In this document: in pieces, positions 1 through 55,543 of the stretch
Layout: every line of letters starts with the position of its first letter
Position numbering within the stretch: the stretch's first letter is position 1
IMG/VR virus record: IMGVR_UViG_3300035007_000011
Span: 1-55,543 of that record
DNA from: a virus
Taxonomy: Duplodnaviria; Caudoviricetes
Strand: one strand, 5' to 3'
Length of the DNA stretch: 55,543 bases
The notes under the pieces: model-generated
The model's database searches: none
Seen by the model: the letters and a program-made list of their open reading frames with translations, nothing else
What the model was told of the DNA's origin: nothing
Program-made: the position numbers and the translations under genes

Positions 1-36
1 CAACGATTCAAAGAAGTTTTTCAACAAGTTGGAGTT

Positions 37-840
37 GTGATGAATGCAAATTCAGATCGATGGGATGATGCCGATTTTGGTGAAGTGCCGCACCAAATCG
101 AGGCATCGGGACAATCGACAATTTTCTACGACGATAGCGTAGAGCCGCCTGCACCCGATAAATACGCAACAATTCCAGATTACGAACAAGCCCATGCTCA
201 ATGGGTGATAAAAAATGAACCAGAGGAAAAAAATATGACATTTCAATTTTCTGCAACCAATGCTATAGCTGACCAAATCGCCCAATTACAACAACAATTA
301 AACCAACTTGTTGCATCTCTAAAGCCATTACAAGAGTGTCAGCAGAAAGCTGAGGAATTGCGATCGCAAGTCGCAGAATATGGCAACGAAATGGTAAACA
401 AGGGAATCCCCCAAATTGATATCATCCGATATGCTCAAGCGCTTTATAGTGCTGTTAGCGGAACAGAATTTATAGATAGCGGTAGTGACGCGTTGGCGGA
501 AGCCTTGTCGTCAGACATCGCTGCTCAAAATGAAGTTATTGCCAAATTGAAAAATGAAGCTGCAATCGCCCGAAATGAGGCAACGATGGCGTTAGCTTCC
601 GAGCGCGATAGGATGAGCATTGAAACCACAAGGCATTTTACGGAGGAAGAATTCCTCCGTAAAGATGCCTTGAAACTGACAGTATTAGTTGAAAGTGCGA
701 TCACCGAACGAGATAATGCGATCGCGTTATTAGAAAGAGTTCAGAATGAAAATGTCAGCCTTGTTGAAGCACTTCAGCAATTGGAGGCGCTCACAGAAGA
801 TGTCGAATCCCAACAAACAGACGCAGCCACCAGGGGATAG
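37..840 (+). CDS. Hypothetical phage protein, coiled-coil rich
   Basis: 267-aa ORF with Q/E/A/L heptad character; no family recognised. Confidence 0.6.
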   Translation: MMNANSDRWDDADFGEVPHQIEASGQSTIFYDDSVEPPAPDKYATIPDYEQAHAQWVIKNEPEEKNMTFQFSATNAIADQIAQLQQQLNQLVASLKPLQECQQKAEELRSQVAEYGNEMVNKGIPQIDIIRYAQALYSAVSGTEFIDSGSDALAEALSSDIAAQNEVIAKLKNEAAIARNEATMALASERDRMSIETTRHFTEEEFLRKDALKLTVLVESAITERDNAIALLERVQNENVSLVEALQQLEALTEDVESQQTDAATRG

Positions 841-917
841 CGGGAAGGATGGGAGCCGCGTCTCTTCAGAGCGCGGGGGAAATCCGACTCGTGCGAATTT
901 ATTCGCCTCCAATATTA

Positions 918-1322
918 TCAACCATGATGAGGATCGTTTATATACCGTTCTATAGTATCAGCAGCAACGTTTCCAGCGGTTGAAAAAAAATAGCTACTAG
1001 TCCAGAGTGATGGCAGTCTTTTTAATTCTGGAAATTCCTTTCTTAGATAATTCGATGAGCGTCCTTTAAATGCTTTAACTACTTGGAATATTGCATCAGT
1101 TGGATGAATCTCTATAAATAAATGAATATGGTCTGGCGCAACTTCTAATGCGCGAATATTCCAGCCTTTTTCAGTAGCTAATTCTGAAAATATCTCGAAA
1201 ATTCTATCCCTAATTTTTCCAACAAGTACTTTTTTTCTGCGTTTAGGTATCCAGACTAAATGAATCACGCTTAGTCCAATAGCATGATTATAATGTCGAT
1301 ATTCATAAGAGCTTTTTTTCAT
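918..1322 (-). CDS. tnpA: IS200-family Y1 (HUH) transposase
   Basis: HLVWIPKRR, PDHIHLF (HUH), LWTSSYF and IERYI (catalytic Tyr) motifs. Confidence 0.95.
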   Translation of the reverse strand: MKKSSYEYRHYNHAIGLSVIHLVWIPKRRKKVLVGKIRDRIFEIFSELATEKGWNIRALEVAPDHIHLFIEIHPTDAIFQVVKAFKGRSSNYLRKEFPELKRLPSLWTSSYFFSTAGNVAADTIERYINDPHHG

Positions 1323-1397
1323 AGGATTAGGGCTTGACTTGCTTTTGATTGTAGATTAGTATACTGATATCGTCAATCCTGTCAACAAAATCAACCC

Positions 1398-2903
1398 GTG
1401 CAAATACGCTGGAAGTTCAAGCTACAACCAAATATTGGGCAGCAAGCCCTAATGTCTGAGTGGCTTGTTACTTTACGGAAACACAGAAATTATTGTTTAG
1501 CAGAACGTCAACACGGTTTTGAAACCAATAATCAGAAATCAGACGAGCTAGTGATGTACCAGTACGGTGCATTCTCAGATTTAGATACTCGACTTGAATA
1601 CGGTTCTTATTGCCCTTTAACTTGCCCTATTGTTAAGCATGGGGTGATGTCTGCTGAGTTAACAAAAAACAGCAAGAAACATGGTTTAGCCTGGGGGAGC
1701 GCGGCTGACATTCAAAGTAAAAGAACAACTGAATTGCGCTCAGAGTCTGAATGGTATAGTCGGGTTAACTCAGATGTTTTGCAAGGTAATTTGGCTAAAC
1801 TAGATACTGCTTATAATGGATTCTTTCAGCATAAAAGAGGGTTTCCAGCATTTCGCAAAGCAGCTAATTTTAAAACCTTTCAATTTAAGCCAGGACAAGT
1901 AAAGCTAACCGTTAATCGAACATCTAACAAGAAGCGATGCTATTCTCATGCCTACTTCCCATGTCTGGGTAATATGCGTTACTTAGATAGTCGAACTATT
2001 CCGATTGACGCTGAGATTAGAACAGTCACGGTAATTAAAGAAGCTGACGGATGGTACATGAGTGTATTGCTCAACCTACCAGAATCATTGCCTGATGTGT
2101 CAGATATTGAAACCGTATCCTCAGCAGTAGGTATTGATGTAGGGATTAACAAGTTAATTTCGCTCACTGATGGTTCGTTTATTGAAAATCCCAAGTTCGC
2201 AACTAATAAGAAAATTCGTCGTCAACTAAGAATTAGACAGCGCAGAGTTAATCGTAAAGTCAAGGGTTCTAAGAATCGCAAGAAAGCTGGTATAACAGTC
2301 GCTAAACTGCATAAAAAGATTGCTGACAAGCGAAATGCTCATCAATGGAAAGCAGCCAATAAAGTTGTTAGTACTGCTGCGGCGATTGTTCAAGAGGATC
2401 TAAATGTTAAAGCCATGAAGTCCCGGTGTAAGCCCAAGAGGGGGAAAGGACGATTCATGGCTAATGGACAATCTGCAAAGCGCGGATTAAACCGATCTAT
2501 TTCTGATGCTAGTTGGGGCGAATTATTTTCCAAGATAGCTTGGTTAGCGTTGAAATCTGGTAAGCCGGTATCCATAGTCAACCCTAAGTTCACTTCTCAG
2601 GAATGTTCAAGTTGCCATCATGTAAGCTCTTCTAATAGAGATGGTGAGAAATTCATTTGTGAAAACTGCGGTCATATTGATCATGCCGACACTCAAGCTT
2701 CTCGAACGATTTTGGGTAGAGCTAATTTAAAATTTGTCAGTACAAGACATAAAAACCTACCTGCGGACTGCGGGGAAGTCACGCTTGTCAGAGATGATTC
2801 TGCCGAATTCGGCAAACAGAATCAGGGCAAGAACCGTACATCTAAGGTAGTACCTGAAAAACGGATATTAATTGAGCCGTTGCAATTGCAATTGTTTGAT
2901 TAA
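1398..2903 (+). CDS. tnpB: RNA-guided endonuclease TnpB
   Basis: RuvC motifs GIDVG, VQEDL and HADTQA; Zn finger TSQECSSC...CENCG; N-terminal HTH. Confidence 0.93.
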   Translation: MQIRWKFKLQPNIGQQALMSEWLVTLRKHRNYCLAERQHGFETNNQKSDELVMYQYGAFSDLDTRLEYGSYCPLTCPIVKHGVMSAELTKNSKKHGLAWGSAADIQSKRTTELRSESEWYSRVNSDVLQGNLAKLDTAYNGFFQHKRGFPAFRKAANFKTFQFKPGQVKLTVNRTSNKKRCYSHAYFPCLGNMRYLDSRTIPIDAEIRTVTVIKEADGWYMSVLLNLPESLPDVSDIETVSSAVGIDVGINKLISLTDGSFIENPKFATNKKIRRQLRIRQRRVNRKVKGSKNRKKAGITVAKLHKKIADKRNAHQWKAANKVVSTAAAIVQEDLNVKAMKSRCKPKRGKGRFMANGQSAKRGLNRSISDASWGELFSKIAWLALKSGKPVSIVNPKFTSQECSSCHHVSSSNRDGEKFICENCGHIDHADTQASRTILGRANLKFVSTRHKNLPADCGEVTLVRDDSAEFGKQNQGKNRTSKVVPEKRILIEPLQLQLFD

Positions 2904-2957
2904 GAATCCCCGTTCCCTTTAGGGCGGGGAGTGTCAAGGGACTTGATGTGGCTAATA
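2740..2957 (+). ncRNA. Predicted TnpB omega/reRNA (scaffold overlaps tnpB 3' end; guide from flank ~2938-2957)
   Basis: Inferred from established IS605 architecture and the TCAA right end; 5' boundary approximate. Confidence 0.5.
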
Positions 2958-3017
2958 AATCGGGGGACATTGTGATGAAGGAGTGTACGCATTTGTTCGC
3001 TGCTCATCTTCGCGCCT

Positions 3018-3027
3018 GGGAACTTTA
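3018..3027 (+). promoter_or_regulatory. GGGAAnnnTA late-promoter motif (portal)
   Basis: GGGAACTTTA, 8 nt before the portal ATG; the same motif precedes other virion units. Confidence 0.6.
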
Positions 3028-3035
3028 TAAATAAA

Positions 3036-4517
3036 ATGCCCACTCTCCAGTCCCTCAAGCGTTGCCACTCGGAACATCAAAATTACTGCGATTATTGGGG
3101 GTTGCTCACGGCTACCGTTGAGGGCGGGGATGCGATGACTGATGCAATGAAACGCAAGCTGTTGCCTAACCCAGATGGTAGACCCGAAGCGGTGATGAAA
3201 GAACGGGTAAAATTAGCTACCTATTGTAATAAAATCGCTCCGATACTTTCACGGTTTAACTCGGAACTCTTCAAAAACCCCGCCACACCGACCGGGAGTG
3301 ATGACCCTTTTTGGAGTGAGCAGTTTTTCAGTGGCGGTGCATTACTTGATGGTGACGACGACGGACGGGCTAGTTTTAACACCTTCCTGATGCAAGCGAT
3401 GATGATGGGGCTGACCACCGGGAAGGCAGTAGCTCAGATTGATACAAAAAGGGCAATCGGCGCTGTCAGCAAGGCACAGCAACGAGAATCCGGCGAACTT
3501 AACCCCTATGTTATTCTGCATCCGAGGTCAGCATTGTGGGATTGGGATAGCGGGAGGGATGGATTTGATTTTGTCAAGTTACATCAATTTCGATTGGTGC
3601 GATCAGGATGGGAGGCTACACCCACGCCGGAACACGTTTTCACAATCTATTACCGTGAAAATGGTGCAGTGTTCACATCTAAATATGTAGTGAGAAAGAT
3701 TGAGCGCGATTCTAAACCGCCACTTCCACAACCTTTCATTAGCTCGGTAACAGACCGCGATATATCTATAGAAGCAATTATAGAAGGGCAGCCGATATTT
3801 AATGTGGGGGGTAAATTTGAGTTTCCAATTGTGACTTTGACTTTACCCAAAGCACTGTGGATGGCTGCACAGTTGTTTGATTGTCAAAAAAGCTACTTCA
3901 CCCAAACAGCAGCGCTTGAATACGCCCTGTACTCCAACAACTTTGCAATGCCGGTGATAACTGGGGTGGATGACGATGAAGACCCATTGGGGGGACGGTT
4001 GATGGGGGACGGGTATTATTTGACTTTGAAAACTGGACAAGGGATAACCACATTTGAACGTAGTGGTGCAAGTATTCAAACTGCTATAGCTTACCGCGCC
4101 GAAGTAAAACGCGATATATATGACGTGCTGCAACAAATAGCGATGAGTGCTAGTGATGGGGCTTCAATTATTGCTCGTAGTGGTGAATCGAAATCCGAAG
4201 ACAGAAGACCTGAAGAGATTTTATTAGAACGCTACGGGCAAATTGTGAAGGAATTTCTTGTACAGGTGCTTAAGCCTGCCGCTATAGCACGGGGTGAAAT
4301 AGTGGATTGGGCGGTCACTGGATACGACGATTTTTTGGGGTTTAATATCACTGATTTGCTCACCGATATGGAGGGGATAGAGAAAGCTGCTATTCCATCA
4401 CCCACATTTAAAAAGGAAATTCAAAAGCACTTTGTTAAACGTGCAGCTAGGGTGTACGACCTCGATCAAAATGCAGTGGAGCGAAGTCTTGAAGAAATTG
4501 ATGGTATTGAGGTTTGA
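3036..4517 (+). CDS. Phage portal protein
   Basis: 493 aa; N-terminal YCNKIAPIL, C-terminal ARSGESKSEDRR..EEILL..YG pattern typical of siphophage portals. Confidence 0.75.
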   Translation: MPTLQSLKRCHSEHQNYCDYWGLLTATVEGGDAMTDAMKRKLLPNPDGRPEAVMKERVKLATYCNKIAPILSRFNSELFKNPATPTGSDDPFWSEQFFSGGALLDGDDDGRASFNTFLMQAMMMGLTTGKAVAQIDTKRAIGAVSKAQQRESGELNPYVILHPRSALWDWDSGRDGFDFVKLHQFRLVRSGWEATPTPEHVFTIYYRENGAVFTSKYVVRKIERDSKPPLPQPFISSVTDRDISIEAIIEGQPIFNVGGKFEFPIVTLTLPKALWMAAQLFDCQKSYFTQTAALEYALYSNNFAMPVITGVDDDEDPLGGRLMGDGYYLTLKTGQGITTFERSGASIQTAIAYRAEVKRDIYDVLQQIAMSASDGASIIARSGESKSEDRRPEEILLERYGQIVKEFLVQVLKPAAIARGEIVDWAVTGYDDFLGFNITDLLTDMEGIEKAAIPSPTFKKEIQKHFVKRAARVYDLDQNAVERSLEEIDGIEV

Positions 4518-4561
4518 AGCGTTACTATTCCTCGTCCATCTTCTTAGATGGGCGGGGTAGT

Positions 4562-4885
4562 TCATACATCAATTGCATCAGGTAAATAATTTGCCTTGAC
4601 GAAATTATAAAATAGTTCCAACCCAGTGCCATAAAATAAATTAGTCATCGGGTTCGTTGAATCTTCCGCAAGCGTCGGCATTTCCATTTCGTAGGCAAAG
4701 TTTCTAATCGCTTGCCCGTCAATCATTGCTTGACTTGCCCACAAAGAAAGTCGAAAGTAAATTGTTGAGCCATCTCTCCAAAGTGCTTCTGTTACACGCA
4801 AATATCCATCAACGATAGTGATACTACCGGATGGATTTTCTTCACTGATTGGGACTTCCCAAGTAACGGTTGCTTGAATAGACAT
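4562..4885 (-). CDS. Hypothetical protein coupled to fibre gene (possible fibre chaperone)
   Basis: ATG at 4885 overlaps the stop of the upstream gene. Confidence 0.5.
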   Translation of the reverse strand: MSIQATVTWEVPISEENPSGSITIVDGYLRVTEALWRDGSTIYFRLSLWASQAMIDGQAIRNFAYEMEMPTLAEDSTNPMTNLFYGTGLELFYNFVKANYLPDAIDV

Positions 4886-6360
4886 TATGGTGTTGCTCCT
4901 GCAATAATCGATATTGTTGGTGTACTCGTTCCTGTAAGGACTGTCAAGTTTGCCCTGACATAAAGGAAACATTTTGAAACAATAAATACTGCACTGCTAT
5001 TTGTGGGGTCGGTTAAGGTAGCAAGGTTATACCAATTTACACCACTGCTCGTCATGCTCCCCTCTATCGCGCAGCTAATTGTGGAAACCGTTCCGCCAGA
5101 AATAATTAATTGTGCTGTGAGATTGGAATAAGTGCTGTATAAATTATTGCTTGCTCCTGCACCTATTGCGGTAACTCCGGTTAGCAGATTTAAGTTTGCA
5201 GTTCCCGGTGCAACCAAGCTTCTACCTAAACCGGGAGCAGCATTACCAGCACTTCTGCGTCTATCCCAAGTAGCACCGTTATACGCATATCCTGCGGCGA
5301 TCGCTGCTGGGGAAGTAGGCAAAGTTAAAGATTCATTAAGTGCAACTGCTCCACTAAATTCTGTATCAACAGTATTTGAAGAGAGTGTTACAGATTGAGG
5401 ACTGAAAAACGTTACCGTCTGAACTGGCAGTGAAGATGGGGCATTGTTGCTACATTGAACAATTGCGGCTACAGTCCCCGAAGTGTAGCCAGTGACGCGA
5501 ACTCTAAAAAACCTTCCCTGCTTGGGAATCTGATATAAAGTGTTGAGGGTGATACTACTAAAAGCAATGGCGTTACCGTTGATCATGTAGTAGCCACCAT
5601 TCGTAAAGGTGATGCCATCGTTAGAAAACTGAACTTGAATGCCTGCACTCCAAGCTCCAGTCAATTGCAAAGTTATCCAACTAAAATCACTAACATCTAC
5701 AGATGCAATCACATCTGTGTTTATTGCATTGGCACTACCAGATAGATTAAGAATTGCACCAACAGTATTTGTTTTGATGCGATCGCTTACAAGGGCAGAA
5801 GGTAACTTTGCATTTACAGCAGCAATTGTCGTTTCTGTAGCAACAGCTCCAATTGTTCCTAAGTTTGCAGTAACAGCACCAGATATGGGTTGAGTCACAC
5901 CACTGCCATCAATTTTAAGGCGATCGCTGACAAGTGCAGAAGGCAACTTATTACTTATTGCAGATAAAGCAATATCTAATTTTACAGATAATAATCTTTT
6001 GACAAAAGCAAGGAAACTAAAAGTTCCAGTGTCGGTTGTCGCTGCTGTATCCGTCGTACTTCCAAAGTTTGTAGAAAATGCCCCGTCACTAGAAAGCGTT
6101 ACCGGGATTGATTGCGCCGCCGTTTTTGCTCCTAAAGTATTGGTGCGATCGCTTATTAATTGCTTTACCTCATCTTGTTTACTTCCAGTAGCCGGGTCGC
6201 TCGTCGTTTTACTATCAATCGAAGTTAACTTTGCTATCTCTTCTTGCTGATTAGCAGCACTGGCATCTCCACCGCCACCACTGCCCCCACCCCCAGAAAC
6301 CGGAAGCGGATTATCGGAAGTGAATTCCTTTCTAATGGCTTTTGCAATATCACTGGACAT
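4885..6360 (-). CDS. Fibre-like virion protein (head or tail fibre / receptor binding)
   Basis: S/T/A/G-rich, beta-rich C-terminus, internal repeat KLPSALVSDR x2, preceded by GGGCATAATA motif (6455-6464, minus strand). Confidence 0.55.
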   Translation of the reverse strand: MSSDIAKAIRKEFTSDNPLPVSGGGGSGGGGDASAANQQEEIAKLTSIDSKTTSDPATGSKQDEVKQLISDRTNTLGAKTAAQSIPVTLSSDGAFSTNFGSTTDTAATTDTGTFSFLAFVKRLLSVKLDIALSAISNKLPSALVSDRLKIDGSGVTQPISGAVTANLGTIGAVATETTIAAVNAKLPSALVSDRIKTNTVGAILNLSGSANAINTDVIASVDVSDFSWITLQLTGAWSAGIQVQFSNDGITFTNGGYYMINGNAIAFSSITLNTLYQIPKQGRFFRVRVTGYTSGTVAAIVQCSNNAPSSLPVQTVTFFSPQSVTLSSNTVDTEFSGAVALNESLTLPTSPAAIAAGYAYNGATWDRRRSAGNAAPGLGRSLVAPGTANLNLLTGVTAIGAGASNNLYSTYSNLTAQLIISGGTVSTISCAIEGSMTSSGVNWYNLATLTDPTNSSAVFIVSKCFLYVRANLTVLTGTSTPTISIIAGATP

Positions 6361-6380
6361 AATTTTATATATTAAGTTAC

Positions 6381-6449
6381 GAAGGAAGAAGTTCGTAGGA
6401 AGGAGGAAGAGGGATGAGTAACAAAGAAGTTTTCTAACCTTTCTTCCTT
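6381..6449. repeat. GAAGGAA-type heptamer array / imperfect hairpin, copy 1
   Basis: gaaggaaGAAGTTCGTAGGAAggaggaagagggatgag...ctttcttcctt; lies in the leader of the 4885-6360 gene. Confidence 0.8.
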
Positions 6450-6514
6450 ATTGTTATTATGCCCAGTAAAAAACCCTCGGTTGATTGAGGGTTGGCAGCG
6501 TCATGTATGTAACT

Positions 6515-7270
6515 TTAAAATGGCACGTCTGGGTCATCGTCGCCATCATTAGCTTTTTTCAAAGGTTTGTTATCACACGTCCAGTAGAAGGTTGGTAGTT
6601 TGATATCGAGTTTTAGAATACGTTTGCCTTTCCACCGCAATTCAAGTAATCCTACTTTGTCCCACTTGCAAAATATTTGCACCGGTGGAAACTGTCGGTA
6701 GGGCGTTTCTGGTGGTTTGTAGTTGCTGCGTTCCCCCATGTGAAGCAGCAATTTGTACACAGCTTTACAATCAGCTAGTGCGCGGTGTTCTCCGCCTCCG
6801 GGTAGTTTCTGCCACCTGTAATTACCGTAATAATCATTCCACGCGCCGTAGTATTGGGCGTACCAAAGCATTGCACACTCGGAATAGAATTTGATTGGTT
6901 CCAAGTTGTGCAGTTGGCAGCAGTAACGGATGATGTTGCAGTCGAAGGCTTCGTTGTAAATTATGACTTTTTTACCCTCAATCAGTTGTTTCAATTTAGG
7001 GTAAATATCGGGGAATGTGGGAGCATTCGCTACCATTTCATCGGTTATTTTGTGGATATAAGTTGACGATGAGGGTATTGGAATTGTGGGCTTTACGAGT
7101 GTGTTTAACAAGGGCTGTCCCCACTGTGTCATCACGCAAATGTCCACTATCTCAGCATCGCCTAGTCCAGTGGTTTCTGTGTCGAGGATGAAGAATCTCT
7201 GGCTGTGTAAGAGATTGTATGCCCAGCTTTGTGCTTCTTGCTTGTCTTCTTTATCGTGGTATTCTGTCAT
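6515..7270 (-). CDS. DEDDh 3'-5' exonuclease (DnaQ-like)
   Basis: ILDTETTG, YNEAFD and HRALADC motifs; SSB-like acidic tail DDDPDVPF. Confidence 0.9.
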   Translation of the reverse strand: MTEYHDKEDKQEAQSWAYNLLHSQRFFILDTETTGLGDAEIVDICVMTQWGQPLLNTLVKPTIPIPSSSTYIHKITDEMVANAPTFPDIYPKLKQLIEGKKVIIYNEAFDCNIIRYCCQLHNLEPIKFYSECAMLWYAQYYGAWNDYYGNYRWQKLPGGGEHRALADCKAVYKLLLHMGERSNYKPPETPYRQFPPVQIFCKWDKVGLLELRWKGKRILKLDIKLPTFYWTCDNKPLKKANDGDDDPDVPF

Positions 7271-7533
7271 TTTTCTTGGCATAATAAACAAGTTTGTCCG
7301 TTTGGGTGATATTTGCACTTTCGGTTCTTGGGAACCTTGTACAAATTCAATCGTAGCAACGCTTTTTTACGTTCCTCTAACCATATTTTATATGGCGTGT
7401 ATTCACGACTACCAAAGGGGTAAGCTGCGTCAATTAGTGTTTTTAAGTTAGCGCCGGGTGGTGCTGATTTGATGGCATTATTGATGGCTTCAACACTCAA
7501 AGAACGCCAAATGCTAGGCTTAAATCTGCTCAT
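7267..7533 (-). CDS. Hypothetical phage protein
   Basis: 88 aa with AYPFG.R...PYKIWLEE and C-terminal Cys; coupled to the exonuclease gene. Confidence 0.6.
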   Translation of the reverse strand: MSRFKPSIWRSLSVEAINNAIKSAPPGANLKTLIDAAYPFGSREYTPYKIWLEERKKALLRLNLYKVPKNRKCKYHPNGQTCLLCQEK

Positions 7534-7600
7534 TTATGTTCGTCTCCAAACGACTTAAACATTGTCGAAACATTTCCAAATTAAAGTTTAGAACCATTAT

Positions 7601-7712
7601 CAAGAGGGTGCCGTGACTAGGGTAACGGCACCCTCTTGCTAGGTAATCTGGTCAATACGGCTTGCTTGATTTCTCATGCAAGCCCCGTCTATGAGTGAGC
7701 GGGGTTATTGAC
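7601..7712 (-). mobile_element. Miniature IS200/IS605 (IscB/HEARO-type) non-autonomous element
   Basis: Minus strand begins GTCAATAACCCCGC..GGGGCTTG..AAGCCGTATTGACCAG (omegaRNA-like start). The other end is a 14-bp hairpin caagagggtgccgt/acggcaccctcttg. No ORF. Confidence 0.65.
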
Positions 7713-7840
7713 GAAAATCTTCGGAATTTAATTCTTGAAAACCGGGGTCGTAATTCTCTGTGTATTGCATGTGTTATAGGGAGTTGACCAGCCCCGTTGG
7801 GGCTAAACCTGCAACCCTTCTTCATGACACTCCCTGCTGT

Positions 7841-8644
7841 TTAAACTACTTGAATTAATTCGCAGTTTCTAGATTTCAAATAATCTAGAAACTGTGCAAG
7901 TTGTTCATCCTTTAAAAACTGTCTTGAGCGCACATGGAATAATTCAAATAATATACCTTTAGCCGCATCAATTGCAATATTTTTGTGTTTGATAATTGAT
8001 TCAATCTCGGCATTTAACAGATTGCGGTCGTAGGCATTTGTTGAAATTGTTGGCTCGATTTCGATTCTTTTTTCTACTAACTTTGGCTGTTGAATAATTT
8101 CTACGTTTACTGCATTCCCCTCTTCATCAACTTGAGCGCCCATTTCTTCTAGGGTGTAGACGCAAACTCCCAGCAATACATCTGGGCAGTACCACCGCAC
8201 ACCATTAGAAAGTGCGCGAGAAAACAACATGTTGCGGGGAAATTTACGCCAGTTATCACCGTTAGCAACACCCGCTTTTTGAGCATCTTCTAGAGAAAAG
8301 GACGATTCACCAATCACTTCACCATTCTCATAAAAAACAACGGTGCAAACTTTTCCATCATGAGTTGTGATGCGGTAATTGTATTTACCGCTGCGCTTAA
8401 CCGCAGCCGCCATTAAATTAGCACCAATAGTAGGCTTACCTTTGATGATGTGAATGCCCGTCATTGAAGCAACCGCACCAAAGCCCATTTCCAAGCCTGC
8501 CAACACTTTTACGCCAGCTTGAGCTGCTTCTTTGCTATCAGTGAAATAGCCAGACTTAGAAAGCATCACAGATAGTCTGCTTAAGTCTTCCATCGATTTG
8601 ATTTGCAAAGTTCCAGTTACATTTTGCGGGATTAAATTACTCAT
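7841..8644 (-). CDS. RecT-like single-strand annealing protein
   Basis: GIHIIKGKP and WRKFPRNMLFSRALSNGVRWYCPD motifs; near the exonuclease gene. Confidence 0.8.
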   Translation of the reverse strand: MSNLIPQNVTGTLQIKSMEDLSRLSVMLSKSGYFTDSKEAAQAGVKVLAGLEMGFGAVASMTGIHIIKGKPTIGANLMAAAVKRSGKYNYRITTHDGKVCTVVFYENGEVIGESSFSLEDAQKAGVANGDNWRKFPRNMLFSRALSNGVRWYCPDVLLGVCVYTLEEMGAQVDEEGNAVNVEIIQQPKLVEKRIEIEPTISTNAYDRNLLNAEIESIIKHKNIAIDAAKGILFELFHVRSRQFLKDEQLAQFLDYLKSRNCELIQVV

Positions 8645-8719
8645 TGTTTCATCCAAATTTTGAGTTTGATTTTACAAAAATTTAATGAGGTGCGGTCAAA
8701 AAGTGACCGCACCTTAACT

Positions 8720-10477
8720 CTAAGAAATTAGGCATTCCTCACGCCGCGAGCCACCTCTGCTGCACTGTGGGGCGTAGGTAGAGTAAGCTGCTTGCCCCAC
8801 CAGGAGTGCAAGGCAAAACAATGTGGCGCATTTCTGCACCCATGCTGGCTGCTGGCTCTTCTGTTTTATTTGTGCCAGCTTCAATCCGCACTCGCGCCAA
8901 TCGGCGTATTTTGTGCCGTCACCATTAGTCCAGAATTCTTCAAAATTATCCCAACTGCCATTATCCGAAAGCCAAATGTAGCCGATTAATTGGTTGTCGA
9001 TCCTGAAAGCGTATTGCTGCCCTTTATCGTCTGTGTACTTGCAATCTTCAATCGTGCAAAGCTCGGTCTTTTCTTCTTCTTCAACTATTGGCAATGTGCC
9101 TTGTTTGTAGTGCCAGAGAATGTACCTTTCTGCCCTCGCTTGGGTATTCCAGCGAAATACTTCCTTGCCGCCTACAGCTACTACATAGCGCTGTGTCGAA
9201 TGTTCGTCGTCGTAGTGGATAGTGGCAATTGTCTTGCCGACGACAGTTGCATCCCAGTCGTAAAAGCCGTCAGGTGAAGTGAATTCAACGTCTGGCTTAC
9301 TGCTAGATAAAAATCTGGGGTTGGCATCGCCAAATGCCTCAATAATTTTTGGATTGTATAAATCCGAGACATATTTCTCTAGTTCCAATGGAGCCATTAG
9401 CGGTTTGTAATCGCGTTTTCCACAACGCGAGACGCTAAGGTGTTTGGCACCAAATTTAGCCTCAGATTCATATTTAATTTTGGCTTCCCCAGCAGAGGTG
9501 TCAATGATTAATTCTTCTCCAGCCAGCAGTCGAGCATAGGTTTTTTCAGCTTGCTGTCTCCATGAGGGTGCAATTTCTTCCGCCTGCTGTTGAATATATT
9601 GGTTAAGTTCAGATTGTGCCTGCCCAACAATTGCAATTGATTGTTGATAATCATCCGCCGCGATTTGATGCTTGCAGCGTACCCCTCTAAAATGCGCGTC
9701 TCCGCATTCGCATCGCTCCCTGGCATCGGGATGGTTGGGGCGGACTGCATAGTGGTTGCCATTGTCGGGATTGCGGACAATAAAAGTATTGCTGATTTGC
9801 TCGACCTCCAGGGGTCTGGATCGATCAATTCTCAGAATAGTTTTTTCCCGCGCCTGGGCAATCGCTAATTGAGGGGTGCTATGAGTCTGCTTGGTCAGGT
9901 CATTTGTCCAGCCATCTGCGCTGCTGTAGATTTTGAATAATGGCTCCTCAGTCAGGCTGTCAAAGACTTGGTAGGTTTTGTTGTCTTCAGTTTCTAGGTG
10001 GTAGCCAGGAATCGCGAGGTCTTGGGTAATATCATTTGCTTCTATGGAAATATCATCAGCTTTTGGCGATATAGCCGCTTCAATCATCTCCCAGGTAGCC
10101 GCAAAAGCCGCTTGCTTATCAGGCTGCTTTGCCCTCCAAAATATCGCTTGGCAGCCTTTGATGCCTTCGAGGGGTTGATTAAATAAGATGGGCTGGCTGA
10201 GATGGTAGGCATAGCATTCATTTTCAGCATCCCAAGTGCAGTCTGTAATTTGGGCGGCTCCGATTATCGCGCCGCGCTTGATTGTGTCCTTGGAGATGCC
10301 GTAAGTAGCGAAATAGTGGTCGGAATCCTTGGATTGAGAAGCATGAATTAAAATCCAGCCGCGTCTCTGGGTTGGTTGGCTGCGGTATTCGGCTTGCTTG
10401 ATGCCCATGCAGATGGCGTAGGCGTGGGGTGCATGGATGCTGATAGCCTTGAGAAATTCGGGATATGATTGTGTCAT
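8720..10477 (-). CDS. Multidomain early protein: N-terminal ASCH domain + SWIM Zn finger
   Basis: AISIHAPHAYAICMGIKQAEYRS (ASCH GxKxxExR); CECGDAHFRGVRCKH (SWIM). Confidence 0.8.
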   Translation of the reverse strand: MTQSYPEFLKAISIHAPHAYAICMGIKQAEYRSQPTQRRGWILIHASQSKDSDHYFATYGISKDTIKRGAIIGAAQITDCTWDAENECYAYHLSQPILFNQPLEGIKGCQAIFWRAKQPDKQAAFAATWEMIEAAISPKADDISIEANDITQDLAIPGYHLETEDNKTYQVFDSLTEEPLFKIYSSADGWTNDLTKQTHSTPQLAIAQAREKTILRIDRSRPLEVEQISNTFIVRNPDNGNHYAVRPNHPDARERCECGDAHFRGVRCKHQIAADDYQQSIAIVGQAQSELNQYIQQQAEEIAPSWRQQAEKTYARLLAGEELIIDTSAGEAKIKYESEAKFGAKHLSVSRCGKRDYKPLMAPLELEKYVSDLYNPKIIEAFGDANPRFLSSSKPDVEFTSPDGFYDWDATVVGKTIATIHYDDEHSTQRYVVAVGGKEVFRWNTQARAERYILWHYKQGTLPIVEEEEKTELCTIEDCKYTDDKGQQYAFRIDNQLIGYIWLSDNGSWDNFEEFWTNGDGTKYADWRECGLKLAQIKQKSQQPAWVQKCATLFCLALLVGQAAYSTYAPQCSRGGSRREECLIS

Positions 10478-10551
10478 GACGACCTTGCGAAAGGGTTTGT
10501 CTAAGGAGTGATCGTCTTGCTTGCGAGGCGGCGATCGCTTTCTTAATAGCC

Positions 10552-10580
10552 ATAATAGCTACTATTAGTAGCTATGTCAA
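10552..10580 (-). promoter_or_regulatory. Sigma70 promoter of the leftward early operon with palindromic operator in the spacer
   Basis: TTGACA-17-TATTAT on the minus strand; palindrome ATAGCTACTA-T-TAGTAGCTAT at 10555-10575. Confidence 0.75.
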
Positions 10581-10880
10581 TAGGATCTTTGAACTTTCTG
10601 CTTCCACAATTTCCAGCAATGGAAGCAAGGCGTAAGGATTGATAGAAAGCGCTTTACACATAGATAGCGCAAAGTCCAGGGGAACCGTAGCCGACTTCCC
10701 ACTCATAATTTTTTTGATATTAGCAACCGAACACCCCACTCCGGATGAATTGAGGCTTTCGGCTATTTGATAGGAAGAACGACCTTTTATCAAATCCCTG
10801 AAAAGCTTTGCCCTGGCTTCTCCCCACGTCACACTACGAACGGACGACGCTAAAACATACATTCTTTTTATTTCGCTCAA
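10572..10880 (-). CDS. XRE-family HTH regulator (repressor/Cro-like)
   Basis: SSYQIAESL..CSVANIKKIMSGK..VPLDFALSMCKALSI; flanked by operator-like palindromes. Confidence 0.75.
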   Translation of the reverse strand: MSEIKRMYVLASSVRSVTWGEARAKLFRDLIKGRSSYQIAESLNSSGVGCSVANIKKIMSGKSATVPLDFALSMCKALSINPYALLPLLEIVEAESSKILLT

Positions 10881-10908
10881 CTTAGCTACTCCCGGTATCT
10901 TAGCACTG

Positions 10909-10929
10909 ATAGCTACTAACAGTGACTAT
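10909..10929. promoter_or_regulatory. Second operator-like site
   Basis: ATAGCTACTAacagtgaCTAT, a degenerate copy of 10555-10575; half-site tagctact at 10883. Confidence 0.55.
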
Positions 10930-11035
10930 GATGAAGCCTTGCGAAAACCTTAGCAACTGTGAATATTTGCTTAAGTTGCGGTAGGGCAAGTAGTATAGAG
11001 AACACAAATGAATACAATTACTTAGAATAGATTTT

Positions 11036-11446
11036 ATGTTTAAAACTATTTCTGCAACTTTATTATTGTTGGCTAGTCTTGCCTCAAGCGCCCTGGCTGG
11101 TACTCCCTACCCTATTTACCCTACTCAAACTCAATATATTAGGTATGAAATCGAGTTAGAGCAATTTTTTACTAACTTTGCGGCAGATGGTGGTAAGTAC
11201 TTCAGGACTAGCGATCGCCAACGCAGAAGAGATGGGCAGTTATTGTGCAGTATGCTGACGGCATATTCGGCAGAAGAATATCTCACCTCATCATTAGAGA
11301 GACACCGCCTGCTGTACAAGGACTCTCAGCAATTAAGAAGTGAAAATGCTTATACTCTGGGCGTTGCGACTGCTGCAATTGACACGATTTGCACAGAATA
11401 TAGAGCAGGCTTTGTAGACTTTGTTCAAAAATATCAGCAAAAATAA
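11036..11446 (+). CDS. Secreted protein, DUF732-like (moron)
   Basis: Signal peptide ending ASSALA; G..LC..L ... AA...IC..Y Cys pattern. Confidence 0.55.
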   Translation: MFKTISATLLLLASLASSALAGTPYPIYPTQTQYIRYEIELEQFFTNFAADGGKYFRTSDRQRRRDGQLLCSMLTAYSAEEYLTSSLERHRLLYKDSQQLRSENAYTLGVATAAIDTICTEYRAGFVDFVQKYQQK

Positions 11447-11826
11447 TGCAACTAAAATCTCTGCGGGAACTTGATAAACTTGTAGCAGAACAGATATTTG
11501 ACTGGTGTGATTTTTGGGAGAATACCAGCAGCAGTGGCTATTACTATTTGATGGGCTACCCGCCACAAGAGCAAGCTATGGGCATTGATGGGGAACGTCA
11601 AGAAGTATGGAATTATTCAAGCGATATCGTGGCGGCGTGGTCAATCACCGAAAAGTTCTATTCTGCCAACATATCAAAGTTATCTAACGGCACTGAATTT
11701 GAAGCTTATTTAGTGACCACAGATGGTAAGACAAATATAGATGGTCACGCGAAAGCTAAGACCGTGGAAGTCGCTTTGTGCTTGGCGGCGTTGGAAGCTA
11801 AAGGTATTGAAGTAGAGTTGGAGTAA
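11446..11826 (+). CDS. Phage ABA-sandwich-domain protein
   Basis: ELDKLVAE, YSSDIVAAW and T..VALCLAALEAKG motifs. Confidence 0.7.
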   Translation: MQLKSLRELDKLVAEQIFDWCDFWENTSSSGYYYLMGYPPQEQAMGIDGERQEVWNYSSDIVAAWSITEKFYSANISKLSNGTEFEAYLVTTDGKTNIDGHAKAKTVEVALCLAALEAKGIEVELE

Positions 11827-12198
11827 TCATCCTAAGCAAAATCTATTACTCCTACTCCCGCCACTTTTAAACAAAATTCCCGTGTAGGGATAAAGCGATC
11901 GCCTTATCGCGGCTAGGTTTTTGTCTGGTCGTAATTGATATCCGTCTTTGTCGATGTTGCTGGGGTCGAGTGAAATGCACTCAAATTCTTCCAAAATCAC
12001 CCCGACCCGCTCGACTTGTGACGGCGACTCGTTGATTGATGCGATCGCACTAATCAGCGCCTGCCTTACTGGGGTGTTGGTGTTAAATAAATCAGGTTCC
12101 AAGCGAGAACTACCCTCACCACCAACCACAACAGTAGTATCGCGCTGAGTAATTTCATACACCTCGAATAGCAGGTTTGTTTGATGGTCGGTGAGCAT
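11827..12198 (-). CDS. Probable head-tail connector / head completion protein
   Basis: Last gene of the capsid unit; size and position only. Confidence 0.4.
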   Translation of the reverse strand: MLTDHQTNLLFEVYEITQRDTTVVVGGEGSSRLEPDLFNTNTPVRQALISAIASINESPSQVERVGVILEEFECISLDPSNIDKDGYQLRPDKNLAAIRRSLYPYTGILFKSGGSRSNRFCLG

Positions 12199-12479
12199 TA
12201 CACTTTTGGCGACCAGTGCCAGGTGCCAGGCTCGTTGGTATCTGAATAAATTTTGGATGTTGCCCAAAGTACGCGAGTACCGTCTTCGTAGTCGTTTGTG
12301 CTATCAGTGAAGACTTGCAGGTTGCAATATCCTTTGGCAATTAATTCCGGTGCAACATCGCGCCATACCCTGACAACAATAGCGGGTCTTACTTCTCCAG
12401 CATTGCGTCCATCTGGCAAAACATAGTGGACTATTCGCCCTTCAGTTAATCCGGGAAATGGTTGCACTGATTGAGTCAT
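12198..12479 (-). CDS. Conserved small phage protein
   Basis: GRIVHYVL..RPAIVVRV..NLQVF.D..GTWHW pattern common in phage head regions. Confidence 0.65.
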   Translation of the reverse strand: MTQSVQPFPGLTEGRIVHYVLPDGRNAGEVRPAIVVRVWRDVAPELIAKGYCNLQVFTDSTNDYEDGTRVLWATSKIYSDTNEPGTWHWSPKV

Positions 12480-12874
12480 GATGCTGTCTCCTTAGTGTTA
12501 ATTTGGTAACTAATTTGTGAATCCAGTGTTACCCAAGCGACACCCGGAATCTTGGCAATGAGGGCTTCCACCATTTTGTAAGGTCGTCCTGTTTGTAGTT
12601 CTTTTCCTTGGGCGGTCGATAAGCCTAAGCGCTCAGTTAACTCCTTGAGGGACGCAGAGTTAACCAAAATAAAGCCTGCCCCCGGTGGTTGGTTATCAAC
12701 TACTGGAGAATAGACTTTTTTTATTTCTTCCTCTCCTGACGGAGAGGCTGCGCCAACATCGGTTGTTACGGGTGGTGGCGGTTCTCTACGATAACCCTGT
12801 GCTAGAAAGTCGTTTTCCCGTCCTTCGGGAACATGCGTAGGCATACCGTACTGTGGTTCATAAAAAATTGGCAT
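12476..12874 (-). CDS. Capsid-adjacent protein with helix-hairpin-helix motif
   Basis: VNSASLKEL...GLSTAQGKEL..GRPY..VEAL (ComEA-like HhH). Confidence 0.6.
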   Translation of the reverse strand: MPIFYEPQYGMPTHVPEGRENDFLAQGYRREPPPPVTTDVGAASPSGEEEIKKVYSPVVDNQPPGAGFILVNSASLKELTERLGLSTAQGKELQTGRPYKMVEALIAKIPGVAWVTLDSQISYQINTKETAS

Positions 12875-12879
12875 ACAAA

Positions 12880-12899
12880 TGAAGACCAATTGGTCTTAA
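12880..12899. promoter_or_regulatory. Palindrome AAGACCAATTGGTCTT, copy 1
   Basis: 16-bp perfect core just after the coat stop; second copy at 43454-43475. Confidence 0.55.
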
Positions 12900-12906
12900 T
12901 AAAAGT

Positions 12907-14217
12907 TCATAAACTTAGAATTAAACCGCATTTACGAAAGTCGGTGATTTTAGAGCCAGTTAGCATATAAGCGGCGTTACGTTCGCTAACAGTTCCCAAG
13001 TCGTACTGCCCGGTGAAAACTTGAATACTTAGGCTAGTAGTTGGATCAACTATTGAGGCTGCGATCGCACCACTGCCGCGTCGGGGTTCAGCAATGCGGC
13101 GTGTAGCCATCACCAATCCTTCCATGTGGTTCACCGTATTAACTGAAGAGATGGTTGGGACACTAAATAAGTCTGTCCCTGGTGTGATATCTCCTACTGC
13201 TAACTTTGCGCCATTTGGAGCATAAGGAACAAGACTGATTACATTACCAGTAATTCGCAAAATCACACCGAATGCCGTTGCCTTAGTGCTAGTGCCAATT
13301 CTGGCTATTTGCCCAACTCCAACGTTTTGTAGTGCCGCACCTACAGTTAGGGTAAAATCTACTGCTCCAACGTATGTAATAGTAGCATTATCGGCATACC
13401 GAAAAGCAGTATTAGCCGCTACTGAGGCAATAGGTAAAGTAGCTTGCACACTGCCGGCGGTATCAAGGTCAGCAACTCCTGTTTGATTGCCTACTGTGTT
13501 ACTACCACCCACCATAAATCCGTAGCGTTCGACGAAATCGCCTAATTGTAAGCCGCGTTGCAGGAGATTCCCACCACCAATACTTGTGGCTGCAAAACCT
13601 GTAACTACTACTGAATCACCAAGGAAAGCACCTTTGGCAGTGGATGAAATAATGGTGTAACGCTTAGTTGGCGGTACGTTTTCTTTATCTAGGTAAACAT
13701 TTGCACCACGTAAGCCTTCATTACTGAAGTTGGTTAACTGCCCATTGCTATCTACACACGCACTAATGGCAATAGGGGGATGGTCGCCCAAATCCACGTT
13801 ACCAGTGGCGGCGATGTTCCAAGTGCGGAACTGCGAGTACATATAACTATCATTAGGCGTAACAATAGCATCAGCCACTTGTCCCGCCGTTTCCTCTAAA
13901 TAACGCTCCATTGTCTGCGTTGAGTCGTAGCCGTAGGACAAAAACCCGTCTGTCCATAGCCTTTCTAACTGAACATTTCCCGCGAAAAACTGAGCTTCAG
14001 TAAAGATGAAAGGTGCTACGCGGGGGTTGAGGTCGGTTGCTGTCCGGCGTTTGGGACGACGAATTTTTACCGAGTCGCCGCGTTCAAATGCCCCAGGCTC
14101 AAAATCCCGCACAGCAACGCGGGGATACATGACAGCGAGATTTAATTGAGTTAGGGCGCGTTGAGCGATCGCAGTTTCGAGTAGTGCGGTATTCGGTGAA
14201 AATGGCTGGGTTGGCAT
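12907..14217 (-). CDS. Major capsid protein (P22 coat-like)
   Basis: RDFEPGAFERGDSVKIRRP and LDKENVPPTKR motifs; follows the scaffold gene. Start reassigned to ATG 14217 because the track's upstream extension is translated repeat. Confidence 0.85.
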   Translation of the reverse strand: MPTQPFSPNTALLETAIAQRALTQLNLAVMYPRVAVRDFEPGAFERGDSVKIRRPKRRTATDLNPRVAPFIFTEAQFFAGNVQLERLWTDGFLSYGYDSTQTMERYLEETAGQVADAIVTPNDSYMYSQFRTWNIAATGNVDLGDHPPIAISACVDSNGQLTNFSNEGLRGANVYLDKENVPPTKRYTIISSTAKGAFLGDSVVVTGFAATSIGGGNLLQRGLQLGDFVERYGFMVGGSNTVGNQTGVADLDTAGSVQATLPIASVAANTAFRYADNATITYVGAVDFTLTVGAALQNVGVGQIARIGTSTKATAFGVILRITGNVISLVPYAPNGAKLAVGDITPGTDLFSVPTISSVNTVNHMEGLVMATRRIAEPRRGSGAIAASIVDPTTSLSIQVFTGQYDLGTVSERNAAYMLTGSKITDFRKCGLILSL

Positions 14218-14224
14218 GGTAAAT

Positions 14225-14311
14225 AAGGAAGAAGGAAGAAGGAAGAAGGAAGAAGGTTGAGGGAAGAATTTAATATCATCCAACTTCGGTCCTTCCTACT
14301 TCCTTCTTCCT
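14225..14311. repeat. Inverted heptamer arrays (GAAGGAA)n...(TTCCTTC)n, copy 2
   Basis: Fills the scaffold-coat intergenic gap and can form a hairpin. Confidence 0.85.
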
Positions 14312-14313
14312 TA

Positions 14314-15099
14314 TTAGCTAGGTTTCCCATATTGACTTTCAAGCTCACTCACAAGTGCTTTTTGCGCCGCTTCGTCGTTGTTGTACTGGTTGTAGATATC
14401 TTGTGCGGTCTTACCTTCAAAGTTGTATTGAGATGGAGTGGCGCGGGTTCCCGTAGTTCCATCTGTACCGGTGCCACCACGGGGTACAGCAAAGTGGGCG
14501 AAATCTGTCTCCAGCATCTTAGGGAGAACGTCTTTAAAATCCAACTTGGTAGGCTCGTTAAATTTATCGACACCTTTCACAAAGTAGCGATCGCCTTCTT
14601 CTATCAGTAATCCACGTTTTTCAAGTAAGGTCAATAAATCTTCTTCCGTATTGGGACGCACCGTACCTAGAGATCGCATCGCATTCAATACTTCGCCCCG
14701 CATCTTGGTTTGACGGTCAGTTTCTCTGAGGGTTTTGGTTTCTTTATCGCGCTCGTCAAGCTGGGTTTGTAATCCAGTTAACTTGCCTTCGTATTCCTTT
14801 TTGATTTCAGCGAGTACCGCTTCACGTATTTTATCTGAGTCGGATTTGTCGTCTGTAGTCTGTTCGGCTTCGTATTCTTTCTTAACTTCACCGATGAAAT
14901 CCAGTGAAGGCTTAATGTCTTTGAAACGTTCTTCAAGCAGAGTAGGTATAGAACTTGACAGCGTACCGAAGGCTTCTGAAAGCTTCTTATTGTCGTGCTG
15001 CTGCTTCTCTAATTGCTCGGTCAGCGGCTTTACGGCTTCACCAAACACATCTTTTACAGTGTCGGCTATGGCTTTTTGGATTTCGGGGTCTAGGGGCAT
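14314..15099 (-). CDS. Capsid scaffolding protein
   Basis: Acidic coiled-coil with GGTGT near the C-terminus; immediately upstream of coat. Confidence 0.75.
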   Translation of the reverse strand: MPLDPEIQKAIADTVKDVFGEAVKPLTEQLEKQQHDNKKLSEAFGTLSSSIPTLLEERFKDIKPSLDFIGEVKKEYEAEQTTDDKSDSDKIREAVLAEIKKEYEGKLTGLQTQLDERDKETKTLRETDRQTKMRGEVLNAMRSLGTVRPNTEEDLLTLLEKRGLLIEEGDRYFVKGVDKFNEPTKLDFKDVLPKMLETDFAHFAVPRGGTGTDGTTGTRATPSQYNFEGKTAQDIYNQYNNDEAAQKALVSELESQYGKPS

Positions 15100-15101
15100 A
15101 C

Positions 15102-15137
15102 GGGAACTCTAGTAATGGTACTTGGTTTAATATTCCC
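15102..15137. promoter_or_regulatory. Overlapping divergent pair of GGGAAnnnTA motifs
   Basis: GGGAACTCTA (+, 15102-15111) and GGGAATATTA (-, 15128-15137) within a 39-bp divergent gap. Confidence 0.65.
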
Positions 15138-15138
15138 T

Positions 15139-16380
15139 ATGTCTCGTTTGGCGAAATTAAGAAGTAAATTTAGTAATCATAGTGAATCTACCTTTAATGA
15201 AGCTGAAGTAAGGCGAGATTCTAAAGGCAAGTTTGCTCCAAAGGACGCTGCTAAACAAATTGCATCAAAAACTAAGAGAACAAAAAAAGTTAGCGATTTA
15301 GATAAAGACTTTGACACGCTTGTAGAAGAAGTATTTCAAGAGCGATTTAAACGTTACAAAGAAGACGGTTCCTACAAGTACATGATTCTTGGTAACGGTA
15401 AACAATATGACGACATTGTAGCCTCCCACGGCAAAGAAGCGGCTGATAAAGCTTTTGAAGATCATATACGTAAATCTGCTAGTGGGATAGCTAAAGAATT
15501 AAAGAAAAGAGCCGTTCTTGAAGAAACTAGAACTGGCATTCTTAAAGGCAAGGACAAGCAATTAAAACGTGAACTCGCAGCGATGGATAAATTTTATCCA
15601 CGTTTAAGATATCAAGAAACGCTTTACGAATTTAAAAGTAAAAATCCAAATGCCAACTTATTAGAACGATTGGAAGCGGAAGAAAAGCTAGATAAACAAC
15701 TTAGTTACAATGGCACGATGCAGCGTGGAGCTAAACTTACTAAGAAACTCGATACAAAAATGTCCAAAGCTAAAACTGAAGACGAAAAGTTAACAATCAT
15801 GGAAGGGCATCGTAATGAATTAATAAAAAATGGGATGCCCAGGCAGGATGCTATTGATTTAGTAGAAACCAAAGATTTTGATAATTCAGTTAAGAGCATG
15901 GGCAAATCAGTAACTCAAACCGCAGCCGCAGAATTCTATCAAATTGCTAGGGGATATGGTAGTTCTACTCTGCGTACTTTTAAGCGCGATACAGACAGAG
16001 CTTATGCTAATAAGCAAGAGAAAACTATTAATATTGGCGTTTTTCCAGATAAACATACTATTTATCATGAAATGGGACATCATGTTGAATTTGAAGATCC
16101 AAGAATAGCCGCTGCCGCTAGAGAATGGCGTGATAAACGCGCTACTGGAGAGGAGCAGTCGTTAAATAGTTTAGTTGAATATGGAACGTTTCGCGAGGAT
16201 GAAAAAGCTAAACCAGATAAGTATATTAGTCCTTATGTTGGCAAGGTTTATCGTGATGGCTCGACTGAAGTTATTAGTATGGGAATCCAACATTTTCACT
16301 CTAAAGAATCAATGTTAGAGTTTTACGAACAAGATAGAGAACATTATCAATTTATTATGGGAGTGGCTCGACGTGATTAA
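15139..16380 (+). CDS. Phage zincin metallopeptidase-like protein with N-terminal RDxxGxF motif
   Basis: TIYHEMGHHVE (HExxH) plus TEVISMG; FNEAEVRRDSKGKF. Confidence 0.7.
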   Translation: MSRLAKLRSKFSNHSESTFNEAEVRRDSKGKFAPKDAAKQIASKTKRTKKVSDLDKDFDTLVEEVFQERFKRYKEDGSYKYMILGNGKQYDDIVASHGKEAADKAFEDHIRKSASGIAKELKKRAVLEETRTGILKGKDKQLKRELAAMDKFYPRLRYQETLYEFKSKNPNANLLERLEAEEKLDKQLSYNGTMQRGAKLTKKLDTKMSKAKTEDEKLTIMEGHRNELIKNGMPRQDAIDLVETKDFDNSVKSMGKSVTQTAAAEFYQIARGYGSSTLRTFKRDTDRAYANKQEKTINIGVFPDKHTIYHEMGHHVEFEDPRIAAAAREWRDKRATGEEQSLNSLVEYGTFREDEKAKPDKYISPYVGKVYRDGSTEVISMGIQHFHSKESMLEFYEQDREHYQFIMGVARRD

Positions 16381-16657
16381 ATATGAAATTAAGGTTGGTA
16401 GCAGCACGATTTATGTTTCTTTAGCTGCTAAGTCTTCTAACGAAAGAGCAATGCTCGTTTATGAAGGCAATGATATTAGCGGTTTCAAGCTATTTCTAGA
16501 AAGTTCTTATGGGGCATTTGGGCATATTATAGGACAAGCAACAACGCCGATTGATTTACATTATGCAATGTCCAATCAAAAGCAGTTTGATGCAAGGTTG
16601 ATTGAGGGAGAAATTACAAGTTACGACCCAGAAATACCAGATGATGCTGTTACTTAA
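16373..16657 (+). CDS. Small acidic partner of the metallopeptidase
   Basis: Overlaps the upstream stop; 94 aa. Confidence 0.55.
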   Translation: MIKYEIKVGSSTIYVSLAAKSSNERAMLVYEGNDISGFKLFLESSYGAFGHIIGQATTPIDLHYAMSNQKQFDARLIEGEITSYDPEIPDDAVT

Positions 16658-16832
16658 GAACCAAATAAGTCCGAAAAACTTGTTTTCCACTAGAGCTAAA
16701 CTCAACTATTTCTGCTTTTTGAGCTTTAGCACTTTTAAACGTACCTTTTTTTGAATGGGTAAAGCGTCCTTGGACATCTCGGTTTACTTGTGCTTCATTG
16801 AATTTTCGTTTGATAATAGCAAGGCGATTCAT
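16650..16832 (-). CDS. Small basic protein with RDxxGxF motif
   Basis: MNRLA..FNEAQVNRDVQGRF parallels the N-terminus of the 15139 protein; GGGATAACTA upstream (16855-16864, minus strand). Confidence 0.6.
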   Translation of the reverse strand: MNRLAIIKRKFNEAQVNRDVQGRFTHSKKGTFKSAKAQKAEIVEFSSSGKQVFRTYLVLK

Positions 16833-16944
16833 AACTATTTTTGTGAATCAAAAATAGTTATCCCTGACCGAAGTTTATTTTTAATTGCTTCTATTGATAT
16901 ATTCCAATTTCAAGTGAAGGCGGAAGACTTCCGGCGATCGCTTT

Positions 16945-18432
16945 TTACGCTGCCAGCCCTCCAGTCTTACGTTTACTTGCGTTGCTCCCGCGCTCCATTT
17001 TCTTAAACGGATAAATAGTATGTATTAAATACCCCGCTGCATCAGATAAGTGAGAAAGTAGCGGATTATCACTTTTGTTAATTGATTCTTCATTCCAAGT
17101 CACCTGCTCAAAATCCTTCACCAAGTTTTGGCAATTAGCAAAATGCACAAAACAGCGCGATTGCCGAAATAGTTGATTAACTGAGTGGATGCGGTTAACT
17201 ACATAGGGGTTGCTGTCGGCGAATTTCCGCACCAAATACCCCCTACCACGTTGTTTAACTAAAGGTTCCAACCCTTGAAACACGATGTCCCAACTACTTA
17301 ACTTGCTGGCAGCACTACGAGCGCGTCCCGTGGCATCACCAAATACTTGAATTTCTGGAGGGATGCCGTTTCTTTCTACCCAGTCTACGATTTGCTCGGT
17401 TAGCTCCCAGACATCGGAATCCATCAAAAACCATTCTTTGCAAAAGTGAATTTCGTTACCGCGTCGTTGGGCTGCGATCGCTACTGCGGGATTATAGTTA
17501 AAATCGAATGTCAGCAGTAACGGTAGGTTACGGTCATACTCCAGCAGCTGCGCGTCCTCTTCGTTTAAGCAGTGGTTAGCCCTTGAGAAATATTTGTAAA
17601 TTATCCCCTGTACCGTGTTGATGAATTGTCCCATTACCTCTTGCTGGTAAAGTTCGTCACTGTAATTGGCTTCTAGGGACGCCACATAATCGTCACCCAA
17701 ATAAGCGCGATTTTCGAGTGAAGACATCGACACCATTTGATAAATCCGCTTCAATTCGTCACTTCGAGTAGGATCGCCGAATTTATCCCAGAGGTAGTTA
17801 TAGCCGACTGGTGACGTAGTGAGAATGCCTTGCCCCTTCAGATTGCCGGGTCCACGTCCCAAGCGTCCATCAATCGTCAAAAAGGCTTTTTCAGGTGAAT
17901 ATGCGAATTCATCACCCCAAAACCAACGAATTTGTAAACCGCGCCCTGCCTGGGTGCTTCCGGTAAATGCCGACGCGGAGAGAACGTACACAAAGGCTCG
18001 ATCCGTCCCAATATAACAGCGCTGACAGTTGGTTATAGCTAATGCCTGGTCTTCTGGAGAATCTCGCCACGGCTCCAAAGGGATATTAAAATCTCGGCAT
18101 ACTTCCACCAACGCCAGAATTGTTGCCCTCGACAGCTGCCCGTAAGAATTTGCGCTTATCATCCCCCTAGATAAAGGAGCTAGCAAGGCACGGGAACAAG
18201 CCCAAATAGCACCTGCGTAACTCTTACCCCCGCCTATGCCACCTAATAAAGCTGCCCATCTGTGCTGTAACGGTTCCACAGATAGCCAGTTAGCCATCTC
18301 CAAAAACCGTGTTTGCCCACCTGGGTTAGGCTCGAAGTCCTCAAATAGTGTGATTCTACTCTCGCCTGACTCCATAGCTAACGCCTGTTGTGTCGCCATT
18401 TCTAAGTTTAATAATGCGCTCCATCCCGCCAT
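16945..18432 (-). CDS. terL: Terminase large subunit
   Basis: Walker A GGIGGGKS, Walker B FWGDE, LTTSP, nuclease motifs FDFNYNP and HLSDAAGY. Confidence 0.92.
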   Translation of the reverse strand: MAGWSALLNLEMATQQALAMESGESRITLFEDFEPNPGGQTRFLEMANWLSVEPLQHRWAALLGGIGGGKSYAGAIWACSRALLAPLSRGMISANSYGQLSRATILALVEVCRDFNIPLEPWRDSPEDQALAITNCQRCYIGTDRAFVYVLSASAFTGSTQAGRGLQIRWFWGDEFAYSPEKAFLTIDGRLGRGPGNLKGQGILTTSPVGYNYLWDKFGDPTRSDELKRIYQMVSMSSLENRAYLGDDYVASLEANYSDELYQQEVMGQFINTVQGIIYKYFSRANHCLNEEDAQLLEYDRNLPLLLTFDFNYNPAVAIAAQRRGNEIHFCKEWFLMDSDVWELTEQIVDWVERNGIPPEIQVFGDATGRARSAASKLSSWDIVFQGLEPLVKQRGRGYLVRKFADSNPYVVNRIHSVNQLFRQSRCFVHFANCQNLVKDFEQVTWNEESINKSDNPLLSHLSDAAGYLIHTIYPFKKMERGSNASKRKTGGLAA

Positions 18433-18538
18433 TTGCTAATATATGTATAGATACTTTTAAATTTATGTCACGTAAATCTGAGTTCGACGTAAAAAAAGGT
18501 CTCTAATCCAGGCAGAAATGGGGTTGTATGGTTGTGGG

Positions 18539-19459
18539 TTAGATCAGGGTAAGCGCCAAAGTTTGATCAGGAAAAAAGTTTGCCTCTTGTAATGAATCTA
18601 AATCTTCTATCGTTAGATTTAATGAAGGCTTTTTATCTTGGTATGTATAAGCAATTAAACCAGAAATAACATTAACCATGAAATTACAAACGCTGCGGTG
18701 GCGAGTGTGTTGAATTTGGGAAATATTTTTTAATTGATCGTTAACTGTTTCTATCAGGGAACGCTTTCTTAATAAAATTTTATCGATTAAAGGCATGAAG
18801 CGATTTTTCATATTTTTTTTAATAGTTGTAATAAGTTGAAGATTTTGCTTTTGGAGAAGCTCAAATAATTTCTGGGAAATATATCCCCGGTCACCAAATA
18901 ATTTACCAAACAAATTTTTCGTCATTTTTGGTACAGGTTTACGGTCATCTACGTTAGCGGGGGTAATCATAAAAGATAAAATCTCTCCCAATTCATTAAT
19001 TATTAGATGTAACTTAAAACCGAAGTACCAGCCCAAAGAGCTCTTTCCCCAATTCGCTAAATTTTTGAACACTCGATTACGTTTAGCCCTTTGATTTATA
19101 CATATTTCAAGGGAAGTTGAATCAATAAAGTTGATGCCAGTGCTGTGTCCACAACGCAGATGGAGATACCAACACAAAGGTATTAAAGCAGTTTTCTCCA
19201 ATTCTACAAATCGGTTGTAACTTACTAGTTGAGGAAAATATTTTGGTAAAAAATTGCATACGTGCTTAGTATAATAATCCTTAAAGTTTCTATAAGATGA
19301 TTGATGAAAATAAATAATTATTGTCATGACTTCGCTTAAGCATAAATTAAATTTTTTGTGACGTTTTCGCTCACTGTTTGGCAATAGTTCTTGCTGCCAA
19401 GTTTTTTCAAACTCTTTACAAAAATCATCGATGTCACAAAATAATTTTTCTAATTCCAT
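18539..19459 (-). CDS. IS982-family DDE transposase
   Basis: FIDST, GWYFGFKLHL, FGDRGY and RKRSLIETVNDQLKN motifs. Confidence 0.95.
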   Translation of the reverse strand: MELEKLFCDIDDFCKEFEKTWQQELLPNSERKRHKKFNLCLSEVMTIIIYFHQSSYRNFKDYYTKHVCNFLPKYFPQLVSYNRFVELEKTALIPLCWYLHLRCGHSTGINFIDSTSLEICINQRAKRNRVFKNLANWGKSSLGWYFGFKLHLIINELGEILSFMITPANVDDRKPVPKMTKNLFGKLFGDRGYISQKLFELLQKQNLQLITTIKKNMKNRFMPLIDKILLRKRSLIETVNDQLKNISQIQHTRHRSVCNFMVNVISGLIAYTYQDKKPSLNLTIEDLDSLQEANFFPDQTLALTLI

Positions 19460-19518
19460 ATTTCCCTTTTATCAAACTTGAAATAATCACATAATCAATA
19501 TAATATTTTACATAAAAA

Positions 19519-19989
19519 CTACGACTTTAAATCATCAGGGGACAAGGTTTGTTCATAAATTTTTGAAATTATTTTGGCGATTGATATTCGTGCTGATTTT
19601 TTATGTTTGAGAATTTTTTTAGCTATTTCAATTGCTTGACTATAGCTAGGTATTGATTCTGTGACAAAATCAGATTTCCCTTCTCGACTTCCAATATTAG
19701 ATTGTATGATTATTTCATGATTCTCTAATTCTGTTTTTGTGACAATTTCATAATCCCCGAAATTAGATTTAATCACAAATTCATTAACTGGGGATTTTGA
19801 TTTTGTGTCTAATTCAATATTTTCGCCAGAATCAAGTCTACGAGCAAGCAACATTACTTGTGTCGCGATTAATTTTGGTACACGGATTGTAATCGTGTCT
19901 TTATTATTCCAAGTTGGTTTTCTGCCAGCATTTTCACGTCTTCCTCCCCTGAGATCCGGTTTTTGAGATTTTTTAGTACCCATCACCAT
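19519..19989 (-). CDS. IS passenger, putative DNA-binding (RHH-like) protein
   Basis: RGGRRENAGRKP..TITIRVP motif. Confidence 0.55.
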   Translation of the reverse strand: MVMGTKKSQKPDLRGGRRENAGRKPTWNNKDTITIRVPKLIATQVMLLARRLDSGENIELDTKSKSPVNEFVIKSNFGDYEIVTKTELENHEIIIQSNIGSREGKSDFVTESIPSYSQAIEIAKKILKHKKSARISIAKIISKIYEQTLSPDDLKS

Positions 19990-20164
19990 AATGAATTCAT
20001 CACAAATTCATTTTCCCACTTTGAGTGCCTAAATATGCATAAATACATCATATTCTCATTTGTGGAAGCTTGTTGATATCTAGCTAAAGGAACGTGTGTT
20101 GCTTAATCGCTTACTCTGTCTAGTTTTCAGACTTTTCCTTACGTCGAATTCAGGTCCTTATAAC

Positions 20165-20566
20165 ATGACACCATCTGATTTACGAGCTATTTCCATCCAC
20201 GCACCTTTCGCCTACGCCATCTGTCTAGGGTTGAAGGATGAAGAGTACCGCACACAGCCAACTAAAATTAGGGGCTGGGTTTTGATACACAGCAGCAAAA
20301 ATAAGGCTTCTGACGAATACTTCACCGATTACGGGATTGATAGCGCTACAGCTAAACGCGGCGCGATTATTGGGGCTTGCAAACTAATTGACTGCATTGG
20401 CATTTCTGGAGACTATGCTTATTGTCTGGAACGTCCTCTTTTATTTCCGCAAGCCTTGGAAGGAGTCAGGGGTCAGCAAAGCATATTTTGGGGAGTCAGC
20501 AAGAGCGCACCAGAGCGCGACTACGCTTTTAAATTGGCTTGGGAGATGATTCAATGCTTGAGCTAA
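20165..20566 (+). CDS. ASCH-domain protein
   Basis: AISIHAPFAYAICLGLKDEEYRT; paralog of the 10477 N-terminus. The track's start (20096) lies inside the IS. Confidence 0.85.
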   Translation: MTPSDLRAISIHAPFAYAICLGLKDEEYRTQPTKIRGWVLIHSSKNKASDEYFTDYGIDSATAKRGAIIGACKLIDCIGISGDYAYCLERPLLFPQALEGVRGQQSIFWGVSKSAPERDYAFKLAWEMIQCLS

Positions 20567-20589
20567 AATGACTCTATTTAGAGGCAACT

Positions 20590-21117
20590 ATGGCGGGATT
20601 AAAAGATATTTATGCCCTATCTCTCAGGGCAGATGCAGCCATAAGGATGGCGATTGGAGATTTAACAATACAATTAGCTTTCATAGATTTGGAATATAAA
20701 GGTAAACTCATAATCCATGCTTGTTCGTATGCCTCCAGAGAAGAAGAAGACGAATGCATAAAACGGATTACACAATTAAGTTTTTCACCAGAAGAAGTAC
20801 CAACCAACAGTATTTTGGCTTGGGCGAAAATTAAAGAAATCAAAATTTACACGCCGCAAACTTTTGCTATTGATGCCAGGTTGCATGGTTATGGCATTGA
20901 TTTAAATCAGTTTCTTGCTACTGAAGGCTGGCAAGGCAAAACAGTGTACGGCTACGTATTGGAAGAACATCATTATCTCAGCCTACCGATTATGGGTGTT
21001 GGTAGCGAGTATCAGCATGGTGATTGGTGGCAAGCGGAAACACCGTTTGAGATTTTGTGTTTCAAACGGTGTTTTGATGCGGAATCCGTAGATATAGCCC
21101 AATCGGTGGGGTATTAA
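20590..21117 (+). CDS. Divergent ASCH-like protein
   Basis: YALSLRA..A..MAIG....YKGKLIIHAC; GxKxxExR motif degenerate. Confidence 0.6.
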   Translation: MAGLKDIYALSLRADAAIRMAIGDLTIQLAFIDLEYKGKLIIHACSYASREEEDECIKRITQLSFSPEEVPTNSILAWAKIKEIKIYTPQTFAIDARLHGYGIDLNQFLATEGWQGKTVYGYVLEEHHYLSLPIMGVGSEYQHGDWWQAETPFEILCFKRCFDAESVDIAQSVGY

Positions 21118-21581
21118 ATTCCTAACCGACGTGCAGCTCCTCTAGCTGCTGCCCGTTCGCCTCGAGTTGTACCTCTTCTAACTAATTCACGAATAGCATT
21201 GGCGCGGCGTGGCGAAACTGCGGCACCTCTGGCTACGGTTCTTGGTGCCGAACGAGAGCCGCGCCTACCACGCCCAGCGCCAGCAGAACGGGCATTATCA
21301 GCACCAGAACTTCCACCGCGACGGCGAGAACCGCCTCTTGCTACTAATCCACTACTAACGCCAATCCCTGGAAGATTTATGACTCGATTTCCCCCACCTA
21401 GTCCCGAAGTTTGGGAAGCGACTCTGGCAGCACGACGAGCTTGCCGCGCTGGAACACTAACACCTACTAATCCCCCACCTCTATTACGGGTTCCACCACG
21501 AGCAGTGCGTACCCTTCCTGTGGAAAGGTTCTGACCAAACCCGCCCCCCCCAGTCCTTCTGCCTCCACCTGATCTAGCCAT
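21114..21581 (-). CDS. Arg/Gly-rich protamine-like protein
   Basis: 155 aa with about 34 Arg, no Lys and 3 acidic residues; GGGAAACCTA motif upstream (21614-21623, minus strand). Confidence 0.7.
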   Translation of the reverse strand: MARSGGGRRTGGGGFGQNLSTGRVRTARGGTRNRGGGLVGVSVPARQARRAARVASQTSGLGGGNRVINLPGIGVSSGLVARGGSRRRGGSSGADNARSAGAGRGRRGSRSAPRTVARGAAVSPRRANAIRELVRRGTTRGERAAARGAARRLGI

Positions 21582-21624
21582 AATGGAATCCTAGTTTTGT
21601 AATGTTACATATTTAGGTTTCCCG

Positions 21625-21963
21625 ATGGTTCTTCTGTCAAGACATAAAACGCTTTATTACGAGTTGACTACGGACGATGGAGAAATAGTTGGCGGCGTTT
21701 TTGCTGTTGACCACCATCAATATATTGAAATTGTTGATTTGTTTGTAAATAAACAGTTTCAAGGGCAGAAATATGGGCGATCGCTCTTTAGGGATGTTTT
21801 AAATACCTACCCCTACAGCACAATTTGTCTGCGTTGTAAAGCTTTTGATGATGGGTTAAGTCAAGATGAATTAGCAGAGTGGTATCGGCGCTGGGATTTT
21901 GAAGATGGTTCGCCGTTTCATGAGGGGGATGGGTGGATGCATAAAAGTCAACGCCGAATTTAA
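21625..21963 (+). CDS. GNAT acetyltransferase
   Basis: LFVNKQFQGQKYGRSL (motif A) and L..WYRRWDF. Confidence 0.85.
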   Translation: MVLLSRHKTLYYELTTDDGEIVGGVFAVDHHQYIEIVDLFVNKQFQGQKYGRSLFRDVLNTYPYSTICLRCKAFDDGLSQDELAEWYRRWDFEDGSPFHEGDGWMHKSQRRI

Positions 21964-22868
21964 GTTTTTTTTGTCATAAACCGGGCTTGAATTTCTGGAA
22001 ATAGTTCACACAATTCTGCCAACTGCACGGGGGCGTAAAATGCCAGCCATTTGTAATACTGCGAACATAATATTTCTGGCGTGCAGTACCAGAGAGTACG
22101 GGGAAAAGCTTTATTACCCTTTTTTTGGGGTATTTGGTGCATTGAATAAATAGGTGAAATCGGGGCATCTTCACTTACTAGTAATGCCCACACATCGATA
22201 TCCTTCCATTCACCTATGGGTAAAGCACGGACATAAGGAAGTGCATCTTTGTCATCTTGATCGTGAAACTGAAACATGCCTTCTCGACTTATTTCAAAAG
22301 CTCTCTCCATGCCTTCACCACCCCGATTACCCCACAAATACATTACATTTTCTTCACCTTCACCGTAGAGATGGTGAAATTGGTACAATGCTTCGTATGT
22401 AATACTTTCTGCCACTCCCCCCCAATCCCAAAAGTTGAGAAGCTTACCTTCTTTGGTGCGTAATCCGTAGGTATTGCCCCAGTCAAGATAAGAACGAATT
22501 ATCTGGGAAAATGGGCGGTCTGTGATGTAGTCTTCAAAGTAAAATTCACCTAAATATTCTTGCCATTCAATCTCTACTAAATAATGTTGGGGTAATTCTG
22601 CCCCATTTTTAATAATAAGATGCGTGTAATTGAGTTCGGCTAACTCCAAAATTAACGCAGTTGCCATTGAGTCTTTGCCATAGCCAAACCACAGCCCAGG
22701 CGGTATGTTTTGATTTACTCGCGGATCGGCATACCATTGCTGTACACGGGCTATTGTCTTGGCTTTTAGTTTTTTGAATTGGTCGGTTTTGGCGTGGGCA
22801 GCGGCGGCGGCATAGCGAGATGGGGGGAGTGCTTCAAATATTCTCATGTTGGTTCGCCTTGCTTGCAT
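21960..22868 (-). CDS. PAPS-reductase-family (PP-loop) protein
   Basis: GYGKDS, WGNRGGEGMER and PIGEWKDIDVW motifs. Confidence 0.8.
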   Translation of the reverse strand: MQARRTNMRIFEALPPSRYAAAAAHAKTDQFKKLKAKTIARVQQWYADPRVNQNIPPGLWFGYGKDSMATALILELAELNYTHLIIKNGAELPQHYLVEIEWQEYLGEFYFEDYITDRPFSQIIRSYLDWGNTYGLRTKEGKLLNFWDWGGVAESITYEALYQFHHLYGEGEENVMYLWGNRGGEGMERAFEISREGMFQFHDQDDKDALPYVRALPIGEWKDIDVWALLVSEDAPISPIYSMHQIPQKKGNKAFPRTLWYCTPEILCSQYYKWLAFYAPVQLAELCELFPEIQARFMTKKT

Positions 22869-23062
22869 CCAGACTCTTGGCTACTCCTGCCCTTTTTGGG
22901 CTTTGCGCGTGAGCAAAGCGTATCACCTCTGGCTTGACCAACACCATAAAAATATATACCACAATTTATACAGAATTTATCGCCTAAACCTGTGTCAGAC
23001 ATTTCCAAAGCATCAAGAACATCAGAGGAGCGATCGCACCGAGGGCATTTAGTCATTGACAT
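22844..23062 (-). CDS. Small Zn-finger protein
   Basis: CPRC...CINC. Confidence 0.5.
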   Translation of the reverse strand: MSMTKCPRCDRSSDVLDALEMSDTGLGDKFCINCGIYFYGVGQARGDTLCSRAKPKKGRSSQESGCKQGEPT

Positions 23063-23306
23063 CCACTAGCTCAATCTCTGTTTCAAATGGTGGGGCGCAC
23101 GTTGGAAATTGCATCAATTCCCCAAAAATACCCATTAACTCCCAAAGTTGCCAAGTTGAATATCCCTGCTCATCCTCCTCAACAGGACGGCGAGGAAATA
23201 AGCTTTCATACTTCCCATGAATCTTTTTATGTCGCTCAACCAAGTGATTTCTCCCAACATCCGTTAGCTTTATTTTTACCTTTTGGTTAAGATTTATTGA
23301 TTCCAC
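23049..23306 (-). CDS. Conserved hypothetical phage protein
   Basis: INLNQKVKIKLT.G and QLWELMGIFG motifs. Confidence 0.6.
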   Translation of the reverse strand: MESINLNQKVKIKLTDVGRNHLVERHKKIHGKYESLFPRRPVEEDEQGYSTWQLWELMGIFGELMQFPTCAPPFETEIELVDVND

Positions 23307-23881
23307 AAATCTCCTTCTAACGCATCTTCTTGGATTTCTTCTGAGATGGGTTCACTAGACACAGTTTCGTCTTCTTGCGCTTCATCAATTAATGCCTGTA
23401 ACTGTTCAATTGGTAAATCTGCATCCAATTTTAACTGCTGGATACACGATAAAGCTAATTCCCGTGCCACGCGATCGCCTGAATTTTTCAGCACTGCCAC
23501 GATAAATGCCTTGCAAATTTCCAACTGACGGCGAACATCACCCATCTTGCTAAGTCGCATTGCCCCGTCAGCTAACACAAGCGTACCTTGGAAAGCGCGT
23601 AGCATCCCGTCTAAATCAAGTCCCAGCAGCCGAAGTTTCAATTCGTCTACAAATTCAGCAGTAAGCTCGCCCTGCTCCACTAGCACCTCACAAGCTTGAA
23701 GTAAGGTTTTAGCCTCCTTCCCAAACTTACCCGCACCCTCGATTTGACTAATTACCCGACCGTGAGCCACATAAAAAGTCTCACGAATTATGGTTTCATA
23801 GTCGTAATTTTGAGAGTCAACAAAAGCATCACGCCACTTTCCCGTTAATTTTTTTCCATACAACGATTCATTATTGGTCAT
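23294..23881 (-). CDS. Hypothetical protein, possible terminase small subunit
   Basis: Helical 195 aa in the ParB/HGGxSTG operon; call is by position only. Confidence 0.35.
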   Translation of the reverse strand: MTNNESLYGKKLTGKWRDAFVDSQNYDYETIIRETFYVAHGRVISQIEGAGKFGKEAKTLLQACEVLVEQGELTAEFVDELKLRLLGLDLDGMLRAFQGTLVLADGAMRLSKMGDVRRQLEICKAFIVAVLKNSGDRVARELALSCIQQLKLDADLPIEQLQALIDEAQEDETVSSEPISEEIQEDALEGDLWNQ

Positions 23882-24165
23882 TCACTGCAACAGCCTTTAA
23901 CTACCTCAGCAATAACGCGGCTAACTTCTTGCATTGTCCGACTGCGACGACCATGTTTAAAGTTGTTTTGGCTACTTTTAGCTTTGCCTTCTTCTGTGCG
24001 TGGACCGGTTGATTTTTCCCAAGGTTTAGCAGCTTTAATCCGTTGTCTTGCAGCCTCAATAAATTCAGGTGATAAATTGCGGCGGTATTTTTTTATAGGG
24101 TATTTTTTGGAATTGAATTCGGCTAGGAACTTCTCAATATCAAACATTTTCTTGTTGATTAACAA
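23878..24165 (-). CDS. HGGxSTG-like packaging-region protein
   Basis: STGPRTEEGKAKSSQNNFKHG. Confidence 0.7.
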   Translation of the reverse strand: MLINKKMFDIEKFLAEFNSKKYPIKKYRRNLSPEFIEAARQRIKAAKPWEKSTGPRTEEGKAKSSQNNFKHGRRSRTMQEVSRVIAEVVKGCCSE

Positions 24166-25072
24166 TAAATCTTACTGCTTCTAGAATAGTCTGCGATCGC
24201 CACTGTTGTGCTAGTCCTTCTCTAGGAATCTTGAGTTTATCGGCAGTCAATGCTATCAGCTCTTTAAATTCATCCAACACCTCTTTGTCCAAATACACCA
24301 AAAACCGCGTTTGTTCATCTGACGGGTTGTAACTCGCTGATTCAACTTCAGCCAATACCCCATCAAGAATTTCTGTAGTATCAACGGTTACTATTTCATT
24401 GTTACCCGTGGTGTAGTCGGTTGAGGAGCGTGCTTCAACATCAACCGTGTTGCCAGAGTAGTCGGTAGCATCAGGGCGTTCAAAATGCTCCTTATCTTGA
24501 TAATCAAATTCGTCTTCCGGTTCTTCCTCCTTCCTTACTAAAAAAGCTTGCATGAAATTGTTAGCAGTGGAGGTGTCCCAGCCTGCTGTTTTAATTTGGT
24601 GCTTGGGCATTTGTGCCAGAATCGCCGCAATTTTACCGGGGTCATCCCGTCCATCGTGGGAGGTGTTGTTAAGCCGCAGTAGTGCCGATTTTTGGCTGAG
24701 GGCATCAAGTGTTGCTGGGATAACAGGAGTTTTCGACCAATAGTCACTGCAAAATCGCCCTTGATGCTTGGTAGCTATTTTGTCTCTACCAGTACCTTTT
24801 ATCCAGCGATTCCACTCAGTTGTGAAGAAATCTTCATTTTGCCGTGACAGCCAATCAGCCCCGATAGTTCTGCCGTGACCTGAGATGAGGTATCCCAGAC
24901 TACCATCTAGGTTTTGCTGGATACTTGGGTAGGTTAACCAACCAAAGTCTAGCAAGCTTTCGCGTATCCAGGGTAAATCATGTTCTTCGGTATGTTCGCG
25001 GGGATTTTCGGGGTGGAATTTTTCGATGATGGTGTGGGTAGGAAGCCACATTACCTCATTCGCTTGGCTCAT
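24140..25072 (-). CDS. ParB/Srx N-terminal domain protein
   Basis: HPENPREH..IRESLLDFGW..LISGHGR..LRLNN. Confidence 0.8.
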   Translation of the reverse strand: MSQANEVMWLPTHTIIEKFHPENPREHTEEHDLPWIRESLLDFGWLTYPSIQQNLDGSLGYLISGHGRTIGADWLSRQNEDFFTTEWNRWIKGTGRDKIATKHQGRFCSDYWSKTPVIPATLDALSQKSALLRLNNTSHDGRDDPGKIAAILAQMPKHQIKTAGWDTSTANNFMQAFLVRKEEEPEDEFDYQDKEHFERPDATDYSGNTVDVEARSSTDYTTGNNEIVTVDTTEILDGVLAEVESASYNPSDEQTRFLVYLDKEVLDEFKELIALTADKLKIPREGLAQQWRSQTILEAVRFIVNQQENV

Positions 25073-26190
25073 TTTTTCACCTCTGTTGCTACAGCTTCTT
25101 GACTACGCTGCATTGCTTCATTTAACTTAAGTAATGCTGTATCTAGCTGTGGAGACTGCGAACAGTTTTTAGTCAGCCATTCGGCAAGACAATTAAATCT
25201 ACCAATTAATTGCCATTGTTGTTGTACAGGTGTCATTAGTTTTCTCGAAATTTTTATACTCTTAATATCATAAGATTTCGCCCAAAGATAAATCGTGCTA
25301 TGGTCGATTCCAAGATAGGTTTCACACCAGTGCAGGCTTTTACCTTCCTTGATATGTAACAAAGCTTTATGTTTAATCTCTTCCCCATACCCACGCCTGC
25401 CTACTGGTAACGGATTCTCTACAAATTGATGACCACAGGATTTGCAGAGGTATGATTGTTTACCAGTACGTTTCCCGTTTTTGATGGTTTCATACTTGCC
25501 GCAACTAGGGCATTTCACGCGCCCTTGAGTAATTGACCGTAATAATTGTATAGATTCGGTTTCAATTCTTTTGATTTCGCTTAGTTTCAACGAATACTCA
25601 CGCGCAACTTCTTTTATGGGAATTACTTCTATGTATATACTACGGATAATGGCAGCGTGTTGTGGCGGGAGTTGAGACAGTAGCGGTTCCCACTCAAAAT
25701 CATCATCCACGGCATTATCAGTTAGCGACTGGGGTAACTCTAGCAAATGCTGTGTACACGCTACTGCTGACTCTTGGGCTAATTCTAATTCTATATCAAG
25801 TGCTGCTGCTGCCTGGATATAGGGTATACCTTCATTTTTAGAATGCCGATTAACTTTTTGATAAGTTTCTTGCAGCTTTCGGGGTATCTTCACCAAATGC
25901 CCTTTATCGCGTAGCCATTGTAGTATTCCACCTTGGATGAAAGGGATAGCCAAGGTGGAGAATTTGCGGTTTTTGGTAGGGTCGAACCGTTCCACTGCTT
26001 TGATTAATCCCAAAATACCAACTTGTACCAATTCTTCAAAGGGCAGCGTGCAGTAGTTTGTCATTTTGTGAGCAGTCATGTGGACTAAGCCCGTGTTTTG
26101 CTCAACTAAAATGTTGCGGAGACGGATATCTTTGTTTTGATGATACTCAAGAAATATTACTTCATTATCTAAATATGTCGTGCAAACCAT
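25069..26190 (-). CDS. SigB/SigF/SigJ-type sigma factor fused to an IS1-InsA-like Zn ribbon + HTH
   Basis: LRNILVEQNTGLV, ELVQVGILGLIKAVERFDP, FSTLAIPFIQGGILQWLRDK..VKIPR; then CPSC..KNG....QSYLCKSCGHQF and LGIDHSTIYLW. Confidence 0.88.
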   Translation of the reverse strand: MVCTTYLDNEVIFLEYHQNKDIRLRNILVEQNTGLVHMTAHKMTNYCTLPFEELVQVGILGLIKAVERFDPTKNRKFSTLAIPFIQGGILQWLRDKGHLVKIPRKLQETYQKVNRHSKNEGIPYIQAAAALDIELELAQESAVACTQHLLELPQSLTDNAVDDDFEWEPLLSQLPPQHAAIIRSIYIEVIPIKEVAREYSLKLSEIKRIETESIQLLRSITQGRVKCPSCGKYETIKNGKRTGKQSYLCKSCGHQFVENPLPVGRRGYGEEIKHKALLHIKEGKSLHWCETYLGIDHSTIYLWAKSYDIKSIKISRKLMTPVQQQWQLIGRFNCLAEWLTKNCSQSPQLDTALLKLNEAMQRSQEAVATEVKK

Positions 26191-26207
26191 TTCACCCTAA
26201 TATCCGA

Positions 26208-26576
26208 ATGACTTTCACAATAAGCGTAGAGGGGCAATTCACCACTGACCCGGAAACTGGAAATCCGGTACAGGTGACAGTCCCTTACCAAGTAGAAGCA
26301 TGGTTGCAGGGTAATAACAGCGTAAAACCTGAACCTGGAAGTAACCCTAACATGGTTATGCTACAGGGATATTCCGTAAAACCACGGATTTTACCAAACG
26401 AAATAATCTATAAACAATCTGAAGCAGTTGCAGTTTACATAGACCCCTTAACTGGGAATCAGCACCAAGGGAAATTTACACTCAAGCCAAAGTTTGACAG
26501 TAACCGTCCTCGTGTTGCTAAAGCATTGGCAAGAGGGATTGGAACCCAGATGGAGGGGACATTTGAATGGAGTTAA
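26208..26576 (+). CDS. Probable head-tail joining protein
   Basis: TTDPETGNP motif, beta-rich, ~122 aa. Confidence 0.45.
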   Translation: MTFTISVEGQFTTDPETGNPVQVTVPYQVEAWLQGNNSVKPEPGSNPNMVMLQGYSVKPRILPNEIIYKQSEAVAVYIDPLTGNQHQGKFTLKPKFDSNRPRVAKALARGIGTQMEGTFEWS

Positions 26577-26746
26577 GCCGAGAGCAAGAATTTAAGATTT
26601 GTAGTTTCAATCAGCAAGTCAAATATTTGACCGAAATTGAAGTTAAACAAAAATTGGTGGAGATGTACCAAAGGATGATTATTCTACAAAATCATTATCA
26701 GCGGGAAATCAAAAAAACGTGGTTGATTAATGATGTGGGAAAATAA
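26567..26746 (+). CDS. nblA: NblA-like phycobilisome degradation adaptor (missing from ORF track)
   Basis: Hand translation MELSREQEFKICSFNQQVKYLTEIEVKQKLVEMYQRMIILQNHYQREIKKTWLINDVGK matches the NblA pattern LSxEQxF...SF..QV..L......L..MY.QM.......Y...K..W. Confidence 0.85.
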   Translation: MELSREQEFKICSFNQQVKYLTEIEVKQKLVEMYQRMIILQNHYQREIKKTWLINDVGK

Positions 26747-26768
26747 TTTTGTCCTACCCTGTCCTACT

Positions 26769-27254
26769 ATGTCTACAAGTATGGATATTAACCAAGTCGC
26801 TGAATATCTGGGTGTTTCCCACAAAACAGTTCGCCGTTACGTCAAGGCTGGAAAGCTTAAGGTAAAGTATGTTGAGGGTAAGGGAGTATACGATCAAGCC
26901 GAGGTAGAAGCGTTAAAACTTGACAAGCAAACACCCGTACACCGTGTTTTCCCATCGGTGGAGGAGGACATTCAATTGTCCCAGTTTGTCCCACCAGAAA
27001 TTGAGGGTCGAATTATACATCGACAGCAAGGGTTTGAAGAATATTATACTCTGCGATATTTGGAAATAAAGTTAACGCTGACTATAGAAGAGTGCGCGAT
27101 GATATCAGGTTTTTCTAAGGCTGGGTTAAGGAGTGCGGTAAAATCGGGAACATTAAAAGCAATAAAATATGGTGGTCGCTGGAGAGTGCGATCGCGTGAT
27201 TTAGAGGAATACGTAAAATGCCTATTTGGAGATCGTGGACACCCCCACAACTGA
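26769..27254 (+). CDS. Tandem excisionase/MerR-like HTH protein
   Basis: INQVAEYLGVSHKTVRRYVKAGKL and LTIEECAMISGFS..LRSAVKSGTL..KYGGRWRV. Confidence 0.8.
   Translation: MSTSMDINQVAEYLGVSHKTVRRYVKAGKLKVKYVEGKGVYDQAEVEALKLDKQTPVHRVFPSVEEDIQLSQFVPPEIEGRIIHRQQGFEEYYTLRYLEIKLTLTIEECAMISGFSKAGLRSAVKSGTLKAIKYGGRWRVRSRDLEEYVKCLFGDRGHPHN
27146..27155 (+). promoter_or_regulatory. GGGAAnnnTA motif for the tail-completion pair
   Basis: GGGAACATTA, 62 nt before ATG 27218. Confidence 0.5.
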
Positions 27255-27508
27255 CTATCACCACCGCAACGTACCGATGGACAGCACCCTACGCCTATGA
27301 TGTTCATGAGCGTCAGGGAAATCGCTGGACTGATAGAGGGTTATCGGGGAGTAATTTACCTGCTGAGTTTGCCACAAATTACCAAACTACCCACAATCTA
27401 GATTCGGCATTTACCATGACTGCTAATTACCTCAATCTACGTTTTTTACAAGAGTGTCCGGTTCGTAGTGGTCAGTTGAAAGCGTCGCAATCGATAACAT
27501 TTTCTTAG
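27218..27508 (+). CDS. HK97 gp10-like tail completion protein
   Basis: APYAYDVHE and CPVRSGQLKAS motifs (order permuted relative to typical gp10). Confidence 0.55.
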   Translation: MPIWRSWTPPQLTITTATYRWTAPYAYDVHERQGNRWTDRGLSGSNLPAEFATNYQTTHNLDSAFTMTANYLNLRFLQECPVRSGQLKASQSITFS

Positions 27509-27539
27509 CTTGAACAATTGTTCCTAGAAGCAGGAAAAT

Positions 27540-27950
27540 ATGCCCCAACACATCCACACCACCGCCCAACTCCGAAGCGCTCTTGCCGATTTACTTTTCG
27601 CCGAACTAGGGAATTTTGCCAACAATCAACCCGCCATCTGGGTTGAACCACCATCTACACCCAAAGGTGGCGCGAGTGGTGGTGTGGAGGTGAGTATTTC
27701 TCGGTTCAAGAATGTTTCTAGTAGTTCGCTGATGCTAAACAATCAACAAGAACAGCGCTACGAATGGATTGTAGCGGTGAAATTATATGAGCGCACCCCT
27801 GAAGCTTACAGCAAATTCAACAGCGCTATTGAAAAAATGCGGCGTTACTTCCCCAGGAGGCGAGAGACGGTATCACCTTACAGTGAAGAGGAGAATTTGA
27901 TTGCTACGTTTCGACTGAGTGAATTGGAAGTTATCAATAGTTACGTTTAA
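27540..27950 (+). CDS. Probable tail terminator
   Basis: 136 aa; follows the gp10-like gene. Confidence 0.4.
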   Translation: MPQHIHTTAQLRSALADLLFAELGNFANNQPAIWVEPPSTPKGGASGGVEVSISRFKNVSSSSLMLNNQQEQRYEWIVAVKLYERTPEAYSKFNSAIEKMRRYFPRRRETVSPYSEEENLIATFRLSELEVINSYV

Positions 27951-28040
27951 CTTCTTGCTGTTATTCTCAATAAATAAGTCTGCGTTGCCTAACTATATCA
28001 GGATAAGCGCAGATTTCATTGAAAAATCTTTCAACATCTA

Positions 28041-28069
28041 TTGACATTTATTATTAATTATGCTATAAT
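28041..28069 (+). promoter_or_regulatory. Consensus sigma70 promoter
   Basis: TTGACA-17-TATAAT, exact match. Confidence 0.8.
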
Positions 28070-28122
28070 AGAGAAAAGGGGGAAAATCTCTTCAATCCCC
28101 CCCTCACTACAGACTTTAAATC

Positions 28123-28341
28123 ATGGCGATTCAACATCTTCTCACTTTGGCTATCGAAGCTATCTTCTATTGCTTCACCGCTTTCATGGCAATAGACATC
28201 TTCATCCGCTACACTGCTCCATTTTCAGTCCCGCCATTGCCTAAGAAGACAAAAAACCCCAAACCCCAGAGTCTGGACGAGCTTGAAAACGACGGGATTT
28301 ATAATTTCGGACTCGCCTTGGCGCTCTCAGACCCCGACTAA
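28123..28341 (+). CDS. Small membrane protein
   Basis: Hydrophobic N-terminus; directly downstream of the consensus promoter. Confidence 0.5.
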   Translation: MAIQHLLTLAIEAIFYCFTAFMAIDIFIRYTAPFSVPPLPKKTKNPKPQSLDELENDGIYNFGLALALSDPD

Positions 28342-28784
28342 CGCGGACTTTGGGGGCAGCGCGATCGCGCTGCCCCGGCAATATCAAACAATCAACGCTA
28401 TACTCTGCACACTTCCGACCACTACACTCCTTAGTTGGCATCACGCCTGGGGCAATGCGATCGCGATTATGTAATCCCAAATGGAATCTACGAAAAGCGC
28501 TAGCGCAACAAGGTAGCTGGGACAGATCGAAAAATGCTAAGACCCGCACCCCGCTAGAGTTTGTCACCACGGCGATGGTTCCGGAGTCGCTGGTTCCTTT
28601 GGAAAAGTCGCCCTCCTCAATAATCAAAGAAAGGTTGGCGACGGTTCGATCCTTGGCAAATATATCTATAGGAGCAGAACCCAAAAGGCTTATTAGGGTT
28701 GCGTTGAGTGTCGAGGAGGGCGATCGCTAATTAAGTGAATCTGCGATCGCCTACCTGAAAATTGCTGTAATCAATACTGGATAC

Positions 28785-29057
28785 TTATTCCCCACTTGCT
28801 AGCCTGACAAACATTTCTTCAAAACTTAATCCTTCTTGTGATGCTTGAAAAGCTATCAACTCGCACCATTCAGGAGTAAGTCGGCGTATTGATGCCGACA
28901 ACAAACTGGCTGAATCAGCTGCCATACCTCTTTTTTTAACGGCAGCAGCAGCTTTCAAAACCCAGTAGTCCATATCTGCTAACTTAGCTGTTTGCACTCG
29001 TGTATCGTCTATTTTTGGCAGCCTAGCAGCTATTTCATCCCAGTTTGGAACTTCCAT
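28785..29057 (-). CDS. Small putative DNA-binding protein
   Basis: 90-aa helical ORF divergent from the 29186 HTH gene. Confidence 0.55.
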   Translation of the reverse strand: MEVPNWDEIAARLPKIDDTRVQTAKLADMDYWVLKAAAAVKKRGMAADSASLLSASIRRLTPEWCELIAFQASQEGLSFEEMFVRLASGE

Positions 29058-29185
29058 ATTACTTTCTCATAGCTTTTTATCTGCCGTTATATTACTATAA
29101 TCCTAGAAAAAGATGCGCCCAGTGCTGACGACACCGGACGACTTCCCCACCATCAGAAACTACCTGACAGAGGAGCAATTCAAGT

Positions 29186-29401
29186 ATGACTCCAATTGAG
29201 CTTCAAATAAAGTGGAATTTATCAAACACAGAGCTTGCGATCGCAATTCGCAAGACAGAAGAAACTATCAAGGCGTACAAGGTTAGGAAGTCAGCGCGAT
29301 CGCACCGCAACCCGCCACAAAGCACTATTTTGTTGTGTGAATTACTAGATAAAGAATGGGAAGCAGCAGGCACGGCACAGATACGTCTAGTTGCCGCATA
29401 G
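29186..29401 (+). CDS. Cro/XRE-like HTH protein
   Basis: LSNTELAIAIRKTEETIKAY..RNPP; gaggag RBS. Confidence 0.7.
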   Translation: MTPIELQIKWNLSNTELAIAIRKTEETIKAYKVRKSARSHRNPPQSTILLCELLDKEWEAAGTAQIRLVAA

Positions 29402-29481
29402 GTACAAAGTAACCGACAAAGTAGATTGCCCGCACCGTGCGGGTTTCTTATTGTGATAGTGCAACCACAAAAACTTGCACT

Positions 29482-29709
29482 ATGGACAGCACAACGCATT
29501 TACAGACACTTGAAAACTCCCTTAATCCCCGCGACCCTCAGACAGTCGCCCTCAAAAACCTCAAAGCGGTAAACAACCGATTGATTGATGCGATCGCAGA
29601 AGCTCACGAATCATTGTTAAAATCCGCCGGCTCATCCAGCGAACCAGACAAAATCTTGAGTGCTTGCAGTATCCTTGCCCAGGCTTTGGCAGAAGTAGCA
29701 AAGGTTTAG
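29482..29709 (+). CDS. Hypothetical protein
   Basis: Helical 75-aa ORF. Confidence 0.45.
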   Translation: MDSTTHLQTLENSLNPRDPQTVALKNLKAVNNRLIDAIAEAHESLLKSAGSSSEPDKILSACSILAQALAEVAKV

Positions 29710-29945
29710 TTTTGTTTCAATTGTTGCAAAAGCTGCCTCATGTATGCATTGTGAAAAGCGATCGCATTCAGTGCAGACAACGAAGCATCAATACTTCCAA
29801 AACTGCCTAAACCCAGCACGATAGTGCAATGCGATCGCACTCTCACCTATTGCTTCAAAGCGATCGCACTTCACAGATTGCAACTTCCTTCAAACCCGTT
29901 GCAGCAAGCATTGTAAAAATCGAGTTCAAAAACAGAGAAATTTTT

Positions 29946-30344
29946 ATGGCGAGAGAGGGGGAAACCCACAGAAAAATCTTTGAATCGCAGTTTGGGAAAC
30001 CAGTTAGAGCGCAAGCCTGGAATGCGATCGCACTCCAGATGAAAGAAGCTCAAATGCCTTTCACTGTCGAAAATTTAAAGTTTGTTGCCAAATGCAAAAG
30101 GATTGCCAATTACCACAGAGTCAAGTCACCGGTTCTCAAAAATGTCATCACAGCAGCTGCCCAATTGGGAGAGGAGGCATACGGCTTTCAAATTCTCCAA
30201 TGCGTCTTCCGACTTAAACCTGGGCTGACGCGAGACAAGTTTTATCGAGCATTCCGCACCTCTGGTATCCCCTTCAAACAGTCCTTTCAGTTCAAAATCC
30301 CTGAGCTAGGGGAAGTCCTTTACAAAATATTCGTGGAAAGATGA
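29946..30344 (+). CDS. Hypothetical basic protein
   Basis: First of a translationally coupled series. Confidence 0.55.
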   Translation: MAREGETHRKIFESQFGKPVRAQAWNAIALQMKEAQMPFTVENLKFVAKCKRIANYHRVKSPVLKNVITAAAQLGEEAYGFQILQCVFRLKPGLTRDKFYRAFRTSGIPFKQSFQFKIPELGEVLYKIFVER

Positions 30345-30943
30345 ACCAAAATAAAGTCAAAGTTATTCAGTCGCAGTTGAAGCGTCGCGGGACGAGCATG
30401 TCCTTGGCAGATATCAGGGACGCTCTAGCACTGTCCTACGGTGAGGATGTAGAAATCGACGACGAAATTGTTGCCGCAACTGTAGAAAAATTAATTGGCA
30501 GTGCAGTGGTTGAATCAAGTAGCGCCATGACTGTGGAAGAAAAACCAGAATTAATTACAACCAATATAGAAAAAGAAAAAATAGTTATTTCGGTAGCTCA
30601 ACAAATTAATGTGTCGTTGCCGATTGAAGCAATCAAGCAAATAGCATCAAGTATTGATTGGGCAATTGATTCTCGTTCCGCCTTAATGAAAGAACTGCGG
30701 AGTGCAATTCAAGCTTGGGCAGATCATAAATTAGCAGAAGCTCAAAAAATAAGTGATGAAATTCGCGAAGAAACTAATCAATTATTTGTAGATGTTTCTC
30801 AAACAATTAATAATGCGATCGCTTCTGACAACGAATTGTTTGAAATCAAAGCTATGGAAATGAAGAGCGTAGTAGACCAAGCTGTTGAAACTTTTCGGAC
30901 TTCCCATAAAGAAATCCTTGATATTTTCAAGATTCCAGCTTGA
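30341..30943 (+). CDS. Coiled-coil protein
   Basis: 200 aa, ATGA overlap with the previous gene. Confidence 0.65.
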   Translation: MNQNKVKVIQSQLKRRGTSMSLADIRDALALSYGEDVEIDDEIVAATVEKLIGSAVVESSSAMTVEEKPELITTNIEKEKIVISVAQQINVSLPIEAIKQIASSIDWAIDSRSALMKELRSAIQAWADHKLAEAQKISDEIREETNQLFVDVSQTINNAIASDNELFEIKAMEMKSVVDQAVETFRTSHKEILDIFKIPA

Positions 30944-31038
30944 AGAAATTGAATCTTACACAAAGTCACACAAGTTGAACTTGCTATTGCTTGTGCTTGC
31001 ATTTCCACTTCTACTATTAACTTTCCAAAATATTTTGT

Positions 31039-31692
31039 ATGGCAACCCCCAAACACATCAAAACCCGTATCAACACCAACACCAAAGCAGGTAGCGCTGC
31101 TGCTAGAGTAACCGGATTTAGTCCACAAGAATTAGAGCAAATATTGAAAGGCGATCGCGTCGCCATCAAAAAGCTGCGTGACTGCTATTACGAGTCAAGA
31201 ATGGCTGAATTAACTTTGCCGATGATGGAAGAAACTATTCCCAAAAGCATTGAGGTTAATAAACGGTGGAATCAGCTATTAGGAAAGTACGTTGCCCAAG
31301 GTAGCGCGGCTGATTTAGCTATTGAATCATCTGCGACCCAGGCATCTTTTGCAAACATGAAATATGTTCATGGGACAAAAGAGCTAAAAGAAGGATTTCA
31401 AGCGCAAGTGGAAATTGAGCGGGAACGGCATAGCAACCAAATTGATTATCAACGAGCTAAATTCTACGTTGATATGGTTTTTCAAAATGTTGATGCTGAC
31501 ACTAGGCAATTTGAGCAGGGGAAACGAGTAGCAGTAGCCCAACTAGTGGCAGATGAAGCTTATGAAATGGAATCAACTGTGGCAGTTTGGGAACACGGAA
31601 CCCTTGACCATATCAAGCGCAAGAACTATGAATCGCATCTAACCAAGCCAGGAAACATCTGGCGCAGAATGAAAAATGCTTTGGGGATTTAA
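31039..31692 (+). CDS. Coiled-coil protein
   Basis: 217 aa; amphipathic C-terminus NIWRRMKNALGI. Confidence 0.65.
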   Translation: MATPKHIKTRINTNTKAGSAAARVTGFSPQELEQILKGDRVAIKKLRDCYYESRMAELTLPMMEETIPKSIEVNKRWNQLLGKYVAQGSAADLAIESSATQASFANMKYVHGTKELKEGFQAQVEIERERHSNQIDYQRAKFYVDMVFQNVDADTRQFEQGKRVAVAQLVADEAYEMESTVAVWEHGTLDHIKRKNYESHLTKPGNIWRRMKNALGI

Positions 31693-31694
31693 CT

Positions 31695-31976
31695 TTGACA
31701 ACTTTTTGCGCCTTCTTCATCTACTGTCTTTCATTAAATCAATCTGTTAATTCCGTCCAACCAGTAACGGTTCAACCCGTTACTTCCCAAAAAAAACCAG
31801 CACCTATTCAGCCTAAACGCCCTAACGCACAAACATGTAAAAAGTTTCAATACGATCCGAATCATAAGTATTTAGCTACAATTTCTTCCGCAGAACTTCA
31901 AAAGGAATGGGAGTTGTATCAAGAGTGGGAAAAATCTGGATGCGGCTTTAACGATTATTATGAAAACCGAATTTGA
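31695..31976 (+). CDS. Small exported/membrane-anchored protein
   Basis: Hydrophobic N-terminus, Pro-rich linker, 2 further Cys. Confidence 0.5.
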   Translation: MTTFCAFFIYCLSLNQSVNSVQPVTVQPVTSQKKPAPIQPKRPNAQTCKKFQYDPNHKYLATISSAELQKEWELYQEWEKSGCGFNDYYENRI

Positions 31977-32409
31977 GTATGCATCTAATTGGCAAAATAC
32001 TCGCAGAAAAACTTTAAAACTGATGCCAAGATGTACCTGTAATCCACTGCACAAAGCATCAATTGTTCACCACTTAAAATACAAGCGATCGCTCTTACGT
32101 CGGTTATTTGGTTGTTTCTTGTTACATAATCCTTTTCAAGCTTCGGTATCAGGCTACGAGATTCTTGGTTGGGACATCGTACCCGTGTGCAGCAGCTGTC
32201 ACGAAAATAGTTATGGTCGAAGTCTCAATCACAAGAGTGTCCATTACACAAAAGTTTGGAAACAGAAAGGCGGATTAAATAATCACAACACATTCTTTTT
32301 TACGTGGAAGATGCGGTTTCTATTTTGGATTTGGATTAGTTTATTAATGCCATTAAGATGTTGCCATCAATTGATGAAATCGTTGAAGAAAGAGAAGAAA
32401 GCGAGGTAG
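31960..32409 (+). CDS. HNH-like endonuclease with hydrophobic C-terminus
   Basis: CTC..A..VHHLKY...IVPVCSSCH; MRFLFWIWISLLMPL. Confidence 0.7.
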   Translation: MKTEFEYASNWQNTRRKTLKLMPRCTCNPLHKASIVHHLKYKRSLLRRLFGCFLLHNPFQASVSGYEILGWDIVPVCSSCHENSYGRSLNHKSVHYTKVWKQKGGLNNHNTFFFTWKMRFLFWIWISLLMPLRCCHQLMKSLKKEKKAR

Positions 32410-32936
32410 AGAAAGTCTATACTGACTACCTCGAAAGACTGGAAATGTCGCGCTTATCAACTGAAGCTGCATTTGATTTTATTCGCAATTGTTTAATTTC
32501 GCTAACAGCAAATACCGCGAATACAGCAATGATCTACGTCTGTATCGACTTTGGAATGCACTGGTTATCAGCCTCTATGTTTGGTTTCGGATTGGGCTTG
32601 ATTCCGGTGGCATATCACCTCAATAATGCTGGTATTGATTTAAGTAGTGAATTTAAAGTGAAAAAGATTGGTGCGTTAATAGTAGCTGGCGGCTGCCTAG
32701 TCGCTGCATTTAATGTTAGTTATCAGTCAGGGGGAGAAAAGCGAACTCTAATTGATTTTACGAATAAAGGATTGATGGAATCTTCGCGAGAAGTTGCCAA
32801 CTATGAAGTCAAATTTAGCCCGTGGGATGGGGTTAATTTTTGGTTTTCGTATCATTCCATGCAAGCGGTAGGGAGTGGGTTAATCCCTGCTTTATTGGGT
32901 GCGATCGCAATGAAATATTTAAGAGGCAGGCGATAA
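32358..32936 (+). CDS. Multi-pass membrane protein
   Basis: 3-4 hydrophobic segments. Confidence 0.7.
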   Translation: MLPSIDEIVEEREESEVEKVYTDYLERLEMSRLSTEAAFDFIRNCLISLTANTANTAMIYVCIDFGMHWLSASMFGFGLGLIPVAYHLNNAGIDLSSEFKVKKIGALIVAGGCLVAAFNVSYQSGGEKRTLIDFTNKGLMESSREVANYEVKFSPWDGVNFWFSYHSMQAVGSGLIPALLGAIAMKYLRGRR

Positions 32937-34625
32937 GTGGAATGGTTAAAACTATTTAAGCAGCAAAATCAAGCCGCACTAATTATGTGCGGTTTTCTTG
33001 CAGCGTCGGGAATAGTAGCGCAAGTTTATTCGTTGTCCGGGACTAAATACGATGTAATTGAATATTGTTTTAAACCCCACAGAATTAATAATAAAAAAGC
33101 TAAATACTGCACTGACGATAAAAAGTATATTGCTCCTTTGGGATTTTACGAGCAAGAGAAATATGCTCCCGCAAACCCGCGTTTTCAGCGGGAGGATATA
33201 TTTGTACTCTCAGATAAAATGACGCGGTTGCGGACGATTCCAGCGACAAATCCGCAAGCTAAGAACTATGCGATCGCTGGATTGATATTAGAAATTGCTG
33301 CTACATTTTTAATTTCTCAAAGAGCTAAACGTTATAAGCGGGAATTTGCCGCTTATTTTGAGCAATTAAAAACTGATTTAAATCAAGAAATTAAACTTAA
33401 CGAACAAAAGCGATCGCTCTTCAACCATAAAGTTGCGGTTGAAACTGAATATATCAAAGATGCCATTACCGACCGCGACGCTGTACAGCGCTATCAAGAT
33501 AAACCGCCAGAGTTGCGCGAATTTGAGTCACAGCAAGCTCGTCTCCATAACGAAGTAGTAGAACTTCAAAGGCAAGTACAATTAGCTAAATTTAAGGCTG
33601 AGATAGCCAAATTAGAGGCAGATGAAGCTAAATTTAAAAGTGAAGCTTCTCGACATTTGAGTGCAACGGCTGACCCCTTAGAGTTGGCAGAAGAAATTGA
33701 TTATAAAGCTTTATGCCCTGGAAAAGTAGGAGAGCTTGAATTTTATGATTGGCGAAACCTAGCTGATGATGCTGTTGGTATTATGGTTGTGGGGAATAGT
33801 GGTAGCGGCAAGACTAGCGTAGCCAGTTGGATTGCGGGGTGGCTAACCAAAGACAAACCAGCGCAAGTTTTGGCGCTTGACCCCCATGCAAACAGAAATC
33901 CGTTATGGAATCAGTTAAACATTTATGTAATTTCTGATTTTCAATTAATTCAGCGCCAATTAGAAATCTTGTTGGAAATTCTCGATCAAAGACGCGCTAT
34001 GACGTTTGAAGAAGTTGAAAATGCAGATACAATTATTTGTTTTGCAGATGAGCTTTCTGCTTGTATCAAACAATTTAATGACCCCAATGTAGTAACTCAT
34101 TCGCTTGAAAGGCTTGGTTGCGAAGGGCGGAAATATAAAATAGTTTTCATTGCTATGAACCAAAGTATAAATACCAAAGATAACAAAGATACCTCCGCTG
34201 CAATGTTATCAAATTATTTGATTATTCGATTGTGCGCGATCGCCCGTCAAATTTCTGAGCGGTGGAAAAAAACCGATCCTCGACACAAGCACGTCCAAGA
34301 AACGGCTTACAGTTGTGTAATTTGTGGTTCGGCTTCTACTAATGTTGCCGTGCATCCTACGCACCACAGCTACAAACAATACAAGCAAAAAGGTAACAAG
34401 CCTCTTGGATTATTACCAATAAATCAACTTCCCCTCACAATTCAATTAGCATCTCCCCAGGATATTCAAACTGATTGGCACGAGGACTTAATACTATGGG
34501 CAGACGAACTAGGAAGGCTACCAAATCCCCAGGAAATAAAAGAGCATTGGGAGGAAATGATGGGACATCCCCCAAGCGGCAAGCAAGTGGAAATGCTGCA
34601 CGAATATCTAAAAAACCGGAACTAG
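32937..34625 (+). CDS. Membrane-anchored FtsK/HerA-like P-loop ATPase
   Basis: Two N-terminal TM segments, coiled coil, Walker A GNSGSGKT, LALDPH, Walker B ICFADE, EGRKYKIVFIAMNQS. Confidence 0.8.
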   Translation: MEWLKLFKQQNQAALIMCGFLAASGIVAQVYSLSGTKYDVIEYCFKPHRINNKKAKYCTDDKKYIAPLGFYEQEKYAPANPRFQREDIFVLSDKMTRLRTIPATNPQAKNYAIAGLILEIAATFLISQRAKRYKREFAAYFEQLKTDLNQEIKLNEQKRSLFNHKVAVETEYIKDAITDRDAVQRYQDKPPELREFESQQARLHNEVVELQRQVQLAKFKAEIAKLEADEAKFKSEASRHLSATADPLELAEEIDYKALCPGKVGELEFYDWRNLADDAVGIMVVGNSGSGKTSVASWIAGWLTKDKPAQVLALDPHANRNPLWNQLNIYVISDFQLIQRQLEILLEILDQRRAMTFEEVENADTIICFADELSACIKQFNDPNVVTHSLERLGCEGRKYKIVFIAMNQSINTKDNKDTSAAMLSNYLIIRLCAIARQISERWKKTDPRHKHVQETAYSCVICGSASTNVAVHPTHHSYKQYKQKGNKPLGLLPINQLPLTIQLASPQDIQTDWHEDLILWADELGRLPNPQEIKEHWEEMMGHPPSGKQVEMLHEYLKNRN

Positions 34626-34966
34626 ATTATTCAGTGCGGTACGGCAATAATTATAGTCGGGAGTGTGCTGTAGCTTGGGAAACTCATAAAGATTTGGGGT
34701 CTATTTGTGTATGCTGTTTAAAAGCTAAAGCAACTCAGTTGCATCATACGTCTTATGGGGGAAACCCTCTAAACAGGCTATATGAAAACTGGACACCTGT
34801 TTGTGTTAAATGTCATCGAAACTTATGTCATGATAAAACAAAATACTGGGTTCTTGATAAAAAGAATCCAGTATGGGGAAATTGCAATACTGAAGAGTTC
34901 AAAAAAAGACTTAAGCTAGGGTTGGATCTTTTACGGTGTCTTTATTTAAATTCCTTTATTAAATAA
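34496..34966 (+). CDS. HNH-like endonuclease (plus strand; the track's '-' label is wrong)
   Basis: Plus-strand atg ggc aga cga..ttt att aaa taa encodes the listed protein; CVCC..A.QLHHTSY..N.TPVCVKCH. Confidence 0.75.
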   Translation: MGRRTRKATKSPGNKRALGGNDGTSPKRQASGNAARISKKPELDYSVRYGNNYSRECAVAWETHKDLGSICVCCLKAKATQLHHTSYGGNPLNRLYENWTPVCVKCHRNLCHDKTKYWVLDKKNPVWGNCNTEEFKKRLKLGLDLLRCLYLNSFIK

Positions 34967-35148
34967 AAACGCTTTCATTTTTCAGGAATAAAAGCGCAGA
35001 GAATCAACTTAAAATGTTGCTTAAATCTTAACTATTTTCCCCAGAATTGTCAATAAAAAAGCACCTTTCGGTTAACGACAAAGGGTGCTTAATACGTGAA
35101 AAAAAACTAAATCCATTGCTTTAACCCTAACCTTCAAAACTCCAATCG

Positions 35149-35682
35149 TCAAGGAATTAAACTCGCTAACTTCTCTTCAATCCTCGCTATTTTCCGCTGC
35201 ATAATCGCTTCAGCTTCAGTTTGCTGAACTTGTGCAGATAGTCGCCCTAATTGACTTCGCACATCTTCAATTGCCTCACTATTGAGCGCGATCGCATCCC
35301 GCAAATTCTCTTCCGCTGCTTCCATACGCGCTAACATTAAAGAGTGTTTTTCGAGAAGTGCAATACTTTGCTCTTCTTTTCGTACTTGGTTTACTTGAAT
35401 TGACTGTTTTTTATCGCTTATCCAAGTAAACCAAGCGCTAAAAATTGAGAATAAAAGAGCTAATACTCCCACTGATTCAAGAAAGGCTTTCCAAGTTGTA
35501 AAGGGTAAGTAGATATCGAAAATGCGCTTTGCCAACCACATAGCGATCGCACAAAATATCAGAGTAAGAATTAACCAAACTAAATATTTTTCATACTTCG
35601 CGTATCTTTGATAAAGTCTCTTCCTCGAATTGGGAAAAATCTCGTTCGGATTCATATAATAAGATGATTTGTTCATTTCCAA
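35149..35682 (-). CDS. Two-TM + coiled-coil protein in the lysis cassette (holin/spanin-like)
   Basis: Two TM helices followed by a coiled coil; downstream of the endolysin. Confidence 0.5.
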   Translation of the reverse strand: MEMNKSSYYMNPNEIFPNSRKRLYQRYAKYEKYLVWLILTLIFCAIAMWLAKRIFDIYLPFTTWKAFLESVGVLALLFSIFSAWFTWISDKKQSIQVNQVRKEEQSIALLEKHSLMLARMEAAEENLRDAIALNSEAIEDVRSQLGRLSAQVQQTEAEAIMQRKIARIEEKLASLIP

Positions 35683-35992
35683 GAATTATTTCATCGCCAT
35701 GTTTTAGGCAAGCATATTCAACACGCCGACCATTTACAAAAATGCCATTAGCGCTCTTGTACTGCCCCCAGCCATCAATTAATTGGTAGCCAATTTCGTC
35801 TCGATACAAAACGCAATGTATCGCAGATAAATACTTGGCTTGGTTGAAGATAATTAAAGTCGGGGTTTGGTCAAATGCGATCGCTTTTTTTATGCACCTA
35901 TGCTTAATTCTGCCGATTATATAGTTACCATCTAGGACAAGACGAAATGAGTCGCTCCCGGACTCATTTATAAGTAGCGAGTGCCGTTTCAA
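35591..35992 (-). CDS. FHA-domain protein
   Basis: IGR, SAIHC, SANGIFVNG and LKHGDEIILG motifs. Confidence 0.85.
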   Translation of the reverse strand: MKRHSLLINESGSDSFRLVLDGNYIIGRIKHRCIKKAIAFDQTPTLIIFNQAKYLSAIHCVLYRDEIGYQLIDGWGQYKSANGIFVNGRRVEYACLKHGDEIILGNEQIILLYESERDFSQFEEETLSKIREV

Positions 35993-36000
35993 CTTACTCC

Positions 36001-36180
36001 TTATTCTTTTTTTGCGCTTTGAGCCAAGCCAGAAGCTCCAGCAATCGCTGTACCAGCCAGCCCAAGACCAGCTGCTGTTTTAGTCTCGCTTAAGTCAGAA
36101 AATATTACAATGATGCCAATTATTCCGCCAATTATTCCTAACAATAAAGGCGTTGAGGCTTGAATTAAATCAACTTTCAT
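36001..36180 (-). CDS. Holin-like small membrane protein (missing from track)
   Basis: Hand translation MKVDLIQASTPLLLGIIGGIIGIIVIFSDLSETKTAAGLGLAGTAIAGASGLAQSAKKE; overlaps the endolysin stop. Confidence 0.65.
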   Translation of the reverse strand: MKVDLIQASTPLLLGIIGGIIGIIVIFSDLSETKTAAGLGLAGTAIAGASGLAQSAKKE

Positions 36181-37001
36181 AGTTTGCTTCCATCCATAAT
36201 TGTTGTTAGAAATACATAATTATTGTTGGCTTGATAACGAGGGTCTGATTTGATAATTTTCATAAACTCTAAATGACCTCTTGTGGACTGACCCACTAAA
36301 CAGCCGGCACTAGCTCCATCGACTTGGGGCATGTCGTACCCCCAGTGTTGGTTTACACCAAAGTCTGAGCCGATCACAACAGTGTCGCCAGTGCGAAAAC
36401 CGTCTTTATTGCGATCACGATAGCCTTTAATCTCGCCAACCTGCACCAAGGCTTCATGGGTTTTATGCCAGCCGACAGACCAGGCTTTATACTGACTCAA
36501 GGCGACACGGAAAGCACCACCTGGATTAAGAGGATTGATTGTATATTTTAATCCTGGCTCTGTGGTTGCGTTCCAACAATTACTAATTTTAGGAATGCCG
36601 TTTTCAACCCGTAAAATCAAGCGCAAATCATTCCACTCATTCATGGTGTCGGCGTTGGGTTTGCCGTCTGAGTTGCAACCTTCCGCGTACACAATATTGT
36701 TGTGTCGTTCATCAATCCAGTAATTTTGAGCCAGCATATATTTAGCGATACGGGCTGCAAAATCGCCCTTGCTTAAGTCAAGTTTGGGCTGAGGTAAGGA
36801 CTTAAGTTGCAGCAACTCAGGTGTTAAAACTTGACTTTTAGTAATTTGAAGTAATTCAGCTATGGCACATCTGGTTTGCGCCCCTACTTTTCCGTCAGCA
36901 GTCCCAGATAATAATTTTAAATTAATCAATATTGATTGCACAAATGCAGCTAATTCTTTGTCAGCAGCAATTGCTTCAATATCTAAAGTATTTAATTTCA
37001 T
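36177..37001 (-). CDS. Putative endolysin (PG-binding domain + HxxxSAGC YkuD-like domain)
   Basis: VQSIL..ADGKVGAQTR (PG-binding); GVNQHWG..ASAGCLV. Confidence 0.7.
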   Translation of the reverse strand: MKLNTLDIEAIAADKELAAFVQSILINLKLLSGTADGKVGAQTRCAIAELLQITKSQVLTPELLQLKSLPQPKLDLSKGDFAARIAKYMLAQNYWIDERHNNIVYAEGCNSDGKPNADTMNEWNDLRLILRVENGIPKISNCWNATTEPGLKYTINPLNPGGAFRVALSQYKAWSVGWHKTHEALVQVGEIKGYRDRNKDGFRTGDTVVIGSDFGVNQHWGYDMPQVDGASAGCLVGQSTRGHLEFMKIIKSDPRYQANNNYVFLTTIMDGSKL

Positions 37002-37185
37002 AACGTCACCATGCTATAAGAGTTAGAATCAGCATGGCGCTCACACGCCCTTTTATGATGGCAAATGCTTTTGAATAAGGCATCGTGGCTGTTACTGAAA
37101 GCAAAAGCTCAGGATTGCCTGAGCTTTTGGTATTAATATTGACGAAATATAAAGAAATTAAAAAGGCTTATTACTAACTTGATAC

Positions 37186-38079
37186 TTACTCCACAATCCC
37201 ACTCGCTGTCATCGTAGTAGATCCGCTTGCTACTTGTGCTTGGATTCTGACTGATTCCATCCCTTCGCAGCGCATTCTGAACCAGCCATTGCCACCCGCA
37301 GGAATGGTAATAATAGTCCCGCTACTCACGCCACTGTTGATAATTTCAGCGCTGCCATTGTTAGCGGTTTTACCGTTACTGGTTGTAAAGTCGGCGGTAG
37401 TAGATGCAACTGCATTCCAAATAGTCAAAGCGCTATTAAACCGTGCTTGCACTTGTAAACCTGAAAGTGCAGTAGCACCAGTATTCTGTAGTTGTACACC
37501 CAAAGTATTTTTACCCCGACAATCAAAGGTGATTACGGTCGTGAGTATGGTAGTAATGGTTACAGCACTAGCTGTTTGTGCTTCTAAAAAAAAGGTTTCT
37601 GCTACACTACGCACCATAGCCATCAAAGAACCGGAACGCGCCGCAGTGTCTCCAGTAATGCCCAGTGATCGCAACTTGGCGTGAATTGACCCCGTACTAG
37701 ATGCGGTATCAGAAGTTGTACCAAGCCCTTCAGCCAAAGCACGTAGCCGTGCCATGAGCGTACCCGTAACTGACAAGGCATCGGAAGTTGCACCGATTGT
37801 GTCGGCAATTAGCAGCCGCAATTTGGCATGAATCGAGCCTGTAGCAGAGGAAGCGTCCGTTGCATCCCCTAACAGGTTTTGCCAAAGACCGCGAATTATT
37901 GAAGCAATTGTGCCGTTATCGCTAGGGCTATTTATAGGTGAATTGTTGGTTTCACCCAGGCGGTCATAAGTTCCTTGGTCAGCAAAACTAAAAACATCGG
38001 GGTCGCCAGTTGTCCCATCTCCAGAGGCGGATTTGCGCTGGCGTAATGCACCGGAACCATCAATATAAGAAACACTCAT
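37186..38079 (-). CDS. Tail fibre-like protein with tandem repeats
   Basis: About 4 repeats of the type G.T.D.....GS/T..A.LR; directly after gpJ. Confidence 0.6.
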   Translation of the reverse strand: MSVSYIDGSGALRQRKSASGDGTTGDPDVFSFADQGTYDRLGETNNSPINSPSDNGTIASIIRGLWQNLLGDATDASSATGSIHAKLRLLIADTIGATSDALSVTGTLMARLRALAEGLGTTSDTASSTGSIHAKLRSLGITGDTAARSGSLMAMVRSVAETFFLEAQTASAVTITTILTTVITFDCRGKNTLGVQLQNTGATALSGLQVQARFNSALTIWNAVASTTADFTTSNGKTANNGSAEIINSGVSSGTIITIPAGGNGWFRMRCEGMESVRIQAQVASGSTTMTASGIVE

Positions 38080-40382
38080 TAAAATTCAGTCGCGAAAATA
38101 GAAGTTAATTGGTCAGTAAAGACAGCTGAATAATTAACGTCGCTGAAGGATATCGGATAAGATTCCACCCAGCGAGAAGATTTCCCGTTAATATCTAATG
38201 CTGCTACCCTCACATAGTATTTCCCAAATTGCAGTCCTTCAAATTGGGTGTTTGTATTATCAACAGTTCGCGTTTCCACCCAATCGCCATCATCACCATA
38301 TCTGTATTCAACAAAGTAACTGGTGATAAATGGGTCGCGTTGCCCATTATTTAACGGGTATTGCCAAGATGCATTTAATGTGTATATGAAAAAGTCTCCA
38401 CTATTAATTGCTCGGTAAGATAGCAATATATTTCTAGGAGCATTTACAACGAGAGGCACTCTATTAATTGTCGGGCGCGGTGTCAGTGACCAGCCTTGCT
38501 CAATTGAGTTGTATTTATCACTTCGATATTCTAAAGCGGTGATTTCGTGCAGCATCTCTCCACTTCCCGGTGCTGGTAAGCGGTTAAGGACGCGAAATAA
38601 TTGCGGCTGCACAGTAGTGCTGGCTAGTATCCAATTACTCTCGGCAGGTGGGGGGTCGCTACTGAAAGAATTTAAATTTAGGGTGGTATGAGAGCCTGGG
38701 GCATTTGTAACGGTACGCTCAGTTACCGTCCCATCGCCCATCATCACTGTCAGGGTATAGGTTTCGCCAGAATTTAGGACCACTGGATTATCTAAGGTTA
38801 CGCTGCCACGAGTAGATGAAGCGATTAACCCGCCGTAACGAATATCGGCGCGTTTTGCGTCAGAAATTCTGATAATGTCGCCCGGTTTTGTGTAGGCACC
38901 GTAGGCACGGACTCGGAAGGTTACAGTTTCTGTTTCTAAATGTTCTGTTAAAAGCGCCGCTAGTCCAGCGCGTCGCGCTTGCCCTCTGGAAGTGCAAGCA
39001 AAGGAAGACATTTCCAATTCCCGTACACCATATTTAGCAATGCCTTCAGGGTCTTCTACTGTTTCGATGGTTTGTTTATAGAAGTCGTCGGGGTCAACCC
39101 ATGTTACCAATGCAATGGTATGTCTGCTTTTTAGCCCGGTGCGGCTATAAGAAAACATGCCATTTTCGATATCAGCTTGGGTAAACTGCGCTACTGGGGA
39201 GCCTGGTTTATCAGCTGCAAAAGAAATTGCACCATTCATCCAGTAAGAAAAGCCACGAAAAATTGAGCGGATAGATTCGATAACTTTGTAAGCCTCTTCT
39301 TTCCCTTCAATTAGTACGTGGCATTGAAAACGGTGTTCTGTACCGCCTTCACCATTGGGAACATATTCGTTGCAGTACTGTGAAATTTCGTAAAGCGCCC
39401 ATTTATCGATTTGGGATTGGTTGATGTAACGTCCCAATCCGTAGCGAGAATTGGTAACGAGGTCATACAAAATCCAGGCGGGGTCAGCAACTGCTACAGA
39501 TGGGATGTAAAAAGTGCCGTCCCAAATGCCGTTGTATTGTAGTCCCCTTGTGGCTGTGGGTGTAGCGTTGGTAGGGATAGCGATTTTGCGCCCCGCAAGT
39601 TTGAGCGAGATTTGCGGAATTGATTCAAATTGTGCTACATCAAAACGGAAAGCAAATAGGGCGCTATTGGGATAACGCAATTTGGTTTCAGTAGCTTCAA
39701 TTAATGTGCGCCATGTCAATGCGCGTTGGTAGCGCGTGGTATCAGCGTCTTGAGGGGTAACACGCTCTACACGCACAGAAAAATCGTTAACTGTACCACC
39801 TAAGTTATTTACTGGAAAATTATATTCAAATTCTGTGAGTGTTGAGTAACGCCCTTTGATTGTTTGGTCAAGGCGCTGTACGAAAGCGCCTTGACCTTCT
39901 TTTACATAAATCCGAAATTGGATTTTTGACCCCAACACTCCACCTTTGGGAGGATATTCTTGTAATACGATAGCAATCCGAACACGGATAATATCAAGGT
40001 TAGCATTAATTATGGAGCGGGTGAGGGGAAACTGTTGCTTGATTTCTGCCCCAACATTGGTTTCTGACGAAATCTCATCAGAAAAACCCGCTAACCTATC
40101 TTGCCCTTGGGTTCCACTCCTCCAATCCCAAGTAAAAGATTGGAAGTTTTGACTACCATCGCTATTTTGTGTCGGTGTTTCGTCGAAGTAAATTGATTGT
40201 GTCCCATTAGCAAGTCCTTCGATTTCCCCTTCAGATACAATACCCAGCATCTGAGCAATTGAAGTACTGCGCCCGCTGTCTGCCTCTTCTTTGGGCTTTG
40301 ACTTCTTGCCTAGTATCCCCCCACTACCCGATAAGTTTAATACTTGCGCCCCTTTAGGGCGGCTTCGTTTTTTCTTGGGCAT
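38079..40382 (-). CDS. Central tail fibre / host specificity protein (lambda gpJ-like)
   Basis: SEGEIEGL, DPAWILYD..RYGLG, IDKWALY..YC, FACTSRGQARR, PGDIIRISD; C-terminal Fn3. Confidence 0.92.
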   Translation of the reverse strand: MPKKKRSRPKGAQVLNLSGSGGILGKKSKPKEEADSGRSTSIAQMLGIVSEGEIEGLANGTQSIYFDETPTQNSDGSQNFQSFTWDWRSGTQGQDRLAGFSDEISSETNVGAEIKQQFPLTRSIINANLDIIRVRIAIVLQEYPPKGGVLGSKIQFRIYVKEGQGAFVQRLDQTIKGRYSTLTEFEYNFPVNNLGGTVNDFSVRVERVTPQDADTTRYQRALTWRTLIEATETKLRYPNSALFAFRFDVAQFESIPQISLKLAGRKIAIPTNATPTATRGLQYNGIWDGTFYIPSVAVADPAWILYDLVTNSRYGLGRYINQSQIDKWALYEISQYCNEYVPNGEGGTEHRFQCHVLIEGKEEAYKVIESIRSIFRGFSYWMNGAISFAADKPGSPVAQFTQADIENGMFSYSRTGLKSRHTIALVTWVDPDDFYKQTIETVEDPEGIAKYGVRELEMSSFACTSRGQARRAGLAALLTEHLETETVTFRVRAYGAYTKPGDIIRISDAKRADIRYGGLIASSTRGSVTLDNPVVLNSGETYTLTVMMGDGTVTERTVTNAPGSHTTLNLNSFSSDPPPAESNWILASTTVQPQLFRVLNRLPAPGSGEMLHEITALEYRSDKYNSIEQGWSLTPRPTINRVPLVVNAPRNILLSYRAINSGDFFIYTLNASWQYPLNNGQRDPFITSYFVEYRYGDDGDWVETRTVDNTNTQFEGLQFGKYYVRVAALDINGKSSRWVESYPISFSDVNYSAVFTDQLTSIFATEF

Positions 40383-40384
40383 TG

Positions 40385-40948
40385 CTACTTAGTCAAATAC
40401 GTGACTATCTTTGCCGAAACCAAATACATCCCAACAACAACCACCCCATAAATTATTGGTACTCTCCCCCCTTCTTTGGTTGTAGTCGAAGGGTTGCCAA
40501 AACCGAGAGATTTTTTGCTTTCTTTGGCATCAGGCGAACTTTGACGACCAAATAAGGAAGATATTCCACCTAAAAGCATTGCACCACCAGTAAGGATAAG
40601 GGTTGTGGCAGAAATGCCCAAAAATCCCACTCCCGTCAGTCCTAGCCCGATTAATGCCACACCTCCAATAATCCGCCCGACTGTCCCCGCACCAGCAATA
40701 ACGGGAATAATACGAATTGACCGCACCTGCGGAGATATCGGACTACAAAGTTGGGTATCATCTATTTCTTGATACCCTACTTTTATTTGATAGTTCACAC
40801 CCCGGTGTGCAGCTTCGTATAAATAAGTTGCAAATCTTGGGAAGTTTGCACGTAATGAGGCAACTGCTTCGGCAACACTATTAACATCGACTGTAATTGT
40901 ATCTATAAATATATCAGCGAGTTCACCGCACAAAGTAACAGTAATCAT
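40385..40948 (-). CDS. Tail assembly protein (lambda gpI-like)
   Basis: IRIIPVIAGAG and EGGRVPIIYG motifs; start reassigned to ATG 40948. Confidence 0.88.
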   Translation of the reverse strand: MITVTLCGELADIFIDTITVDVNSVAEAVASLRANFPRFATYLYEAAHRGVNYQIKVGYQEIDDTQLCSPISPQVRSIRIIPVIAGAGTVGRIIGGVALIGLGLTGVGFLGISATTLILTGGAMLLGGISSLFGRQSSPDAKESKKSLGFGNPSTTTKEGGRVPIIYGVVVVGMYLVSAKIVTYLTK

Positions 40949-40954
40949 TTTGAA

Positions 40955-41056
40955 TGAAGGAAGAAGGAAGACGGAAGAGGGAAGAAGGTTGAGGATCATA
41001 GGGAAGATTTAAAATAAATTCAACCTTCTTCCTACTTCCTCCGAACTTCTTCCTTC
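40955..41056. repeat. Inverted heptamer arrays, copy 3, between divergent tail genes
   Basis: (gaaggaa-like)n gaaggttga ... tcaaccttc (ttcctac/ttccttc)n. Confidence 0.85.
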
Positions 41057-41059
41057 GCT

Positions 41060-41707
41060 ATGAGCTACCCTATACTTCCCTTAACACCGACATGGGGCAA
41101 TCCAGAACAAGAACAGGCTGATGTTGCTAAAACCAAATATGGCAAGGCTGGTGTTGAACAGCGCGATTTTATTGGGATTAATCCCCTTTCTACAAGTTGG
41201 GATATCAGCGTTAATATTCGCAACTTTCAAGAAGTTGATGATTTTTTGCTTTCGCGTCGTGGACAACCATTTCGCCTAAGTTTGGATGGAGGAATTACCG
41301 ACGATGGAAAGTTCTACATTTGTACGGAGTGGCAAATACAGCAATTAGGGATAGGAGCAGGAAGCTTCAATGCCAAGATTAATCAGGTGCGAAGATTACA
41401 ACCATTGCCTTTCGCGGGGGAGGGAAGTCCAGGTGTAGCGTACAGAATAATGTATAAATTTGAGATTACCGGGGACGGGGGACCTTATACCTTCTTTGAT
41501 AATCAAATCATTGATCTATGGGGTGTCATTGGTGAATTCCAGACAATACGGAATCAAGGAACCATTAATCTATTTTTAGAATGTCAAGGCGATCTTTATA
41601 ATCCTTATACACCATCTCCTGTGTTAGTTGCTTTAACAGGGTATTCAGGGTTTACTCCTGAATCGGATATTAGGAATATTAGCATTATTTCTATTAATCC
41701 ACTATGA
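41060..41707 (+). CDS. Minor tail protein, gpM-like with C-terminal extension
   Basis: KYGKAGVEQR..GINP..W..VDDFL..R.GQPF..YIC.EW. Confidence 0.75.
   Translation: MSYPILPLTPTWGNPEQEQADVAKTKYGKAGVEQRDFIGINPLSTSWDISVNIRNFQEVDDFLLSRRGQPFRLSLDGGITDDGKFYICTEWQIQQLGIGAGSFNAKINQVRRLQPLPFAGEGSPGVAYRIMYKFEITGDGGPYTFFDNQIIDLWGVIGEFQTIRNQGTINLFLECQGDLYNPYTPSPVLVALTGYSGFTPESDIRNISIISINPL
41071..41080 (-). promoter_or_regulatory. GGGAAnnnTA motif for the gpI-gpJ-fibre-lysis unit
   Basis: GGGAAGTATA on the minus strand. Confidence 0.5.
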
Positions 41708-41743
41708 AGTTCGTAGGAAGAAGGAAGAGGGAAGAAGGATGAG
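41706..41743. repeat. Heptamer array, left flank of four-helix-bundle gene
   Basis: GAAGTTCGTAGGAAgaaggaagagggaagaaggatgag. Confidence 0.85.
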
Positions 41744-42097
41744 TTAGTTGCTTTGTAACTTTTGAAGAGTAGATACCATAATACGCTGTAAGTCATCTAC
41801 TTCTTTCAAAACAGCAGTAAACAAATCAGGATTAGCTAACCCTACTTCTTTGGCAATAATTAATTGTGTGTCTAGTTCCCTTAAACTGCCTAACGCAATT
41901 TGCAGAAACCTTATATATTCTGCTTTATGTACCCTTCCGTAGCCCTCGGCTATATTTGAAGGGACAGAAACCGCAGAACGCCTGATTTGACTAGTTAAAC
42001 CATATATCTCAGAGCTAGGGAAATGCTTAGTTATTTCATAACAAGAGATGGAAAGCTGAATACCGCGCTTCCAAATAAACTGTTCTCTGTGACTCAT
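41744..42097 (-). CDS. Four-helix-bundle protein (23S-IVP / bAvd-like family)
   Basis: FPSSEIYGLTSQIRRSAVSVPSNIAEGYGR..FLQIALGSLRELDTQL. Confidence 0.93.
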   Translation of the reverse strand: MSHREQFIWKRGIQLSISCYEITKHFPSSEIYGLTSQIRRSAVSVPSNIAEGYGRVHKAEYIRFLQIALGSLRELDTQLIIAKEVGLANPDLFTAVLKEVDDLQRIMVSTLQKLQSN

Positions 42098-42104
42098 GAT
42101 GTTT

Positions 42105-42176
42105 GAAGGAAGAAGTTAGAAGTAGTTCTAATTTTATCATCCTTCTTCCTCCTTCCTTCTTCCCTCTTCCTTCCTT
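42105..42176. repeat. Heptamer array, right flank of four-helix-bundle gene (inverted relative to left flank)
   Basis: catccttcttcctccttccttcttccctcttccttcctt immediately before the gpL ATG. Confidence 0.85.
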
Positions 42177-42848
42177 ATGATTAGTAATTTAATATCACTC
42201 AATCCAGATTCACCAATTGAATTATTTGAAATATCGGGGTGGAATTTAATTACGCCGTCAGAAAGTTTATATATTTGTAACTTTACAGGTGTAGCTTTTG
42301 AAGGCACAGAATATTCAGCGATTGGGTGTGAAAGCGAAGGATTTGATTTAATTGGTCAAGGTTCGATTCCGACACCACAATTAACTGTGTCCAATATTGG
42401 GCGGGTGATTAGCGATTTACTTTTTATCTGCAAAACTAATCCGAATTATCGGCTTGAAGGGTCAAAGGTATTACGCCGTGTCACCCAAAGGCAATTTTTA
42501 GATGGGCAAGAAAACGTCAATGCGGCGATTAAAGAACTTCCCCGACAAGAATATATTATTGAGCAGATGCAGGAAGAAACGTATTTAGCCGTGAAATTTC
42601 GTTTGGGAAGTCCGTTTGACGTGGAGGGTGTCACACTTCCAGCGCGTCCACTGTTACGATCTTGTTCTTGGAGGTATCGCAGTGCTGAGTGTGGGTGGAC
42701 GGGGGGAATGCTTACTTTAAATAATCAGTCAACTACCAATTCCGCGCTAGACCAATGTGCAAAATCACTCCCGGCTTGTGAATGCAGGTTTGGTCAGTAC
42801 ACAGATTTACCTTTTGGTGGTGCGCCTGGACTCAACACTTATCGATAA
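42177..42848 (+). CDS. Minor tail protein L
   Basis: [29 protein letters not shown]...C..RFG..LPFGG (Fe-S Cys motif). Confidence 0.92.
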
Positions 42849-42876
42849 AAAGCAATCGCATAGAAGGAAGCTAATT

Positions 42877-43071
42877 ATGAAGTTCCGTAAAAAGCCTGTA
42901 ATTATTGAAGCTGTACAAATCGACAACCGAATGACTGTTGAAACCCTTGAAGGGACAATGACCGGCAATCCCGGAGATTGGTTAATTACAGGCATCAAAG
43001 GGGAGCTATATTTTTGCAAAGACGATATTTTCCAGCTAACCTATGAACCTGTTAATACTCAAGAGGCTTAA
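42877..43071 (+). CDS. Conserved small phage protein (PGDYG-like)
   Basis: [18 protein letters not shown]...[21 protein letters not shown]. Confidence 0.8.
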
Positions 43072-43086
43072 TGTCCGGCTACCAAA

Positions 43087-43431
43087 ATGCCAATAGCAAT
43101 TCTAGAACTACCACCCACTTGGGATGCAACTAAAAAGGTTGCAGTGCCAGCTGCGATAACCAAACTAGGCGACAGTTACGGGCAAGTTGTGGTGGAAGGA
43201 ATAAAAGGAGCAACCCACGAATGGGATGTGAAATCGCCGGCATTACTCCCTGAAGAGGCACAAGATAAATTAAGTCAATTGCGAGTGTTCTCTGGTGTGA
43301 CTCCATTTTTGTGGAGTCCCGATAACGAATTGACCATACTGAGAAAAATCTACACCTGTGAAGGTTGGACACTGACCAGGGTGGGAATAACCGCTCATCA
43401 AATTAGCGCGACATTCAAGGAAGTTCCTTGA
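43087..43431 (+). CDS. Minor tail protein M
   Basis: LGDSYGQ...EGI, GVTPFLWSP, YTCEGW and ISATFKEV motifs. Confidence 0.85.
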   Translation: MPIAILELPPTWDATKKVAVPAAITKLGDSYGQVVVEGIKGATHEWDVKSPALLPEEAQDKLSQLRVFSGVTPFLWSPDNELTILRKIYTCEGWTLTRVGITAHQISATFKEVP

Positions 43432-43453
43432 CTTGCATGATTGTTGAATTCGG

Positions 43454-43475
43454 GTTAAGACCAATTGGTCTTAAC
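43454..43475. promoter_or_regulatory. Perfect 22-bp palindrome, copy 2
   Basis: GTTAAGACCAATTGGTCTTAAC. Confidence 0.55.
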
Positions 43476-43506
43476 ATTTGTACACATTTCTCGTGTTTGG
43501 ATTAAC

Positions 43507-43516
43507 GGGAACAATA
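43507..43516 (+). promoter_or_regulatory. GGGAAnnnTA motif (tail tube unit)
   Basis: GGGAACAATA. Confidence 0.6.
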
Positions 43517-43548
43517 CCAAAAAGTTCTATTGGTTGAGTAACTTCTCG

Positions 43549-43582
43549 TCCTTCTTCCTACTTCCTACTTCCTACGAACTTC
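43549..43582. repeat. Heptamer array in tail-tube leader
   Basis: ccttc(ttcctac)x2 TTCCTACGAACTTC, 6 nt before the ATG. Confidence 0.8.
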
Positions 43583-43588
43583 ATAAAT

Positions 43589-44302
43589 ATGCCACAGACC
43601 ATTAACCGCGCCAGTGTAGTAGAAACTACCCTTGGTATCACCTTTCAAATAGGCGAACTGCCTACACAACAAGTAGGAGCAGTAATTGTAACCAACCGCA
43701 ACGTACTCAGTTACACAATTACCGCATCAGCTGCGGCTCTTGCCACTGCTGAGTCGCTTTCTGTGCAAGCGACACCCGTACTTTTGGATGCCGGAACATT
43801 GCTTAATTTCGGGGGTGTGGTTGCCACGCTTTCAAATGCCGCCGCTGCCGGCAGTACTGCATTGCAATTACTGCCATTGCCGGGAAGCATTGGTAATGGT
43901 GCAACTGCTACTACCAAAGCACTGGTTTTTGTTTCTGGATGCACGGATGCCACGGTTAGCCCAGAAATCAAAAATGTTGACACCACTAACTACCTTTCTG
44001 GATTGGGGATGGAGAAGGTGACAACGGGTAATTCCAAAAAAATGCAGTTGAACTTTAACTTAATTTATGGCGATCGCGGAGGTAACATCCTCAGAAAAAT
44101 TGCTTACGATAAAACTTATGCAGGGCGTGAATTCTACTTCTACTTGCTTTTTCCTAGTGGTGAAGCGCACGAAGGAATAGCCTTATTGGAATCAGCATCT
44201 CCCACGCAGCAAGTGCAAGATAAGCGCGCATTTTCCTGTAATGCCCAAGTACAAGGCGATACCTATATTTACACACCACCGGCATCCGTTAACATCTTCT
44301 AA
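43589..44302 (+). CDS. Major tail tube protein
   Basis: 237 aa with VDTTNY..G..K motif; upstream of chaperones and TMP. Confidence 0.7.
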   Translation: MPQTINRASVVETTLGITFQIGELPTQQVGAVIVTNRNVLSYTITASAAALATAESLSVQATPVLLDAGTLLNFGGVVATLSNAAAAGSTALQLLPLPGSIGNGATATTKALVFVSGCTDATVSPEIKNVDTTNYLSGLGMEKVTTGNSKKMQLNFNLIYGDRGGNILRKIAYDKTYAGREFYFYLLFPSGEAHEGIALLESASPTQQVQDKRAFSCNAQVQGDTYIYTPPASVNIF

Positions 44303-44304
44303 TT

Positions 44305-44889
44305 ATGGCAATCACACTTGAACTTACGCGCCCTAAATCTGTTACAACTAATGCCCAAAACACTGTGGTATCAATTGGGACTATTGTAGAAACGGATGCA
44401 TCGGAAGAAAGCTTTTTCATCCCCATAACCAGCGCTTCAACCGATCCACCTTCTTTCACTGTTGCCAACTCCACCACAATTAGTGGCAACACAAGCGTGA
44501 CAACCACCAATAATGGTTTCCAAAATGTCAAAATCGGTGATGTGGTAACGGGTACTGGTATTGCGGCTAGTTCCACGGTAACGGCTAAGGTAAACAATAA
44601 TACGATTACGCTCAATAACAATGCCACCGCATCAGGTACGGTGACGCTAACTTTTGACCCACCCGCTGCCATACCGACACTGTACGCGCTGAAAGTCACT
44701 CATACTAAGGCGGGTTCTGTTTTTGGGATAAACGTATCTCTTTATACTTATGATGGGACGCTAGGGGGGGTAGCGGGAACGGCGGCGAATGCGAGCAAGA
44801 CTATTAATTTAGTATCAACTGACGGACAGCCTATACAAATTAATATGGATTCTTTCTTAACTAACTTGCGTGTTCCCCAGTCGCCGTAA
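44305..44889 (+). CDS. Tail-associated protein (beta-rich decoration)
   Basis: T/S/N-rich; IGDVVTGTGI..TV..ITL..NATASG. Confidence 0.55.
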   Translation: MAITLELTRPKSVTTNAQNTVVSIGTIVETDASEESFFIPITSASTDPPSFTVANSTTISGNTSVTTTNNGFQNVKIGDVVTGTGIAASSTVTAKVNNNTITLNNNATASGTVTLTFDPPAAIPTLYALKVTHTKAGSVFGINVSLYTYDGTLGGVAGTAANASKTINLVSTDGQPIQINMDSFLTNLRVPQSP

Positions 44890-45151
44890 ATTGAAGCACA
44901 ATTATTTGCATTCAAATGGGCATACCGTAGCCCTTATTAATTGCAAACTGCACTCCGAGTATTTGACTTGTGGTGCAGCTTATTTTGTAGCAGGATTGCC
45001 GGAACGTATGCTTTTATACAGTTTAGATGGCAATAAAATCTGTTTGATTGTTATTCCTAAAAGTGTTAGAAATAATCCTACATATACCCGTTTACTTTCA
45101 CCACTAGACGATATCAAATATTATTATGCAGAACCCTTGGGGAGTGCCTGA
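44870..45151 (+). CDS. Hypothetical tail-region protein
   Basis: Fills the gap between tail genes; start uncertain. Confidence 0.45.
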   Translation: MFPSRRKLKHNYLHSNGHTVALINCKLHSEYLTCGAAYFVAGLPERMLLYSLDGNKICLIVIPKSVRNNPTYTRLLSPLDDIKYYYAEPLGSA

Positions 45152-45908
45152 AGTTGTTGATGTAGCTGGATTTCCACTGCCGAAGATGGGCGGTTTGAAT
45201 CCAGAAGAAAAAGATTATATGGCTAATAAAATTCGGAATGTGCAGTTTCAAGAAATTGCACCTTTGGCTGAAATTGCGGATTTAGTTGTCGAGAAAGAAA
45301 AGATTTCCAAGATTGAGGCTATCTCGTTAATTCGCAAAACTCTTGAAGGTAATGCGGGTAAAAGTGAAGAGGAAATTGATAGATTACTAGCATTCGCCAT
45401 TGAATACCAACACGAGCTAGGGCGGATTAAAAAGCCTGATATGATGGTAGAGAGGCAGTCGCAAGAAGTCGCGGTCATGATACTGCGATCGCGGCTAAAA
45501 CCTGAGTGGATTTTAGAAAATATTGAAAATCTCCGAGCTTCTTTTCGGTGTTCACTTGATAAAGAACAGTGCGCTTTACTTATGGCAACACCTGAAGAGA
45601 ATTGGTTGAGTGATGCCACGCGGGAGAAAGTTATTAGGCAGATTGTGCGGAAGTTACCCGAAAATATCTATGCACAAATTGCCACATTTGCATTAGGGGA
45701 AGAGAAGGAATGGGTAGAACTTCCAATCATCACTTTTGAATCGGAGGATGTAACGCTGGGGGAGCGCTCCAAAGGCTTCGAGAATATCAAGAAGTCGTCG
45801 AAAAAGAACGCGAATTCTACAGAGAAGCCTACTACACCATCCAATATTTCGGAGTCACAGACCCTAGATTCCACGCCCGAAGTTTCCACCGTGTCAGCTG
45901 TTGGGTGA
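45126..45908 (+). CDS. Tail assembly chaperone (gpG-like)
   Basis: Position before TMP; slippery G GGG GAG at 45758-45764. Confidence 0.7.
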   Translation: MQNPWGVPEVVDVAGFPLPKMGGLNPEEKDYMANKIRNVQFQEIAPLAEIADLVVEKEKISKIEAISLIRKTLEGNAGKSEEEIDRLLAFAIEYQHELGRIKKPDMMVERQSQEVAVMILRSRLKPEWILENIENLRASFRCSLDKEQCALLMATPEENWLSDATREKVIRQIVRKLPENIYAQIATFALGEEKEWVELPIITFESEDVTLGERSKGFENIKKSSKKNANSTEKPTTPSNISESQTLDSTPEVSTVSAVG

Positions 45909-46189
45909 TTCGCGAGATGGTTAACAGTTTGTACAAGCAATATAAGCTACATGCAAATGTAGTTACTTCCACTGTTGCGAAAATAGGCACGATGCTGGAT
46001 ATGTCAGGTAAGGCAACCATGCAAGAATTTCTACCGTTTCCTGACAGTACGCAAGAACGCAAGGCTTTACCAGTGTCAAAAGAGACGGCGCGGGTTTATC
46101 TGGAGTTGCGATCACAAGGGCTAATTCCCACGCGGGTATTAGGGGCGTTTGCGGATATTGATGTTGAGATGGAGAAAATAGCCTTCTAA
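45758..46189 (+). CDS. gpGT-like -1 frameshift extension
   Basis: The -1 frame is open from 45740 (after TGA at 45737) to 46189 and includes track ORF 45905-46189. Confidence 0.65.
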   Translation, partial: GGALQRLREYQEVVEKEREFYREAYYTIQYFGVTDPRFHARSFHRVSCWVIREMVNSLYKQYKLHANVVTSTVAKIGTMLDMSGKATMQEFLPFPDSTQERKALPVSKETARVYLELRSQGLIPTRVLGAFADIDVEMEKIAF

Positions 46190-46199
46190 GGGAATCATA
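46190..46199 (+). promoter_or_regulatory. GGGAAnnnTA motif (tape measure)
   Basis: GGGAATCATA, 23 nt before the ATG. Confidence 0.6.
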
Positions 46200-46222
46200 A
46201 CAACGTGATTAATGTTACCTAA

Positions 46223-49200
46223 ATGACCTTCTCCGGTAGTTCCCTCGGCACTCTAGAATTACAGCTAACCGCCAATCAGCAAGTATTACGGCAACAGCTC
46301 AATCAAACTCGTGCTTACGCCACACAAATAGCGCGGGATATTGAGCAACAAATAAATCGGGCTTTTGGTGGGACAAATCGGAGTAATACCCAGTTGCCGG
46401 GACTGCGGAACGCTTCTGCTCAAGGTGCGGCTGCTGGTGCAAATGCAGGAAATTCCTTTGCTGATAAATTCAAAGATGCGATCGCACCGCTAAAAGGAGC
46501 GATTGACAATATTTTTAGTGGTGCTTTTGTTGGTGCAGGGATAGGAGCTTTTACTTCGATTACTGGTGCGATTGGGACTGCCGTTAGTGCGATGCAGGGT
46601 TTTGCGGGGCAGATTTTCACCGTCACTAAGGACTTTCAGGGGTTTGAATCGAGTTTAAAAACGTTTCTTAAAGGGAACCAGCAAGAGATTGATAAGTTTG
46701 TTGCTGGCTTAGAGAAATTCGCCGCGACTACACCTTACGAGCTTAAGGACTTACAGCAAGCCGCGATCGCTAACTTGGCTACAGGGGCAAAACCTGACCA
46801 GATTCTTAAGGACTTGAAATCGATTGGTGATGTGGCAGCCGGGGCAAATACCAGCATCAAAGAATTGATGGAAGTCTACGCCAAGTCCCGCACTGAAGGT
46901 AAGCTACAGAATGAAGATATCGATCAGTTTACCGGGCGTGGCGTACAATTAACCCTCCAACTTGCCAAACAATTAGGGGCAAGTGAAAAAGAAGTAAGGC
47001 AACTTGCTACTGATGGGAAATTGGAATTTCGCCATCTGGAAGAAGCCCTACGTGCCATGAGTGGGACGGGTGGGGCTTACTTTGATGCGATGAAAAATAA
47101 AGCCACAACTTTAGAAGGTAAATTATCAAATATTAACGATACTTTCTATCAGTTTCAAAAGCAATTGGGACAAGCTTTTGAGCCGTTATTTAGTTTGGTC
47201 ACTGACTTTTTAGGAAAGCTTGTAAGTGGGCTAACTGAAAATAAAGATTTAATGGCGCAATTGAAGGGACAAACTCAAGAAGTCGCCGATTATTTTAAAC
47301 AAAATCCAGAGATTGCAGAAAACTTATCAAAGGCATTAAACGAGCTAGTTCGCGGTGCAATGACGGCTGTGGTGGGGAGTGCCAAGCAATTGGGTGAATA
47401 TTTAAAAGAGAATCCAAGGGCAATTCAAGATGCCGTTAAAGGTGGAATTCAATTAGGAAAAGAAGTAGCTTCAATAGTTACAGGTGCTGCATCTTTGGTT
47501 GGTTACATTATTAAATTTACCAGTGGCGTGAAAGAAGCTGCAATCGCTGTCAGAGACACGCTTGGCGGTGCGATGAAAGCAATTGGCATAGGAGAGAAAC
47601 AAGAAAATCCTATTGCTAACTTCTTAGTTGGTGATGGCGCACAGCGATCTGCGGAAAATTTTCAAGATACGTTGTACGGTAAAAATGCCCCATCTTTCAT
47701 GCAAGGTCTTGGCAAGATGATGGGGTATAAGGGTGCGGAAGGTTCGGCAGAAGGAAATCAAGCTCAAGCTCCGTCATCTGGTGGTAATCTGCCTTTTGGA
47801 GCTGCTCTTGCTACTGTTCAAAGTTTTTTTGGTGGTCAGCAACAACAAGCTCAAAAAAGCAAAGTTCTTATGCGTCGGACGGGACAAAAAGACGAGAATG
47901 GGCTTGAGAAATTAGCTTTAACTGTATACGATGAAAATGGACAAGCTAGCCAGTTTACTGTTAACTCTGGCAGAAAAGAAACTCAGAAAAAATTTGGTGG
48001 TGCTGGAAGTACGCGGGAGGGGTCAAAGGCTCCACTTGAATACGGAACTTATAATATTGGGCAAGAAAGAGCGGGTACAAGCGCTGCCGTTGGTGCTACT
48101 TTTATTCCCACAAATCCAAATTTCAGCACAGAACGCACTGACATCGGATTTCATCAAGATGCTGACAGAAATGTAGTACCTGGTAGTGCTGGATGCATTG
48201 TGTTTGCCACAAAAGAAGAATTTCAACGATTTAGGCAAGTTTTAAAGGGTAGTAAAGCAACTGAGCTAAGTTTTGAAGAGGGTATTTCTTCTGGTAACTT
48301 GGGTTCCGCACTTCAACAATCTGGGATTAAAGGCTCCCCATATAAAATTGTTGAAAGTGTTGGCAGCAGAATGGAAAATGTTGGCAAATACGAAGACTTA
48401 GAAAAACATCATCCTTCTGCCGGTAGAGAGCCTAATCGCAATTACGCAACGAGTGGGGGGAAACTTGAAGAGGTGACACCAACAAGAGGTGTTGAAGGCG
48501 GATATTTAATAAAGAAAGATTATGTGCTGATAGGGAAGGGTGGAAATCAAAGAGTTGATTCTCCTGCTCCAGTTTCTGGTTACGCAAGAAATATCGGTCA
48601 GGGATGGGGAGCCGTTTCTTTTTATGATGCTCCCAAAGGAGGTAATTTAATTGGTCGAAGCGGTCATTTAACTAATATATCAGTCAAAGAAGGTCAATTT
48701 GTCAAGTATGGGCAGCCGATAGGAAAACAAGGGGGTGCGGGGGGGTATGCAGTTCACTCCCATGTGGAGCTAGCTCCAAATCAATGGCGAAAATATATTC
48801 AAGATTTGTTGGACGGGGTTTTTGATGATGGGAAAAAGGCTGTTTCGGGAAGTAAAAACCCTGTATTGAATACACAGGCAATAGCAAAACAATATAATTT
48901 GCAATCTTTACTTGTCCAAGAGTTGCAATCGGGGAAAGTACTTGGTGAGAGCAATAGCTCTAAGTCTCCGGCTTCACCAGCATCAACAATTAAATTAATT
49001 GTTGGCGATTTAATTACAGATGCCGTTAATCAAGGTAAGGCTAAATTAGAGCAGGAATTAACGCTTAAGCCTGGAGAAATAGCCGAAGGTTCTGATTTGA
49101 AAACAGGACAACAAGTAAAAGTCTCTGAGTTAATCACTCGGATGCTAAAAGAATCTGATAATACAGCGACAAATGCCTTGATTGGCTTACTAGGCGGACT

Positions 49201-52200
49201 AGATAAAACCACTCAGTTGGCAATTGAGAAAGGATATAAAAACACTCATATAGGCGGATTATTAAGCATCCCTGGTGCTACTGGATTTAAGAATAAATCA
49301 ACGGCTGAAGATACGACTAAAGCAATGCGTGATTTATTGCTAGATAATTCTGAAGCTGGCAGAATTGGATCTTCCGCTTTGCGGTCAACCAGAAATTTTA
49401 AATATGAAGGTGAAACAGGCGGGAAGATAGACAATAATTCTAAAGTTATCGGCAATGTCGGGATTGTCAATATCAGCGGCAAAGAATATATTGTTACCGC
49501 TTACGCTAATGTAAATGGCAATGTAGATGGAAATAGGGCAGTTATTAAAAATGCTACAAATGATGTAACCGCGTCTCTAAAAAATCAAAACTCTCTCAGT
49601 TCTCCTAATATATTTGAGCAAGGGGTACAAGCATTTCAACAAATTATTAAGCCAGTACAGCAAGCCTTACAAGGTGCGTCAGGCGGAGGTAAAGTAAGCT
49701 CTTCAAGCGATCCAATGTGGGGTAAAGCTGCTAACTACGCACCATCTGATTTATCAAAGCTGACTTCAACTGGAAAGAAAGCGATGGAAGCATTGAAAAA
49801 TCCCAATGTGCGCGCATTTTTGGATGCTGTGGCGATCGCAGAATTAGGAGATGATGCAGCCCAAAAGGGTGGATATGGCTATCTATTTGGAGATGTGAAC
49901 GGCAAGGAAACATTCGACCCCAACAACCTCAGTTCGCATCCTAAGCAGAAACGACGTAGCGGTAAATACGTCTCTTCTGCTACAGGGCGTTACCAAACAA
50001 TGGATTTTGTGTGGGATGATGATACTAAATATGGTTCAAAAGGACTGGGACTTGCAGACTTTAAGCCACAGTCACAAGAAATCTTGGCTATAGGAAGGAT
50101 GATGTACCGTGGCATCCTTGATGAAGTGATGCGGGGGAACGTTGCCGGAGTTATCAAGCGCAGCGGCAACATGGATGCTTCGAGCGAGTGGGCATCATTG
50201 CAAGGCAACCCCTACGGGCAAGGGACATCCGGGGGTAAACGCTCTGCTTTCTTGGGGAATTTTGAAAAATTCCGCAATGAAGCAACAAACTCACAGCAAT
50301 CGGCTCTGTCAAAGAGTCAGCAACCAACAACCAACAGTCAAGCGATCGCAACCGGCAACAACCAACCAACAACCAACAACCAACCAACAACCAACAACCA
50401 ACAGTCAGCAGAAGACCAACGCAACTTAGTAGCGGCAAGGCGTAAATTAGCAGAACAAAACTCCAAAGAAATTAAAGATGAGCTTGATTCAGCAAATAAA
50501 CAAGCCGATGGAAGGCAAAAACAGCAACGAGAATTAGATGCTCAAAAACGCGGACAACTCGATAAAGAAAAGAAAGCACAGTTGCAACTTGAGATGGCTC
50601 AGGCTCCCGATGATGAAGCTAAAAAGGTTGTCGAGCGACGGCTTTCACGCTACAACCTTGATAATAAGTACGAAGAAGATTTAATCAAATTTGCTCAACA
50701 ACGCGAAGATGTAGTTGACGCTAGAGACAAGAAAATGCAGGTTATAGCTGAAGCTAAAAAACGCAATAAACCAATCGATTTGGGTGAAGAGGCAGGCAGG
50801 GATTATACTAAGGCAATTAATCAATTAGATGAACTTATTGCTTCTACTAAAGAACAACATAAAGTAGAATTAGAGACTGATAACTTAAATGAATCTAACT
50901 CTACAAACCAGCAAGAACGAGATAAAGAAAGGCAGCGTGAGATAGAAAGATTAACCCGCGCTCATGAACAATATATTAATCAACTAAAGTTAGAGCAGTC
51001 GCTCTTAAAAGATGAACCAACTAAACAAAATATTCAATCGTTAATTGATTCTTCCGAATTAGAGTATCAAGCAAAAACAACATTGATGCCGTTGCAAAAT
51101 GACCTTGATGATTTGCAAGATAGGAAAGTTTACTTATTAGGTAAAGGTGGGCTGAAAGAAGATTCAGAAGAAGTGAAACTTTTAAGTAAAGAAATTGATA
51201 ATTTAGTTGCTCAGACTAATTCCGTTGCTGATAAGTCGGGGATTGATTTAAAAGTATTCAATAACCAACGCAAACAAACTCAAGAAAACAATGCTTTGTT
51301 GCGTGAGAATGAAGATAAAGAGCAAGCTTACAGCCAACAAGTAAACCAACTGCGATCGCAACTAGGAAATGCACGCACCCAACAGCAGAAAGCAGAGCTA
51401 CAATTTCAACTTGATAAAATAGCTGCAATTCACGAAGAACAGCAAGCGCTACAGCCTCTCAAGGAGCAATACGATAATTTGGTGAAATCGCGGGAGCAAT
51501 TAATTGTGTCCGGCAAATTTGACACTAATAGCGAAGTTATCAAAGAGCTAGACAAACAAGTTGCTCAATTAAATAATCAAATAAAATTAGTTGGCGAACA
51601 ATCGAAGGTTAGCTTTCAAATCTTAACCAAGGAATCGCAAAAAGCAATTGAACAAGCTAAGTTTGCTGATTTGGAAGCCGCTTTATCTAAAGAATCGGGA
51701 CTCGTTAGTAGCAGCACTTCTGTACTTCAAGGGCAAGCCGGTTTAATTCGTAATCGCGGGGGGAACGAATACCAAGCTTCGGCATTGGAAGGTGAAGCTT
51801 CGCAGATGCAGGAACAAATTAGATATAAGCAAGAGCTATTACAAATTGAACAACAGATTGCAGCCGCACGGGACACTTCTTCTGAATATACAGAATTAGA
51901 AGTCTTCAAGATGAAAGCGAATGCGGAAACATTAAATAAAATAAATTTAGAAAATATTTCGGGACAAGTTAAAACCCTCGCTAAGGATTTAACGGATGTT
52001 GGTAAAAACGCCTTGGGTGGATTTTTTACTGATATTATCACTGGTTCAAAGTCAGCAGCAGACGCTTTTAAGGACTTGGTTGGCAATATCGCTAACCAAC
52101 TCGCACAGTTAGCAGTTAACAAACTGATTTCTGAATTATTTGGTGGTGGGGGTGGCATTCCTGGTATAGGTAGTGGAGGCGGTGGGGGCTTCTTGGGCGG

Positions 52201-52606
52201 GTTACTTGGCTTTAATCAAGGGGGGATGGTTCCGAACTACGCGATGGGGGGTAGTGTGGGGGCTATAGCCGATGCGCTACAACGAGAAAAAAGTGCTTCT
52301 GGGCGTAATCCGCTCTTAGCCGCGCTAACACCGGGGGAAATGGTGCTAACTGTGCAGCAAGCCAAGCGCTTCCAAGAATTGCGTTTAGATAAAGTGTTGA
52401 ATTTTGCTAATGGTGGTGTAGTTGGGGGCGTTTCTGGCAGCGGTGAAATTAAAGAGGACGGCATGACTATCAATATCCCTGTCACTATTGCCGGGGGAGC
52501 AAAAGAAACTTCAGTTGATGTGCCACGCTTACAAAGTTCAATCCGAGGCGTGGTTGTTGAAGAATTGTTGAAACAACAGCGTCGTGGTGGCGCATTGAAT
52601 CGGTGA
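46223..52606 (+). CDS. Tape measure protein with YkuD/Tlde1-like, M23, serine beta-lactamase-fold and lambda-lysozyme domains
   Basis: FAATTPY..GDVAAG..GKLQNEDIDQF (tape measure); FHQD..GSAGCIV; GHL..VKEGQ.V..GQ.IG.QG..HSHVE; PASTIK/SDNTATN; NVRAFLD..AE..SSATGRYQ..EWASL. Confidence 0.9.
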   Translation: MTFSGSSLGTLELQLTANQQVLRQQLNQTRAYATQIARDIEQQINRAFGGTNRSNTQLPGLRNASAQGAAAGANAGNSFADKFKDAIAPLKGAIDNIFSGAFVGAGIGAFTSITGAIGTAVSAMQGFAGQIFTVTKDFQGFESSLKTFLKGNQQEIDKFVAGLEKFAATTPYELKDLQQAAIANLATGAKPDQILKDLKSIGDVAAGANTSIKELMEVYAKSRTEGKLQNEDIDQFTGRGVQLTLQLAKQLGASEKEVRQLATDGKLEFRHLEEALRAMSGTGGAYFDAMKNKATTLEGKLSNINDTFYQFQKQLGQAFEPLFSLVTDFLGKLVSGLTENKDLMAQLKGQTQEVADYFKQNPEIAENLSKALNELVRGAMTAVVGSAKQLGEYLKENPRAIQDAVKGGIQLGKEVASIVTGAASLVGYIIKFTSGVKEAAIAVRDTLGGAMKAIGIGEKQENPIANFLVGDGAQRSAENFQDTLYGKNAPSFMQGLGKMMGYKGAEGSAEGNQAQAPSSGGNLPFGAALATVQSFFGGQQQQAQKSKVLMRRTGQKDENGLEKLALTVYDENGQASQFTVNSGRKETQKKFGGAGSTREGSKAPLEYGTYNIGQERAGTSAAVGATFIPTNPNFSTERTDIGFHQDADRNVVPGSAGCIVFATKEEFQRFRQVLKGSKATELSFEEGISSGNLGSALQQSGIKGSPYKIVESVGSRMENVGKYEDLEKHHPSAGREPNRNYATSGGKLEEVTPTRGVEGGYLIKKDYVLIGKGGNQRVDSPAPVSGYARNIGQGWGAVSFYDAPKGGNLIGRSGHLTNISVKEGQFVKYGQPIGKQGGAGGYAVHSHVELAPNQWRKYIQDLLDGVFDDGKKAVSGSKNPVLNTQAIAKQYNLQSLLVQELQSGKVLGESNSSKSPASPASTIKLIVGDLITDAVNQGKAKLEQELTLKPGEIAEGSDLKTGQQVKVSELITRMLKESDNTATNALIGLLGGLDKTTQLAIEKGYKNTHIGGLLSIPGATGFKNKSTAEDTTKAMRDLLLDNSEAGRIGSSALRSTRNFKYEGETGGKIDNNSKVIGNVGIVNISGKEYIVTAYANVNGNVDGNRAVIKNATNDVTASLKNQNSLSSPNIFEQGVQAFQQIIKPVQQALQGASGGGKVSSSSDPMWGKAANYAPSDLSKLTSTGKKAMEALKNPNVRAFLDAVAIAELGDDAAQKGGYGYLFGDVNGKETFDPNNLSSHPKQKRRSGKYVSSATGRYQTMDFVWDDDTKYGSKGLGLADFKPQSQEILAIGRMMYRGILDEVMRGNVAGVIKRSGNMDASSEWASLQGNPYGQGTSGGKRSAFLGNFEKFRNEATNSQQSALSKSQQPTTNSQAIATGNNQPTTNNQPTTNNQQSAEDQRNLVAARRKLAEQNSKEIKDELDSANKQADGRQKQQRELDAQKRGQLDKEKKAQLQLEMAQAPDDEAKKVVERRLSRYNLDNKYEEDLIKFAQQREDVVDARDKKMQVIAEAKKRNKPIDLGEEAGRDYTKAINQLDELIASTKEQHKVELETDNLNESNSTNQQERDKERQREIERLTRAHEQYINQLKLEQSLLKDEPTKQNIQSLIDSSELEYQAKTTLMPLQNDLDDLQDRKVYLLGKGGLKEDSEEVKLLSKEIDNLVAQTNSVADKSGIDLKVFNNQRKQTQENNALLRENEDKEQAYSQQVNQLRSQLGNARTQQQKAELQFQLDKIAAIHEEQQALQPLKEQYDNLVKSREQLIVSGKFDTNSEVIKELDKQVAQLNNQIKLVGEQSKVSFQILTKESQKAIEQAKFADLEAALSKESGLVSSSTSVLQGQAGLIRNRGGNEYQASALEGEASQMQEQIRYKQELLQIEQQIAAARDTSSEYTELEVFKMKANAETLNKINLENISGQVKTLAKDLTDVGKNALGGFFTDIITGSKSAADAFKDLVGNIANQLAQLAVNKLISELFGGGGGIPGIGSGGGGGFLGGLLGFNQGGMVPNYAMGGSVGAIADALQREKSASGRNPLLAALTPGEMVLTVQQAKRFQELRLDKVLNFANGGVVGGVSGSGEIKEDGMTINIPVTIAGGAKETSVDVPRLQSSIRGVVVEELLKQQRRGGALNR
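50320..50405 (+). repeat. In-frame CAACCAA-type short tandem repeats (QPTTNN linker)
   Basis: caaccaacaaccaac... repeated between the lysozyme domain and the coiled coil. Confidence 0.75.
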
Positions 52607-52673
52607 TGATTTGCTCCTAGACATATATATGTGCAGACGTTTTCGTTGATATATGTATAGATACTTTTGGCGG

Positions 52674-53438
52674 TCAATTCGAGTACCGAATTACCAACCG
52701 CGTCCTTTCCACCCAATACCCGCCATACATAAATATCTCACTGAGTCGTCCCTCTCCCAAATTGTGTAGCGCTTTCCCGGTTGAAGGGTCTAGGAGAATT
52801 GCGGCGTGGTGAGTGCAACTGCCCGTAATGCACATAAGTATCACATCGTTTATTTGGAGTGGTTCACCACTAACGAGTTTCCGAAATCCGCATGAAACAA
52901 AAGAATCGGTGAACATATCCCAGTCGGGCGAAGTAGTTTCTTCAATATCACCCCTTGGAAAGTCTGGGAGTTCAACACCCAACATCCCTTTGTAATAGCT
53001 ACGAAACAACGTGTAACAATCGCTACGATTGTACTCAAACTTCCAGCCTAAATAATATTCCAGTGACTTCGGAGAGTGGAGGTTAGGAATTAGGGGATAG
53101 GGGTAAATATCACCCGGTGAGTAATAGTCCCATTGCCCGAAAGCAGTGTGGTAGAGGAGGTAGGGTATTTTTGATGCCTTACTATTACTTATATCTGTAG
53201 GGCTAAGTAACGCTGGCTGCGAGTCTTGCCAGTGGCTGTGGTAAATTGCCGTTACAGGAGTTGCGGCGTTTATTTCTTCAAAATAGTCTGTTGAGATTTC
53301 AAAAGCTTCTTTGGGATTATTCGCAATGTTGCCACAAGGAAAAATGCGGTCTCCGCAAATCAACCCACACGTTTCTAAATTGGGCAGATGTTGAGCATGA
53401 GCAATAATTTGTTGCTTAATCTCGGTGGTTAACTTCAA
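52674..53438 (-). CDS. Tail assembly protein K (JAB/MPN + NlpC/P60)
   Basis: ETCGL, YHSH..LSPTD; DCYTLFRSYY..HHAAI..LH. Confidence 0.92.
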   Translation of the reverse strand: MKLTTEIKQQIIAHAQHLPNLETCGLICGDRIFPCGNIANNPKEAFEISTDYFEEINAATPVTAIYHSHWQDSQPALLSPTDISNSKASKIPYLLYHTAFGQWDYYSPGDIYPYPLIPNLHSPKSLEYYLGWKFEYNRSDCYTLFRSYYKGMLGVELPDFPRGDIEETTSPDWDMFTDSFVSCGFRKLVSGEPLQINDVILMCITGSCTHHAAILLDPSTGKALHNLGEGRLSEIFMYGGYWVERTRLVIRYSN

Positions 53439-53541
53439 AATTAAACCTTATTTTTAATTCAAAACTAGCGCAAAATTAGCTCAGTCTTTTTTTATATCTT
53501 CACGAACCCGCATCCTGCGGAGGTTTTATTCTATGGTGCTA

Positions 53542-53587
53542 CTGCCTTACAAGCAGGACGTCATCAGTTCGAGTCTGGTACTGCCCA
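53542..53587 (+). other. att core: 3' half of tRNA-Val(TAC) (prophage right boundary)
   Basis: ctgcc-tTACaa-gcagg..GTTCGAGTC..ctgccca has the anticodon arm, T-arm and acceptor 3' strand but no matching 5' half. Confidence 0.85.
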
Positions 53588-53608
53588 TTTTTAATTTTGG
53601 TTAAATGA

Positions 53609-53641
53609 TAAAAAACATCAAGTTTGACTTGATGTTTTTTT
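53609..53641. terminator. Bidirectional intrinsic terminator
   Basis: aaaaaacatcaagt-ttg-acttgatgttttttt. Confidence 0.75.
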
Positions 53642-53668
53642 GTCAGGACTAAAGTCCTCACTAGGAAT

Positions 53669-55543
53669 TTATTCTACCGTTACCGACTTGGCTAAATTTC
53701 TCGGCTGATCGACATCCAAACCGCGCCGCGCTGCAATATGATAAGCCAATAATTGCAAAGGAATTACAGTCAAAATTGGTGAAAGTAATTCATCCACGTT
53801 AGACACGGGGAGCAAGTCGTTAAAAATTTCCGCAGCTTCACCATCTTTGACGGGAGTTACACCGATTAATCGTGAATCTCTGGCTTTTGCTTCTTGAGCG
53901 TTGGAAAGCACCTTTTCATAAACTTTACCAGGGATAGCGATCGCTACTACTGGTACTTTGGCATCTAATAGAGCGATGGGACCATGTTTCATTTCTCCAG
54001 CGGGATACCCCTCAGCGTGAATATAGCTGATTTCTTTTAATTTCAACGCTCCTTCTAAAGCGATGGGAAAGTTAATTCCCCTACCCAAAAAGATAAAATC
54101 TGTGGTTTCGGCAAAGTCGTGCGCTAACTGTTCAATTAGATGTTCCTGTTTTTCCAAAGTTGCTTCAATTTCTTTCGGAATCTGTCGCAAAGAGTTAATA
54201 ATTTCCTCTAATTTGTCGGGAGAAATTGTTTGACGACCATAAGCTAAATCCAAAGCTAAGGCATAAAATGCCATCAGTTGGGCAATAAAAGTTTTCGTTG
54301 CCGCTACCCCAATTTCTAGTCCCCCATGAGTATTGATAATCTGAGATACCATTTGACCCAAGGTGCTTTCTGGACGATTAGTAATTCCTAAAAGTCGCGG
54401 TTGATACTTAGGTTCTTTACCACTGCGGCGCTCTTTTTCCATCGCCAAAGCAGCTAGTGTATCAGCAGTTTCCCCAGATTGAGTTACGCCAATTGTGAGA
54501 GTATTTGCTGTCAAAGGTGATGGTGCGTAGCGAAACTCAGAAGCATATTGAACCTGTGTGGGAATTTCTGCCAGTTGTTCAATTAAATATTTACCGATTA
54601 GTGCTGCGTGCCAACTAGTACCGCAAGCTACGATTTGAATTTGCTCTAAATCAACGTAAAATTCTGCTGGTAAGCCTAAATTAATCGGCGAAGACGGATC
54701 ATTTGTAAAGTAAGCTTCTAAACAAGCCCTAACTACTCCCGGTTGCTCGTAGATTTCCTTGAGCATGAAGTGCTTGAATCCCTGTTTTTCTACCATCATG
54801 GGACTCAAGTTAAGCAAACGCGGTTGTTTTTTCAACCTGTCACCGGCAAAGTTATATATTTCCACCCCTAAAGGCGTCAACCGTGCCATTTCGCCATTTT
54901 CTAAGGTTAGCACCGCACGGGTATGAGAAACGATCGCTGGGGTATCAGAAGCGCAGAAAAATTCACCTTGACCAAAACCAATTACCAGCGGTGCTTGTTG
55001 TCGGATGGCAATCAGTTCATCGGGAAAATCAGCACAAAGACAAGCGATGGCAAATGCCCCCTCTAATTTATTCACAGCTTGACGCACTGCCTCGAAAAAA
55101 GGAGAGGGGGAATGCAAAGAGGGGGGATTTTTTAAGAATTCGGCGATTAAGTGGGGAATTACTTCTGTATCAGTTTGGGAACGAAACACATAGCCTTTTT
55201 CTTTAAGATCCTCGCGTAACTCGCGGTAATTTTCAATAATGCCATTTTGCACCACCGCTACCCGCATTGCTGTATCCATGTGTGGATGAGCATTATACTC
55301 TTCTGGCTTACCATGAGTCGCCCAGCGAGTGTGACCAATACCAATTTGTGCTGGGGTTTCGATAGCTTCTAGTTTAGAACGCAGGTTATGCAGTTTGCCT
55401 TTAGCGCGAACGCAATTAACCTCACCTTCCCAAATAGTGGCGATTCCGGCGGAATCGTAACCCCTATACTCCAGTTTTTCCAGCCCAGAGAGCAAAATTT
55501 CTGTCGCTGCTTGAGTGCCGATATAACCTACAATGCCGCACAT
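53669..55543 (-). CDS. glmS: Glutamine-fructose-6-phosphate aminotransferase (host)
   Basis: MCGIVG, LEYRGYDSAG, GHTRWATHG and C-terminal PRNLAKSVTVE. Confidence 0.98.
   Translation of the reverse strand: MCGIVGYIGTQAATEILLSGLEKLEYRGYDSAGIATIWEGEVNCVRAKGKLHNLRSKLEAIETPAQIGIGHTRWATHGKPEEYNAHPHMDTAMRVAVVQNGIIENYRELREDLKEKGYVFRSQTDTEVIPHLIAEFLKNPPSLHSPSPFFEAVRQAVNKLEGAFAIACLCADFPDELIAIRQQAPLVIGFGQGEFFCASDTPAIVSHTRAVLTLENGEMARLTPLGVEIYNFAGDRLKKQPRLLNLSPMMVEKQGFKHFMLKEIYEQPGVVRACLEAYFTNDPSSPINLGLPAEFYVDLEQIQIVACGTSWHAALIGKYLIEQLAEIPTQVQYASEFRYAPSPLTANTLTIGVTQSGETADTLAALAMEKERRSGKEPKYQPRLLGITNRPESTLGQMVSQIINTHGGLEIGVAATKTFIAQLMAFYALALDLAYGRQTISPDKLEEIINSLRQIPKEIEATLEKQEHLIEQLAHDFAETTDFIFLGRGINFPIALEGALKLKEISYIHAEGYPAGEMKHGPIALLDAKVPVVAIAIPGKVYEKVLSNAQEAKARDSRLIGVTPVKDGEAAEIFNDLLPVSNVDELLSPILTVIPLQLLAYHIAARRGLDVDQPRNLAKSVTVE

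Follow-up and report, generated by a model that had tools for sequence, protein, structure and literature searches.

Most virion gene units of a tailed prophage from a filamentous cyanobacterium are preceded by a short promoter-like motif, GGGAAnnnTA. This motif is probably the -10 element of the late promoters of the prophage and is most likely read by a group-3 sigma factor that the phage itself encodes. The window, i.e. the whole stretch of DNA that was analyzed (55,543 nt), was searched with the word GGGAANNNTA; the pattern behind this word consists of a GGG trio, which is invariant, and a hexamer after it that has an A at its second and a T at its sixth position.

In total, 17 exact copies of GGGAANNNTA occur in the window, whereas 100 dinucleotide shuffles gave 7.31±2.85 (at most 15). 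Nine of them lie in the sense orientation at most 120 nt upstream of a gene start (69 curated starts, windows of 120 nt), where 0.73±0.83 copies are expected from 2000 shuffles of these upstream windows. The maximum in the shuffles was five copies and 0/2000 reached nine (binomial P = 8e-7 for the nine copies). The positional enrichment over background, which had been named beforehand as a test, is hence present. The other eight copies match the density in the host, 0.157 per kb.

The motif precedes the portal, scaffold-like, major head, tube, tape-measure and gpI-J-lysis units as well as three small units (Table 1). An earlier note on this DNA had placed it before most virion-gene units, which agrees with the nine sense-upstream copies and with their conservation in six related elements. 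All eight exact copies listed there were recovered at the given positions and strands. The ninth, 14319-14328 (-), had not been on the list. The one-mismatch copies, which had also been put forward, are as a class near background: 185 matches with at most one mismatch were counted vs 160±11 in shuffles, or 168 vs ~153 (by subtraction) when the 17 exact copies are left out. The copy at 41001 (+) lies inside a repeat insertion that the relatives do not have, and the one at 43001 (+) has no counterpart in them. Only the copy at 6455-6464 (-), GGGCATAATA, is kept, namely in one relative. As the note had stated, terL, gpK and the gene at 26208 all lack an upstream copy in the window, as do gpL and two gpM-like genes. 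For the names metallopeptidase, protamine-like and gp10-like, given in the note, Pfam and PHROG offered no support.

Table 1. Motif copies, virion gene units and the phage sigma factor in the window (A, B, V203, V204 and V205: related elements).
Feature	Sequence	Position	Strand	Remarks
Motif, portal	GGGAACTTTA	3018-3027	+	T 9 nt before portal ATG 3036; kept in A and B, unalignable flanks
Motif, major head	GGGAAACCTA	14319-14328	-	In last codons of scaffold-position gene; ~100 nt upstream of major head gene, likely ATG 14219
Motif, 413-aa gene	GGGAACTCTA	15102-15111	+	Start of the gene re-set to ATG 15139
Motif, scaffold position	GGGAATATTA	15128-15137	-	Before gene 14314-15099; kept in A, B, V203
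Motif, Arg/Gly-rich gene	GGGAAACCTA	21614-21623	-	32 nt before gene 21114-21581; kept in B; A has GGGAAATCTA
Motif, small gene	GGGAACATTA	27146-27155	+	In 3' end of HTH_17 gene, 62 nt before gene 27218-27508
Motif, gpI unit	GGGAAGTATA	41071-41080	-	Before gpI-like / J / 37186-38079 / lysin-like unit, likely gpI start ATG 40948
Motif, tail tube	GGGAACAATA	43507-43516	+	Before tail tube unit 43589-46189; kept in A, B, V204, V205, unalignable flanks
Motif, tape measure	GGGAATCATA	46190-46199	+	23 nt before tape measure gene 46223-52606; kept in A, B, V204, V205
Motif, uncertain copy	GGGAAATTTA	26469-26478	+	Inside gene 26208-26576; conserved but coding (G-K-F)
Portal gene		3036-4517	+	phrog_145, E 4e-23
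Head unit		11827-15099	-	Scaffold-position gene, major head gene (phrog_283, weak), two small genes
gpI unit		36001-40948	-	One unit: gpI-like, J-like, unknown, endolysin-like and small genes; phrog_32, phrog_31, phrog_33083
Tube unit and tape measure gene		43589-52606	+	phrog_820 (weak), phrog_9959
Phage sigma factor, 373 aa		25069-26190	-	Pfam regions 2 and 4; PHROG sigma families
Sigma2		residues 28-97		
Sigma3 helices		residues ~104-146		
Sigma4		residues 170-218		
Sigma tail, InsA-like		residues ~224-311		IS1 InsA-like zinc ribbon and HTH
Sigma tail, C-terminal		residues 321-369		Helical hairpin

The conservation of the motif was followed in seven elements: the window, two related prophages (A and B) and four viral contigs. 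A scan with a single protein had found no relative among the viral contigs; an alignment-based scan did. GGGAAnnnT stands before the orthologs of seven late groups in 27/27 cases, which as orthologous sites are non-independent observations (portal: 3/3, head: 3/3, scaffold-position gene: 4/4, 15139 gene: 2/2, gpI: 5/5, tube: 5/5, TMP: 5/5). When all orthologous late-gene upstream regions are considered, it is kept at 34/41. The flanks are often unalignable between relatives although the motif itself is kept, and the sigma gene shows a dS of ~1 vs the relatives, i.e. near-saturated synonymous divergence. In contrast to the late groups, none of the seven elements has a copy upstream of the sigma gene, g26208 or g20096 (0/7 each, 0/21 overall). 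The sigma is present in all seven motif-carrying elements. In nine viral loci with full-length sigma homologs the sense-upstream copies amount to 10/36, vs 0/34 in 17 distant-control viral loci.

Some sites are more informative than others. The copies at 14319, 27146 and 41071 lie in coding sequence, so their conservation is ambiguous. This holds for the 14319 (-) site, which is identical in A and B but has a coding flank, and for the 41071 (-) copy, which overlaps the 5' codons of the divergent gpM-like gene. A, B, V204 and V205 all retain GGGAAnnAT 21-26 nt ahead of the gpI start. For the copy at 26469 a promoter and a coding constraint are not separable, since it lies in coding sequence. 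In the orthologs of gene 27218-27508, V203 and V205 have GGGAAAAAT 9-14 nt before the start, and A and V204 have none. The counterpart of the 15139 gene in B is preceded by GGGAAATTTA with another spacing, followed by a GTG start. In the window, the 15128 (-) and 15102 (+) copies face each other over a 39-nt divergent gap, whereas the two divergent copies in V203 stand back to back. The tRNA and Rfam scans of the window gave no matches. For the IS200/IS605 element adjoining the putative portal promoter, no other copy was found in the genome by which the element could be delimited.

The position of the motif relative to the genes is that of a start-proximal element. The distance from its T to the start codon is 20-30 nt at 20/34 sites and 8-9 nt at five. 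Such a short spacing cannot accommodate a further -10 downstream, and the start-proximal element must hence be the motif itself. At the portal gene, with its 9 nt, a nearly leaderless mRNA would result. No conserved -35 element was found at the 34 sites, as every upstream column stays <0.35 bit. The palindrome TGTAAY..RTTACA was rejected as a general second element, being present as a single copy in the window. The early units had been proposed to use TTGACA-17-TAnnAT. This is not borne out between 18400 and 37200, where 34 sigma-70-like matches were counted vs 42.6±4.9 expected; one perfect TTGACA-17-TATAAT lies at 28041-28069 (+).

The motif resembles the J-box of the Nostoc punctiforme SigJ regulon. 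In Gonzalez et al. 2019 (PMC6495340), the J-box is given as GGGaAtacT with invariant GGG, A and T, a weakly conserved, AT-rich -35, and a SigJ-dependent transcription start ~7 nt after the hexamer. Like the J-box described there, the phage motif has the GGG directly before the hexamer, the invariant A (second) and T (sixth), a weak or absent -35 and a scattered distribution before many units. Unlike the J-box (PMC6495340), it has no 'tac' preference and the tenth base is A at 25/34 sites; moreover, its targets are the virion genes of a prophage and the neighboring sigma is not SigJ. The weaker J-box letters a-t-a-c are not preferred in the 34 sites: TAC occurs at 0/34, and the base counts are A15 C9 G3 T7 in column 6, A16 C5 G2 T11 in column 7, and A12 C11 T11 in column 8. 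The resemblance drawn in the earlier note therefore stands for the invariant positions and not for the weak letters.

The gene 25069-26190 is a real three-domain group-3 sigma, with sigma2, sigma3 and sigma4 and without region 1.1. Its AlphaFold2 model reaches a pLDDT of 87.8. By fold, it is closest to SigB, SigD and SigS-type chains, with ~245 columns covered in the SigB and SigS-type chains. Among the NCBIfam models, NF005644 (cyanobacterial SigF subfamily) fits best, with 141.9 bits, below its cut-off of 261, and TIGR02980 scores 100.4 bits vs a cut-off of 234. The best host matches of the phage sigma are two NF005644 paralogs (one 43% identical over 152 aa), both of which score above the NF005644 cut-off and carry only SigF or sigma-B as database names. 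In a quick tree (70 rows, midpoint root) the phage sigma belongs to a separate clade of 13 rows (SH-aLRT 95), and both host paralogs fall in a different set of 12 rows (support 86). The assignment to the SigB/F/J type thus holds as far as the group-3 build and the nearest model are concerned, but the expected grouping with SigF/SigJ was not recovered. The phage sigma shares the three-domain build of the NF005644 sigmas, and the IPR stretch after region 2.4 is common to it and the host SigF/J-type sigmas. Unlike these, it has a shorter region 3.2 linker and a ~150-aa tail, InsA-like zinc-ribbon/HTH and helical.

The tail also matches IS1 N-terminal models, and a sigma joined to an IS1 InsA-like zinc ribbon and HTH is architecturally unusual; in the titles and abstract openings of the papers listed by literature searches, no sigma-InsA fusion was found. 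An ECF sigma with the same InsA-like tail is encoded in the same genome. Judging from dN/dS values of 0.13-0.16 vs two relatives, the phage sigma is under purifying selection. Its gene lies in a non-virion operon, adjoining ParB-like and PAPS-reductase-like genes, and this operon has no motif. The sigma gene is therefore outside the regulon, while the virion genes have the distinct promoter-like motif.

With the excess, position, orientation and conservation of the motif and the domain make-up of the sigma as observed basis, the following course of events is proposed. A host sigma would transcribe the sigma operon after induction. The newly made phage sigma would then redirect the host core RNA polymerase to the eight or nine scattered virion units. 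The motif would act as an extended -10 type, composed of the GGG extension and the AAnnnT hexamer, with no conserved -35 needed, and transcription would start ~7 nt after its T. With one sigma and a dispersed motif, the virion genes could be split over many short units on both strands and still be co-switched.

The invariant J-box positions are common to the motif and to the J-box of the host, which has a perfect one, GGGAATACT, 35 nt upstream of pilB. Host SigJ or SigF could therefore read the sites without the phage sigma. The host J-box regulon would then include the virion genes, leaving the phage sigma for other tasks, e.g. early/middle genes, host takeover or immunity; both sigmas may also be readers. 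The fit to GGG, A and T (PMC6495340), the two host sigmas above the NF005644 cut-off, the place of the phage sigma outside the SigF/J subfamily and the related sigma of phage Cr-LKS4, which occurs without the motif, all speak for a host reader. Still, this is rather unlikely. It leaves the phage sigma without a visible target, as no other promoter-like upstream word is over-represented except heptamer repeats. The tenth base and the lacking 'tac' preference hint at a distinct specificity, and the 1010 copies in the host genome outside the window show little positional bias (104 sense-upstream within 150 nt vs 74 antisense).

It is very unlikely that the motif is no -10 at all but the site of a non-sigma regulator (a late activator, antiterminator loading, or the InsA-like tail of the sigma as a separate binder) or an RNA-level signal. 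The sigma does have an extra DNA-binding-like domain, and at two divergent junctions (15102/15128; 21584, with one mismatch, and 21614) the copies face each other, which may resemble a dimer site. Most copies, however, are single and without dyad, and the V203 pair shows the opposite arrangement. A ribosome-binding role is ruled out by start-codon distances of 8 to ~120 nt, and the sites at 8-9 nt leave no space for a separate -10. A functionless excess from base composition, coding constraint or repeats is extremely improbable: three sites do overlap coding sequence and GGGAA also occurs within heptamer repeat arrays, but the shuffle controls did not reach the observed counts, the motif is kept in unalignable intergenic flanks at a dS of ~1, its orientation is strictly sense, and the sigma gene and its two non-virion neighbors lack it upstream. 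Reading by the phage sigma at a true late promoter is thus preferred.

As the motif overlaps the invariant core of the promoters for hormogonia (motile filaments), the question arises whether prophage induction and host differentiation are coupled. A single transcription signal may serve both virus production and host development. If so, host SigJ, made as hormogonium differentiation starts, could fire the virion genes and lead to release from dispersing filaments; the phage sigma could in turn switch on host J-box genes, e.g. type IV pilus genes. The full proposition, a temperate siphovirus lineage of heterocystous cyanobacteria with its virion program under a host hormogonium promoter class, its own SigF/J-like sigma with InsA-type tail and possible two-way cross-talk, is quite unlikely. 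In the titles and abstract openings of the papers listed by literature searches, no connection between a phage sigma and J-box promoters was found. To our knowledge, almost nothing is known about the timing of late genes in temperate phages of filamentous cyanobacteria, and for this the locus offers a concrete, conserved promoter-like word and a candidate sigma.

The sigma encoded by the nearest isolated phage, Cylindrospermopsis phage Cr-LKS4 (OQ625504.1), is related (38.5% identical over residues 8-220), and the tail genes of this phage stand in the same scrambled lambda-like order as in the window, with M and I-J divergent. Its sigma counts 225 aa and lacks the C-terminal tail. In this phage, 9 copies of GGGAANNNTA over 100 kb amount to no enrichment, and no GGGAA-type word is among the top upstream k-mers. 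The sigma-motif link thus stops at the close clade.

Late genes are switched on by phage sigma factors in Bacillus SPO1 (gp34/gp33), T4 (gp55) and phiEco32 (gp36), and Bacillus phage SigF/G-like sigma genes were among the sequence-search matches. As in these systems, a phage gene would replace the host promoter-recognition subunit, and the late genes would have their own promoter class. Unlike in these systems, the late genes here are scattered over many units on the two strands, and the putative promoter class resembles one that the host uses for a developmental program.

The word GGGAAnnnTA had been proposed as the -10 element of the late (virion) genes. In the window, GGGAANNNTA occurs 17 times, compared to 7.31±2.85 copies in shuffled sequences, and 0 of 100 shuffles reach 17. 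All eight exact copies listed in the earlier note are present, and one missing from its list was found at 14319-14328 (-), ahead of the major head gene. Three start codons were re-set by comparison with relatives (head ATG 14219, gpI-like ATG 40948, 413-aa gene ATG 15139). The claimed positional enrichment was borne out, as nine sense copies fall in the 120 nt preceding one of the 69 curated starts; shuffled versions of these upstream regions hold 0.73±0.83 copies and 0 of 2000 reach nine (binomial P 8e-7). For a tenth copy (41071), insertion of a repeat array into the leader has brought the distance to the re-set start to 122 nt. The remaining window copies are consistent with the host-wide motif density (0.157 per kb). 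Two other proposals did not hold up: the one-mismatch copies are near background in number, and the sigma-70-like promoter class of the early region is not enriched (34 sites versus 42.6 expected). The sole perfect TTGACA-17-TATAAT, with TG ahead of its -10, lies at 28041-28069 (+) in the early or accessory region. At 6455-6464 (-), GGGCATAATA follows a terminator-like hairpin ahead of gene 4885-6360 and is kept in the related prophage A; its fourth base is C, and it may represent a variant promoter.

The window covers the initial 55,543 nt of a 103,860-nt contig (genome: 6.5 Mb, 74 contigs) and carries a lambda-like siphovirus prophage, whose virion genes form many short units on both strands and no single operon. 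The tail gene order is scrambled in a similar way in Cr-LKS4, an isolated Cylindrospermopsis phage, and the scrambling is therefore a trait of the phage lineage rather than decay. The portal motif has the end of the IS200/IS605 pair immediately to its left and marks the exact point where homology to A begins; no second copy of the element was found elsewhere in the genome. Wedged between tail genes, 41744-42097 (-) encodes a member of the 23S rRNA intervening-sequence protein family (PF05635, E 9e-36) that also weakly matches DGR Avd. The stretch at ~53520-53600, upstream of the gpK-like gene, resembles the 3' part of a tRNA and may be an attachment-site remnant at the prophage right end. ARAGORN called no tRNA in the window, and a similar tRNA-like stretch precedes the gpK homologue in the related viral contig V203.

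Genes and repeats of the prophage region
Feature	Coordinates	Remark
IS200/IS605 pair (Y1 transposase + TnpB/Cas12f-like OrfB)	918-2903	insertion
Portal	3036-4517	
RecT-like and exonuclease genes		in window
Major head	12907-14283	weak match
terL	16945-18432	
DDE transposase gene	18539-19459	insertion; adjoins terL
ParB-like and PAPS-reductase-like genes		in window
J-like	38079-40382	gpI-like gene also in window
gpM-like (two), gpL-like and gpK-like genes		in window
Tail tube	43589-44302	weak match
Tape measure protein (TMP)		2127 aa
Host-type glutamine amidotransferase gene	53669-55543	right end of window
Heptamer arrays	6374-6419, 14225-14312, 40956-41056, 41715-41743, 42104-42176, 43549-43575	

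Relatives were gathered via the sigma protein and comprise prophage A of a Nostoc sp. NMS2 MAG (sigma 79% identical), prophage B of Aetokthonos hydrillicola CCALA 1050 (74%) and viral contigs with sigmas 52-55% identical at full length, four of which were taken whole for comparison. The syntenic segments of A and B are 65-89% identical in nucleotides, and the flanks are unalignable at several motif sites. With a synonymous divergence of ~1 in the sigma gene, unconstrained spacer DNA is expected to be scrambled. In seven late groups, each orthologue that was found has GGGAAnnnT at a distance of at most 135 nt upstream: portal (3/3), head (3/3), scaffold-position gene (4/4), 15139 gene (2/2), gpI-like (5/5), tube (5/5) and TMP (5/5), counts that express conservation and not a probability, since orthologous sites are not independent. 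It also precedes 4/6 orthologues of gene 27218 (one of these within coding sequence) and 2/7 of terL. No copy lies upstream of the orthologues of sigma (0/7), g20096 (0/7), gpL (0/7) or gpM-43087 (0/5), and the absence reported ahead of gpK and 26208 extends to their orthologues (0/5 and 0/7).

Among 34 aligned sites, 25 have A as tenth base, the three middle letters are variable (TAC at 0/34) and no conserved -35 is seen, every upstream column being below 0.35 bit. From the T of the motif, the start codon follows after 20-30 nt at 20/34 sites and after only 8-9 nt at five, the latter in the context AAAATAAAATGCC; sites with inserted repeats have longer distances. As 8-9 nt leaves no space for another -10, the motif can be regarded as a start-proximal promoter element. 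This spacing suggests that mRNAs from the 8-9-nt sites are leaderless or nearly so. Many late genes open with ATGCC (Met-Pro) in the context AAAATAAAATGCC (window 3027-3038 and viral contigs V203, V204, V205 and V206). Facing copies occur at two divergent junctions of the window, 15102/15128 and 21584 (one mismatch)/21614. The equivalent pair in V203 stands back to back, an arrangement that speaks against a dimer-binding site. A near-perfect palindrome of 12 nt, TGTAATGTTACA (21598-21609), is located exactly between the facing motifs of the 21581/21625 divergent junction and may be an operator. It is the only copy in the window; related palindromes of the form TGTAAT..ATTACA follow the TMP motif in A and B.

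The late-gene leaders also contain heptamer arrays (GGAAGAA / CTTCCTT type) between motif and start codon, some of which form long purine/pyrimidine hairpins. Seven of the 21 arrays of the 6.5-Mb genome lie within the window. None was found at the corresponding spots in A, and B has one upstream of the tube promoter, versus downstream in the window. They could represent short mobile repeats or, alternatively, elements of the leader with an effect on mRNA stability or translation.

The phage sigma, the 373-aa product of 25069-26190 (-), contains Pfam regions 2 and 4. Among NCBIfam models, it matches the cyanobacterial SigF subfamily NF005644 best (141.9 bits versus a cut-off of 261), and its top host matches are the two NF005644 paralogues (43% identity over 152 aa for one, 28% over 237 aa for the other). 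In the confidently predicted structure (pLDDT 87.8), sigma2, sigma3 (three helices) and sigma4 precede a zinc ribbon, an HTH and a helical hairpin; the closest folds are SigB, SigD and SigS-type chains. A quick 70-row tree groups the phage sigma with its relatives and ten database representatives in a clade of their own (SH-aLRT 95); the set that contains both SigF/J-type proteins of the host lies apart from it, and the group-1/2 and ECF sigmas of the host are distant. On these domain, score, fold and tree results, the proposed SigB/F/J-type identity holds as far as a group-3-type, SigF/SigJ-related sigma is concerned; the sub-cut-off score and separate clade place it outside the subfamily. 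GGG(T/A)A-type -10 elements are typical for SigB/SigF-type sigmas of Firmicutes. Only 10 of 1.84 billion representatives match the phage sigma at E <= 1e-30, several with the same tail, and its dN/dS is 0.13-0.16. The tail (25069-25510, residues ~224-373) includes a zinc ribbon and an HTH of IS1 InsA-like type, with residues 227-311 matching the N-terminal part of the IS1 transposase (InsA-like). The host has an ECF-type sigma, on a different contig (L011:799-1779(-)), with a tail of the same kind: it scores 89 bits against the IS1 transposase model and is 31% identical over 83 aa to the tail of the phage sigma. Fusions of a sigma with an InsA-like domain are thus present in two sigma groups of one genome.

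The most economical account, which we consider fairly probable, is a two-step programme: an operon without the motif would supply the phage sigma, which would then switch on eight or nine dispersed virion units via a putative extended -10 promoter. The main rival, that the sites are read by host SigJ or SigF, alone or in addition to the phage sigma, appears rather unlikely. The word was compared with the J-box, the extended -10 (GGGaAtacT) of the SigJ regulon with 93 published promoters, SigJ being the hormogonium sigma of Nostoc punctiforme. In the published J-box description, GGG is absolutely conserved, A and T are nearly invariant, the -35 is weak and AT-rich, the gvpA start site is consistent with a J-box at the -10 position, and a perfect J-box precedes pilB in many cyanobacteria (PMC6495340). 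The claimed likeness is real: the prophage word retains exactly the invariant positions. The host genome itself has a perfect GGGAATACT 35 nt upstream of pilB. In the rest of this genome, the word displays little bias (104 of 1010 copies sense-upstream versus 74 antisense). Among nine loci with full-length sigma homologues, 10/36 copies are sense-upstream, and among 17 distant-control viral loci 0/34. The hormogonium readings raised in the earlier note are speculative, though permitted by the data.

Returning to the two-step programme, Cr-LKS4 encodes a sigma related to the phage sigma, but the word is not enriched there; a related sigma can therefore exist without this word. In a literature searched mainly by titles and abstracts, no published description was found of the host group, the word overlap or the InsA-like tail. 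Phage-encoded late sigmas are an already known kind, and what is new here is the host group, the overlap of the promoter word with a class of developmental promoters of the host, and the sigma tail of InsA-like type.

Follow-up and report, generated by a model that had tools for sequence, protein, structure and literature searches.

The window analyzed here, a 55,543-nt stretch of tailed-phage DNA, raises the question of what a membrane-anchored ATPase does in a virus that, as an earlier note had recognized, already has a TerL elsewhere in the window. That note described the surrounding ~7-kb block (28041-34966) as a module serving either DNA movement between the cells of a filament or a new form of defence. 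The block is real, but its limits were misplaced: what is conserved is an operon spanning 29482-34966, which encodes, in order, three small soluble proteins (A-C) followed by D, E, F and G (Table 1). Five further loci from Nostoc prophages or viruses contain this operon on backbones that are otherwise unrelated, with genes A-G found in all four full-length related loci and genes B-G on a second viral contig. Furthermore, comparison of the window with a complete 82,861-bp viral genome (G403) yields only 9 shared ORF matches, 7 of which are operon genes. The unit is best explained as a plasmid-type operon borne as a cassette by temperate Nostoc phages, and its putative function may be to move the element's DNA across cell membranes.

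Table 1. Features of the block and two further genes, with positions in the window
Feature	Position	Strand	Remark
TerL	16945-18432		PF03237, 5.3e-14
ParB-like gene	24140-25072		near the cassette
Perfect sigma-70 promoter (TTGACA, 17 nt, TG-TATAAT)	28041-28069	+	sole match in the window
72-aa ORF, one predicted TM helix	28123-28341	+	hydropathy
HIP1-rich non-coding stretch, 443 nt	28342-28784		directly after the 72-aa TM ORF
90-aa acidic ORF, half of divergent pair	28785-29057	-	accompanies the operon nowhere else
71-aa basic ORF, other half of divergent pair	29186-29401	+	weak PHROG repressor match, E 0.041
Hairpin with T-run, terminator-like	29428-29444		after the 71-aa basic ORF
Gene A, small helical-looking protein	29482-29709	+	homologues with 46-52% identity in L001, L002, L003, L005
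Gene B, basic protein of about 130 aa	29946-30344	+	conserved part begins at ATG 29946
Gene C, acidic protein of 200 aa with net charge -12	30341-30943	+	kept in L001, L002, L003, L005, L066
Gene D, 217-aa protein	31039-31692	+	conserved in all related loci
93-aa ORF, TTG start	31695-31976	+	inside insertion
HNH1, Cys/His-rich (C..NP.H, HH, C..CH.N), hydrophobic C-terminal tail	31960-32409	+	insertion, paralogue of G
Gene E, 192-aa multi-pass membrane protein	32358-32936	+	hydropathy; stop abuts ATPase start codon
Gene F, 562-aa ATPase	32937-34625	+	motifs GNSGSGKT, ICFADE, GRKY..MNQS
Gene G (HNH2), Cys/His protein of about 110 aa (CxC(C), HH, N, CxxCH, H)	34634-34966	+	
Hairpin with T-runs	34969-34997	.	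between operon and convergent lysis-side genes; 3' end of unit

Gene A likely starts at the ATG encoding residue 16 of an ORF that opens at 29437, and it is not detected in L066. Family and profile searches return no match for B, whose longest ORF has a net charge of +15, and weak coiled-coil-type matches only for C; where two coiled-coil proteins had been announced, a coiled coil is found solely in the stalk of ATPase F. The 93-aa ORF and HNH1 form an insertion restricted to a subclade, the former being absent from L001, L002, L003, L005 and L066. The exported protein proposed earlier corresponds to this TTG-started, subclade-specific ORF, whose export is putative. As previously stated, family searches detect no relaxase or type IV secretion system (T4SS) family in the block, and they reveal no recognizable peptidoglycan hydrolase, pore protein or relaxase in the operon, which weighs against a DNA-transfer role.

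Motifs, a family profile, an AlphaFold2 model and a Foldseek search all agree that F is a TM-anchored FtsK/HerA-like ATPase. The model (pLDDT 90.8) is composed of a first TM helix (TM1, residues 2-33), an outside β domain that contains two invariant Cys (34-105), TM2 continuing as a long coiled-coil hairpin, or stalk (108-242), a RecA-like, FtsK-like motor (256 to about 500) and a three-helix C-terminal domain (514-561). A cytoplasmic motor fits the Lys/Arg-rich stretches located before TM1 and after TM2, as well as the two invariant Cys in the loop. Against solved proteins, a profile of 80 F-family members matches HerA (8.5e-8), FtsK (2.5e-7, in an alignment spanning Walker A, Walker B and the R...Q motif) and TcpA, the coupling protein of Clostridium perfringens plasmid pCW3 (3e-6), and it also returns EccC, EssC and solved HerA defence complexes. 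The nearest solved relatives of the F model in Foldseek are TcpA (2.8e-6), EssC (7e-6) and FtsK (8e-6). Among 100 sequences of the family, K292 and R398 are invariant and G286, G289, D371, E372 and K399 nearly so. The motor is therefore a member of the FtsK/HerA superfamily, on its FtsK branch, with the Walker A, Walker B and Arg/Gln motifs kept. It scores below the Pfam FtsK_SpoIIIE cut-off (15.4 vs 24 bits), a point against reading F as a DNA translocase. It is not a VirB4/VirD4 remnant: neither family matches F, and PF02534 and PF12696 have matches solely on another contig of the genome.

Hydropathy confirms E as the multi-TM protein previously assigned to the block. Structural prediction of E with residues 1-250 of F gives a contact score of 0.57, compared to 0.00 for the best of three controls, with an agreement of at least 86% of contacts between runs and a partner pLDDT of at least 67. 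Of 80 solved complexes, 58 attain this mark, as do 2 of 110 mismatched pairs, and scores of 0.60 or lower among those attaining it come from only 7 of the 80 solved complexes and from both mismatches, so that E may contact the N-terminal part of F. Homologues of D, E and F occur in the same order on the Nostoc plasmids pCC7120delta and pNPUN04, and pDU1 carries a distant relative of F. The pCC7120delta ATPase shares 27% identity with F over residues 7-320 (E 2e-25); D matches by tblastn the 223-aa proteins encoded two genes upstream of the ATPase on both plasmids (26-28% identity over about 212 aa; E 1e-6 and 1e-7), and E matches their 192-aa proteins by hhalign (probability 93.7%, E 1.9e-7). 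In 13 of the 14 distant loci examined, a TM protein is encoded directly upstream of the ATPase. These data support an operon core consisting of the membrane-anchored FtsK-clade motor F with membrane partners.

EssC, a protein secretion ATPase listed as the third best structural match, is structurally as close to F as FtsK is, which speaks against DNA translocation and would be compatible with an EssC/EccC-like (type VII) role for F in exporting A-C, or with assistance in phage release. Several small, probably helical proteins are indeed encoded upstream of the membrane pair, and in the window as well as in L003 and L066 the cassette adjoins genes for endolysin or holin-like proteins, an association that likewise weighs against a translocase, with an FHA protein beside the window and L003 copies. 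We consider such a role very unlikely, since F contains a single ATPase domain in place of the EssC tandem array, no WXG motif is visible in the A sequence, FtsK and TcpA score equal or better, and the plasmid versions of the operon have no lysis context.

On top of D-E-F, the phage version encodes one or two Cys/His zinc-finger (HNH-like) proteins. G directly follows F in all six loci with this stretch and in L066, and a GTG lies 9 nt past the ATPase stop in five of the six; its longest ORF, which is in frame -1 with respect to F, begins at 34475, and the resulting 150-nt overlap with the ATPase is probably an artefact of the longest-ORF rule. HNH1, which has 24 homologues besides itself, is related to the G family by hhalign and has a weak link to canonical HNH. 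The "twin HNH" of the earlier note thus stands insofar as two paralogous Cys/His ORFs bracket E-F, but they are HNH by motif, with no match in a Pfam search: hhalign against nine true HNH domains gives E 0.0047 and a probability of 7.5% with a shared motif register, and the AlphaFold2 model is poor (pLDDT 42). These proteins are therefore putative nucleases whose HNH identity is unproven.

HNH proteins assist terminases in some phages, and the pairing of F with a translationally coupled, small Cys/His protein of HNH-like motif order resembles both these terminases and HerA-nuclease pairs, which use ATPases of the same superfamily. F could be an alternative packaging terminase or else a replication factor tethered to the membrane. 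Its residues 275-413 are matched by phrog_2666 ("terminase large subunit", 1.9e-8), FtsK/HerA-type packaging ATPases appear among the viral structural matches, and neither Pfam Terminase_6N nor TerL_ATPase is matched in G403. This role is exceedingly improbable given that the window has a separate, canonical TerL, that G403 encodes both its own replication initiator and a Walker-A protein (623 aa) that occupies the TerL position, directly upstream of the portal, that F is membrane-anchored, and that its homologues reside on plasmids without capsid genes.

A HerA/FtsK-type ATPase with a nuclease is also a known defence architecture, represented among the profile matches by the solved HerA complexes. 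In superinfection exclusion or anti-phage/anti-plasmid defence, motor and HNH-like partner would intercept incoming DNA at the membrane and cleave it, to the benefit of the lysogen or plasmid-bearing cell. The direct coupling of HNH-like proteins to F in phage versions, one of them with a membrane tail, would suit this arrangement, and the cassette behaves like an accessory module in shifting between unrelated phage backbones and in lying beside lysis genes, a common moron site. Nonetheless, we regard defence as rather unlikely. PADLOC, which lends no support to the new defence system envisaged earlier, returns significant matches for none of ten operon proteins (best E 0.00036, P-loop only); the motor is membrane-bound, unlike that of HerA-nuclease pairs, and its partner G is a nuclease only putatively. 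Moreover, the HNH-like gene is missing from plasmid versions, and a trans-acting defence would not be expected to take up much of the coding capacity of 6-13 kb plasmids or to exist as a separate divergent copy on each replicon. Plasmids of only 6.4, 9.5 and 12.6 kb each carry a copy, several replicons of one genome have their own (on four contigs in G059), and copies within a cell share 43% and 54.5% identity.

Among 401 cyanobacterial genomes, 28 contain an F match; these all belong to the same order as the window and represent 6 of 42 families. Three queries from the F family match 27, 19 and 46 plasmid records in PLSDB, all from filamentous genera (Nostoc, Planktothrix, Annamia, Pseudanabaena, Allocoleopsis, Tolypothrix, Moorena, Calothrix, Microchaete and Scytonema); Annamia is described in PMC10751749 as the sole filamentous genus of Chroococcales. 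No F-family match occurs in PLSDB on plasmids of Synechococcus, Synechocystis, Acaryochloris or Geminocystis, which contribute 22, 16, 20 and 6 of the 251 records of a Rep control. Plasmids of Leptolyngbya (11 records in the control) likewise lack a match, which counts against the filamentous-only pattern. Rather than being equally common in unicellular taxa, the relatives are thus confined, as searched by tblastn at E <= 1e-5 and with kin that are not independent, to filamentous cyanobacteria.

FtsK and SpoIIIE clear or deliver chromosomal DNA across the closing septum, and F might be a similar pump that does so for its element together with ParM/ParB-type partition genes. The first gene of the plasmid operon, assigned by its RefSeq name to the ParM/StbA family, points to segregation and hence away from a translocase; the ParB-like gene near the cassette in the window prophage, the replicon-specific copies and the FtsK matches in both profile and Foldseek searches are consistent with maintenance as well. 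F resembles FtsK/SpoIIIE in its aligned motifs, membrane anchor and motor fold, and differs in its sub-threshold Pfam score, in lacking a long linker and in being encoded by mobile elements, often as several divergent copies per cell. Replicon maintenance is in our view distinctly unlikely, for it should serve unicellular hosts equally and yet the Synechococcus, Synechocystis, Acaryochloris and Geminocystis plasmids in PLSDB yield no match, it leaves the periplasmic domain and the HNH-like proteins without a role, and an integrated prophage segregates along with the chromosome.

We tentatively favour, at somewhat less than even confidence, a plasmid-type membrane translocase for double-stranded DNA that acts on its own replicon and would work in the manner of TraB or TcpA. 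What is new, and argues for DNA mobility, is the homology of D-E-F to an operon of many plasmids in replicon-specific, divergent copies, a cis-acting pattern that extends to small plasmids. F would assemble into a ring in the cytoplasmic membrane, where E and its own periplasmic domain would hold it in place, and pump the replicon's double-stranded DNA across, with basic B and the three-helix domain of F helping to pick the DNA and the HNH-like proteins cutting the phage genome or supplying it with an end. The operon's mode of action would then resemble that of TraB/Spd in actinobacteria or TcpA in clostridia. If so, plasmid or prophage DNA could reach an adjacent cell with no need of a classical type IV secretion system. 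To our knowledge, no transfer of DNA from cell to cell within a cyanobacterial filament has ever been reported, which counts against this reading. MOB-suite classes 18 of 27, 19 of 19 and 16 of 46 of the matched plasmids as non-mobilizable, the others as mobilizable and none as conjugative, an outcome to be anticipated if the tool does not know this system, yet one that gives no support for transfer either.

TcpA, the best structural match of the motor, likewise carries two TM helices at its N terminus, ahead of an FtsK-type ATPase, at an identity of only 15-18%. Its partners are a relaxase, a VirB4-like ATPase (TcpF), a VirB6-like protein (TcpH) and a hydrolase, none of which is recognizable here by family searches. 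TraB/Spd, which mediates double-stranded DNA conjugation and intramycelial spread of Streptomyces plasmids and integrating elements, is likened to F by the description of the system and not by sequence: in both, a single membrane-anchored FtsK-like motor ends in a small helical domain, neighbouring genes encode small membrane proteins, no relaxase or VirB4 lies nearby, and the hosts whose small plasmids and integrated elements carry the system are filamentous and multicellular. F differs from TraB by a 70-residue periplasmic β domain and a 130-residue coiled-coil stalk; D and E fall outside known families, HNH-like proteins are added in the phage forms, and a repeat search for an origin-of-transfer-like or clt-like array gave HIP1-type repeats only, a further point against transfer. 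In the account of PMC3548315, TraB homologues occur only in Actinobacteria and TcpA homologues only in Firmicutes.

The region upstream of the operon is specific to the window. The divergent "regulator pair" once counted as part of the module is not conserved in related loci and has no significant family match, and the 72-aa TM ORF has no homologue there; an RNA fold z-score of -2.1 was obtained for the region of this ORF and the non-coding stretch. The sigma-70 promoter attributed to the module does have a perfect consensus (1 match observed in the window vs 0.01 expected from 100 shuffles), but it lies outside the conserved unit. Because it is 1.4 kb upstream of the operon and faces, in turn, the TM ORF, the non-coding stretch and an opposing gene, it is unlikely to be the operon's own and probably drives the 72-aa TM ORF.

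All the ORFs named in the earlier note are present in the window sequence, and its pairing of a membrane protein with a membrane-anchored ATPase is confirmed: the gene for E, a multi-pass membrane protein (32358-32936), directly abuts that for F, a 562-aa FtsK-like ATPase (32937-34625). F carries the reported motifs GNSGSGKT (residues 285-292), ICFADE (367-372) and GRKYKIVFIAMNQS, the first two of which fit the Walker A (GxxGxGK[ST]) and Walker B (hhhhDE) patterns, respectively; in sets of 80 and 100 sequences K292 never varies, and D371 and E372 vary rarely if at all. As a single sequence, F matched no Pfam family above cut-off, scoring 15.4 bits against FtsK_SpoIIIE (PF01580; gathering cut-off 24) and 16.4 bits against DUF87/HerA (cut-off 23.2), and a single-sequence search of the PDB returned P-loop noise only. 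An exhaustive search matched 224 cluster representatives to F at E <= 0.001, with alignments that mostly cover residues ~265-505, and 9 of the 80 members of the F family match FtsK_SpoIIIE at E <= 0.01. Compared with solved structures, the profile of these 80 members found HerA (8.5e-8), FtsK (2.5e-7) and the pCW3 coupling protein (3e-6). With FtsK, the aligned region spans Walker A, Walker B and the Arg...Gln segment and sets 'RKfgitliainqS' opposite 'RaaGihlilatqrp' of FtsK.

The AlphaFold2 model of F, computed from 100 sequences, is confident (pLDDT 90.8) and resolves the segments listed in the table. The charges around the TM helices, together with two invariant Cys residues in the loop, fit a predicted topology in which the loop lies outside and the motor in the cytoplasm. 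Foldseek ranked TcpA of pCW3 (2.8e-6), EssC (7e-6) and FtsK (8e-6) at the top of the PDB; among viral models the first three are unnamed proteins with near full-length alignment (5e-13 to 1e-10), followed by FtsK-type and A32-type ATPases and a Nodularia phage protein. These profile, model, topology and Foldseek results place F, as a membrane-anchored protein, in the FtsK branch of the FtsK/HerA superfamily, outside any curated family. A role in protein export, or one linked to lysis, would draw on the similarity of F to EssC and on the lysis genes that adjoin the operon; we regard it as very improbable. No tblastn match to F, or to its motor alone, was found among 50,697 GenBank phage records, and searches of the ESM Atlas with D, a 217-aa protein, and with B, a small soluble protein, gave nothing usable.

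Phage genes of the window and structural segments of the ATPase F
Feature	Position	Remark
portal	3036-4517	window phage gene
major head protein	12907-14283	window phage gene
TerL (Terminase_6N protein)	16945-18432	window phage gene
endolysin-like protein	36177-37001	minus strand
tail protein J	38079-40382	window phage gene
tail assembly protein	40385-40999	window phage gene
F helix	residues 2-33	AlphaFold2 model
F small beta domain	residues 34-105	AlphaFold2 model
F helix, starting as TM2	residues 108-188	AlphaFold2 model
F return helix	residues 191-242	AlphaFold2 model
F RecA-like motor	residues 256 to about 500	AlphaFold2 model
F three-helix C-terminal domain	residues 514-561	AlphaFold2 model

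The predicted contact of E with residues 1-250 of F scored 0.57, the best of three controls scoring 0.00. Of 80 solved complexes 58 pass the mark used, as do 2 of 110 mismatches, but at 0.60 or under the passing set comes down to 7 of the 80 together with both mismatches. Agreement among the contacts is at least 86% and the partner pLDDT is at least 67; E may touch the N-terminal 250 residues of F, for which the support is weak.

The operon to which E and F belong (genes A to G) is a cassette that is not tied to one phage lineage. Full-length relatives of F number 28 (53-75% identity), those named coming from Anabaena, Nostoc and Aulosira, and all seven genes from A to G stand in the same order in the four full-length loci fetched, three from Nostoc MAGs (L001, L002 and L003) and one from an IMG/VR contig (L005); a further locus, L004, is cut at F. 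The full-length related loci have two extra small genes between A and B that the window does not have, and all four lack the ORF at 31695-31976 and the gene for the Cys/His protein HNH1 (31960-32409), which therefore constitute an insertion between D and E in the window. Upstream of A or downstream of G, nothing is common to all compared loci. A second viral contig (L066), in which no gene A was detected, carries B to G and, after them, a gene homologous to the endolysin-like one of the window. The contig behind L005 (record G403) is 82,861 bp long, has a terminal repeat of 127 bp and is rated complete; it encodes a portal, a head protease, a major head protein, an integrase, a serine recombinase and a replication initiator; nine window ORFs of at least 70 aa match it at E <= 1e-5, and seven of these are operon genes. 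In L003 and L004 the operon adjoins a Mu-like portal and a Mu F-like protein, and host genes start ~2.3 kb past G in L003. The N. punctiforme prophage studied in PMC12691664 is described there as a sheathed-tail element.

Beyond phages, the conserved E-F membrane pair, with its intact FtsK-type motor, has homologues on plasmids, and each replicon holds its own diverged copy. A tblastn search of PLSDB with F returned 27 records (Nostoc 13, Planktothrix 10, Annamia 2, Pseudanabaena 1 and Allocoleopsis 1). In both pCC7120delta and pNPUN04 the F homologue is the last gene of an operon. This operon opens with a ParM/StbA-like or 375-aa protein and continues with several small ORFs; next come a 223-aa protein and then a 192-aa membrane protein, whose gene overlaps the start of the ATPase gene. 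Residues 7-320 of F align with the pCC7120delta ATPase at 27% identity (E = 2e-25), taking in Walker A and a periplasmic motif (EYCF.P...AKYCT.DK.YI.P...YAPANP.FQR...TRLR.IP..NP). Furthermore, D matches both 223-aa proteins along the whole of their length (E = 1e-6 and 1e-7) and the E family aligns with the 192-aa proteins (hhalign; probability 93.7%, E = 1.9e-7); the two plasmid proteins in the position of gene B align poorly to one another (27%), for which reason a comparison of B with them was set aside. Of 14 loci with distant relatives of F (9 taken from the 30 of the genome census and 5 fetched separately), 13 have a TM protein directly upstream.

Copies also occur on small plasmids, including a Moorena plasmid of 9,474 bp, a Pseudanabaena plasmid of 12,574 bp and pDU1 of Nostoc PCC 7524 (NC_008440.1; 6,361 bp), which we take to be the replicon of standard Anabaena shuttle vectors. 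On pDU1, positions 1557-2690 encode a 377-aa distant relative of F (E = 2e-7 to F), preceded by three small ORFs. Contigs with distant F relatives carry ParA/ParB, recombinases and primase-helicases as well. The ParM/ParB context would speak for a segregation pump; we think it quite unlikely that the operon is one.

The ATPases of pNPUN04 (11950-13773 of locus L059) and pCC7120delta (9950-11677 of locus L060) are 68.6% identical over their first 285 residues, and the last 320 residues of the pNPUN04 protein are unrelated to those of its counterpart, which at the sequence level looks like a swap of motor domains onto a common membrane module. The C-terminal half of the pNPUN04 ATPase has no PDB match. 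RefSeq names the relatives 'hypothetical' or 'ATP-binding protein', apart from the pNPUN04 protein and one of Pseudanabaena galeata, which are entered as 'type IV secretory system conjugative DNA transfer family protein'. A VirD4-type assignment of the pNPUN04 ATPase could not be reproduced: the protein matches neither PF02534 nor PF12696, nor any PDB entry, and is unlike the type IV coupling protein of the window's own genome.

Among 401 cyanobacterial genomes (the window's own included), 28 have an F match at E <= 1e-15, all of them in the window's order and distributed over families f1 (19/45), f3 (4/25), f4 (1/6), f7 (1/2), f12 (1/4) and f18 (1/1), with none in the other sampled families. 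Several genomes hold copies on separate small contigs, as G059 does on C7, C8, C10 and C11, and the copies of one genome have diverged from each other (43% across the C-terminal half for G059; 54.5% for G334). Queries of PLSDB with the distant F of G334 (19 records) and with the F homologue of pCC7120delta (46 records) add Tolypothrix, Moorena, Calothrix, Microchaete and Scytonema, and none of the PLSDB plasmids with an F-family operon (27, 19 and 46 records) is typed as conjugative.

Annamia apart, the genera with F-family plasmid matches are presumably all filamentous. Annamia itself is referred to in PMC10751749 as the sole filamentous genus of Chroococcales. The comparison of filamentous with unicellular hosts that the earlier note proposed points the same way: no F match was found in PLSDB plasmids of Synechococcus, Acaryochloris, Synechocystis or Geminocystis, genera that account for 22, 20, 16 and 6, respectively, of the 251 records returned by the replication protein CyRepA1, the control query for the presence of unicellular hosts in the collection. 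This filamentous-only occurrence is a pattern in the sequence matches and not proof, because the matches are kin and tblastn is insensitive.

With respect to known transfer systems, no Pfam match to a relaxase, to type IV secretion components or to VirB4 was found in the operon, as the earlier note had reported. The possibility of a VirB4/VirD4 remnant was likewise answered in the negative for the window: T4SS-DNA_transf (PF02534) and TraG-D_C (PF12696) match contig C36 of the same genome only. There, at the contig start (positions 146-1534, locus L061), lies a gene for a type IV coupling protein (PF02534, 2.9e-19; PF12696, 1.2e-24), so that this genome may house a classical conjugation system beside the FtsK-like operon.

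The operon resembles the actinobacterial TraB/Spd system, which PMC3548315 describes as transferring dsDNA between adjoining mycelial cells, with TraB homologues confined to Actinobacteria and TcpA homologues to Firmicutes. As in TraB/Spd, a single FtsK-like motor is combined with small membrane partners, without relaxase or VirB4, on small plasmids and integrated elements of filamentous hosts. TraB-type translocases have a membrane anchor, an FtsK-like motor and a C-terminal winged helix for DNA recognition; the model of F shows an anchor, a motor and three C-terminal helices. The cis-acting clt locus of TraB systems consists of short direct repeats to which the translocase binds; a repeat search of 27500-35200 returned only families centred on GCGATCGC (HIP1) and no candidate for a clt-like array.

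By analogy with the TraB/Spd combination, we favour, tentatively, a role of the operon in DNA export or transfer: the E-F machine would act on the DNA of its own element, and the HNH-like proteins of the phage versions could supply a DNA end. An exclusion or defence device appears unlikely, a PADLOC-DB 2.0 scan of ten operon proteins having given no significant match (the best were P-loop or coiled-coil matches, E = 0.00036 to 0.013). A packaging or replication role is exceedingly improbable, since the window already has TerL. F itself was rejected as a packaging ATPase or large terminase on the grounds of its TM helices, the absence of a nuclease domain and the separate TerL gene; its match to phrog_2666 is confined to the P-loop region.

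Full-text searching of the literature found no description of the operon, which belongs, as a class, with the FtsK-type membrane translocases of mobile elements, a known kind. A bolder and rather doubtful extension of DNA transfer is that D-E-F constitutes a third independent lineage of FtsK-clade dsDNA transfer, next to TraB of Actinobacteria and TcpA of Firmicutes and specific to filamentous cyanobacteria. Plasmids, as well as temperate phages that would have acquired it along with HNH-like cutters, would use it to spread DNA between cells, along or between trichomes, without virions or a type IV secretion system. [quoted passage not shown] If it transfers DNA, FtsK-type conjugation would reach beyond Gram-positive bacteria, a second tie would link FtsK-type transfer to multicellular growth, and temperate phages could borrow a plasmid spreading route; should it serve exclusion or segregation, it would still be an undescribed membrane machine common to phages and plasmids.

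Two Cys/His ORFs do flank E-F, as the earlier note had it. The downstream one, G, lies 3' of F and always in frame -1 in six of the six loci that reach that far, and also follows F in L066. Its longest ORF overlaps F by 150 nt, and the conserved protein starts just past the F stop, with a GTG start 9 nt downstream of it in five of six loci; other gene calls give lengths of 111-146 residues. The start codons found upstream in the G frame, within F, are there because a conserved K/H-W in F forces them. Synonymous-site identity of F rises only a little towards its end, to 0.61-0.67 in the final 60 codons from the 0.45-0.57 seen across most of its length; the first 50 codons, too, stand at 0.61. 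A -1 slip at the window heptamer A AAA AAC (34608-34625, two codons before the F stop) would lead directly into the G frame; a frameshift fusion of F to G was rejected, the heptamer being absent from all five other loci.

The HNH designation of the two ORFs is one of motif order (compared with CxxC...(D/H)H...N...CxxC(H/N)), and neither has a Pfam match. Members of the G family share CxC(C), HH, N, CxxCH and H, and the family aligns weakly with nine PF01844 domains of the same genome, with four elements in register (hhalign; E = 0.0047, probability 7.5%). The HNH1 family aligns with canonical HNH over 11 columns only, and a PHROG HNH match was obtained for HNH1 alone (E = 0.071). The AlphaFold2 model of G is poor (pLDDT 42), and its profile found cytochrome c CxxCH artefacts in the PDB, with IscB and Cas5-HNH at E = 0.3-0.4. 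Given these weak alignments, the absent Pfam matches and the poor model, 'HNH-like' is used for both proteins as a motif-level label. HNH1 is a paralogue of G (hhalign, using alignment A2, which includes HNH1 itself) and has 24 homologues that conserve a hydrophobic C-terminal tail. Three of them lie on contigs that have the same lengths (911638, 48023 and 45378) as contigs bearing F homologues, so the twin arrangement of an HNH1-type gene with F probably recurs elsewhere.

The consensus sigma70 promoter is real as a sequence feature, 28041-28069 agreeing with the consensus at 12 of 12 positions, plus TG, and being the sole such site in the window against 0.01 expected. Its attribution to the block does not hold: downstream come a 72-aa one-TM ORF, 443 nt without a convincing ORF and an opposite-strand gene, so this is probably not the promoter of the main operon. 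Of the proposed divergent regulator pair, the ORFs are present (28785-29057, minus; 29186-29401, plus) and have no significant family match. The stretch 28041-28784 shows no conservation across the related loci. A GGGGG...CCCCC stem-loop lies at about 28078-28105, between the promoter and the 72-aa ORF; a transcript from the promoter would reach the 3' side of gene 28785-29057 in antisense, and the intervening 443 nt are HIP1-rich. As a putative structured RNA, the stretch 28342-28784 has no Rfam match and an RNA fold z-score of -2.1.

The window is the initial 55.5 kb of contig C53 in a 6.5-Mb genome of 74 contigs, and HIP1 sites are abundant in it. Because the head, portal and TerL genes are on differing strands, the prophage may be rearranged or decaying. 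Two insertion-sequence genes lie inside it, an IS605 OrfB/TnpB-type gene (1398-2903) and a DDE transposase gene (18539-19459) that adjoins TerL, and a PAPS-reductase-like gene is found at 21960-22868. The plus strand encodes a 2127-aa ORF at 46223-52606, in a region of strong GC and AT skew; the giant ORF of G403 (2634 aa) and this one have no mutual tblastn match. Directly upstream of its portal gene, G403 encodes a 623-aa protein (6270-8141 of locus L054, minus strand). It has a Walker-A-like GASQIGKT, matches nothing in Pfam, PHROG or the PDB, and may be a large terminase of very divergent sequence.

The operon region sits between a ParB-like/sigma-70-like/HTH_17 block (24140-27254) and convergent lysis and tail genes. 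The lysis-side cluster (35149-37001, minus strand) comprises genes for a coiled-coil protein with two TM helices, a protein with an FHA domain (PF00498, 4.4e-10), a TM protein of 59 aa and the endolysin-like protein; its FHA and small TM genes also adjoin the operon in L003, as does the endolysin-like gene in L066. On the other side, in the minus-strand segment 24140-26190, the stop of the ParB-like gene is overlapped by a gene whose product (373 aa) combines sigma-70 region 2/4 with a zinc ribbon of the InsA type and is much extended at its C terminus.
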